Positions 1 through 54,895 of a DNA stretch of 54,895 nucleotides are shown here, one piece after another. How positions within the stretch are numbered: the first letter of the stretch is position 1; each line of letters starts with the position of its first letter. The stretch lies in contig NW_021833826.1 of the NCBI RefSeq assembly GCF_006345805.1, positions 1 to 54,895 on the forward strand, in the 5' to 3' direction. A program made the translations under genes and the position numbers. Source of the stretch: Octopus sinensis. Taxonomy: Eukaryota. The notes beneath the pieces are model-generated. The model was not told the origin of the DNA. It saw only the letters and a program-made list of their open reading frames with translations, and made no database searches.

Positions 1-640
1 GTGTATGATTGTGTTCAGTCAAGGTACTCCTTCGAGAGAAAGATTTACCACAGATGTTACAATGATATGGCTTCTCACCTGTATGAACACGTTTGTGATT
101 AGTTAGGGAGCTATTATGTGAAAATGATTCACCACAGATATCACAATGATATGGATTTTCCCCTGTATGAACGCGTTTATGATCAGACAAGTGGCTACTA
201 CGAGAGAATGATTTACCACAGATGTCACAATGATATGGTTTTTCTCCAGTATGTGTACGTTTGTGTCTAAACAAGTCATTACTTTGAGAGAATGATTGAC
301 CACAGATATTGCAATGATATGGCTTCTCACCTGTATGAGTACGCCTGTGCATAGTCACATGGCCACTTTCAGAAAATGATTCACCACAGATGTCACAATG
401 ATATGGTTTTTCTCCCGTATGTGTACGTACATGCCTAGTCAAAGAACTACTTTGAGAGAATGATTTACCACAGACATCACAGTGATGTGGTTTCTCACCT
501 GTATCAATGCATTTGTGTTTGGTCAAGACTGTTTCTTCAGTGAATAATTTACCACAGATATCACAGTGATGTTGCCTCTCACCTGAATCAGGTTTGTTTG
601 GTTTTCTTAAATCATTCATTATAAGATAATAATTTCTCAT
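1..640 (-). CDS. Z1: tandem C2H2 zinc-finger protein, 5' part; runs off the left edge
   Basis: Manual translation from ATG 640 (MRNYYLI) and ATG 619 ([44 protein letters not shown]...). Open to the window edge with one degenerate and about six canonical fingers joined by TGEKP-type linkers. Missing from the ORF track, presumably because no stop lies inside the window. Confidence 0.92.
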   Translation of the reverse strand, partial: MRNYYLIMNDLRKPNKPDSGERQHHCDICGKLFTEETVLTKHKCIDTGEKPHHCDVCGKSFSQSSSLTRHVRTHTGEKPYHCDICGESFSESGHVTMHRRTHTGEKPYHCNICGQSFSQSNDLFRHKRTHTGEKPYHCDICGKSFSRSSHLSDHKRVHTGENPYHCDICGESFSHNSSLTNHKRVHTGEKPYHCNICGKSFSRRSTLTEHNHT

Positions 641-1371
641 ACGTATCACAATGATAATGATTTTTTCATTTCTATGAATATATCTGTGTTCAGTATTTTC
701 AGAGAATAATTTAACACTATGTGTCTTTCGTGTGTGTTCTTGTTTAACATCTAAAATGGCAGATGTAGACTGTTAACACTTTCATAAAGTTATCCAAGCT
801 TAATTAACCAAGCAATCACCTTCACTACATTCGAAACAGTTCAGTTGTGTCAGTATTTTCAGAGAATAATTTAACACTATGTTCTTGCTTAACATCTAAA
901 ATGGCAGATGTAAACAGTTAAAACTTTTGTAAATTTATCCAAGCAATCACCTTTTTTACATTCCAAACAGTGAAGGCAACAAAAAAGTTGCTCTTAATTC
1001 CATCGTAGAAGAAATATTTTCTTATCGTTTGTCGTTGATGCGTTGATGAATGTGCCTTATGAATATATGGCCTTCCATTAATTGATGAAAGTCAATCAAA
1101 ATATCAGAGGCATGTTTAAATGAAGAGATTTCTTTAACGTCAACATGATGTGATATTCTGAAGTAGAAAAAAAGAAGCAGTGAGATAAAGAGAATGATTA
1201 AACAACATAGTAATTCAACATTGCAAATCTTACAACATCAACACTGTCATCCATTTAATGTCTATGTTTTCAGGGGTCAGATTCCATTGAGGCTTTGAAA
1301 CTTTCACAACATTCTGTATATAGATGAAGCGTTTCCACATTTCTCTAAATTCTTACCTGTTTTCTTTGGTA

Positions 1372-1541
1372 TGAAACCACCTCAATTCTGGGAAGAGGGT
1401 ATTTTCAAGTTAAAGGAAAGATGGAGACGCATTGTGCAACAAAACGGTTCATATTTGGTTGATTAAAAATGTATTGGCAAGTATTTATTGACCTTTGTCT
1501 TTCCTTCAAAAGTCGGCACGAACTTTCCGGACAACCCAATA
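1372..1541 (+). mobile_element. Mariner-like transposon 3' end fragment
   Basis: Encodes KPPQFWEEGIFKLKERWRRIVQQNGSYLVD*, a typical mariner transposase C-terminus, followed by a TIR-like end (...gcacgaactttccggacaacccaa) and TA. Confidence 0.75.
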
Positions 1542-1808
1542 CATATGCAATAATACGTTATACTAGCAGAATCGTTCACATGCCGAACAAAATGCATAAC
1601 AGCATTTCGTCCGTCTACACTCTAAAAGTTCAAATCCCATCCAGGTAGAATTTGGCTTTCATCCTTTCGAGGTAAAAACAAACAAGAAACATTAGCGCAC
1701 ATTGTTCCATGGAAGCGACGTCCGATTCTTCCGCCAATTTTCTGAACTCGTGTCTAAAGTACAAAAAATTATTCTCATCAACACTATTATTATTATTATG
1801 ATAGGCTA

Positions 1809-2039
1809 AGGCGGCGAACTGGCAGAAACGTTAGCACGCCGGGCGAAATGCGTAGCCGTATTTCGTCTGCCGTTACGTTCTGGGTTCAAATTCCGCCGAG
1901 GTCGACTTTGCCTTTCATCCTTTCGTGGTCGATAAATTAGTACCAGTTACGCACTGGGATCGATGTAATTGACTTAATCCGTCAGTCTGTCCTTGTTTGT
2001 CCACTCTGTGTTTAGCCCCTTGTGGGTAGTAAAGAAATA
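1809..2039 (+). mobile_element. tRNA-derived SINE, family B, in a (TAT)n tract
   Basis: Head ggcggcgaactggcagaaacgttagc, B-box gggttcaaattcc, central gtcgactttgcctttcatcc, 3' end gtagtaaagaaata; several homologous copies in the window. Confidence 0.85.
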
Positions 2040-2069
2040 TATTATTATTATTATTATTATTATTATAGC

Positions 2070-2700
2070 GACCCCGAAACGAAGGAAACTCCTGACTGAA
2101 AATACGGCCGAGGTCGACTTTGCCTTTCATCCCTTTCGGCAAATACTGGGTTCCATATATTCGACTTCGTTCTCCCCTCAAACACTGCAGGCCTTGGCAA
2201 AATTTCTAACCTACATCATTACTATTAATATAACCTCTTAAACAACAGGACAACGTTAATTAATATGGTATTCTTCAATCGGTTTCACCTCATTTTACTA
2301 ATTAATCAATTAATTAAACTATTTTACTCTCGTATTACCAATTAATTTCCTTTATATCACATGTAATAGTTGATAATAGGTTTTCCTAAACAACAGATCA
2401 ACATTTCAGTTTGGAAGTTATTAATTAAGACGAGCAAATTATATTTTCTAATTGTTGTCAGGTTCCCGCTTCGAAAAATAATTACTGTAACATCATTATT
2501 ATTAGTAGTAGTAGTATTATCACCTTTACAGCCTTAAAGGAAATCTTTATCAACTTACCGTATTCACAATAAGGAACGAGTCAGTGAAGCAGTAATTAAG
2601 CACCTTAATTAAGAATTTAAAAGAAGCGAGATTGAAGTGTTGTAGAGGTTATTTCCCTTTACATGATTTTCTTTCTTCCAATAGATGGCTCCACTGATTT
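2070..2700 (-). other. Conserved upstream block with candidate splice donor for Z1 (intron 2558 to 1158)
   Basis: Reverse strand reads gaatacg|GTAAGT at 2558-2553. Homologous blocks lie upstream of Z2, Z3, Z6 and Z7 on the same strand as those genes. Confidence 0.5.
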
Positions 2701-2744
2701 TTCTTTGTCCCTTTCTGTCAGGAGCCTCCCTTCAACTTTTTTCA

Positions 2745-2943
2745 AATTTTCACCTCAATAGACGTCATTGATTGGTTGAAATTGAAGAAAAAAACAGCAA
2801 ATATCTTAGAAACCATAGAATTTTCTCAATAAAGCCAAGAGAAAAATAATTTTTTCAAACACATTCTACCAGTATACGAAGTTTAAAAGTGTTTAGTTAC
2901 GTAGAAATTATTAAAAAAACTGCCGTTCAAACCGAAAAGATCC
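2745..2943. mobile_element. Partial GGATC-terminal MITE (one TIR)
   Basis: Ends in ...gccgttcaaaccgaaaagatcc, matching the full copies at 12988 and 15957. Confidence 0.75.
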
Positions 2944-2989
2944 CAAATTTCCTCCAATTATTTGAATCTAAACATTTTAATTCCTTTTT

Positions 2990-3355
2990 GTATGATTGTA
3001 TTTAAATTCTCCAGTAGAGCCATCTATTGGAGCATAGCAGAAATACAATCGTGTAAAGGGAAATAACAACACAACACCTCAACCTCGCTTCTTTTAAATT
3101 CTTAATTAAGGTGCTTAATTACTGATTCAGTGACTCGTTGCTTATTTGTGAATACGGTAAGTTGATAAAGATTTCCTTTAAGGCTGTAAAGGTGATACTA
3201 CTACTACTAATAATAATAATAATGATGTGAATAATAGAATTCTGTGAACTTCTCGATGTTACAGTAATTATTTTTCGAAGAGGGAACCTGACAACAATTA
3301 AGAAAATATATTTACTCGTCTTAATTAATAACTTCCAAACTGAAATGATGATTAC
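2990..3355 (+). other. Conserved upstream block with candidate donor for Z2 (intron 3157-4064)
   Basis: gtgaatacg|GTAAGT at 3157; possible acceptor ttctccAG at 3013-3014; inverted relative to the block at 2280-2700. Confidence 0.5.
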
Positions 3356-4468
3356 ATACTTTTTTGTTACCAAAATCTTTTCGGGGACTGTGGGATATCG
3401 TAGAATTTCGGGTAAGCTTTGATACTTTCACCTGAACGATCTTCTTTAACGTAAAAAAATAATCGGGTCAAAATAAAGCGTTTGACCCGATTATAAAAAC
3501 AAAAAGAAAATAGGTGTAAAACAACTTGCCTTAAACGAATATGACAAAAAAATGCGCGAAATGGGACTCGGGGGGGGAAAGGCCTCGGAAAATTCACATC
3601 GTGAGTTTCCGAAAGCGTCTGACCCGGGCACAAAAACAAAGAAAAAGAGAAGATAGTGTCTAAACCACAACATGAAAAGATCAATGTAGTCCCAAGTACC
3701 CTGACTTCGTAATGTACCGCGAACCCCTTCTTTTTATTAGGAAAATGGGGCGAGAAACCCCTATCCCGGTATCGTTGGAATTATTTTTATTCTCGTTTAA
3801 TGATTTATGGTGACCACCTTATGTGCCACGAAACACTTTTGGGGGTGTCGAGAAAACGGGGTATGGTGTGGGTGGAACCAACGGAAATTTCACCCTCCAA
3901 CCATTTTTCATATATTTTAAAGCTTTCAATGCCTCAATGAACCCCGACCCCTGCAGATATTGACATTAAATGGATGACAGTGTTGATGTTGTAAGATTTG
4001 CAATGTTGAATTACTATGTCGTTTAACGATTCTCTTTATCTCACTGCTTCTTTTTCTATTTCAGAATATCACATCATGTTGACGTTAAAGAAATCTCTCC
4101 ATTCAGATGTGCCTCTGATATTTCTATTGACTTTCATCAATAAAGAAGACCATATATTCATAAGGCACATTCATTAATGCATCAACGACAAACGATAAGA
4201 AAATATTTCTTCTACGATGGAATTGATAGCAACATTCACTTGTCTTCGCTGTTTGGAATGTAGAGAAGGTGATTGCTTGGTTAATTAAGCTTGGATAAAT
4301 TTACAAAAGTTTTAACTGTTTACATCTACCGTTTTAGATATTAAGCAAGAACACACACGAAAGACACATAGTGTTAAATTATTCTCTGAAAATACTGAAC
4401 ACAGATATATTCATAGAAATGAAAAAATCATTATCATTGTGATACATATGAGAAATTAGTATCTTATA

Positions 4469-5692
<1,224 letters not shown>

Positions 5693-6135
5693 CCGTATGA
5701 ATATCAAAATTATTACAACATACCAATTAATGAATATTTTGTCTGCTAAAAGACAGGGTTTATTCCTCTTCAAGCTTGACATTATCAACTTCAGTTTCTT
5801 GGATGTCAACATGAAATTCATGAATCACAACTTCAATATCATTTATATATCTAAATATATCAACACAGAGATGACTTTGGTTTCTGGAGAGGATTGTGCT
5901 GGATTTTTGAGGAATTTGTTATGTGAGAATAAAGGAATGGGAATAAGGAATAAAAGTTTTGACTGACATTGATTTTGTCTTTGTTGTGTTTTCATCATCA
6001 TCCTCTAACATCCATTTTTAGCATCCGTTTTCTATGCAGGCTTTGATGGGAAAGTGTGATATGAGCTGGCAAGCCAGAGTGCTGCTCCACGTTCCTGTCA
6101 GATTGGGCTTGGTTTCTTTGGCTCTATGCCTTTAA

Positions 6136-6357
6136 CCCTTTCAATACCAACCAAGCTGAAACCTGCTCTGGCTCTGTTGTACAAGTGTCTTGTTATCATA
6201 AATTTTGAATTAAAATCTTCCACGAAACCTCAGTCACAATTTATGTTCCTAACACTAGCTTAACAATAATGAAGTTATTTTACTAAATTCTTTGTTATAT
6301 TTAAAATTAATTGAAAGAAACACAGAGCATCTCAACAGAAATATGGTAATGAAAGGG
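6136..6357. mobile_element. piggyBac-like MITE
   Basis: TTAA|CCCTTT...AAAGGG|TTAA: TTAA target duplication with CCC/GGG termini. Confidence 0.75.
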
Positions 6358-7021
6358 TTAAGATACATGGCGCATTTTATAAATATTCCTGTTCAAGAAT
6401 CATAACAGTATCAAACATGTAGTAGCGCTTTCAGTTGTGTATTTAATTTGATATATGTATTTGTGTGAACATGATATCAGTCTGACAACTAAAATAATAG
6501 AAATCTTGTATTTTGAGTATTTTTTTCATATGAGTCAGAAGCATGGACTCCCTTCTACGAAGAAATAGAAAAACTAAAATTTTTTCGCATGTGGTGTTTG
6601 CACCACAACATATGCAGCAAAATGGCAAGATAAGACATTAAATGTAAAATCTTAGTAATATGGACTCATTTGCTTACAGCCAATAATATCTCACCATGAC
6701 CTTGTTGTCAAGTTAACGAACATACTCTACCAAATAAACTCAAGATGAAGAAAGGTGTTGTAAGTCGACTGATCACCAAGTTATGCCACATTTTAAAAGG
6801 CGACAAGTAATTAGATTTGCATCTATACCTGTTATCAGGGAAGTTAAGTTAATTTTTTGGCTCAAAAAGCGAAAAGCAGGGCCATGTAGGGGGACATGGA
6901 GTTATGTACAGGGAGGGTGATCATGCCATTTGTGGTCAACGGAGACTTTGAAACTAGCAGTCGTTGGCAGCTTATTCCACTGATCCGTAACCCGGACGGA
7001 GAAAGCCCCTCTCCTTCAATT

Positions 7022-7250
7022 GAGATGAAATCATCGCAGATAGAGCTTTTCGGAGTGATCCCGCAGCCGACGCTCTGGAGCAGGAGTGCAAAACAGCTCT
7101 TTTGAGAGTTTACACTTTCTGCTTATGATGTTGTGAGCAAGAATGAGATCACCACGGCGTCGTCGTTTTTCTAGAGAATAAAGGTCGAGCGTCTTCATCC
7201 TTTCTTCATAAGACATGCTTGAGACCAAGAACCATGCGGGTAGCCAGCTT
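7022..7250 (-). mobile_element. CR1/L2-group LINE ORF2 C-terminal fragment
   Basis: SYEERMKTLDLYSLEKRRRRGDLILAHNII matches the YEERL..L.L.SLE.RR.RGDLI motif of CR1/L2 reverse transcriptase tails. Confidence 0.8.
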
Positions 7251-7524
7251 CTGGACTCTTTCGAGATGATGGTGGGTAGAGGGTGATGTGCTAGCAACCC
7301 TCTGTTTTACAAAATAAACAACAACACAAATAACTACGCAGAGGCAGCCATGGTTGGAACAAGAACAGGCATTATTAAAAGAGAAATAGAAGCATGGTCA
7401 TTCCTTACTCAAGTGATTGTATCTTATCGCTCATCACTTGTTATGTGCTTAGGAGAATATTAGATTTATAAAACCTAAAATTCACTCATATAAATCTAAT
7501 ATTCTCCTATCCTTCCTTAATACC

Positions 7525-7734
7525 TATTTCTTTACTACCCACAAGAGGCTAAACACAGAGAGGACAAACAAACAGATTAAGTCGATTATATAGACTGGTA
7601 CTTAATTTATCGACTCCGAAAGGATGAAAGGCAAAGTCGACCTCGGCGGAATTTGAACTCAGAGCCTAACAGCAGACGAAATACTGCCAAGCATTTCGCC
7701 CGGCGTGCTAACGCTTCCGCCAGCTCACCACCTT
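7525..7734 (-). mobile_element. SINE family B with 16-bp TSD
   Basis: Reverse complement of the family B consensus; atccttccttaatacc at 7509-7524 and 7736-7751. Confidence 0.88.
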
Positions 7735-7769
7735 GATCCTTCCTTAATACCAGTTCCCATATGCTGCTC

Positions 7770-8140
7770 ATATCTGCACTCGGTCTGCTTAGGAGGTTGT
7801 TGTGTCCTAGAATATGTGTTGCTTCTTTTAGTTTTCTTCTATTCCAGTGGTGTTCTCTGTCTACTATTTTAACTTCATCCCACAGTGGGAGGAGGTCGCC
7901 ATATTTCCATACATAATCAGTTATACCCAATTTATCAATATCTCCCTGTGTCACAGCTTTGCGATGTTCCTCTACCCTTATTTTGAGGGGACGGCATTTT
8001 TGGCTTTTGTATACCCTACCACAGCTGCATGGGATGGAATACATGCAGTTTTTGGCCATATTTTCTTCTGTTGGTAGTTTTACTTGAAGGAGATATTTGC
8101 GAAGTGTTCTGTTACTCTTGAATACTGTCCTGATGTCATG
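7770..8140 (-). mobile_element. Penelope-like element GIY-YIG endonuclease fragment
   Basis: MYSIPCSCGRVYKSQKCRPLKIRVEEH...WDEVKIVDREHHWNRRKLKEATHI matches the degenerate PLE GIY-YIG pattern. Confidence 0.8.
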
Positions 8141-8155
8141 GAATAGCTGTAAACA

Positions 8156-8508
8156 TACTCTTTTACTTGTTTCAGTCATTTGACTGCGGCCATGCTGGAG
8201 CACCGCATTTAGTCAAGCAAACAGACCCCAGGACTTATTCTTTTTAAGCCTAGTACTTATTCTATCGGTCTCTTTTGCCGAACCGCCAAGTTACGGGGAC
8301 GTAAACACACCAGCATCGGTTGTCAAGCGATGTTGGGGGGACAAACACACACACACACACATATATATATACCAAATCCACTCACAAGGCTTTGGCCGGC
8401 CCGAGGCTATAGTAGAAGACACATGCCCAAGGTGCCATGCAGTGGGACTGAACCTAGAACCATGTGGTTGGTAAGCAAGCTACTTACCACACAGCCACTC
8501 CTGCGCCT
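8156..8508 (-). mobile_element. tRNA/CORE-like SINE, family A
   Basis: Minus strand: head gcaggagtggctgtgtggtaag, B-box ggttcagtccc, CORE-like ggcaccttgggca, (TG/TA)n, tail ...tgactgaaacaagtaaaagagt. Confidence 0.85.
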
Positions 8509-8872
8509 ATATATATATATCGAATGAAATCCACAACGGAAAGAGCTACTATTCATTTCATACTACAACAATACTTGAACAGGCATATTTATAAAATGCG
8601 CCATGTATGTTAAGGCATACAGCAAAAGAATCCAAGCCAAGTCTGACTGGAACACAGAGCAGCACTTATGTCACACTGTCCTACCCTTACTTGCGAAGAA
8701 AGTGGATGATGATGATGAAGAAAACACAACAAAGACAAAATCAGTGTCACTTAAAAATTTTATTCCTTATTCCCATTCCTTTATTCTCTCATAACAAATT
8801 CCTCAAAAATTCCATACAATCATCTTCAGAAATCAAAGTCATTGCTGTGTTGATATATACATTATATTGAAG

Positions 8873-9329
8873 AAGGCAGCGAGCTGGCAGAAACGTTAGC
8901 ACACCGGGCGAAATGTGTGGCCGTATTTCCTCTGTCGTTACATTCTGAGTTCAAATTCTGCCGAGGTCGACTTTGCCTTTCATCAGTTCAGGGTTGATAA
9001 ATTAAGTACCTATTTCTTTGCTACCCAAACGGAGCTAAACACCGAGAGGACAAACGGATTAAGTCGATTATATCGACCCCAATGCAAAACTGGTCCATAA
9101 TTCATCAACCCCGAAAGGATGAAAGGCAAAGTCGACCTCGGCGGAATTTGAACTCAGAACGTAACGGCAGACAAAATACGGCCATACATTTTGCCCGGCA
9201 TGCTAACGTTTCTGCCAACTTGCCACATTATATTAAGTACCAGTTACGCGCTGGGATCGATGTAATCGACTTAATCCGTTTGTCCCCTCTATGTTTAGCC
9301 CCTTGTGGGTAGTAAAGAAACACATATAA
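8873..9329. mobile_element. Nested family B SINEs: a minus copy inside a plus copy, 3' of Z3
   Basis: Outer TSD tatattgaag (8863-8872, 9330-9339); inner TSD attaagtacc (9001-9010, 9232-9241). Confidence 0.8.
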
Positions 9330-9480
9330 TATATTGAAGTCGTTATTCATAAATTTCATATTGACAGTGATGGAATTGAAGTTGATAACATCAAGCTTAA
9401 CGAGGAAAGAACCCTGTCTTTTAGCAAATAAAATATTCATAATTGTTGTCCCGTTCTAATTGATTTCCATTTTCATAATG

Positions 9481-10776
9481 TTACACTTGTGTATGAATAC
9501 TCACATGTGTATTTAAGTGTCCATTTTGAGAGAAACATTTACCACAGACATCACACTGATATGGTTTCTCTCCTGTATGAATACGTTTGTGACAAGTTAA
9601 GTCACTACTGTGAGAGAATGATTTACCACAGATATCACAATGATATGGTTTCTCTCCTGTATGAATACGTTTGTGATAAGTAAAAGTGCTACTGTTAGAA
9701 AATGATTTACCACAGATGTCACAGTGATATGGTTTTTCCCCAGTATGAATACGTCTGTGATTAGTCAAGTTACTATTCTGAGAGAATGATTTACCACAGA
9801 TATCACACTGATATCCTTTCTCTCCTGTATGTGTAAGTTTGTGTGTAGCCAACCCACCACTTTGAGAGAATGATTTGCCACAGATATTACAATGATATAC
9901 TTTCTCTCCTGTATGTGTAAGTTTGTGTTTAGTCAAGTAACCACTTTGAGAGAAACATTTACCACAAATATCACAATGATATGGCTTCTCTCCTGTATGA
10001 ACACGTTTGTGTTTAGTCAAGTCACTCTTTCCAGAGAAGGATTTACCACAAATATCACAATGATATGGCTTCTCACCTGTATGAACACGTTTGTGAATAA
10101 TCAACTGACTATTATAAGAGTATGATTCACCACAGATGTCACAATGATATGGCTTCTCTCCTGTATGAATGTGTTTGTGACGAGTTAAATCGCCTTTTTG
10201 AGAGAATGATTTATCACAAATATCACAATGATATGGTTTTTCCCCAGTATGAATACGTTTGTGACTAGTCAACTTACTAGCCGACAAAGATATGCCACAG
10301 ATATCACAATGATATGGCTTTCCTCCTGTATGAATACGTTTGTGACAAGTAAAAGTGGTACTGTTAGAAAATGATTTACCACAGATGTCACAGTGATATG
10401 GTTTTTCCCCAGTATGAGTATATTTGTGACTAGTTAAAGAGCTATTATCAGAGAATGATTTACCACAGATATCACACCGATATGGTTTTTCCCCACTATG
10501 AGTAAGTTTGTGTCTAGTCAAATTATTATTTTCAGCGAATGATTTACCACAGATGTTACAATGATATGGCTTCTCACCTATATGAATACGTTTGTGGTGA
10601 GTTATACCATAGACGTCACACAGATATGGTTTTTCCCTAGTATGGATACGTTTATGACTAGTCAAATCATTTTCAGAAAATGATTTACCATGGATATAAG
10701 AGTGATATGGCCTCTCTCCTGCATCAGGGTTGTTTGTTTCAGTTAAATGATTCATTATGAGAGGACAGTTTGTCAT
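9481..10776 (-). CDS. Z3: intact C2H2 zinc-finger protein, 431 aa (13 canonical + 2 degenerate fingers)
   Basis: Track ORF 9481..10785 begins at GTG; the first ATG is 10776 and the paralog-equivalent ATG is 10755. Ends HTQV*. Acceptor AG at 11188-11187. Confidence 0.93.
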
Positions 10777-11427
10777 AAATATCACAATGATAGTGTCTAT
10801 TTCATTTCTATGAGAATGTTTGTGTTCAGTTGTGTCACAATTATCAAAGAATAATCTAATGCTGTGTTTCTTTCATCGGTGATTTTACTTAAAATCTAAA
10901 ACAGAAAATGTAAACTGTTAACTCTTTCATAAAGTTATCCGACCATAACCTTTAAAGGAATCATCTCCTCTACATTCCAGATAACGAAGACCAGTAAATG
11001 TTGCTGTTAATTACATTGTCCAGAAGAAATTTTTTCCCATCATTTGTTGAAGATTTCATTTATACAAAGAACTTGATGTATTGATGAATGTGCCTTATGA
11101 ATATATGGTCTTCCTTTAATTGATGAAAGTCAATCAAAATATCAAAGGTACATCTGAATGAAGAAACGTCAACATGAAGTGATATTCTGAAATAGAAAAA
11201 GAAGCAGTGAGATAAAGAGAATCATTAAATGACATAGTAATTCAACATTGCAAATCTTACAACATCAACACTGTCATCCATTTAATATCTACGTTTGCAT
11301 GGGTCAGAATCCATTGAGGCATTGAAACTTTTACAACATTCTGTATATAGATGAATCGCTTCCACATTTCTCTAATTATTTATCTGTTTTCTTTCTCTTC
11401 TCTCCTTTCACTTGTTTCACCTGTGAA

Positions 11428-11740
11428 GTGGCATGGCTTAGTGGTTAGGGTATTTCACTCACAATTATAAAGTTGTGAGTTTGATACACAGTGGTGCAAT
11501 GAGTCTCCAAGCCATTTTATTTCACTTTGCATCAGTCCACTCAGGTGTCAAAAATGAGTTTCACCTGTAATTCAAAGGGCCAGTCTTCTCACCATCTGTG
11601 TCATGCTGTGCCTCCCTGAAGACTATATCAAGGGTCCCCATGTCTGTGGAATACTCAGCCATTTGCATGTTAATTCCATGAGCAGGCTTTTCAGTTGATC
11701 GAATAAACTAAAACAAAGTGTCAGTTACTGTTTCACCAAG
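11428..11740 (+). mobile_element. Degenerate CORE-like SINE (family C)
   Basis: tRNA-like head gtggcatggcttagtggttaggg and cagtccactcag...aaatgagt segment, similar to the copy at 24005. Confidence 0.5.
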
Positions 11741-11809
11741 TAGACCGTGGCCATGCTGGAGTACTTCTTTGAATGGATCGGTCAAATGTATCAACTCCAG
11801 TATTTTTTT

Positions 11810-12170
11810 TCTTTTACTTGTTTCAGTCATTTGACTGCGGCCATGCTGGAGCACCGCCTTTAATCGAGCAACTCGACCCCGGGACTTATTCTATTGGCCT
11901 CTTTTGCTGAACCGCTAAGTAACGGGGACATAAACACACCAGCATCGGTTGTCAAGCAATGCTAGGGGGACAAACACAAACACACATACATATAAATATA
12001 TATATACGACAGGCTTCTTTCAGTTTCCTTCTACCAAATCCACTCACAAGGCATTGGTCGGCCCGAGGCTATAGCAGAAGACACTTGCCCAAAGTGCCAC
12101 GCAGTGGGACTGAACCCGGAACCATGTGGTTGGTAAACAAGCTACTTACCACACAGCTACTCCTATTCCA
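11810..12170 (-). mobile_element. SINE family A
   Basis: Matches 8156-8508. Confidence 0.85.
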
Positions 12171-12509
12171 CCAGTCACATTTGCCCAATCACTTAGTCAC
12201 AAGGATATAAGCAAACTAACGCTCATAGTCAAATGCTTTATGGCTGCAAAGGGGGTCAAACACAGAGACAGATACACACATACACATAATCCCGTAAATG
12301 ATACACTTTCCATGTAGCAAATCCCCTCACAATGCTTTAGTTGGCCCAGGGTTATATTAGAAGACATTTGGTCCAGATACCACATAATAGGGATGAACAC
12401 AAGACCACTTGCTTCAAAAGCAGAAGAGGACCATCATCATTGTCATCGTTTTAACATCTACTTTTCCATGCTTTAATGGAATAATAGATGGAATATATTG
12501 AGGCAGATA

Positions 12510-12875
12510 TTGGGACATAAACACACCAGCATCGGTTGTCAAGCAATGCTAGGGAGACAAACACAGACACACACACATACATCTATGTATATATACGACG
12601 GGCTTCTTTCAGTTTCCATCTACCAAATCCACTCACAAGCTTTGGTCGACCCGAAGCTATAGTAGAAGACACTTGCCCAAGTATATATGTGCTGATGCCA
12701 TGTAAAAAGCACCCACTCCACTCTGTAAAGCGGTTGGCATTAGGAAGGGTTCCCAGCTGTAGAAACCCTGCCAAAGCAGACAGTCATGCTTGATAAAGTC
12801 CTCTGTCTTACCAGCTTCTTTCAACCGATCAAACACACGCTAGCATGGAAGATAACATTAAATGATGATGATGAT
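12510..12875. mobile_element. Partial family A SINE joined to a family D SINE 3' end
   Basis: Family A internal part to ~12680, then gtaaaaagcacccact...ggttggcattaggaagg...ttaaatgatgatgatg. Confidence 0.65.
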
Positions 12876-12987
12876 ATATGCAAAACAGTTAACAAGAACC
12901 CCTGCTGAGATGGAGTGATGGTCACAAATTGTATTTGGTACTTGCATATCTATGGTATCCTAAAAGCACTTGAATCCTACAAAGTTG

Positions 12988-13391
12988 GGATCTTTTCGGT
13001 TTGACCGGCAGTTTTTTAAAATAATTTCCACGTAACTAAACACTTTTAAACTTCGTGTACTGGTAGAATGTGTTTATAAAACATCTTTTTGTCTTGGCTT
13101 TATTGAGAAAATTCTATGGTTTCTAAGATATTTGTTGTTGTTTTCTTCAATTTCTGCAATTTCAACCAATCACTGACGTCTATTGAGGGGAAAACATTCT
13201 GTGCCGTATGAATATGTCCCTCGTTTAAGAAACAGATTGGGTTTATTTACATTTGTGAAGAAAAAAAGATACCCTTTCCCCCACCCCTAAAACAGATTGA
13301 AATGCAATAGATCGATACTAGGGTCATAATTATGGGTGACAATTTCATATGACACCGCTAGAAAAAACTGCTGTTTAAACCAAAAAGATGC
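12988..13391. mobile_element. Merlin-like MITE (GGATC TIR, 8-bp TSD)
   Basis: TIR ggatcttttcggtttga(c/a)cggcag; TSD caaagttg at 12980-12987 and 13392-13399. Confidence 0.85.
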
Positions 13392-13940
13392 CAAAGTTGT
13401 TTTCTTTTACTGTGAGCTCTGTGTTTATACCTAACCATTTTTCGGGTGTCGTTACACAGGGATGTGTCTTGATTCTCAAGTCTATATTCCTGTTTCTGAG
13501 GATTGTCTTACTTTTCTGAGGATTGTCTTACGGAAAATTCCCAGGATCAACCGTAGAGGATCCACGCCCAGGTGGCAAAAATGGAAAAAAATATGTGTAA
13601 CAGGTGTAAAGCATCGTATATTGAAGGAATATGACGAAAAAAAAGCGCGCTGACAAACGGGGGTGGGTGGGGAGGGGGCTCGGAAAATTCCCAGGATCAA
13701 CCGTAGAGGATCCACGCCCAGGTGGCAAAAATGGAAAAAAATATGTGTAAGAGGTGTAAGGCATCGTATATTGAAGGAATATGACGAAAAAAAAGCGCGC
13801 TGACAAACGGGGGGGGGGGCTCGGAAAATTGCCTACGATAACTGACAACGTTAAAGAATTTGAAATAGAAGCGTGGTAGATTTGTTGAAAATAATCAGCA
13901 AATCTACCACGCATGTGGTAAGTACAGATTATATTTTCCC

Positions 13941-14742
13941 AATATTATTGATTGTCACAGAATAATTATCAATCGCAACTTCAAAAATTCAAATTCCATT
14001 ACTTCAGTTTTCAAATATTATTGATTGTCACAGAATAATTATCAATCGCAACTTCAAAAATTCAAATTCCATTACTTCAGTTTTCAAATATTATTGATTG
14101 TCACAGAATAATTATCAATCGCAACTTCAAAAATTCAAATTCCATTACTTCAGTTTTCAAATATTATTGATTGTCACAGAATATTTATCAATCGCAACTT
14201 CAAAAATTCAAATTCCATTACTTCAGTTTTCAAATATTATTGATTGTCACAGAATAATTATCAATCGCAACTTCAAAAATTCAAATTCCATTACTTCAGT
14301 TTTCAAATATTATTGATTGTCACAGAATAATTATCAATCGCAACTTCAAAAATTCAAATTCCATTACTTCAGTTTTCAATATTATTGATTGTCACAGAAT
14401 AATTATCAATCGCAACTTCAAAAATTCAAATTCCATTACTTCAGTTTTCAAATATTATTGATTGTCACAGAATAATTATCAATCGCAACTTCAAAAATTC
14501 AAATTCCATTACTTCAGTTTTCAAATATTATTGATTGTCACAGAATAATTATCAATCGCAACTTCAAAAATTCAAATTCCATTACTTCAGTTTTCAAATA
14601 TTATTGATTGTCACAGAATAATTATCAATCGCAACTTCAAAAATTCAAATTCCATTACTTCAGTTTTCAAATATTATTGATTGTCACAGAATAATTATCA
14701 ATCGCAACTTCAAAAATTCAAATTCCATTACTTCAGTTTTCA
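13941..14742. repeat. Minisatellite, 73-bp unit x 11
   Basis: Unit aatattattgattgtcacagaataattatcaatcgcaacttcaaaaattcaaattccattacttcagttttca; nearly identical copies, one with a 1-bp deletion. Confidence 0.97.
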
Positions 14743-14779
14743 CTTTTTGTTTGTAAAATAAAAAAAAATATATATATAG

Positions 14780-15159
14780 ACTAGCAGTATCGCCCGGCGT
14801 TGCTCGGGTTTGTAAGGGAAATAACTATAAAGCATTTTTAGCAAAAATATTGAAAAATATTGAAAATAGCAAAAAAATTGAAAAAAAATTATGGTAAATT
14901 TATTTTTGAGAGTTAAAAGGGTGGAGTTGCGTCCCCTAGACAGTCTGTGGTTTGTGTTTCTGATTCTCGACCCCATGTCGAATTTATCGATTTTTTTCAG
15001 AACTGGGGGAACTTTTCAAAATTTTCGCTGCGTTAGTTTTTAATTATGACATTGGGCTATGTGTGTGTCAAGTTTCATCAGAATCGGTTGAAAGCCGTGG
15101 TCAGGGTGAGGGTACAACCTGACAGACACACAGAAAAACTGCCGTTTATATATAGAGAT
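14780..15159 (+). mobile_element. Non-autonomous Helitron/Helentron-like element
   Basis: 5' actagcagtatcgcccggcgttgctcggg subterminal hairpin; 3' acagacacacag...tttatatatagagat end. Confidence 0.5.
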
Positions 15160-15791
15160 TTTTAGAGAGTTACTTCCCTTATGCCAACAATGCGTTTAAA
15201 ATGGTGAAAATTGATGGTAAATTTTTCTTTAAATCGTAGGCAATTTTCCGAGCCCCCTCCCCTCCCCGTTTGTCAACTCGCTTTTTTTTCGTCATATTCC
15301 TTCAATATACGATGCCTTACACCTGTTACACATTTTTTTTTCCATTTTTGCCACCTGGGCGTGGATCCTCTACGGTTGATCCTGGGAATTTTCCGAGCCC
15401 CCCCCCCACCCCCGTTCGTCAGCGCCCTTTTTTTCCGTCTTATTCCGTCAATATACGATGCCTTACAACTGTTACACATTTTAGTTTCCAGGTTGATCCT
15501 GGGAATTTTCCGAGCCCCCCCCCCCCCCACTCAGTAAATTATAAGGAAACAAGACAGAGGCGTAAATTATTCGAAACTCTTCCATATCCCACCGTCTCCG
15601 AGTTTTACACAAATAATTCGTAAATTCGTATATAATCGTAATCTACACAATCTGAAAAGTATTATCATCGTAATCTACATCACCAGAAATCTAGTAATAG
15701 AAAATTTTGAATTACCGTTAAGCCACAAAATCTTCCAACGATTTAATTCATACCACATGTAACACTCGAACCAAAGGTGTTTTTGAAATGT

Positions 15792-16630
15792 CCACGTGCG
15801 CACACCCGCGCTAGCTAGTCGTGATTAGTCGATCCTACAACGACTGCCTAGCGCATGTGCGCGTATGCAAATTAATATTTGGGTTGTTTTTTTTTAAACA
15901 AAATAAATAATTTTTACAGAAAATAACTTCTTTTACACAAAGTAAATAATAGATGGGGATCTTTTCGGTTTGAACGGCAGTTTTTTCTAGCGGTGTCATA
16001 TGAAATTGTCACCCATAATTATGACCCGAGTATCGATCTATTGCATTTCAATCTATTTTAGGGTTAGGGTTAGTGGGAAGGGTATCTTTTTTTATTCACA
16101 AATGTAGATAAACCCAGTCTGTTTCTTAAACGAGGGACATATTCATACGGCAAAGAATGTTTTTTAGCTCTATGGACGTCATTGATTAGTTGAAATTGCA
16201 GAAATTGAAGGAAAAACCCCCCAAATATCTTACAAACTATAGAATTTTCTCAATAAAGCCAAGAGAAAAAGATGTTTTAAAAACACAATCTACCAGTATA
16301 CGAAGTTTAAAAGTGTTTAGTTACGTGGAAATTATGTTAAAAACTGCCGTTCAAACCGAAAAGATCCATAGATGGATTTTTTTGAAACAAAATAAATAAT
16401 TTTTACACAAAGTAAATAATTTTTTTAAATAAATAAAAACACAAAGTAAATTTTTAAACAAAATAAATAAATTTTTCTAAACAAATTAAATAAAAATAAC
16501 ACACTACGGGTGTAAAGAAATTATTTATTTTGTTTAAAAAAAAACATTAATTTGCATACGCGCACTCGCGCTAGGTACTCATTATAGGATCGACTAATCA
16601 CGACTAGCCACCGCGGATGCGTGCACCGGG
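15792..16630. mobile_element. CpG-rich TIR element, interrupted by a MITE
   Basis: Left arm gcgctagctagtcgtgattagtcgatcct...; right arm aggatcgactaatcacgactagc...; related to 45450-45907. Confidence 0.65.
15957..16367. mobile_element. Merlin-like MITE
   Basis: GGATC TIRs; TSD atagatgg at 15949-15956 and 16368-16375. Confidence 0.88.
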
Positions 16631-16890
16631 AGCACTCATCTTAAACAGTACTCCGTTAAAGCTATATGGGGTGTTTGTAATCGACTTTCTCTTCGCCTCA
16701 AACATTGCTGGTCCTGGGCCAAAATTGAAAACCATCACCATCATCGTTACTATTATTAATATAACCTTCAAGTAAGTCTTTATCAACTCACCAATTACTT
16801 AGTGTCTCATTAACAAACAAGACAACACTAATTAATGTGGTTTTCTCTGATCGGTTTCCTCTCATTTTACTAATTAATTATGCTACATTA

Positions 16891-17123
16891 TATATATATA
16901 TATATATATATACTCTTTTACTTGTTTCAGTCATTTGACTGCGGCCATGCTGGAGCACCGCATTTAATCGAGCAACTCGATCCCGGGTCTTATTCTTTTG
17001 TAAGCCCAGTACTTATTCTATCTGTCTCTTTCGGCCGAACCGCTAAGTAACGGGAACATAAACACACCAGCATCGGTTGTCAAGCAATGCTACGGGGACA
17101 AACACAGACACACAAACACACAC

Positions 17124-17156
<33 letters not shown>

Positions 17157-17164
17157 TACATATA

Positions 17165-17242
<78 letters not shown>

Positions 17243-17426
17243 TATACACATATATACGTATATATATATACACATATATACGACAGGCTTCTTTCAGTTT
17301 CCGTCTACCAAATCCACTCACAAGGCTTTGGTCGGCCCGGGGCTATAGTAGAAGACACTCGCCCAAGGTGCCACGCAGTGGGACTGAACCCGGAACCATG
17401 TGGTTGGTAAACAAGCTACTTAACAC
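16891..17426 (-). mobile_element. SINE family A with expanded (TA)n microsatellite
   Basis: TSD taatta(t/c)gctacatta at 16875-16890 and 17427-17442. Confidence 0.85.
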
Positions 17427-17439
17427 TAATTACGCTACA

Positions 17440-17776
17440 TTACTCTCATTTTACCAACGAATTTCCTTTATATTACATGTAATTCTCATAAACAACAGGT
17501 CGACATTTCAGTTAAGAATTTATTAATTAGGATGAGGAAATATATTTTCCTGATGCTGTTTTGTTTTCGCTTCGAAAAATAATTACTTTAACATCGAGAG
17601 GTTCACATAATTCTATCATTTACATTATTATCATTATCACCATTACAACCTTAAAGTATATCTTTGTCAACTCACCGTATTCAGATACAAACAACGAGTC
17701 AGTGGTCAGTAATTAAAAACCTTAATTGATAATTTAAATGGCGCTTGTTTCAAGTGTTGCAGCAGTTATTTCCCTT
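17440..17776 (-). other. Conserved upstream block with candidate donor for Z3
   Basis: Minus strand gaatacg|GTGAGT at 17675-17670; second GTGAGT at 16791-16786; the block continues at 18848-18900 beyond the RTE insertion. Confidence 0.45.
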
Positions 17777-18847
17777 CCTCTATCTATCCGCTCAGTCGAA
17801 GTCGACTCTCGGTCACTCGTTGGATCAGTGTCAGTTCTATCCTAGGCCGCTTCCTTCAGATTGGCCATGTCCATTCCGGTATCACTCTTGATGGTGTCAA
17901 GCCAGCGGGTTCTTGGTCGGCCTCATCCTCTCTTGTCACTGACCATTCCAAGCATGATGTCCTTCTACAGGGATTTTCTCTGCATAATATGACCGAAATA
18001 TGCCAATCTATGCTCGGTGATCCAAGCTTCTAGCAACATTTTTGGCCTGATCTGCTTAAGAATTTCTCCATTGACCAGCACCGTGTATATATATATCTAT
18101 TTATCTATCCGTTCAGTCGAAGTCGACTATCGGTCACTCGTTGGATCAGTGTCCTCCAGTCAGTTCTATCCTTTCAGATTGGCCATGTCCATTCTGGTAT
18201 CACTCTTGATGGTGTCAAGCCAGCGGGTTCTTGGTCGGCCTCTTCCTCTCTTGTCACTGACCATTCCAAGCATGATGTCCTTCTACAGGGATTTTCTCTG
18301 CATAATATGACCGAAATATGCCAATCTATGCTTGATGGTCCAAGCTTCTAGCAACATTTTCGGCCTGATCTGATTAAGAATTTCTCCATTGACCAGCACC
18401 ATATATATATATATATTTATCTATCCGCTCAGTCGAAGTCGACTCTCAGTCACTCGTTGGATCAGTGTCCTCCAGTCAGTTCTATCCTGGGCCGCTTCTT
18501 TCAGATTGGCTATGTCCATTCCGGTATCACTGTTGATGGTGTCAAGCCAGCGGGTTCTTGGTCGGCCTCTTCCTCTCTTGCCACTGACCATTTCAAGCAT
18601 GATGTCCTTCTCCAGGGATTTTCTCTGCATAATATGACCGAAATATGCCAATCTACGCTTGGTGATCCCAGCTTCTAGTGACATTTTCGGCCTGATCTGA
18701 TTAAGAACTTCTCCATTGGTGAGCCTCGCTTTCCATGGAATCCGCAAAAGTCTTCTCCAACACCAAAGCTTGAATGCATTAATTCTCTTCTGGTCAGCTT
18801 TCTTTAGTGTCCAGGTCTCGCATCCATATGTTGCTATTGGGAAGACA
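17777..18847 (-). mobile_element. 5'-truncated RTE-clade LINE with triplicated 3' end
   Basis: PWKARLTNGEVL...RRLAYFGHIMQR...GKRGRGRPRTRWLD (RTE RT tail); (GATA)n tail; flanking atttccctt at 17768-17776 and 18848-18856. Confidence 0.85.
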
Positions 18848-19073
18848 ATTTCCCTTTATATGATTGTATTTTTTTAATTCTCCAATAGATGGCTCTACTA
18901 ACTGGTTGGATTTATTTCAGTCTTTTACTTTGTCTAATTCTGTGAACAACTTCACCATCACATTTCCACCAAGTGATTCGAAGAAGGTCTAGTCAAGACA
19001 CATCTCCGTATAAGATCACCCGAAAAATTGTTGGGTACAAACACAGAGCTCACAGCAAAAGAAAACAACTTTG

Positions 19074-19487
19074 GGATCTTTTCGGTATGAACGGCAAATT
19101 TTTCCAGTGGTGTCATATGAAATTGTCTCCCATAATTATGACCTTAGTATCGATCTATTGCATTTCAATCTGTTTTAGGGTTAGGGGTGGGGGAAAGGGT
19201 ATATTTTTTTTCTTCACAAATGTAAATAAACCCAATCTGTTTCTTAAACGAGGGGCATATTCATACGGCACAGAATGTTTTCGCCTCAATAGACGTCAGT
19301 GATTGGTTGAAATTGCAGAAATTGAAGAAAAACAACAACAAATATCTTACAAACTATAGAATTTTCTCAATAAAGCCAAGAAAAAAAAATGTTTTATATA
19401 CACATTCTACCAGTATACAAAGTTTAAAAGTGTTTAATTACGTGGAAATTATTTTTTAAAAAACTGCCAGTCAAACCGAACAGATCC
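19074..19487. mobile_element. Merlin-like MITE
   Basis: GGATC TIRs and internal match to 15957; no TSD recognisable. Confidence 0.8.
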
Positions 19488-20585
19488 GACTATACAACAC
19501 ATTGCCCACAAATGCAGGAACCATGTTCAGGGTAGTTAATTTAATTCATAGGATTTCTCCCTTTCAAATGTCCCCCTCGTCAGCCTTAATTTTGTTTTCT
19601 TCACTATTGAATATATTGTTGTCCATTTTGATTTCATCAGCATCAACTTGGATGTCGTCCCCCTAAAACAGAAAAGGGATCTTCACCTTTTGACCTACAT
19701 ATTTCAAAAATAACTTTTTGTAACTAAACACTTTCAAACTTAGGACACTTGTAGAATGTGTCATATAAAACGTGTTTTACTCTTAGCATTTTTGAGAAAA
19801 ACTTGGATACACGATGTGTGACTGGAAATCGAACTTGCAACCTTACGATTGGAGGCATATACTCTACCGACTAGGGGGCCATATACTCTAGCCACTTCAC
19901 AGTGAAATGAGTGGAAAACGGCTAAGTATTTAGAGAAATGTTGAATCGATTCATCTATATACAGAATGTTGTAAAAGTTTCAAACCCTCAATGGATTCTG
20001 ACCCATGCAAACATAGACATTAAATGGATGACAGTGTTGATGTTGTAAGATTTGCAATGTTGAATTACTATGTCATTTAATGATTCTCTTTATCTCACTG
20101 CTTCTTTTTCTATTTCAGAATATCGCATCATGGTGACGTAAAAGAAATTTCTTCGTTCAGACATGCCCCTGATATTTCTGTTGACTTTCATCAATTAGAG
20201 GAAGACCATATGTTCATAAGGCACATTCATCAACGCATCGACTTCTTTGTATAAATGAAATCTTCAACAAACGATGGGAAAATATTTCTTCTGGACAATG
20301 TAATTAACAGCAACATTTACTTGCCTTCACTGTTTGGAATGTAAAAAAGGTGATTGCTTGGTTAATTAAGCTTGGATAAATTTACAAAAGTTTTAACTGT
20401 TTACATCTGCCGTTTTAGATATTAAGCAAGAACACAGATGAAAGAAACACAGTGTTAAATTATTCTCTGAAAATACTGACACAACTGGACACAGATATCG
20501 TCGTTTAACGTCCGTTCTCCATGCTAGCATGGGTTGGACAAAAATCGTTATCATTGTGTTACGTATGAGAAATTAGTATCTTATA

Positions 20586-21806
20586 ATGAATGATTTAAGA
20601 AAACCAAACAAACCTGATTCAGGTGAGAAGCCATATCACTGTGATATCTGTGGTAAAACATTCACTGAAGAAACAGTCTTGACCAAACACAAATGCATTG
20701 ATACAGGAGAGAAATCACATCACTGTGATATCTGTGGTAAATCATTCTCTAAAAATAGTCATTTGACTCGTCACAAACATATTCATACTGGAAACAAAGC
20801 ATATCACTGTGATGTCTGTGGTAAATCATTTTCCCGAAATTGTCACTTGATTAATCACATACGTATTCATACAGGGGAAAGACCATATCGTTGTGATATC
20901 TGTGGTGAATCATTTTCTCAAAGGAATCACTTGACTAAACACAAACTTACGCATACAGGAGAGAAAGCATATCATTGTAATATTTGCGGTAAATCATTCT
21001 CTCAAAGTAGTTCTTTGACTATTCACGTACGTACACATACAGGAGAGAAGCCATATCATTGCAATATCTGTGGTAAATCATTCTCTCGAAGTAGTGACTT
21101 GTATAGACACAAACGTACACATACGGGAGAAAAACCATATCATTGTGATATCTGTGGTAAATCATTCTCTCGAAGTAGTGACTTGTATAGACACAAACGT
21201 ACACATACGGGAGAAAAACCATATCATTGTGACTTCTGTGGTAAATCATTTTCTGAAAGTGGTCACTTGACTAATCACATACGTATTCATACTGGGGAAA
21301 ATCCATATCATTGTGATATCTGTGGTGAATCATTTTCTCATAATAACTCTTTAACTTATCACAAACGTGTTCATACAGGTGAGAAGCCATATCATTGTGA
21401 TATCTGTGGTAAATCTTTCTTTCTAAATAGTAACTTAACAACACACAAACGTATTCACACAGGAGAGAAGCCATATCATTGTGATATCTGTGATAAATCA
21501 TTCTCTAGAAATAATCATTTGACTCGTCACAAACATATTCATACTGGAGAAAAACCATATCTTTGTGATATCTGTGATAAATCATTTTCATGTAATAATG
21601 ACTTGAGTAAACATAAACGTATCCATACTGGGGAAAAGCCATATCAGTGTGATATCTGTGGCAAATCATTCTCTCATAGTACCACTTTAACTAGTCACAA
21701 ACGTATTCATACAGGAGAAAAGCCATGTCATTGTAATATCTGTGGTAAATCATTCTCTCAAAAAGGCTACTTAAGTACACATTGGAGTATTCATACACAA
21801 GTGTAA
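20586..21806 (+). CDS. Z4: intact C2H2 zinc-finger protein, 406 aa (13 canonical + 1 degenerate finger)
   Basis: Track [19 protein letters not shown]...HTQV*; acceptor tttctatttcAG at 20117-20118. Confidence 0.95.
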
Positions 21807-22255
21807 CTGTATCAATATCAAAATTTATTAAAACATGACAACAATTATGAACATTTTGTCTGCTAAAAGACAGGGTTTATTCCTCTTCAAGCTTGATATT
21901 ATCAACTTCAGTTTCTTGGATGTCAAAATGAAATTCATGAATCACAACTTCAATATCATTTATATATCTAAATATGTCAACACAGAGATGACTTTGATTT
22001 CTGAAGAGGATTGTGCTGGATTTTTGAGGAATTTGTTATGAGAGAATAAAGGAATGGGAATGAGGAATAAAAGTTTTAAGTGACATTGATTTTGTCTTTG
22101 TTGTGTTTTCATCATCATCATCCTCTAACATCCATTTTTAGCATCCGTCTTCTATGCAGGCTTTGATGGGAAAGTGTGACATGAGCTGGCAAGCCAGAGT
22201 GCTGCTCCATGTTCCTGTCAGATTGGGCTTCGTTGCTTTGGCTCTCTGCCCTTAA

Positions 22256-22976
22256 CCCCTTCAATACCAACCCATGTGAAACCACCTCTGGCTCTGTAGT
22301 GCAAATGTCTTGTTATCATAAATTTTGAATTAAAATCTTCCACCAAACCTTAGTCACAATTTATGTTCCTAACACTATCTTAATGATAATGAAGTTATTT
22401 TACTAAATTCTTTGTTATATTTAAAATTAATTGAAGGAAACACAGAGCATCTCAACAGAAGTATGCTAACAAAAGGGTTAAAATATATAATAGAGAAACA
22501 ATTCTTAACCCTTTTGATACCAACCTACCTGAAACCACCTCTGGCTCTGTAGTGCAAATGTCTTGTTATCATAAGTTCTGAATTAAAATCTTCCATCAAA
22601 CCTTAGTCTCATTTTATGTTCCTAACACTATCTTAATGATAATGAAGTTATTTTACTAAATTCTTTGTTATATTTAAAATTAATTGAAAGAAACAGCATC
22701 TCAACAGAAGTATGCTAACAAAAGGGTTAAAATATATAATAGAGAAACAATTCTTAACCCTTTTGATACCAACCTACCTGAAACCACCTCTGGCTCTTTA
22801 ATATAAATGTCTTGTTATAAATTTTGAATTAAAATCTTCCACCAAATCTTACTCATAATTTATGTTCCTAACACTAGCTTAACGATAATGAAGTTATTTT
22901 ACTAAATTCTTTGTTATATTTAAAATTAATTGAAGGAAACACAGAGCATCTCAACAGAAATATGGTAATGAAAGGG
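22256..22976. mobile_element. Three tandem piggyBac-like MITEs
   Basis: 22256-22477, 22509-22726 and 22758-22976, each TTAA|CCC...GGG|TTAA, separated by an identical 23-bp spacer. Confidence 0.78.
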
Positions 22977-23409
22977 TTAAGATACATAGCGCATTTTATA
23001 AATATTCCTGTTCAAGAATCATAACAGTATCAAACAAGTAGTAGCGCTTTCAGTTGTGTATTTAATTTGATATATGTATTTGTGTGAACATGATATCAGT
23101 CTGACAACTAAAATAATAGAAATCTTGTATTTTGAGTATTTTTTTATATGAGGCAGAAGCATGGACTCCCCTCTACGAAGAAATAGAAAAGCTGAAATTT
23201 TTTCGCATGTGGTGTTTCAAGCACAACATATGCAGCAAAATGGCAAGATAAGACATTAAATGTAAAAATTTTAGTAAAATGTGATATGTCCAGTATCCAA
23301 GGCATACGGATGAGAATTCAGTGCAGATGGGTAGGAGATGTTTTCCAAAGACGAAATGATCACATTCCAAAAATTCTTCTGTAAGGCCAACAAGTGGCAG
23401 AGGAACTCG

Positions 23410-24320
23410 TCTGGTCCCCGTGCCGGTGGCACGTAAAGAGCACCATCCAAGCGTGGTCGCTGCCAGACTCCTCTGGCACCTGTTGCTCGATTAAAGGCGG
23501 TGCTCCAGCATGGCTGCGGTCAAATGACTGAAACAAGTAAAAGAGTAACACTTTTGTTCCTGGTTAATTTAACGTATATATTTCTTTACTGGCCACAAGG
23601 GGCTAAACATACAGGGAACAAAGGGATTAAGTCGATTACATTGACCCCAGTGCGAAACTGGTACTTTATTTGTAGACCCCGAAAGGATGAAAGGCAAAGT
23701 CGACCTTGGCGGAATTTGAACTCAGAACGTAACGGCAGACGAAATACCTATTTCTTTACTACCCACAAGGGGCTAAACACAGAGGGAACAAACAAGGACA
23801 GACAAAGGGATTAAGTCAGTTACATCGACCCTAGTGCGTAACTGGTACTTAATTTATTGACCACGAAAGGATGAAAGGCAAAATCGACCTCGGCGGAATT
23901 TGAACTCAGAACGTAACGACAGACGAAATACTGGTAAGCGATTCGCCCAGCGCACTAACGTGTCTGCCAGCTTGCCGCTTTTTTAAATTTTACGTATAGC
24001 TTAAGGTGCAGGCTCAGTGGTTAGAGCGTCGAGCTTACGATCATGAGGTTGTGAGTTCAAATCCCGGACCGGGCTGCGTGTTGTGTTCTTGAGCAAGACA
24101 CTTTATTTCACGTTGCTCCAATTCACTCAGCTGCAGAAATGAGTTGCGACATAACAGGTGCCAAGCTGTATCGGCCCCTTTGCCTTTCTCCTTGGATAAC
24201 ACTGGTATGCATGGGTGATTGCTGGTCTTCCATAAACAACCTCGCCCAGAATTGTGCCTGGGAGGGTATCTTTAGAGGTGCAATTCCATGGTCTGTGTCG
24301 TGACCGAAGTGGTCTCAAGG
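23410..24320. mobile_element. SINE cluster (D and A fragments, two minus-strand B copies, one C copy)
   Basis: Family motifs in succession; the family C head ggctcagtggttagagc...gagttcaaatcc with CORE-like gttcttgagcaagacact starts at ~24005. Confidence 0.75.
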
Positions 24321-24539
24321 TCCACAACATGGTGGGAGATAGAGAGGGTGGGTCATGATGAGTATTCCAGATAACGTCTGGATAGAATGCGACGTCACAT
24401 GTGGGATATTCAAAGTGTAATTAGCTTTAATGATAACAAAGTGGGAGGCGGCCCCATGACACTGTGTATATTTCAATGGAAGCATCCTCACCACAACTGA
24501 ATGGATGGTTATGAAACAATAGAGGGGCAGTCATCGTTA

Positions 24540-25288
24540 ATCGCCTGGAAGCCTTTCAGCAACATGCAACCAAGAGAATACCCTCCATCAGGCATTTGCC
24601 ATATTCTGAAAGCCTTACTTCCCTGGGCATAGATACATTGAAACTCTGACTTGGCAGATACCCATAAAATTATTAACCATCTTACTAACAATAAGTCTGA
24701 GCACCTTTTCAAACTCCATCCATCTAACACCCATGGACATGTTTACAAAGCCAGAAAACAGCACAGCTCCCATGACTTTTGGAAACATTTTAGAATACCC
24801 TCCATCAGGCATTTGCCATATTCTAAACGCCTTACTTCCCTGGGCATGGACACATTGAAACTCCGTCTGGCAGCTGACTTGGCAGACACCCATAAAATTA
24901 TCAACCATCTTACAAACAATAACTCTGAGTACCTTTTCAAACTCCACCTGTCTAACACCTGTGAACATGTTTACAAAGTCAGAAAACAGCACAGTTCCCA
25001 TGACTTTCGGAAACATGTTTTCACGCTAAGAGTTGCTGAAGTATAGAACAAAACGCCAGCATCAGTTGTTAGTTGTCGGACCACTGCATCCTTCAAAACT
25101 TCCATGCTTCCTGAGATTCTCCAACACTACACCTGACTTTCTCCCCTCCATACACATGCAAGCATCTATCTGACTCATACACTGTTCGCTTCCCAGACAT
25201 TTGTACATTACTGCATATGCTTTATACGCACTTTTGACAAGTTGTGGTGCACCTGAGCACTGTATACAATAATTTCATTATTATTATT
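24540..25288 (+). mobile_element. CR1-clade LINE 3' fragment with internal duplication
   Basis: RLEAFQ..ATKRIPSIRHLPYS.RL..LG.DTLKLR...HSSHDFRKH.FTLRV motif; 3' end aataatttcattattatt. Confidence 0.82.
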
Positions 25289-26407
25289 AGATCAGGGTGA
25301 AGTGTGGAGGAATGATAGTGACCAGAATGTAAGGAAGTGAAGGACCGGAAGTGGAAAAACACGATGTCGTGTATCTTACTTTCCCTTGCTTTTCCCTCTG
25401 GCTGAGTAGACCTGTATCTCCCCTATAGCATCAGACGTGGGTGACATGCAACATATTTACATCTATACATATGTTGGCACAAACCGAAAAGATCCTTATC
25501 CATTTTATAGCGGAGCGACTATCATTGTGGAGCACTGACTTAATGACACACTATAATTTCATCAGTATGAAAGAAAGAGGGGTCACCATCTTGTTCGTAA
25601 CAACAAGAAAATAGAAGTTCACGAGACGTTTGTAATAAGTCATAACTCCAAGCTTAAAACATTACATGAATACCGTAAATCCTTGAGTATAATCCACACT
25701 TTTTTCCCCAAAATTTAAAGGTCAAAATCCCTAGTGCATACTATATACGAGGTTAAAAATGAAAAACATTTTCTAAGCAATGTCCGAGTCTCTGCTGTCC
25801 GGCAATGTTTACTTGATGCATTTTGTGATGTCGGGTGCAAAAATACGTTAAGCTAAGCCTGAAAGCAATGAAGTCATAAAAGAATCATCCATAACTTGCA
25901 GTAAGAAACATTTATTAAAATAAAAGCATTCAGAACACAGGATAACATGTAACAAAAACAATTTGCAAACATATTTACATTCCCATATAACAGTTAAGAA
26001 CATCACCATTATTGTATTACGCATGCACGGAAGTGTTTGTTCAACTGGGTGCTGCTGGCTTAATTATGCATGGATTGTGCTTAATAGTTTAGCGCTAATA
26101 GTTCATCCTGCTGAATTTTTGGAAAGCATTCACATTTCATTTGAAAAACATGTCCTACCAATCTTCACTGAATTCTCATCAACATGCTTTGAATACTGGA
26201 CATATCACATTTTTCTAAGATTTTTACATTTGATGTCTTATTTTGCCATTTGGTTGCATATGCTATGGTGCATACACCACATTTGAAAGGTTTGGAGATT
26301 TTCTATTTCCCTATCGAAGTGAGTCCCTGCTTCTGCCCCAGACATAAACACGCTCAAAATACGAGACTTGTATACACTTATTCTAGCTATCAGACTGACA
26401 TCCTGTC

Positions 26408-26450
<43 letters not shown>

Positions 26451-26463
26451 TTATATCAAATTA

Positions 26464-26813
26464 CAAAATAAGAAAATGGAGGAACAGATTAATTTCAATC
26501 ATCAACTTCCAGATAATACCAATTCATATAATTTATTAATTAATTATTTAGGAACATCCAGATCAAACAGAATAAAACAGTACACATCAATGAGTAAGAT
26601 AATACCATAAGAACAATACATATAAATAAATATAAATATAAAAATATAAAATGTTCTTATGGTATTATATTACTCATTGATGTGTACTGTTTTGTTCTTT
26701 ATTATTCTGTTTGATCTGGATATTCCTAAATAATTAGTTAATAAATTATATGAACTGGTATTATCTGGAAGTTGATGATTGATAGAAATCTATTCCTTCA
26801 TTTTCTTATTTTG
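26464..26813. mobile_element. AT-rich palindromic MITE flanked by TA
   Basis: ~150-bp arms starting caaaataagaaaatg and ending cattttcttattttg; second copy at 38675-39018. Confidence 0.7.
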
Positions 26814-27119
26814 TATTATGAATTTGAGGTAAAACATTTTACCTTTGCCCATATAATACATGAATTAATTGCATTGCAATTCTTAGCATTTATGTATTAG
26901 CCTTTCTGGGTACTTTACTGGCAGTATATTGGATAAATGATATCCCATAGTGGGTTACACTCATAACCCCTATCTCACTTTATGTATCAAATTAAATACA
27001 CAACTGAAAGCGCTACGACTTGTTACATGCTGTTACGATACTTGAACAGGAATATTTATAAAATGCGCCATGTATATTAAGAGCATATAACCAAAGAAAC
27101 CAAGCCAAACCCACATTTG

Positions 27120-27315
27120 ACTGATATTTGTCCTCATCTTGTTGTTCACACAACATTTCAGCTGATATATTCTCCAGCCTTCATCAGGTGTATTGGGGAA
27201 ATTTTGAAGCTGGGTTCTCGTTCCTAAGGTATTTCCCCAAGACACCTGATGAAGGCTGGAGAGTATACCAGTTGAAATACTGTGTTAACAACAAGATGAG
27301 GACGAATATCAGTCT
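27120..27315. ncRNA. Inverted pair of degenerate type I hammerhead ribozyme motifs (Penelope pLTR-like)
   Basis: Plus strand 27241-27286: gacac-CTGATGA-a-ggctgg-agagtata-ccagtt-GAAA-tact-gtgtt. Minus strand 27192-27147: tacac-CTGATGA-a-ggctgg-agaatata-tcagct-GAAA-tgtt-gtgtg. Confidence 0.55.
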
Positions 27316-27775
27316 AAAGTAAATAACGTACATAATTCCGAATCTCTCAAATATAGAACGACACAATCCAGGTCTGACTGGAACCTGGAGAAGCACTCTG
27401 GCTTGCCAGCACCTGTCACACTTTCCCATCCATGCCTGGATGGTAAGGATGATGGAGATGATGATGATGATCAAAACACAACAAAGACAAAATCAATGTC
27501 ACTTAAAACTTTTATTCCTTATTCCCATTCCTTTATTCTCTTATAACAAATTCCTGAAAAATCCAGCACAATCATCTTCAGAAGTCAAAGTCATCTCTGT
27601 GTTGATATATTTAGATATATAAATGATATTGAAGTTGTGATTCATGAATTTCATGTTGACATCCAAGAAACTGAAGTTGATAATGTCAAGCTTGAAGAGG
27701 AATAAACCCTGTCTTTTAGCAGACAAAATATTCATAATTGTTGTCCTGTTGTAATAAATTTTGATATTGATACTG

Positions 27776-28407
27776 TTACACCTGTGTATGAATACTCACA
27801 TGTGTACTTAAGTGGCTTTTTTGAGAGAAAGATTTACCACAGACATCACAGTGATATGGTTTCTCTCCTGTATGAATACGTTTATGGACAGTCAAGTCAC
27901 TATTTCTAGAGAATGATTTACCACAGATATTACAATGATATGCTTTCTCTCCTGTATGTGTATGTTTGTGATGAGTTAAATCGCTATTTAGAGAAAATGA
28001 TTTACCACAGATATCGCACTGATATGGTTTCTCTCCAGTATGGAGAAATTTGTGACTAGTCAACTGACTATTTCTAGAGAATGATTTCCCACAGATAATG
28101 CAATGAAATGGCTTCTCCCCTGTATGTGTATCTATGTGACCAGTCAAGGAACCACTTCGGGAGAATGATTTACCACAGACATCACAGTGATATGCTTTGT
28201 CTCCAGTATGAATATGTTTGTGACGAGTAAAGTTACTATTTTCAGAGAACGATTTACCACAAATATCACAATGATATGGCTTCTCTCCTGTATGTGTACG
28301 TACATGACTAGTCAAGTGACTACTTGAGAGAATGATTTACCACAGTTATCACAGTAATATGGCCTCTCACCTGAATCAGGTGTGTTTGGTTTTCTTAAAT
28401 CATTCAT
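27776..28407 (-). pseudogene. Z5: 7-finger C2H2 gene with a single 1-bp frameshift in finger 1 (pseudogene or assembly error)
   Basis: ATG 28407 [16 protein letters not shown]; tctcaa-gtagt at ~28323 lacks one A of caaagt; the remainder (track ORF 27776..28315) is intact to HTQV*. Acceptor at 28823-28822. Confidence 0.8.
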
Positions 28408-29014
28408 TATAAGATACTAATTTCTCATACGTATCACAATGATAATGATTTTTTCAATTCTATGAATATATCTGTGTCCAGTTGTGTCAGTATTTTCAGA
28501 GAATAATTTAACACTATGTGTCTTTCGTGTGTGTTCTTGCTTAATATCTAAAACGGTAGATGTAAACAGTTAAAACTTTTGTAAATTTATCCAAGCTTAA
28601 TTAACCAAGCAATCACCTTCTCTACATTCCAAACAGCGAAGACAAGTGAGTGTTGCTGTCAATTCCACCGAGAAAAAATATTTTCTTATCGTTTGTCGTT
28701 GATGCATTGATGAATGTGCCTTATGAATATATGGTCTTCCTTTAATTGATGAGAGTCAATAGAAATATCAGAGGCACATCTGAAAGGAGAGATTTCTTTA
28801 TCGTCAACATGATGTGATATTCTGAAACAGAAAAAAAGAAGCAGTGAGATAAAGAGAATCATTAAACGACATAATAATTCAACATTGCAAATCTTACAAC
28901 ATCAACACTGTCATCCACTTAATGTCAATGTCTGCAGGGGTCGGGGTTCATTGAGGCATTGAAAGTTTTAAAATATATGAAAATGGTTGGAGGGTGAAAT
29001 TTCCGTTTTTTATA

Positions 29015-29720
29015 TTATTGTATTTAAATTCTCCAGTAGAGCTATTTATTGGAGCATAGCAGAAATACAATCGTGTAAAGGGAAATAACCACACAACACC
29101 TCAACCTCGCTTCTTTTAAATTCTTAATTAAGGTGCTTAATTACTGATTCGTTGCTTATTTGTGAATACGGTAAGTTGATAAAGATTTCCTTTAAGGCTG
29201 TAAAGGTGATACTACTACTACTACTAATAATAATAATGTAAATGATAGAATTATGTGAACTTCTCTCGATATTACAGTAATTATTTTTCGAAGCGGGAAC
29301 CTAACAACAATTAAGAAAATATGTTTACTCGTCTTAATTAATAACTTCCAAACTGAAATGTTGCTCTGTTGTTTATGAAAACCTATGAATCACCGTTACA
29401 TGTGATATAAAGGAAATTAATTGGTAATACGAGAGTAAAATAGTTTAATTGATTAATTAGTAAAATTAGGGGAAACCGATTGAAGAATACCATATTAATT
29501 AACGTTGTCCTGTTGTTTAAGAGGTTATATTAATAGTAATGATGCAGGTTTGAAATTTTGCCGAGGCCTGCAGTGTTTGAGGGGAGCACGAAGTCGAATA
29601 CATAGAACCCAGTATTTCCCGAAAAGGATGAAAGGCAAAGTCGACCTCGGCCGTATTTTCAGTCAGGAGTTTCCGCTGAGGTCGACAGTGACTTTCCTTC
29701 GTTTCGGGGTCGCTATAATA
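29015..29720 (+). other. Conserved upstream block with candidate donor for Z6
   Basis: gtgaatacg|GTAAGT at 29171; homologous to 2070-2700 (inverted) and 2990-3355 (direct). Confidence 0.5.
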
Positions 29721-29727
29721 ATAAAAA

Positions 29728-30388
29728 GGCAATCTTTCGTCTCTAGTAGACCTTTCCGAAAAAATTTTTTTTGTTTTACATATGGGCTTGCGGGAAATTT
29801 TGAAGTAATGAGAGCGAAAGAGACTAAGAGAAAGCCATTTTTATGACGAGGGAAGTTCTTTTGAAGTTACCGTGCATGGCAAGCATTGATGTACATGTGT
29901 GTGTGTGTGTTTGATGAGGTGTGGGAGACAGACAGTATGTTGTGTAAGTGAAGTGCTTCTGTTAGTGTGTGTGAAAGAAAGAGATAACTGAAATTTTTTA
30001 CTTGGTGTATGTGTATATGTATGTATATTACTTGAAAAGTTCCCGCAAGCCCATATGTAAAAAAAAAATTTTTTTACGGTGTGGTGTGGTGTTGAAGGAG
30101 TGTGACGGAGCGGGAGGGAGCGGAAGTGGGTCTTGCAGGGCGCATGCGCCGGCGGAAGCTGAAGTGACAGACAGAACGCACGTGCGGCATTGACCAAGCC
30201 AGACAGACTTGAGAACGACGCCAACACGACAAGAGGCTAGCAAGTTGGCTGAAGGCGAATCCGACTTCATCTCCTCAGGTAAGACCAAATTACACTTCTA
30301 ATTCTTTCCTTGTTCTGTTACGCTCCTTTCACCACACGTATTACATAGGGAAATCGACGTAAAGTTCTACTAGAGACGAAAGATCGCC
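29728..30388. mobile_element. Merlin-like MITE (GGC[A/G]ATCTT TIR) carrying an internal cargo
   Basis: 23-bp TIR with 22/23 match (29728-29750, 30366-30388); flanks aataaaaa and aataataa (7/8 TSD); same family as 48021-48280. Confidence 0.75.
30080..30284 (+). promoter_or_regulatory. Candidate promoter, first exon and splice donor
   Basis: GC-rich; ETS/GABP-type GCGGAAGTG at 30120, NRF1-type GCGCATGCGC at 30140, CGGAAG at 30153, donor CAG|GTAAGA at 30279. Confidence 0.5.
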
Positions 30389-30641
30389 AATAATAATAGT
30401 GTTGATGAGAATAATCTTTTGTACTTTAGACACGAGTTCAGGAAATTGGCGGGAGAAGCGGACGTCGCTTCCATGGAACAATGTGCGCTAATGTTTCTTG
30501 TTTGTTTTTACCTCGAAAGGATGAAAGCCAAATTCTACCTGGATGGGATTTGAACTTTTAGAGTGAAGACGGACGAAATGCTGTTATGCATTTTGTTCGG
30601 CATGTGAACGATTCTGCTAGTATAACGTATTATTGCATATG

Positions 30642-30811
30642 TATTGGGTTGTCCGGAAAGTTCGTGCCGATTTTTGAAGGAAAGAAAAAGGTCAATAAAT
30701 ACTTGCCAATACATTTTTAATCAACCAAATATGAACCGTTTTGTTGCACAATGCGTCTCCATCTTTCCTTTAACTTGAAAATACCCTCTTCCCAGAATTG
30801 AGGTGGTTTCA
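30642..30811 (-). mobile_element. Mariner-like 3' fragment (paralog of 1372-1541)
   Basis: Reverse complement of the 1372-1541 element within duplicated flanks. Confidence 0.75.
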
Positions 30812-31404
30812 TGCCAAAGAAAAAAGGTAATGGAGGAAAACAGGTTAGAATTTAGAGAAATGTAGAAACGCTTCATCTATGTACAGAATGTTGTGAAAGT
30901 TTCAAAGCCTCAATGGAATCTGACCCCTGAAAACATAGACATTAAATGGATGACAATGTTGATGTAAGATTTGCAATGTTGAATTACTATGTCGTTTAAC
31001 GATTCTCTTTATCTCATGCTTCTTTTTTTCTACTTCAGAATATCACATCATGTTGACGTTAAAGAAATCTCTTCATTCAGATGTACCTCTGATATTTTGA
31101 TTGACTTTCATCAATTAAAGGAAGACCATATATTCATAAGGCACATTCATCAACGCATCAATGACAAACGATAAGAAAATATTTCTTCTACGATGGAATT
31201 AAGAGCAACTTTTTTGTTGCCTTCACTGTTTGGAATGTAAAAAAGGTGATTGCTTGGATAAATTTACAAAAGTTTTAACTGTTTACATCTGCCATTTTAG
31301 ATGTTAAGCAAGAACATAGTGTTAAATTATTCTCTGAAAATACTGACACAACTGAACACAAATACATTCATAGAAATGAAAAAATCATTATCGTTGGGAT
31401 ACGT

Positions 31405-32223
31405 ATGAGAAGTTTTTATCTTATAATGAATGATTTAAGAAAACCAAACAAACCTGATTCAGGTGAGAGGCCATATCACTGTGATATCTGTGGTAAATTA
31501 TTCACTGAAGAAAGAGTCTTGACCAAACACAAATGCATTGATACAGGAGAGAAACCACATCATTGTGATGTCTGTGGTAAATCATTCTCTCAAAGTAGTT
31601 CTTTGACTAGGCACGTACGTACACATACAGGAGAAAAACCATATCATTGTGATATCTGTGGTGAATCATTTTCTGAAAGTGGCCACGTGACTATGCACAG
31701 GCGTACTCATACAGATGAGAAGCCATATCATTGCAATATCTGTGGTAAATCATTCTCTCGAAGTAGTGACTTGTTTAGACACCAGCGTACACATACGGGA
31801 GAAAAACCATATCATTGTGATATCTGTGGTGAATCATTTTCTCAAAATAACTCTTTAACTTATCACAAACGTGTTCATACAGGTGAGAAGCCATATCATT
31901 GTAACATCTGTGGTAAATCTTTCTTTATAAATAGTAACTTAACAATACACAGACGTATTCATACAGGAGAGAGGCCATATCATTGTGATATCTGTGATAA
32001 ATCATTCTCTACCAATAGTCATTTGACTCGTCACAAATATATTCATACTGGAGAAAAACCATATCATTGTGATATCTGTGATAAATCATTCTGTAGGAAT
32101 AGTGACTTGACTAAACATAAACGTATTCATACTGGAGAAAAACCATATCATTGTGATATCTGTGATAAACCATTCTCTAGGAATAGTGACTTGACTAAAC
32201 ATAAACGTATCCATACTGGATAA
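31405..32223 (+). CDS. Z6: C2H2 zinc-finger protein truncated by a nonsense codon (8 canonical + 1 degenerate finger); decayed remainder to 32438
   Basis: Track ORF; GAA>TAA in the TGEKP linker at 32221; a second TAA in the next linker; the terminal HTQV* remnant ends at 32438. Acceptor at 31037-31038. Confidence 0.85.
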
Positions 32224-32282
32224 AAACCATATAATTGTGATATCTGTGATAAATCATTCTCTACGAATAATCATTTGACTAA

Positions 32283-32435
<153 letters not shown>

Positions 32436-32884
32436 TAACTGTATCAATATCAAAATTTATTAGAACATGACAACAATTATGAATATTTTGTCTGCTAAAA
32501 GACAGGGTTTATTCCTTTTCAAGCTTGACATTATCAACTTCAGTTTCTTGGATGTCAACATGAAATTCATGAATCACAACTTCAATATCATTTATATATC
32601 TAAATATATCAACACAGAGATGACCTTGATTTCTGAAGAGGATAGTGCTGGATTTTTGAGGAATTTGTTATGAGAGAATAAAGGAATGGGAATGAGGAAT
32701 AAAAGTTTTAAGTGACATTGATTTTGTCTTTGTTGTGTTTTCATCATCATCCTCTAACATCCATTTTTAGCATCCGTCTTCTATGCAGGCTTTGATGGGA
32801 AAGTGTGACATGAGCTGGCAAGCCAGAGTGCTACTCCATGTTCCTGTCAGATTGGGCTTGGTTTCTTTGGCTCTATGCCCTTAA

Positions 32885-33106
32885 CCCTTTCAATACCAAC
32901 CCAGCCAAAACCAGTTCTGGCTCTATAGCACAAATGTCTTGTTATCATAAATTTTGAATTAAAATCTTCCACCAAACCTTAGTCACAATTTATGTTCCTA
33001 ACACTAGCTTAATGATAATGAAGTTATTTTACTAAATTCTTTGTTATATTTAAAATTAATTGAGAGAAACACAGAGCATCTCAACAGAAATATGGTAATG
33101 AAAGGG
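32885..33106. mobile_element. piggyBac-like MITE (single copy, paralog of 6136)
   Basis: TTAA|CCCTTT...AAAGGG|TTAA. Confidence 0.75.
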
Positions 33107-33544
33107 TTAAGATACATGGCGCATTTTATAAATATTCCTGTTCAAGAATCATAACAGTATCAAACAAGTAGTAGCGCTTTCAGTTGTGTATTTAATTTGA
33201 TATATGTATTTGTGTGAACATGATATCAGTCTGACAACTAAAATAATAGAAATCTTGTATTTTGAGTATTTTTTTCATATGAGGCAGAAGCATGGACTCC
33301 CTTCTACGAAGAAATAGAAAGACTGAAATTTTTTCGCATGTGGTGTCTGGAGCACAACATATGCAACAAAATGGCAAGATAAGACATTAAATGTAAAAAT
33401 TTTAGTAAAATGTGATATGTCCAGTATCCAAGGCGTACGGATGAGAATTCAGTGCAGATGGGTGCAAGAGATGTTTTCCAAAGACGAAATGATCGCATTC
33501 CAAAAATTCTTCTGTAAGGCCAACAAGTGGCAGAGGAACTCGTC

Positions 33545-34423
33545 TGGTCCCCGTGCCGGTGGCACGTAAAGAGCACCATTCAAGCGTGGTCGCTGCCAGA
33601 CTCCTCTGGCACATAAAAGGCACCCGCTACACTCACGGAGTGGTTGGTGTTAGGAAGAGCAGCTAGATGTGATGTCTTGGGAAAGCCATTGCCTAGATCC
33701 ATCTGTATGGCGTAAAATGTGTCACGATGCCATGTGAAGAATTTGAGTTGATGAAAATGAACAGTAGCAGGCCTATATCCTCCAACCAACAGACACATTC
33801 GCTCAATCCTTTGCACAATCGACGTCCCCATTGCAACTTCATGGCAAAATCCATTTCTGGACTTGGATTCCAGCAATTGCCAGGACCGCTGGACTGACTC
33901 CTGTGCAGGTGGCAAGTGAAGAAACATCATTTCGACCCTGTGCTTGAGGAGACATATTGAGTCAAGTACACCAACATCAAAATCAATGGAAACTGCAACT
34001 GTGATCCCTGTGCCAGTGGAATGTAAAAAGCACCATCCGAACGTGGCCGATGCCAGCACCGCTTTGACCGGCTTCCTTGCCGGTGGCATGTAAAATGCAC
34101 CGAACCGATCGTGGCCGTTGACAGCCTCGCCTGGGATATGGTGGCCGTTGCCACTGCTGCCCCGACTGGCCTCGTGCCGGTGGCACATAAAAATCACCAT
34201 CTTATCGTGGCCGTTGCCAGCACCGCCCCGACTGGCCTCCGTGCCGGTGGCACATAAAGAGCCCCCACTACAATCATGGAGTGGTTGGCGTTAGGAAGGG
34301 CATCCAGCTGTAGAATCACTGACAGATCAGGTTGGGCCTGGCACAGCCTTCTGGCTTCCCAGTCCCCAGTTGAACCGTCCAACCCATGCCAGCATGGAAA
34401 ATGGACGTTAAATGATGATGATG
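33545..34423 (+). mobile_element. Family D SINE-like element(s) with repeated ggcacgtaaaaagcacc modules and a (GAT)n tail
   Basis: Motif recurs at about 33560, 33610, 34015, 34085, 34180 and 34245; 3' ggttggcgttaggaagggcatccagctgtagaa...ttaaatgatgatgatg. Confidence 0.65.
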
Positions 34424-34614
34424 TCACATATGTACACATACAGGAGAGAAGCCATATCAGTGCAATATCTGTGGTGACAGACGACTTATAGACAGGAATT
34501 TCACTGAGCAAAGAAAGGAATTCCGATTAGTCACAAGGGAGGGCTGAGAATTCAGATGGCCATTTGTGTTCACCCCAAACGTGTGCAGTTGATGAGAGCG
34601 GGATAAACAACAGG

Positions 34615-35550
34615 TGCAGGAGTGGCTGTGTGGTAAGTAGCTTGTTTACCAAACACATGATTTGGGTTCAGTCACACTGGGTGGCACCTGGGCAAGTGTC
34701 TTCTACTATAGCCCTGGGCTGACCAAAGCCTTGTGAGTGGATTTAGTAGATGGAAACTGAAAGAAGCCCGTCGTATATATGTATGTATGCGTGTGTGTGT
34801 CTGTGTTTGTCACCCTAGCATTGCTTGAGAACCGATGCTGGTGTGTTTGTGTCCCTGTTACTTATCGGTTTGGCAAAAGGAGACCGATAGAATAAGTACT
34901 GGGCTTACAAAAAGAATAAGTCCTGGGGTCGAGTTCCTCGATTAAAGGCGGTGCTCCAGCACGGCCGCGGTCAAATGACTGAAACAAGTAAAAGAGTAAC
35001 ACTTTTCTTCCTGGTTAATTTTACGTATATATTTCTTTCTTGCCCACAAGGGGCTAAACATAGAGGGAACAAACAAGGACAAAAGGATTATGTCGATTAC
35101 ATCGACCCCAGTGCGAAACTGGTACTTTATTTGTCGACCCCGAAGGGATGAAAGGCAAAGTTGACCTCGGCGGAATTTGAACTCAGAACGTAACAACAGA
35201 CGAAATACTGGTAAGCGTTTCGCCCGGCGCACTAACGTGTCTGCCAGCTTGCCGCTTTTTTAAATTTTACATATAGCTTAAGGTGCAGGCCCAGTGGTTA
35301 GAGCGTCGAGCTTACGATCATGAGGTTGTGAGTTCAAATCCCGGACCGGGCTGCGTGTTGTGTTCTTGAGCAAGACACTTTATTTCACGTTGCTGCAGAA
35401 ATGAGTTGCGACATCACAGTTGCCAAGTTGTATCAGCCCCTTTGGCTTACCACTTGGATAACACTAGCATGCATGGGTGATTGCTGGTCTTCCATAAACA
35501 ATCTTTCTAGGTGCAATCCCATGGTCTGTGTCGTGACTGAAGGGGTCTCA
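34615..35550. mobile_element. SINE cluster A(+), B(-), C(+)
   Basis: Same arrangement as 23480-24320, within the segmental duplication. Confidence 0.8.
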
Positions 35551-35757
35551 AGATCCACAACATGCTGGGTCATGATGAGTACTCCAGATAACGTCTCAGT
35601 GGATAGAATGCCACATCACATGTGGGATATTCAAAGTGTAATGAGCTTTAATGATAACAAAGGGGGGGGGGAATGACACTGTGTATATTTCAATGGAAGC
35701 ATCCTTACCACAACTGAATGGATGGTTATTAAACAATAGAGGGGCAGTCATCGTTAA

Positions 35758-37458
35758 TCGCCTGGAAGCCTTTCAGCGACGTGCAACCAAGAGAATACCC
35801 TCCATCAGGCATTTGCCATATTCTGAACGCCTTACTTACCTGGGCAAGGATACATTGAAACTCCGATATTTGGCAGACACTCATAAAATTTTTAACCACT
35901 AAAAATAACTCTGAGCACCTTTTCAAACTCCATCCGTCTAACACCCGTGGACATGTTTATAAAGTCAGAAAACAGCACAGCTCCCATGACTTTTAGAAAC
36001 ATTTTAGAATACCCTCCATAAGGCATTTACCATATTCTGAACGCCTTACTTCCCTGGGCAAGGATACATTGAAACTCCGACGTCTGGCAGCTGACTTGGC
36101 AGACACCCATAAAATTATTAACCATCTTATTAACATTAACTCTGAACACTTTTTCAAACTCCACCTGTCTAACACCTGTGAACATGTTTACAAAGTCAGA
36201 AAAAAAGCATATCTCCCATGACTTTCAGAAACATTTTTTCACGCTAGGAGTTGCTGAAGTATAGAACAAAACGCCGGCATCAGTTGTTAGTTGTCGAGCA
36301 CTGCATCCTTCAAAACTTCCATGCTTTCTGAGATTTGCCAACACTACACCTGATTTTCTCCCCTCCATACACACACATGCATGTATCTGACTCATACACT
36401 GTTAGCTTTCCAGACATTTATACATTACTGCATATGCTTTATACGCACTTTTGACAAGGTGTGGTGCACCTGACACTGTATACAATACCCTCCATCAGGC
36501 ATTTGCCATATTCTAAATGCCTTACTTCCCTGGGCACGGACACATTGAAACTCCGACGTCTGGCAGCTGACTTGGCGGACGCCCATAAAATTATTAACCA
36601 TCTTATTAACAATAATTCTGAGCACCTTTTCAAACTCCACCTGTCTAACACCTGTGAACATGTTTACAAAGTCAGAAAACAGCACAGTTCCCATGACTTT
36701 CGGAAACATATTTTCACGCTAAGAGTTGCTGAAGTATAGAACAAAACGCCAGCATCAGTTGTTAGTTGTCGGAGCACTGCATCCTTCAAAACTTCCATGC
36801 TTCCTGAGATTCGCCAACACTACACCTGACTTTCTCCCCTCCATACACACACATGCATGTATCTGACTCATACACTGTTAGCTTTCCAGACATTTATACA
36901 TTACTGCATATGCTTTATACGCACTTTTGACAAGGTGTGGTGCACCTGACACTGTATACAATACCCTCCATCAGGCATTTGCCATATTCTAAATGCCTTA
37001 CTTCCCTGGGCACGGACACATTGAAACTCCGACGTCTGGCAGCTGACTTGGCGGACGCCCATAAAATTATTAACCATCTTATTAACAATAATTCTGAGCA
37101 CCTTTTCAAACTCCACCTGTCTAACACCTGTGAACATGTTTACAAAGTCAGAAAACAGCACAGTTCCCATGACTTTCGGAAACATATTTTCACGCTAAGA
37201 GTTGCTGAAGTATAGAACAAAACGCCAGCATCAGTTGTTAGTTGTCGGAGCACTGCATCCTTCAAAACTTCCATGCTTCCTGAGATTCGCCAACACTACA
37301 CCTGACTTTCTCCCCTCCATACACACGCAAGCATGTATCTGACTCAAACACTGTTCGCTTCCCAGACATTTGTACATTTCTGCATATGCTTTATACGCAC
37401 TTTTGACAAGTTGTGGTGCACCTGAGCACTGTATACAATAATTTCATTATTATTATTA
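35758..37458 (+). mobile_element. CR1-clade LINE 3' fragments in tandem, including a 476-bp duplication
   Basis: Identical track ORFs at 36425/36901 and 36461/36937 (offset 476). Confidence 0.85.
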
Positions 37459-38620
37459 GATCAGGGTGAAGTGTGGAGGAATGATAGTGACCAGAATGTA
37501 AGGAAGTGAAGGACCGGAAGTGGAAAAACACGATGTCATGTATCTTATTTTCTCTTGCTTTTCCCTCTGGCTGAGTAGACCTGTATCTCCCCTGTAGCAG
37601 CAGATGTGGGTGACATGCAACATATTTACATCTATACATATGTTGGCACAAACCGAAAAGATCCTTATCCATTTTATAGCGGAGCGACTATCATTGTGGA
37701 GCACTGACTTAATGACACACTATAATTTCATCAGTATGAAAGAAAGAGGGGTCACCATCTTGTTCGTAACAACAAGAAAATAGAAGTTCACGAGACGTTT
37801 GTAATAAGTCATAACTTTTATCATTGGAGGTAATGTGTTAACATACAAGGTTAACTGAAGGAAAGCTTAAAACATTATATGAATACCGTAAATTCTCGAG
37901 TATAATCCACACTTTTTTCCCCAAAATTTAAAGGTCAAAATCCCTAGTGCGTACTATTTACGAGGTTAAAAATGAAAAACATTTTCTAAGCAATGTTCGA
38001 GTCTCTGCTGTCCGGCAATGTTTATTTGATGCATTTTGTGATGTTGGGAGTGAAAATACGTTAAGCTAAGCCTGAAAGCAATGAAGTCATAAAAGAATCA
38101 TCCATAACTTGCAGTAAGCAACATTTATTAAAATAAAAGCATTCAGAACATAGAATAACAAGTAAAAAAAACAATTTGCAAACCTATTTACATTCCCATA
38201 TAACAGTTAAGAACATCACCATTATTGTATTACGCATGCACGGAAGTGTTTGTTCGACTGGGTGCTGCTGGCTTAATTATGCATGGATTGTGCTTAATAG
38301 TTTAGCGCTAATAGTTCATCCTGCTGAATTTTTGGAAAGCATTCACATTTCATTTGAAAAACATGTCCTACCCATCTTCACTGAATCCTCATCAACATGC
38401 TTTGAATACTGGACATATCACATTTTTCTAAGATTTTTACATTCGATGTCTTATTTTGCCATTTGGTTGCATATGCTGTGGTGCATACACCACATTTGAA
38501 AGGTTTGGAGATTTTCTATTTCCCTATCGAAGTGAGTCCCTGCTTCTGCCCCAGACATAAACACACTCAAAATACGAGACTTGTATACACTTATTCTAGC
38601 TATCAGACTGACATCCTGTC

Positions 38621-38667
<47 letters not shown>

Positions 38668-39593
38668 CAAATTACAAAATAAGAAAATGGAGGAACAGAT
38701 TCATTTCAATCATCAACTTCCAGATAATACCAATTCATATAATTTATTAATTAATTATTTAGGAACATCCAGATCAAACAGAATAAAACAGTACACATCA
38801 ATGAGTAAGATAATACCATAAGAACAATACATATGAAGAAATATAAATATAAAAATATAAAATATATGTTCTTATGGTATTATATTACTCATTGATGTGT
38901 ACTGTTTTATTCTGTTTGATTTGGATGTTCCTAAATAATTAGTTAATAAATTGTATGAACTGGTATTATCTGGAAGTTGATGATTTATAGAAATCTACTC
39001 CTTCATTTTCTTATTTTGTATTATGAATTTGAGGTAAAACATTTTACCTTTGCCCATATAATACATGAATTAATTGCATTGCAATTCTGAACATTTATGT
39101 ATTAGCCTTTCTGGGTACTTTACTGGCAGTATATTGGATAAATGATATCCCATAGTGGGTTACTCTCATAATGTACATAATTCCTAATCTCTCAAATATA
39201 GAACTACACAATCCAGGTCTGACTGGAACATAGAGAAGCACTCTGGCTTGCCAGCACCTGTCACACTTTCCCATCCATGCCTGGATGGTAAAGGATGATG
39301 GAGATGATGATGATGATCAAAACACAACAAAGACAAAATCAATGTCAATTAAAACTTTTATTCCTTATTCCCATTCCTTTATTCTCTCATAACAAATTCC
39401 TCAAAAGTCCAGCACAATCCTCTTCAGAAGTCAAAGTCATCTCTGTGTTGATATATTTAGATATATAAATGATATTGAAGTTGTGATTCATGAATTTCAT
39501 GTTGACATCCAAGAAACTGTATTTGATAATGTCAAGCTTGAAGAGGAATATACCCTGTCTTTTAGCAGACAAAATATTCATAATTGTTGTCCT

Positions 39594-39990
39594 CATCATC
39601 ATTTAGCATCCGCTTTCCATGCTAGCATGGGTTGGATGGTTCAACTGGGGTCTGGAAAGCCAGAAGACTGCACCAGGCCCAGTCTGATGTGGCAATGCCC
39701 TTCCTAACGCCAACCACTCCGTGAGTGTAGCGGGTGCTTTTTACGTGCCACCGGCACGGGGGCCAGGCGAGACTGGCAAACGGCCATGATGGGATGGTGC
39801 TTTTTACGTGCCACCAGCACTGGTATCAAAGCTACAATTTCCATTGATGTTGATCGATTTCGATTTTCATTCTGATTCTCACTTGCCTCAACAGGTCTTC
39901 ACATGTAGAGTTTTGTGTCTCTAGAAGGAAAGGTATGCATAAGTGGACTGGCTACATCCCAGGTAGAGACCATGGTTTATGGTCTCACTT
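39594..39990 (-). mobile_element. Family D SINE inserted just 3' of the Z7 stop codon
   Basis: Reverse-complement family D motifs; absent from the equivalent position of Z5. Confidence 0.7.
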
Positions 39991-40028
39991 GTCCTGCCGG
40001 GTTGTAATAAATTTTGATATTGGTACGG

Positions 40029-41249
40029 TTACACGTGTGTATGAATACTCAGATGTGTACTTAAGTGGCGTTTTTGAGAGAATGACTCACCGCAAATATC
40101 ACAATGATATGGTTTTTCACCTGTATGAATACGTTTGTGTTTAGGCAAATCACTACTGTGGGAGAATGATTTACCACAGATATCACACTGATATGGTTTC
40201 TCTCCTGTATGACTACGTTTGTGACTGATTAAATTGCTATTATCAGAAAATGACTTACCACAGATATCACACTGATATGGTTTTTCCCCAGTATGAATAC
40301 GTTTGTGACCAGACAAATGACTACTTCTTGAGAATGATTTACCACAGATATTACAATGATATGGTTTCTCTCCTGTATGAATACGTAAGTGTCTGGTTAA
40401 AGGGCTATTATCAGAGAATGATTCACCACAGATATCACAATGATATGGCTTCTCACCTGTATGAATACGTTTGTGCCCACTTAATGTAGAATGCTGGGAA
40501 AATGATTTACCACAGATATCACAATGATATGGCTTCTCTCCTGTATGAATATGTAGGTGTCTGGTTAAATGGCTATTTTCAGAGAATGATTCACCACAGA
40601 TATCACAATGATATGGCTTCTCTCCTGTATGAATACGTCTGTGCCCATTTAAAGTAGAATTATGGGAAAATGATTTACCACAGATATCACACTGATATGG
40701 TTTTTCCCCAGTATGAATACGTATATGACTAGTCAAATGACTATTTCTAGTGAATGATTTACCACAGATATCACAATGATATGGTTTCTCACCCGTATGA
40801 ATACGTTTGTGATCAATTAAAATGTTACTTCTAGAAAATGATTTACCACAAATATTACAATGATGTGGCTTTTCTCCTGTATGTGTACGTTTGTGTGTAG
40901 GTAAGTCACCACTGGTAGAGAATGATTTACCACAGATATCACACTGATATGGTTTCTCTCCTGTATGAGTACGTTTGTGTTTAGGTAAGTCAGTACTTCG
41001 AGAAAATGATTTACCACAGATATCACACTGATGCGGCTTTTCCCCAGTATGAATAAATTTGTGACGAGTTAAAGTGCTATTTTCAGAAAATGATTTACTA
41101 CAGATATCACACTGATATGGTTTTTCTCCAGTATGAACACGTCTGTGCCTACTTAAATTACCACTTTTAGAGAATGACTTACCACAAATATCACAGTGAT
41201 ATGGCTTCTCTCTTTTATCAGAGATTTTTGCTTTAGTTGAATTATTCAT
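40029..41249 (-). CDS. Z7: intact C2H2 zinc-finger protein, 406 aa (14 fingers)
   Basis: Track [19 protein letters not shown]...HTHV*; two candidate acceptors at 41680-41679 and 42082-42081. Confidence 0.95.
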
Positions 41250-42249
41250 TATGAAAGAATAATTTCGTTAAACATATCACAATGAAAGTATCTGTTTCAT
41301 TTCTATGAATGTTTGTGTTCAAATGCATCAGAGAATAATTGAATGTTATGTTACTTTCATTGGTGACCTTACTTAATATCTAAAACAGAAGATATAAATT
41401 GGTAAATGCTTTTGTAAAGTTACTCAAACTTAACCTGTAGGTTCATCATCTCTACATTCCATATGGTAAAGACAAAAAAAATGTTGCTGTTAATTCCATT
41501 GTCCAGAAGAAATATTTCCCCATCGTTCGTCGAAGATTTTATTTATGTAAAGATGTTGATGTATTGATGAATGTGCCTTATAAATATATGGTCTTCCTTT
41601 AATTGATGAACATCAATAAAAATATCAGACACACATCTGAATGAAGAAGTTTCTTTTAAATCAACATGGAATGATATCCTGAAATAGGAAAGAAATTCAT
41701 TTCTATGAATATATTTGTGTTGTTATTTTCAGAGAATAATTTAATGCTATGCTTCTTTCATCTGAGATTTTGCTTAATATCTAAATCAAGAGGTGACAAT
41801 TGTCTATGCCTTTGTAAAGTTATCAAAGCTTAATTAACCTGTAAAGCAATCATCTCCTCTATATTCCAGACAGCAAAGACTTCAAATTGTTGCTGTTAAT
41901 TCCATCGCCCAGAAGAAGTATTTTGCTGTTGTTTTACACAGATTTCATTTATATGTTGAGTTTGATGTATTGATGCTCCTTATAAATATATCATCTTCCT
42001 TTCGTTAATGGAAGCTGATAAAAATACCAGAGGCACATCTGAATGAAGAAATTTCTTTAACGTCAACATGATGTGATATTCTGAAATAAAAAAAGAAGCA
42101 GTGAGATAAAGAGAATCATTAAATGGCATAGTAATTCAACATTGCAAATCTTACAACATCAACACTGTCATCCATTTAATGTCTATGCTTACACGAATTG
42201 GAGTTTATTCGGGTACTGAAACTTTTACAACATTCTACACTTTTTACAC

Positions 42250-42640
42250 TTTTACTTGTTTCAGTCATGTGACTGCAGCCATGCTGGAGCACCGCCTTTA
42301 GTCAAGCAAATCGAATCCAGGACTTATTCTTTATAAGCCTAGTACTTATTTATCAGTCTCTTTTGCCCAACCGCTAAGTTACGGGGACGTAAACACACCA
42401 GCATCGGTTGTCAAGCAATGCCAGAGAGACAAACACAGACACACAAACATACACACACATATATATACATATATACGACAGGCTTCTTTCAGTTTCCGTC
42501 TACCAAATCCACTCACAAGGCATTGGTCGACCCAAGGCTATAGTAGAACACACTTGCCCAAGGTGCCACGCAGTGGGATTGAATTTGGTACCAAGTGGTT
42601 GGTAAGCAAGCTACTTACTACACAGCCACTCCTACGCCTA
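42250..42640 (-). mobile_element. SINE family A
   Basis: Matches 8156-8508. Confidence 0.85.
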
Positions 42641-42699
42641 TTCATTATTTTGAATTAGGAGTGGCTGTGTGGTATTTAAACAACAACAAAAAACAAAAG

Positions 42700-43107
42700 T
42701 AGACACCCATAAAATTATCAACCATTTTACAAACAATAACTCTGAGCACCTTTTCAAACTCCATCTGTCTAACACCCGTGGATATGTTTACAAAGTCAGA
42801 AAACAGCACAGCTCCCATGACTTTCGGAAACATTTTTTCATGCTAAGAGTTGCTGAAGCATGGAACAAACTGCCGGCATCAGTTGTTAGTTGTCGGAGCA
42901 CTGCATCCTTCAAAACTTCCATGCTTCCTGAGATTCGCCAACACTACACCTGATTTTCTCCCCTCCATACACACAGGCTAACATGTATCTGACTCATACA
43001 CTGTTCACTTCCCAGACATTTGTACATTACTGCATATGCTTTATATGCACTTTCTGACAAGTTGTGGTGCATCTGAGCACTGTATACAATAATTTCATGA
43101 TTATTAT
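42700..43107 (+). mobile_element. CR1-clade LINE 3' end
   Basis: DTHKIINHFTNNNSEHLFKLHLSNTRGYVYKVRKQHSSHDFRKHFFMLRVAEAWNKLPASVV. Confidence 0.82.
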
Positions 43108-43458
43108 AAATAATTTGAGAAATGCAGGGAAATCTATATACAGAATAGGCGCAGGAGCATTCTACAGCTGGATGCCCTTCCTGTTGCCAATCCTGACCTC
43201 TTCCCAAGTAAAATGATATTCCACCAAGTTCAAACATATTTACACGGAATATTGCAAAGAAAGGACATCGCTTGCATGATGGTGACACTCACTGACAAGC
43301 GGCGATCCTTCGGTATAGGTTCTGGAAGTGGCTTTGTTTACATTTCTGGAGATAACAGAAACCCTTTTCTCCCACCCCTAACACAAACCTTAACCATGAC
43401 CCCCCCCTTATATATAAAAAAAACAACACTTTTTTTAAATGTATCTGGTACTTCCGGT

Positions 43459-45381
43459 GGTTAATATAGGGCGTAACAAATATCAGAAAATCAAAAAAAA
43501 AATGTGTGTAATAGGTGTAAAACAACTGCCTATGAACGAATATGAAAAAAAAAAATTCGCGCACGCGAAAGGGGGGTGGGGGAGAGGCCTCGGAAAATTC
43601 ACATCGGGAAGTTCCGAAAGCGTCTGAGGAGCTGACCCGGGCACCAAAACAAAAAAAAAATAGTGTAATATGTGTAAAACAACTTGCTCTAAACGAATAT
43701 GACACAAAAAAATGCGCTCTCGCGAAAGAGGGGTGGGGGAGAGGCCTCGGAATATTTATATCGGGAATTTCCGAAAGCGTCTGAACCGGGCACAAAAACA
43801 AAAACAAAAACAGCGTAATAGGTGTAAAACAACTTGCTCTAAACGACTATCATGAAAAAAATGCGTGCTCGCGAAAGGGGGGTGGGGGAGAGGCTTTGGA
43901 AATTTCACATCTTCAGTCCACGGCCTTTAAACTAAGAAAAAATAGTGTAATTGGTGTAAAACTACTTGTTCTAAACGAGTATCAAGAACACACACTCACA
44001 CATGAATCATAAACTCCGTATTTCGCAAAAAAAAAAAATAAAGAGAAGAAATTCTGGAAAAAGTGAAGAAATGTTGGATCTCATTCCTTGGTTAAAGCTA
44101 TTTTAAACATTAAATTTATGCTTTTCTTTGAAATAGTTCAGATATATGCAATTCTTCTCACTTATTAAGATGCATTTATCAGAAAAAAAGAGACAGAAAA
44201 ATTATTATTTTGTGTCAATCCTTCCCTAATTATCCTTTATTAATTAGTTTTGGCGTGTATTTTTTTCCCAAATTTATTTTTTCACCTTTACAACACTGTT
44301 TAGTAAAGCAACTATTTATCTTTATAATTTGCATATTTGACTTATTAATCAAAATTCTCTACATGTAATATATACTAAGTAATGCAACCTTCATTTATGT
44401 GTTCCGTTCTGTATTATGCATGCGTGACTGTTTGTATGTAAGTGTGTTTAACTGTGCACATGAATGTGAATATTAAAGAACATATTTATTTACTATGATT
44501 GTTATTTTCAGAACAAATAAATCTTTTGGCTGTTATGTTATTGATGTTATTATTATTGCTAGTTAAAGGGTGGTGACTTGGCTGAATATTTTGAGTCTTG
44601 TAGTATGTAGTTGTGTTAGTCAATATTCTGAGTTCAAATCCAACTCATTTCTTTATCATCATTATCGATGGACCACTCAAAGAGGTATGTATACATTATC
44701 ATTTTCGTAACATAATTTCTGTAGTATTTCAAGATGTTTCTGACACGTATTTTGATTCACATGGTGGAGATCCAACATTTCTTCACTTTTTCCAGAATTT
44801 CTTCTCTTTATTTTATTTTTTTGCGAAATACGGAGTTTATGATTCATGTGTGAGTGTGTGTTCTTGATACTCGTTTAGAACAAGTAGTTTTACACCAATT
44901 ACACTATTTTTTCTTAGTTTAAAGGCCGTGGACTGAAGATGGGAAATTTCCGAAGCCTCTCCCCCACCCCCCTTTCGCGAGCGCGCATTTTTTTCATGAT
45001 AGTCGTTTAGAGCAAGTTGTTTTACACCTATTACGCTGTTTTTGTTTTTGTGCCCGGTTCAGACGCTTTCGGAAATTCCCGATATAAATATTCCGAGGAC
45101 TCTCCCCCACCCCTCTTTCTCGAGAGCGCATTTTTTTTTCATATTCGTTTAGAGCAAGTTGTTTTACACATATTACACTGTTTTTTTTTTGTTTTGGTGC
45201 CCGGGTCAGCCCCTCAGACGCTTTCGGAACTTCCCGATGTGAATTTTCCGAGGCCTCTCCCCCACCCCCCTTTCGCGTGCGCGAATTTTTTTTTTCATAT
45301 TCGTTCATAGGAAGTTGTTTTACACCTATTACACACATTTTTTTTTTGATTTTCTGATATTTGTTACGCCCTATATTAACC
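43459..45381. mobile_element. 1.9-kb foldback element with ~630-bp TIRs, GG termini and an 8-bp TSD
   Basis: Arms ~43459-44092 and ~44766-45381; TSD cttccggt at 43451-43458 and 45382-45389; three ~150-bp subrepeats per arm. Confidence 0.88.
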
Positions 45382-45689
45382 CTTCCGGTACCTGTACCGA
45401 AGTTACGCCAATTTTTTTAAACAAAGTAAATAAAACAAAAATACAAAGTAAGGATCGACTGGTCACGACTAGCTAGCGCGGATGCGCGACTACGCGCGCC
45501 GAGACCCCTCTTCTTAAATAGTACTCTTACATTCGCGAGTGCCCGTTCTCCGTATTTTATTTTTCAGTATAAAATATTTAAAAAATAGATTAATCTGTCT
45601 AATTTCATCCATACTTTGTGTATTCTGGATATATTTCCCATTTCGTAACTTTTTTTTGACAAGTAAGGGTTATCTTGGTGAGGTGTGCC

Positions 45690-45907
45690 GTACTACTAGC
45701 GAACAGTGGTCCCGGTGCGCGCACTCGCGTATCCGTTCTACCTAGTCATATGTAGTGAATCATGCAACGACTTTTTAACCCTAATCTTAGTTTGTTTACA
45801 AAAATAATGTATTTACTTGGTTTAAAAAATTGTAGGATCGACTACTTACGACTAGCTAGCGCGGATGTACGAGTGCGCGCACCGGGACCACTGTTCGCTA
45901 GTAGTAC
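45690..45907. mobile_element. CpG-rich MITE with ~38-bp TIR
   Basis: gtactactagcgaacagtggtcccggtgcgcgcactcg and its reverse complement; the terminal GTAC could be TSD or TIR. Confidence 0.7.
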
Positions 45908-45909
45908 CT

Positions 45910-46050
45910 TATCATTATTGGTATTATCATCATCATTATAGCCTTAAAGAAAATCTTTGTCAACTTACCGTATTCAGATACAAACAACGAGTCAGTGATC
46001 GGTAATTAAGCACCTTAATTAATTAATTAAGGCAAGTTATATCCCTTTAT
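45910..46050 (-). other. Conserved upstream block with candidate donor for Z7
   Basis: Minus strand ctgaatacg|GTAAGT at 45968-45963. Confidence 0.5.
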
Positions 46051-46249
46051 AGGGTTGTAGTACTTCAATTTTCTATGACTGGTCCGTTTCGTTCCGGTGT
46101 CTTCTTTGTCCCATTCCGTCAACGATTTTACCTTCAAGGTAATATAGAATATATACACTCACATACTCTAATCTACGACCGTTTCCAGCGCACGAACTGG
46201 ACCCCGTCGCAGACACCGAAAGAAATAAGACATCTTTGACTTATATCTT

Positions 46250-46905
46250 CCTGATGTGACGTCAGGCCGTTGCACTTCCGATCCGTTTCTGACGTCATTT
46301 TCTCTCCTGTCCAATCATTGTCCTTCCTTCACACTTCTCTCTCATCTAAAGAACAATGCTTGGATACCTTTTGGGGATCTTTTCGGTTTGACCGGCAGTT
46401 TTTTAAAATAATTTCCACGTAACTAAACACTTTTAAACTTCGTATACTGGTAGAATGTGTTCATAAAACATCTTTTTCTCTTGGCTTTATTGAGAAAATT
46501 CTGTAGTTTGTAAGCTATTTGTTGGTTTTTTGTCTTCAATTTCTGCAATTTCAACCAATCAATGGCATCTATTGAGGTGAAAACATTCTGTGCCGTATGA
46601 ATGTCCCTCGTTTAAGAAACAGATTGGGTTTATTTACATTCCTGAAGAAAAAAAGATACCCTTTCCCCCCACCCCTAACCCTAAAACAGATTGAAATGCA
46701 ATCGATACTAGGGTCATAATTATGGGTGACAATTTCATATGACACCATTTGGAAAACTGCCGGTCAAACGGAAAAGATCCGGTGCTTGTGCCTAAAATTG
46801 AGAAGAATATATGGTTAGGTAAAGGGAGATAATTAGTCTTTGATGTCTTATTTCATGAGACGCATGCGCATTGGACGTGGTTCCTACTTGATGTTGACTT
46901 CCGTG
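46250..46905. promoter_or_regulatory. Candidate bidirectional promoter for Z7 and Z8, split by a MITE
   Basis: CRE TGACGTCA at 46257 and 46290, CACTTCCG at 46273, CCAAT at 46311; NRF1-like CGCATGCGCA at 46861, ATTGG at 46870, ACTTCCG at 46897. Confidence 0.45.
46375..46780. mobile_element. Merlin-like MITE
   Basis: GGATC TIRs; no TSD recognisable. Confidence 0.8.
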
Positions 46906-47146
46906 TCAAAGGTCCTTTGAATGAATTTCTTTTAATCAGCTGATAATAATAATACGTTTATAATACTTAAAATACGTACTTATAATGCATTTCTCAACTG
47001 ACATATACACACATATATAAACAACACAGTCCTTTATGAAACATTTGCGTAAGTATTAAACAATGAAAAAATTCAACGTTTTTTAATTCTGGAGACTTTC
47101 GGTTTTTGGCGCCTGAATTCTTTGTGTCTTTTCTGTGTTTTATGAA

Positions 47147-47805
47147 TGAGAGATGTCCTTGATTTGTGCGGGATTTGGCTGCTATATCTAGCTATGGGAG
47201 AGAGATGTCCTTGATTTGTGCGGGATTTGGCTGCTATTTCTAACTATGGAAGAGCGATGACTATGAATTGTATTAGATTTGGCTGCTATTTCTAGCTATG
47301 GAAGAGACATCTTTTGGCGCCACAATTCTTTGTGTCTTTTCTGTGTTTTACGAATGAGAGATGTCCTTGATTTGTGCGGGATTTGGCTGCTATTTCTAGC
47401 AACGGAAGAGATTCAATGATTTGTGCGATATTTGGTTGACATTTGTAAATGTGAAAGAAAAATGCTTTCGATTTGTGCGGGATTTGGCTGCTGTTTCTAA
47501 CTATGGAAGAGATATTCAATGATTTGTACGATATTTGGTTGATATTTCCAGCTGTGAAAGAAAAATGTTTTTGATTTGTGCGGGATTTGACTGCTATTTC
47601 TAGCGATGGGAGACAGATATCTATGAATTGTGCGGGATTTGCTGCTTTTTCTAGCTATGGGAGACAGATGACTATGAATTGTGCGAGATTTGGCTGTTAT
47701 TTCTAGCTATGGGAGACAGATGTCTATGAATTGTGCGGGATTTGGCTGCTTTTTCTAGCTATGGGAGAGAGATATCCTTGATTTATGCAGGATTTGGCTG
47801 CTATG
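47147..47805. repeat. Degenerate ~50-bp minisatellite
   Basis: Recurring gaga(g/c)agatg...ttgtgcgggatttggctgctatttctagctatgg, roughly 10 copies. Confidence 0.85.
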
Positions 47806-48020
47806 GAAGCTACCTTCTGCCCTCTCCGTAGTTGCATGTTTTAGTTTGAGAAATATTCTCAAATACACTCCAACCACTGAAATGTTCGGAAACCGATACT
47901 TTATTTTAATTTATCGATTGTTTCTCAGTATTACTATCGATCTAAATGGTAATGTGTTTCCTCATAACTTTCAGAAAGTACCTTTTCATATTCTGTGGAT
48001 AAGGATTATATAGGAATTTG

Positions 48021-48280
48021 GGCAATCTTACGGTTCTAGTATATTTTACGTCGACTGACCACGTGTTTATATATGATCGTCGATTTCCGTTAAAACACTT
48101 TTATTTTTTTACATATGGGGTTGGGGGTAATGGGATCGTTAGGGTTAGGACCCTAACCCCAAAGATCCCATTTCCCCCCAATCCCATATGTAAAAAAATA
48201 AAAGTTTTTGTCGGAAATCGACGATCATATATAAACACGTGGTCAGTCGACGTAAAATATACTAGAACCGTAAGATTGCC
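48021..48280. mobile_element. Fully palindromic 260-bp Merlin-like MITE
   Basis: ggcaatcttacggttctagta...tactagaaccgtaagattgcc; perfect TSD ggaatttg at 48013-48020 and 48281-48288. Confidence 0.9.
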
Positions 48281-48980
48281 GGAATTTGATGTGAAAAGAA
48301 AAGTACAACTGAATGAAGGTTGCGGATAATTTACACGTCGAATTATGTTCATCACGTATTTGAAAAAGATGGGGTGGCCAATTGTGAAAAAGTTACAAAA
48401 ATCTGATTTCCACCTGCTTTTAAGACACCGAACACCATTGCAATTCTTGGGTGTAGTTTAGTATGGTACTATTAGCCTTGTGCCTAGAGTAGAAATGAAT
48501 ATTGGCAATGTTGAATTGCTATGTCATTTAACTATCCTCTTTATCTCAGTGACTCTTTTCTTTTATTTCAGAATATCACATTCTGTTGACATAAAAGAAA
48601 TTACTTCATCCAGATGTGCCTTTGATAGTTTTATCAACTTTTATTGACTAAAGGAAGACGATATATTTATCAGAAGCATTCATCAATACATCTACGTTTT
48701 TATATAAAGAAAGTCTATGACAAAATATTGCGAAATATTTCTTCTGGACGATGGAATTAACAGCAACAATTTGAAGTCTTTGCTGTCTGGAATATAGAGG
48801 AGATGATTGTTTTACAGGTTAATTAAGCTTGGATAACTTTACAAAGGTGTAGACAATTGTCACCTTTTGATTTAGATCTCAGCTGAAAGAAACGGCATTA
48901 AATTATTCCCCAAAAATAGTGACAAAACTGAACACAAACATTCTCATAGAAATAAAATAAACACTATCAATGTGATATTT

Positions 48981-50893
48981 ATGACAGATTATCCTCTCAT
49001 AATGAATCCTTTAACTGAAGCAAACAACCCTGATACAGGTGAGAAACCATATCACTCTACTACCTGCAGTGTATCATTCTGTCAGAGTGGTGTCTTGACT
49101 ATAGATGAACCTTCACATACTGGGGAAAAACCATATCCATGTGATATCTGTGGTAAATCATTCTCTCAAAGGAGTAACTTGACGCAACACTTATATACTC
49201 ATACAGGAGAAAAGCCATATCATTGTGATATCTGTGCTAAATCATTCTCTCAAAGGAGTAACTTGACACAACACTTTTATACACATAGAGGAGAAAAGTC
49301 ATATAATTGTGATATTTGTGGTAAATCATTCTCTCGTAGTACTTACTTAACTAAGCACATCCGTACACATACGGAGGAGAAGCCCTATCGTTGTGATATC
49401 TGTGGTAAATCATTCTCTCAAACTGGTAACTTGACTAAACACAAAGTTACACATACAGGAGACAAGCCATATCATTGTGATATTTGTGGTAAATCATTCT
49501 CTCAGAGTGGTCATTTGACTAAACACAAACTTATACATACAGGCGAGAAGGCGTATTATTGTGAAATTTGTGGTAAATCATTCTCTACGAGTGGGGACTT
49601 GAGTAGACACAAACTTACACATACAGGAAAAAAGCCATATCATTGTGATATCTGTAGTAAATCATTCTCTCAAAATTGTAATTTAAATGACCACAAACGT
49701 AGACATACAGGAGAAAGACCATATCATTGTGATATCTGTGGTAAATCATTCTCTAGGAGTGGTGATTTGACTACTCACAGACGTATTCATACGGGAGAGA
49801 AGCCATATCACTGTGATGTCTGTGGTAAATCATTCTCTTGTAGTAGTTACTTAAGCATGCACAAACTTACACATACAGGAGAGAAGCCATATCGTTGTGG
49901 TATTTGTGGTAAATCTTTCTCTCAAGGTAGTCATTTGACTAAACACAAACTTACACATACAGGTGAGAAGGCGTATCATTGTGATATTTGTGGCAAATCA
50001 TTCTCTGAAGGTGGTCACTTGACCACACACAAACGTGTTCATACCGGAGAGAAGCCATATCACTGTGATATCTGTGGTAAATCATTCTCTCAAAGTAGTA
50101 TTTTAACTGGCCACAAACGTAGACATACAGGGGAAAGACCATATCGTTGTGATATCTGTGATAAATCATTTTCTAGAAGTGGTGAATTGACTAATCACAA
50201 ACTTACGCATACAGGAGAAAAACCATTTCAGTGCGATATTGTGATAAATCTTTCTCTTGTAGTAGTTATTTAAGCAAGCACAAATATACACATACAGGAG
50301 AGAAGCCATATCATTGTGATATTTGTGGTAAATCATTCTCTCAGAATGTTCATTTGACTAAACATAAACTTACACATACAGGCGAGAAGCCATATCATTG
50401 TGATATTTGTGGCAGATCGTTCTCTGAAGGTGGTCAATTGACCAGACACAAACGTACACATACAGGAGAGAAGCCATATCACTGTGATATCTGTGGTAAA
50501 TCATTCTCTCAAAGTAGTATTTTAACAGGCCACAAACGTAGACATACAGGGGAAAGACCATATCATTGTGATATCTGTGGTAAATCATTTTCTAGAAGTG
50601 GTGATGTGACTAGACACAAACGTACGCATACGGGAGTGAAGCCATACCATTGTGAAATCTGTGGTAAATCATTCTCTCAAAGTATTATTTTAACTGACCA
50701 CAAACGTACACATACAGGTGAGAAACCACACCATTGTGATACCTGTGGTAAATCATACTTTAGAAATAGTCAGTTGACTATTCACAAACGTGTTCATACG
50801 GGAGAGAAGCCATATCATTGTGACATCTGTGGTGAATCATTCCCTCAAAAAGGTCACTTAAGTAGACATTTGAGTATTCATACACAAGCGTAA
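48981..50893 (+). pseudogene. Z8: 21-finger C2H2 gene with one 1-bp frameshift in finger 14 (pseudogene, truncated allele or assembly error)
   Basis: First ATG 48981 (the track start at 48972 is GTG); gatatt-gtgat at ~50238 lacks one T; track ORFs 48972..50273 and 50231..50893 join into one array ending HTQA*. Acceptor at 48570-48571. Confidence 0.82.
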
Positions 50894-51571
50894 AAATATC
50901 AATATAAAAATTTATTACAACATATCAACAATTATGATTTTTTTGTCTTCTACCAGACAAGGTGTCTCCCTCTTCAAGCTTGATGTATTTAACTTCAATT
51001 TCATTAATATCAACTTCAGTATCATGGATATATCTAAATATATCAACACAGTGAGAACTTTGATCTTTGAAGAGGATTGTGCTGGAGTTTTTGAGGAATT
51101 TGTTAGGAGAGAATAAAGGAATAAAAGTTTTAAGTGACATTGATTTGGTCTTTGTTGTGTTTTCATCATCATCTTCATCATCCTTTAACCTTCATGCTCC
51201 TACCTCGTTTAAATAGTTAAACATCAATGTATAGTTGTGGATAGGTCACCAATTTACCCACAGTCTGCACTGACATATATGTACTTAATAAATTATATGC
51301 GGATTTGTCCTTAATGTTTAATACACATAATGTAGTCTTAAACCATATCCAAAATAACTAATTATCAAAAATGTCGAAAATAACTTACTAAGTGGAAAAT
51401 CCCGATGTTGTCCGTGTGTAGCAGACAAACACTCACAACAGAGATGAATTCAAATGAGAGGGAAGATTATACAAACAGCACTACTATGATGTCATTAAAT
51501 TGTCCGAAAGTTGTTTCGCATATTCTCCAGAGAATATGTGTCAACTCGCCCCGGTCTCCACTATAGCTTAA

Positions 51572-51791
51572 CCCTTTAGTGTTTAAACCAGCTATATCCG
51601 GCTCAAATATTCTACTCATTTTATGCTCAAACTGGCCAGAACCAGTATCTCACACCTACCCTGCAATGTCATTCTAAAAATAAACAATTACATCTTTCAA
51701 ATCTTGAAGCTACAAGATAATACCAGATTAATTTTTTAAAATGTAAATGAATAAAGATTACTTTTGACATATTAATTCGAACGCTAAAGGG
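51572..51791. mobile_element. piggyBac-like MITE (second family)
   Basis: TTAA|CCCTTTAG...CTAAAGGG|TTAA. Confidence 0.7.
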
Positions 51792-51800
51792 TTAAGGAAG

Positions 51801-52364
51801 GGATCTTTTCCTTTTCAACAGCAGACAATTTCTAGTTAACTAAACACTTTTAAACTTCATATACTGGTAGAATGTGTCAAAATAAAACATTTTTTTCTCG
51901 GTTTTCTTGAGAAAATTGTAATTTGTTTAACGTAGTTTAATTTTTTCGAATTTTAACCAATCCTATGCCCTCTATTGAGATAAATCATTTGCTGCGTCTA
52001 AAACTGAGACAACATCCTGTAACTAACCCTAAATTTTTTTTCTTAATTGTTAAGCGTGTAAAAAAAACTAAAGCAATGGAATTAAATTAATTTAACAATT
52101 AAGAAAAAAATTTAGGGTTACTTACAGGATGTTGTATCAGTTTTAGACGCAGCAAATGATTTTAGTTGAATGGAGGTAATCGATTGGTTAAAATTGCCGA
52201 AATGCTCAATTTTAAAGTGGAAATATCTTACAAACTATAGAATTTTCTCAATAAAGCCAAGAGAAAAAGATGTTTTATAACACATTCTACCAGTATACGA
52301 AGTTTAAAAGTGTTTAGTTAACTAGAAATTGTGTTGACATCTGCCGTTCTAAAGGAAAAGATCC
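51801..52364. mobile_element. Merlin-like MITE variant with a palindromic interior
   Basis: GGATC termini; 6/8 TSD (taaggaag, caaagaag); inner arms ~51985-52065 and ~52085-52165. Confidence 0.72.
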
Positions 52365-52741
52365 CAAAGAAGCTATACTCGGTTCATATCGCAGTAGGAA
52401 ATGGGAAGGGTGACCGCAATCAGTAGTCCGAATAATGCCACAGCATGTGTTGGATATTCGAAGGGTGATTAGCCCTAACAATGACGAAAGGGAAGGAGAA
52501 GCTAGCCCCATGTCTGTATGGAAATCTCTTACGAAAAGTAATAGAGGAGCAGTCATCGTTAGATCATTGGGTGCGCGTGCAAGAAAAATAATGAATGGAT
52601 AGATGTGATGTCTGGAAGGGACCGGAAGCTGGCTGACATGACATCAAGTAAGGAAGCAACAGGCTGAAGACAGCCTTGTCCTTACGGGGTCTGGGACTCG
52701 GTTAAGTTATGTGCTAGAAACAGTTGCAGAGCAGAATATAT

Positions 52742-53152
52742 GGATCTTTTCAGTTTGACCGCCAGTTTTTAAAAATAATTTCCACGTAACTAAGCACTTT
52801 TAAACTTCGTATACTGGTAGAATGTGTTTATAAAACATCTTTTTCTCTTGGCTTTATTGAGAAAATTCTATGGTTTGTAAGATATTTGTTGGTTTTTTTC
52901 TTCAATCTCTGCGATTTCAACCAATCAATGACGTCTATTGAGGTGAAAACCTTCTGTGCCGTATGAATGTCCCTCGTTTAAGAAACAGATTGGGTTTATT
53001 TACATTTATGAAGAAAAAAAAAGATACCCTTCCCCTCACACCTAACCCTAAAACAGATTGAAATGCAATAGATCGATACTAGGGTCATAATTATGGGTGA
53101 CAATTTCCTATGACACCGCTAGAAAAAACTGCCAATCAAACCGAAAAGATCC
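52742..53152. mobile_element. Merlin-like MITE
   Basis: TSD gaatatat at 52734-52741 and 53153-53160. Confidence 0.88.
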
Positions 53153-53329
53153 GAATATATGAGTACACTTTATTAAAGTAATCTGGTCAGATTTCGGAAA
53201 AACACTTGAAGGGGAGGTTTTTGGCATAAGGGGACAAAGAAATCCACGGGAATGAATCCAGCCAATCAATAGAACCATCTTTTAGGGTATTGAATGACTA
53301 CAATCTTTTCAAGGGAAGTAACAACTGCA

Positions 53330-54895
53330 ACACTTCCACATTTGCAATTAATTAAATAATTAAGCTGATTAGTTTATTGGTTACTGAGTCACTGTTTATT
53401 TCTGAATAGGGTAAGTTGGTTAAGCTGACAAAGATTCACTTTAAGGTTGTAATGGTGATACTACTACTACTAATAATAATGTAAATAATAGAATTATTTT
53501 TTGAAGCGGGAACCTGACAACAATTAGGAAAATAGATCTCTTCGACTTAATAACTTTGAAGCTGAAATGTTGATTTGTTGTTTATAAAATACTATGACCG
53601 ACTGTTACATGTGATAGAACTGAAATTAATTGGTAAAGTGAGAATAAAACAGCGTAATTAATTAGTAGAATGTGAGGAGTCCGATTGAAGAATTCCACAT
53701 TAATATATGTTATCTTGTTGTTTATGAGGCATTGATAAAACAGTAAGTTGATAAAGATTTACTCTAATGTTATATTAATAATAGTAATGATGATGATGAT
53801 TTGAAAACTGGCCCAGGGTCAGCAATGTTTAATACGAGCGATAAGTCGATTGCATGGGTTCCGGTTTTTTCCTGAAAGAGATGAAAGACGAAGTCGATCT
53901 CATCCGTATTTGAACGGTAAGTTGACAAAGATTTACTTTAAGGCTCTAATAGTGATACTACTACTAATAATAATAATGTGAATAATAGAATTCTGTGAAC
54001 CTCTCGATGTTACAGTAATTATTTTTCGAAGCGGGAACCTGACAACATTAAGAAAATATATTTGCTCGTCTTAATTAATAACTTCCAAACTGAAATGTTG
54101 ATCTGTTGTTTACGAAAACTTACGATCGACTTTTATATATGATATAAAGGAAATTAATTGGTAAAATGAGAGTAAAACGGCGTAATTAATTAGTAAAATG
54201 AAACCGATTGACGAATACCACGTTAATTTCTTTTGTCATGTTGTTTACGAGGCATTGATGAAACGGTAAGTCGATACAGATTTACGGATGTTTTCGGTTT
54301 GAACGACAGTTTTAAAAATAATTTTACCCCTAATCCTAACCCTAAAGCAGATTGAAACGCAATAGATCAATACTAGGGTCATAATTATGGGTGACAATTT
54401 CATATGACACTGCCGGTCAAACCGAAAAGATCCGATACTACTACTTCTAATGATAATGTAAGTAATAGAATTATGTGAACCTTTTAATGTTAAGTAATTA
54501 TTTTGAAGAGAATACATAACATTAGGAAAATATATTTGCTCGTCTTAAATAATAATTTCAAACTGAAATGTTGATCTGTTGTTTATGAAAACCTATTATC
54601 AACTGTTACATGTGATATAAAGGAAATTAATTGGTAAAATGAGAGTAAAACGGCGTAATTAATTAGTAAAATGAAACCGATTGACGAATACCACGTTAAT
54701 TTCTTTTGTCCTCTTGTTAATGAGGCATTGATGAAACGGTAAGTCGATACAGATTTACTTAAAGGTTATACTAATAATTGTAATGATGATGATGGTTTCA
54801 AATTTTGACGGAGGACTAGTAATCTTTAATGCGAGCGGGAGGAGGATTATATGGAACCCAGAATTTTCTGGAAGTAATGAAAGGCGAAGTCGACG
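53330..54895 (+). repeat. Tandem copies of the ZNF upstream donor block
   Basis: GTAAGT-containing units at ~53410, ~53917, ~54266 and ~54739; a short GGATC MITE interrupts at 54286-54433. Confidence 0.7.

What the first reader, a model, noticed from the sequence alone, without database searches (positions are those of the whole stretch)
620..31425. Head-to-head segment appears flipped between two gene pairs, giving chimeric ZNF genes
Seen: the Z1 5' flank (620-1790, including the mariner relic) is the reverse complement of the Z6 5' flank (30389-31425). The Z2 5' flank (3880-4470) is the reverse complement of the Z5 5' flank (28420-29005). Yet the 3' flank of Z2 resembles those of plus-strand Z4 and Z6 (piggyBac MITE and downstream sequence), while Z5's resembles Z7's. 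Z1 and Z6 share their first fingers (EE[T/R]VL, QSSSL, ESGHV), whereas later Z6 fingers resemble Z4 (RSSDL, [H/Q]NNSLTY, [L/I][14 protein letters not shown]). Inference: recombination between the inverted finger arrays flipped the 3-4 kb divergent segment, swapping 5' ends and N-terminal fingers onto new C-terminal arrays. This would be an inversion-based route to new DNA-binding specificities and could still be polymorphic.
Basis: partly seen in the sequence, partly recalled or inferred. Interest (0 to 1): 0.72.

Follow-up and report, generated by a model that had tools for sequence, protein, structure and literature searches.

The report
Mosaic octopus zinc-finger gene cluster
In an octopus cluster of eight zinc-finger genes, the shared 5' region of one head-to-head gene pair is a 97% identical but reversed copy of that of another pair, so several genes are patchworks of their relatives; this is the usual block-swapping seen in such clusters, and a true in-place flip is not shown.

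Summary
The window is an Octopus sinensis C2H2 poly-zinc-finger cluster (chromosome CM016885.1, about 12.06-12.11 Mb) with eight genes in four head-to-head pairs.

- The Z1-Z2 intergenic module (about 317-4545) is collinear with the reverse complement of the Z5-Z6 module (about 28330-31728). Substitution divergence is 2.4-2.8% in the two 5' flanks and 5.5% in the central shared element.
- 3' flanks group by strand instead: Z2/Z4/Z6 against Z5/Z7.
- 5' and 3' trees conflict with 99-100% bootstrap support.
- Z6 switches from Z1-like to Z4-like within 31723-31746 (Fisher p = 1e-10).

Chimeric genes are therefore real. The proposed mechanism, one reciprocal crossover between the inverted finger arrays, fails its own predictions inside the window.
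- The reversed block reaches three fingers into Z1/Z6 but ends inside the first finger of Z2/Z5.
- Z1 fingers 4-7 are not Z5-like.
- The module (2.6%) looks younger than the outer Z2/Z6 flank (4.6%) and array (about 9.5%).

I favour non-reciprocal copying, meaning ectopic gap repair or segmental duplication with junctions in conserved repeats. A second, direct 7-8 kb exchange between Z4 and Z6 adds to the mosaic. Z2, Z5 and Z6 are disrupted. The decisive evidence, Z1's 3' flank, lies outside the window.

The parts
1..619 (-). Z1, N-terminal part of a C2H2 poly-ZNF gene (ATG at 619-617). It has one degenerate finger plus six fingers and is cut off by the window start. The frame is open throughout the visible part.
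   Evidence: Finger scan and translations. Z1.1-1.3 are 98/96/96% identical to Z6.1-6.3; Z1.4 and Z1.6 are 93-94% to Z4/Z6; Z1.5 has no close relative; Z1.7 is 89% to Z2.6.
620..1794 (-). Z1 5' flank ('a' type). It comprises the family-wide 5' core (to about 1364) and a Z1/Z6-specific extension (1364-1794, a possible mariner relic). It contains a 130-bp tandem duplication (about 685-971) and a Z2-like patch (about 601-800).
   Evidence: 839-1794 against 31357-30389, 2.4% substitutions. The patch and the duplication are seen. The extension matches only Z6.
1794..2044 (.). Multi-copy repeat inserted only in the Z1-Z2 intergenic region; absent from the Z5-Z6 one.
   Evidence: Other copies at 7518-7749, 9011-9230, 23749-23981 and 35027-35258.
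2054..2696 (.). Central repeat-derived element, collinear in reverse orientation with 29727-29034.
   Evidence: 92-94% in the clean windows 2131-2430. Substitution divergence 5.5% over 383 bases. Other copies of this repeat in the window are only 67-84% identical.
2697..3879 (.). Stretch present only in the Z1-Z2 intergenic region. It holds a MITE-like repeat (2747-2950), a second oppositely oriented copy of one arm of the central element (2985-3352, 92.7% to 29007-29363 in direct orientation) and about 530 bp of other sequence.
3880..4468 (+). Z2 5' flank ('b' type), the reverse-complement copy of the Z5 5' flank.
   Evidence: 2.8% substitutions against 29007-28358. (Z2,Z5) has 100% bootstrap support. 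The upstream end at 3880/29007 is shared only by Z2 and Z5.
4469..5692 (+). Z2, a disrupted chimeric ZNF gene. The leader and first half of finger 1 are Z5-like (to about 4545). Fingers 2-5 are Z4-like (88-96%). Fingers 6-13 have no close relative and some are truncated. There is a frameshift after finger 5.
5693..6662 (+). Z2 3' flank ('alpha' lineage), with a piggyBac-like MITE at 6132-6361.
   Evidence: 95.1% to the Z6 flank and 93% to the Z4 flank; 4.6% and 5.3-5.5% substitutions respectively. Inverted termini and TTAA ends.
20586..21806 (+). Z4, an intact 406-aa gene with 14 fingers. It is the close relative of the 3' two-thirds of Z6 and of Z2 fingers 2-5.
21807..27775 (.). Tail-to-tail intergenic region between Z4 and Z5: the alpha flank of Z4, a middle part, and the 'beta' 3' flank of Z5 (27323-27775). 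It is a direct repeat of 32439-39593.
   Evidence: Divergence: 24791-26966 against 36957-39171 is 2.7%; beta proximal 3.1%; alpha Z4/Z6 2.7-4.1%.
27776..28407 (-). Z5, a disrupted ZNF gene with seven fingers. A 1-bp deletion in finger 1 puts the leader ATG out of frame. Its fingers have no relative above 90%.
28408..31425 (.). Z5-Z6 head-to-head intergenic module: the b-type flank (to 29007), the central repeat element (29007-29727), 660 bp found only here (29728-30388), and the a-type extension and core (30389-31425).
31426..32438 (+). Z6, a chimeric ZNF gene. It is Z1-like up to finger 3 and Z4-like from finger 4, with the switch within 31723-31746 (the linker between fingers 3 and 4). There are two in-frame TAA stops in linkers and a frame break near 32300.
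   Evidence: Informative sites: 71:13 before the switch and 3:21 after it, Fisher p = 1e-10. Interval. Stops. The junction is present in three assembly records.
32439..39593 (.). Tail-to-tail intergenic region between Z6 and Z7, a direct copy of 21807-27747. It includes the alpha flank with its MITE (32881-33110) and the beta flank of Z7 (39168-39593).
40029..41249 (-). Z7, an intact 406-aa gene. Its 3' flank is sister to that of Z5, but its 5' core shares almost no derived sites with Z5's.
   Evidence: Z5 5' informative sites 151:5 for Z2 over Z7; 3' sites 5:25. An exact product match identified the source genome.

Best explanation
The window is a lineage-specific octopus cluster of C2H2 poly-zinc-finger genes arranged as four head-to-head pairs. 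Its members are mosaics built by homology-guided, non-reciprocal copying between paralogs.

Two blocks of about the same age explain the finding.
- Block 1 is the 3.4-4.2 kb bidirectional 5' module. It holds both 5' flanks, both leaders, three N-terminal fingers on one side and half a finger on the other. It is present twice in opposite orientation, Z1-Z2 and Z5-Z6.
- Block 2 is a direct 7-8 kb copy. It runs from finger 4 or 5 of Z6 (finger 6 or 9 of Z4) through the tail-to-tail intergenic region to the 3' UTR of Z7 (Z5).

Each block ends in the most conserved repeats: leader, finger scaffold, linker or 3' UTR. This is what ectopic gap repair, long-tract gene conversion or segmental duplication with homologous junctions would produce.

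A head-to-head pair is bounded on both sides by mutually inverted, homologous leaders and fingers. A donor module can therefore be copied in either orientation, so a reversed module does not need a crossover inversion.

What is shown: the blocks, their orientation, their divergence, the switch points and the incongruent trees. What is inferred: that copying, not an in-place flip, produced the reversal, and in which direction each copy went.
For: - Incongruent trees with high support, and triplet tests: Z6 p = 1e-10, Z2 p = 5e-16, Z5 p = 3e-21.
- The module is collinear in reverse through sequence that is not family-wide: the extension 1364-1794 and the central element 2054-2440.
- Block ends are asymmetric: three fingers on the Z1/Z6 side against half a finger on the Z2/Z5 side.
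- The module's divergence is 2.4-2.8%. The outer Z2/Z6 flank is 4.6% and the outer Z2/Z6 fingers about 9.5%. The module therefore looks younger than what surrounds it in Z2.
- An independent direct block of the same age exists (T1/T2 2.7%, beta 3.1%) and abuts the reversed block inside Z6.
- A recent small exchange between head-to-head partners is visible: Z1 601-780 is 94-98% identical to Z2 and shares a 9-bp deletion with it.
- The Z4 5' flank changes its nearest relative (Z3, then Z5/Z2, then Z1/Z6) over a few hundred bases.
Against: - The dating argument is modest: 2.6% against 4.6% is about 2.5 standard errors, and rates may differ between regions.
- The central element is more diverged (5.5%) than the two flanks of the same module.
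- A PHI test on the 5' core alone shows no recombination signal (p = 0.73).
- Mismatch clustering in the Z1/Z6 flank is not significant (p = 0.07).
- Copying a 3-4 kb module through non-homologous central sequence is a long tract for gene conversion.
- The 3' end of Z1, which would discriminate the models, is outside the window.
Confidence: 0.5

Rival explanations
1. The two pairs began as direct duplicates. A single intrachromatid crossover between the inverted finger arrays of one pair then flipped the intergenic module. This swapped 5' flanks and N-terminal fingers onto the other gene's C-terminal array.
For: - The module is reversed relative to the directly oriented alpha flanks of Z2 and Z6.
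- Both block ends lie inside coding repeats that face each other as inverted repeats: Z1/Z2 82-84% over about 840 bp, Z5/Z6 82.5%.
- Head-to-head partners do exchange sequence.
- Z4 and Z6, both on the plus strand, share the EETVL-type first finger and the alpha flank. That makes Z1-Z2 the odd pair.
Against: - The reciprocal predictions fail. The switch positions differ: finger 3/4 in Z1/Z6 against finger 1 in Z2/Z5.
- No Z5 finger is among the five best matches of Z1.4-1.7. Z2.2-2.4 are 87-90% to Z6, not about 97%.
- Both Z1 and Z2 carry the QSSSL / ESGHV / RS..LF / HNSSL finger set, which only one of them should have.
- The module is less diverged than the Z2/Z6 outer flank.
- The longest exact matches between partners are 46-106 bp and lie in the 5' cores, not in the arrays.
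- Rescuing the model needs extra later conversions.
Confidence: 0.25
2. A larger inverted duplication copied Z5's 5' end, the intergenic module and the whole of Z6 to make Z1 and a proto-Z2. An unequal crossover or conversion with a plus-strand Z4-like gene then replaced everything 3' of Z2's first finger. The Z4/Z6 exchange later overwrote the 3' part of Z6 or Z4.
For: - Z1 stays collinear with the Z6/Z4-type array through finger 6 at 93-98%.
- Z2 from finger 2 to its 3' flank is collinear with Z4 from finger 5 to its flank at 86-96%.
- Each step is a standard event in tandem clusters.
Against: - Z1.5 has no counterpart, and Z1.7 is only about 80% identical to Z6.6/Z4.10.
- The model needs three events of nearly the same age.
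- It overlaps with the best explanation and cannot be separated from it within the window.
Confidence: 0.15
3. Assembly artefact: long-read contigs were joined wrongly inside near-identical finger arrays, creating apparent chimeras.
For: - The assembly holds three nearly identical records of this region.
- Two contigs begin exactly at the window start, inside the Z1 array. The arrays therefore did cause assembly breaks.
Against: - The Z6 junction and the whole 30-51 kb stretch agree in all three records, apart from one tandem-repeat unit.
- The blocks differ by 2-5%, with many indels and private transposon insertions. A mis-join of identical repeats would not produce that.
- The arrays are only about 1.2 kb, short enough for long reads to span.
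Confidence: 0.05

Closest known systems
Tandem C2H2/KRAB zinc-finger clusters of vertebrates (for example human chromosome 19), which evolve by segmental duplication, finger gain and loss, and gene conversion (my own knowledge)
   Same: - Lineage-specific tandem cluster of arrays with an 84-bp period.
- Birth-and-death evolution: 4 of 8 genes are disrupted.
- Paralogs whose 5', array and 3' parts have different nearest relatives.
   Different: - There is no KRAB or other effector domain. The coding region is a short leader plus fingers.
- The non-coding flanks are better conserved than the arrays.
- The cluster is organised as head-to-head pairs.
Inversions by non-allelic homologous recombination between inverted paralogs. 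Examples from my own knowledge: F8 intron 22, IDS/IDS2, FLNA-EMD. A screen of human gene-pseudogene pairs in opposite orientation is in the abstract of PMC12632684.
   Same: - Two inverted homologous repeats flank a few-kb segment.
- The outcome would be reciprocal chimeric genes.
   Different: - Here the reciprocal signature is not seen.
- Only one outer flank can be checked.
- Both orientations have not been observed at one locus.
- Repeat identity between partners is only 82-84%, with exact matches of at most 106 bp.
Interlocus (ectopic) gene conversion and concerted evolution among paralogs, including between inverted copies, as in palindrome arms (my own knowledge; the abstract of PMC3966223 for Caenorhabditis paralogs)
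   Same: - The nearest relative changes along a gene.
- Tract ends fall in conserved sequence.
- The tract is younger than its surroundings.
- A small recent patch links Z1 and Z2.
   Different: The main blocks are 3-8 kb and cross non-homologous sequence. That is long for conversion and shades into segmental duplication.
The cephalopod C2H2 expansion (PMC12513265; Albertin et al. 2015 from my own knowledge)
   Same: Same organism group and gene family. [quoted passage not shown]
   Different: That paper's text contains no mention of inversion, orientation, gene conversion or recombination. The fine-scale mosaic described here is not covered there.

Membership tests
C2H2 poly-zinc-finger genes | Tandem C-x2-C-x12-H-x3-H units joined by TGEKP-type linkers | tested here: met
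   94 regular fingers in eight arrays; 84-bp periodicity; database relatives carry PF00096.
C2H2 poly-zinc-finger genes | Intact reading frame across the array in the chimeric members | tested here: not met
   Z2 has a frameshift after finger 5 and truncated units. Z5 has a 1-bp deletion in finger 1. Z6 has two in-frame TAA stops and a frame break. Z1 is open as far as it can be seen.
NAHR inversion between inverted paralogs | Inverted homologous repeats flank the segment | tested here: met
   Z1 against the reverse complement of Z2 is 82-84% over about 840 bp; Z5 against the reverse complement of Z6 is 82.5%.
NAHR inversion between inverted paralogs | The segment is reversed relative to both outside flanks of a comparator locus | tested here: inconclusive
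   Met on the right side, where the alpha flanks of Z2 and Z6 are direct repeats. The left side, Z1's 3' flank, lies outside the window, and attempts to fetch it failed.
NAHR inversion between inverted paralogs | Reciprocal chimeras that switch at the same aligned position, with the outer parts matching the opposite partner | tested here: not met
   The switch is after finger 3 in Z1/Z6 but inside finger 1 in Z2/Z5. No Z5 finger is among the five best matches of Z1.4-1.7. Z2.2-2.4 are 87-90% to Z6.
NAHR inversion between inverted paralogs | Both orientations observed at one locus, in a population or in sister species | not testable with these tools
   The three assembly records fetched cover only about 29.6-51.3 kb of the window. 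No reads or other octopus genomes were reachable.
Ectopic gene conversion / non-reciprocal block copying | Phylogenetic discordance along the gene with localised switch points | tested here: met
   Bootstrap 99-100% for conflicting groupings. Fisher tests give 1e-10 to 3e-21. The Z6 switch lies within 31723-31746.
Ectopic gene conversion / non-reciprocal block copying | The copied tract is younger than the sequence around it | tested here: inconclusive
   The module is at 2.4-2.8%, against 4.6% for the Z2/Z6 flank and about 9.5% for Z2.2-2.5 against Z6. However, the central element is at 5.5% and the flank difference is only about 2.5 standard errors.
Simple tandem duplication by unequal crossover | Everything between the two crossover partners is duplicated in order | tested here: not met
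   The direct block 21.1-27.7 kb against 31.7-39.6 kb is followed by Z5 and its module in one copy. In the other copy it is followed by the unrelated Z7 array and its intergenic region. At 5'-core informative sites Z5 groups with Z2 151 times and with Z7 5 times.
piggyBac-type MITE | TTAA target-site ends and terminal inverted repeats starting CCC | tested here: met
   TTAACCCTTTCAATACCA ... TGGTAATGAAAGGGTTAA at 6132-6361, 32880-33111 and 22503-22982. The family assignment rests on my own knowledge of piggyBac ends.
mariner relic | Recognisable transposase remnant | tested here: inconclusive
   No Pfam match for the 44-aa peptide. The frame +2 peptide PPQFWEEGIFKLKERWRRIVQQNGSYLVD, followed by a stop codon, in 1330-1830 resembles mariner C-termini, from memory only.

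The most novel reading that the evidence does not exclude
The bidirectional 5' module of head-to-head octopus ZNF pairs behaves as a recurrently invertible cassette. Recombination between the facing leaders or fingers flips it in place, re-pairing promoters and N-terminal fingers with different C-terminal arrays. Both orientations may still segregate in Octopus sinensis.
Probability: 0.1. Interest if true: 0.6.

Novelty: new member of a known kind. Interest (0 to 1): 0.3.

Why it matters
Octopus genomes hold a very large, lineage-specific expansion of C2H2 zinc-finger genes, and how new members arise is poorly described. This window shows at base-pair resolution that paralogs in such a cluster are assembled from blocks with different histories. 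The junctions sit in the conserved leader, linker and 3' UTR repeats, and blocks can be installed in either orientation. That is a workable route to new finger combinations and new promoter-array pairings. Here, though, three of the four genes concerned are already disrupted, so the locus looks more like birth-and-death turnover than innovation. It also warns that trees built from one part of such genes will mislead.

Tried and rejected
- Extending the sequence to the left to read Z1's 3' flank failed. Exact-product look-ups for Z4, Z2, Z6 and two Z3 start variants found nothing on record. Only Z7 was found, and its loci cover about 29.6-51.3 kb.
- Two homology searches (Z4, and the visible part of Z1) returned only generic poly-ZNF proteins at 62% identity or less. 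They returned no cluster paralogs, so no Z1 protein id was obtained.
- Pfam scans of the putative mariner peptide and three non-ZNF ORFs gave nothing.
- A PHI recombination test on the 5' core alone was not significant (p = 0.73). A mismatch-clustering test on the Z1/Z6 flank was also not significant (p = 0.07). I therefore do not claim pervasive micro-conversion inside the cores.
- The first MAFFT estimate of Z2/Z5 5' identity (90.5%) was depressed by non-homologous upstream sequence. Ungapped-column and local estimates replaced it (96.9%; 2.8% substitutions).
- Simple tandem duplication was rejected: the sequence after the second copy of the direct block is unrelated to that after the first.
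- Independent short conversions of the two 5' cores were rejected, because the Z1/Z6-specific extension and the central element are also collinear in reverse.

Full report
SOURCE AND LAYOUT. The window is AT-rich (33-48% G+C). It carries eight arrays of C-x2-C-x12-H-x3-H fingers with an 84-bp period. I label them as follows.
- Z1 (-) 1-619, cut by the window start
- Z2 (+) 4469-5692
- Z3 (-) 9481-10785
- Z4 (+) 20586-21806
- Z5 (-) 27776-28407
- Z6 (+) 31426-32438
- Z7 (-) 40029-41249
- Z8 (+) 48972-50893

They form four head-to-head pairs separated by tail-to-tail intergenic regions. The exact Z7 product is on record in assembly GCA_006345805.1. It occurs on chromosome CM016885.1 (12,058,458-12,079,678, reversed) and on two unplaced contigs. 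All three are 99.6-99.98% identical to the window. A paper names that assembly as Octopus sinensis. Z4 and Z7 are intact 406-aa genes. Z2, Z5, Z6 and Z8 have frameshifts or in-frame stops, and Z1 is open as far as it can be seen.

Self-comparison gives 839-1794 against 31357-30389 on the minus strand, 95.5% with gaps counted, or 23 substitutions in 952 bases. It also gives 3880-4519 against 29007-28358 on the minus strand, with 18 substitutions in 637 bases. Between these two flanks, the central element 2054-2440 matches 29727-29320 in the same reversed order, at 5.5% substitutions. The whole intergenic module of Z1-Z2 is therefore collinear with the reverse complement of the Z5-Z6 module. The exceptions are private insertions:
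- 1794-2044 and 2697-3879, found only in Z1-Z2
- 29728-30388, found only in Z5-Z6

The stretch 1364-1794 matches no gene other than Z6, so the relation goes beyond the family-wide 5' core.

On 515 ungapped 5'-core columns, Z1/Z6 are 95.1% and Z2/Z5 96.9% identical. The two types differ from each other by 8-10%. Z4 is about 90% identical to each of them and Z3 about 84%. A 23-bp deletion is shared only by Z1, Z2, Z5 and Z6.

The 3' flanks tell a different story. Z2/Z6 are 95.1% identical over 973 bp, Z4/Z6 95.0% and Z2/Z4 93%. All three share a TTAA-ended 230-bp element with inverted termini at the same position. Z5/Z7 are 96.7% and then 94.5% identical over more than 2.6 kb. The two groups differ by about 10% proximally and 22% distally.

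DISCORDANCE IS STATISTICALLY SOLID. Neighbour-joining bootstraps give (Z1,Z6) 99% and (Z2,Z5) 100% for the 5' core. For the 3' flank they give (Z2,Z4,Z6) against (Z5,Z7) 100%. The triplet counts of informative sites are as follows (counts for Z6; other counts and all p values).
- Z6 agrees with Z1 rather than Z4 at 71:13 sites up to finger 3, and at 3:21 sites afterwards (p = 1e-10).
- Z2 agrees with Z5 rather than Z6 at 34:12 sites in the 5' core, and at 11:109 in the 3' flank (p = 5e-16).
- Z5 agrees with Z2 rather than Z7 at 151:5 sites in the 5' core, and at 5:25 in the 3' flank (p = 3e-21).

The Z6 switch lies within 31723-31746, in the linker and first cysteine codons between fingers 3 and 4.

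A SECOND BLOCK ABUTS THE FIRST. From Z6 finger 4 or 5 onward, Z6 and everything downstream to the Z7 3' UTR (31.7-39.6 kb) is a direct copy of Z4 finger 6 or 9 through to the Z5 3' UTR (21.1-27.7 kb). The supporting figures are:
- fingers 96, 99, 92, 95 and 94% identical
- intergenic region 2.7% substitutions over 2164 bases
- beta flank 3.1%, and alpha flank 2.7-4.1%

Identity drops to about 81-86% where the Z5 and Z7 arrays begin. At that point Z7 has a private 407-bp insertion. This is not a simple tandem duplication, because what follows the two copies is unrelated.

TESTING THE FLIP MODEL. A single crossover between the inverted arrays of one pair makes two predictions. Both chimeras should switch at the same aligned position. 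Beyond that position, Z1 should match Z5 and Z2 should match Z6 at the module's identity. What is seen instead is listed below.
- The Z1/Z6 block runs through fingers 1-3 (98/96/96%) and decays only to 93% at Z1.4 and Z1.6. The Z2/Z5 block ends inside finger 1, at about 4545.
- Z1.4-1.7 have Z4, Z6 and Z2 as best matches (89-94%). Z1.5 has no close relative. No Z5 finger is among the five best matches of any of them.
- Z2.2-2.5 are 92/94/88/96% identical to Z4 but 87/90/89/95% to Z6.
- Z1 and Z2 both carry the QSSSL, ESGHV, RS..LF and HNSSL fingers. Under a reciprocal exchange only one of them should.
- No single switch position, equal or unequal, reconciles these facts without further events.
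- The module (2.4-2.8%) is less diverged than the Z2/Z6 3' flank (4.6 +/- 0.7%). An in-place flip of directly duplicated pairs predicts equal ages.
- The present partners are poor crossover substrates. They are 82-84% identical, and their longest exact matches are 46-106 bp, all in the 5' cores and none in the arrays.

BEST READING. The cluster is a patchwork made by non-reciprocal, homology-guided copying. Block ends fall in the most conserved repeats: leader, finger scaffold, linker and 3' UTR. Each head-to-head pair is bounded by mutually inverted homologous leaders and fingers. Ectopic repair or duplication can therefore install a donor module in either orientation, which gives a reversed module without a crossover.

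Two further observations show exchange involving oppositely oriented genes. Z1 601-780 is 94-98% identical to Z2, shares a 9-bp deletion with it, and sits next to a 130-bp tandem duplication. The Z4 5' flank changes its nearest relative from Z3 to Z5/Z2 to Z1/Z6 within about 700 bp.

I hold this reading at about 0.5. The in-place flip stays at about 0.25, because it needs only added later conversions. A larger inverted duplication followed by replacement of Z2's 3' part is a close variant that I cannot separate from the best reading. Assembly error is unlikely. The blocks differ by 2-5% and carry private insertions, and the Z6 junction is the same in three records.

CAVEATS. The PHI test on the 5' core and the mismatch-clustering test were not significant. 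The central element is more diverged than the flanks of the same module. Copy direction cannot be inferred. The decisive sequence, Z1's distal array and 3' flank, lies outside the window, and both unplaced contigs also start there.

CONSEQUENCE AND CONTEXT. The chimeras recombine N-terminal fingers and 5' regulatory sequence with different C-terminal arrays. In principle that changes binding specificity and expression. Here, however, Z2, Z5 and Z6 are disrupted, so this locus shows turnover rather than demonstrated innovation.

Block exchange, gene conversion and finger shuffling are well known in vertebrate ZNF clusters, and inversions between inverted paralogs are well known in humans (my own knowledge; abstract of PMC12632684). 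A recent survey of cephalopod C2H2 expansions does not mention inversion, orientation or gene conversion. The case is therefore a new, well-resolved example of a known kind of process.

Noticed in passing
window 1-54895; L001-L003: The region is present three times in assembly GCA_006345805.1: chromosome CM016885.1 plus unplaced contigs VCDQ01008377.1 and VCDQ01005315.1, at 99.6-99.98% identity. Both contigs begin at the window start, inside the Z1 array. They are probably haplotigs or redundant contigs.
   Followed up: partly
window 36008-37440: A 476-bp tandem repeat, 3.0 copies, 96% matches. The chromosome record has one unit fewer than the window and the two contigs.
   Followed up: partly
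window 13941-14742: A 73-bp tandem repeat, 11 copies, 99% identical, in the Z3-Z4 intergenic region.
   Followed up: no
window 43459-44082 and 44767-45381: A large inverted repeat with arms of about 620 bp, 97% identical, about 680 bp apart, in the Z7-Z8 intergenic region. The arms themselves contain 155-157-bp tandem units.
   Followed up: no
window 5720-5960, 21830-22080, 27500-27750, 32460-32700, 39350-39590: The first ~250 bp of the 3' UTR is 96-99% identical among Z2, Z4, Z5, Z6 and Z7. That is more conserved than the coding finger arrays (80-90%). It suggests a constrained or homogenised UTR element.
   Followed up: partly
window 39594-40000: A ~407-bp insertion lies directly after the Z7 stop codon. 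It is related to repeats at 33550-34421 and is absent from Z5.
   Followed up: no
window 685-971: A 130-bp tandem duplication in the Z1 5' flank. The distal copy is Z6-like. The proximal copy is Z2/Z5-like, with a ~30-bp stretch that resembles Z3.
   Followed up: partly
window 22251-22988: The piggyBac-like MITE region of the Z4 3' flank is repeated with a period of about 250 bp. The Z2 and Z6 flanks each have one copy.
   Followed up: no
window 49033-50868: The Z8 array contains an internal 420-bp (five-finger) duplication (49033-50448 against 49453-50868, 82%) and a frame break near 50230.
   Followed up: no
window 7607-8203 (-), 33580-34200 (-), 43289-43807 (-): Three ORFs of 172-206 aa outside the ZNF genes have no Pfam match. 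The first lies within repeat-rich sequence between Z2 and Z3.
   Followed up: partly
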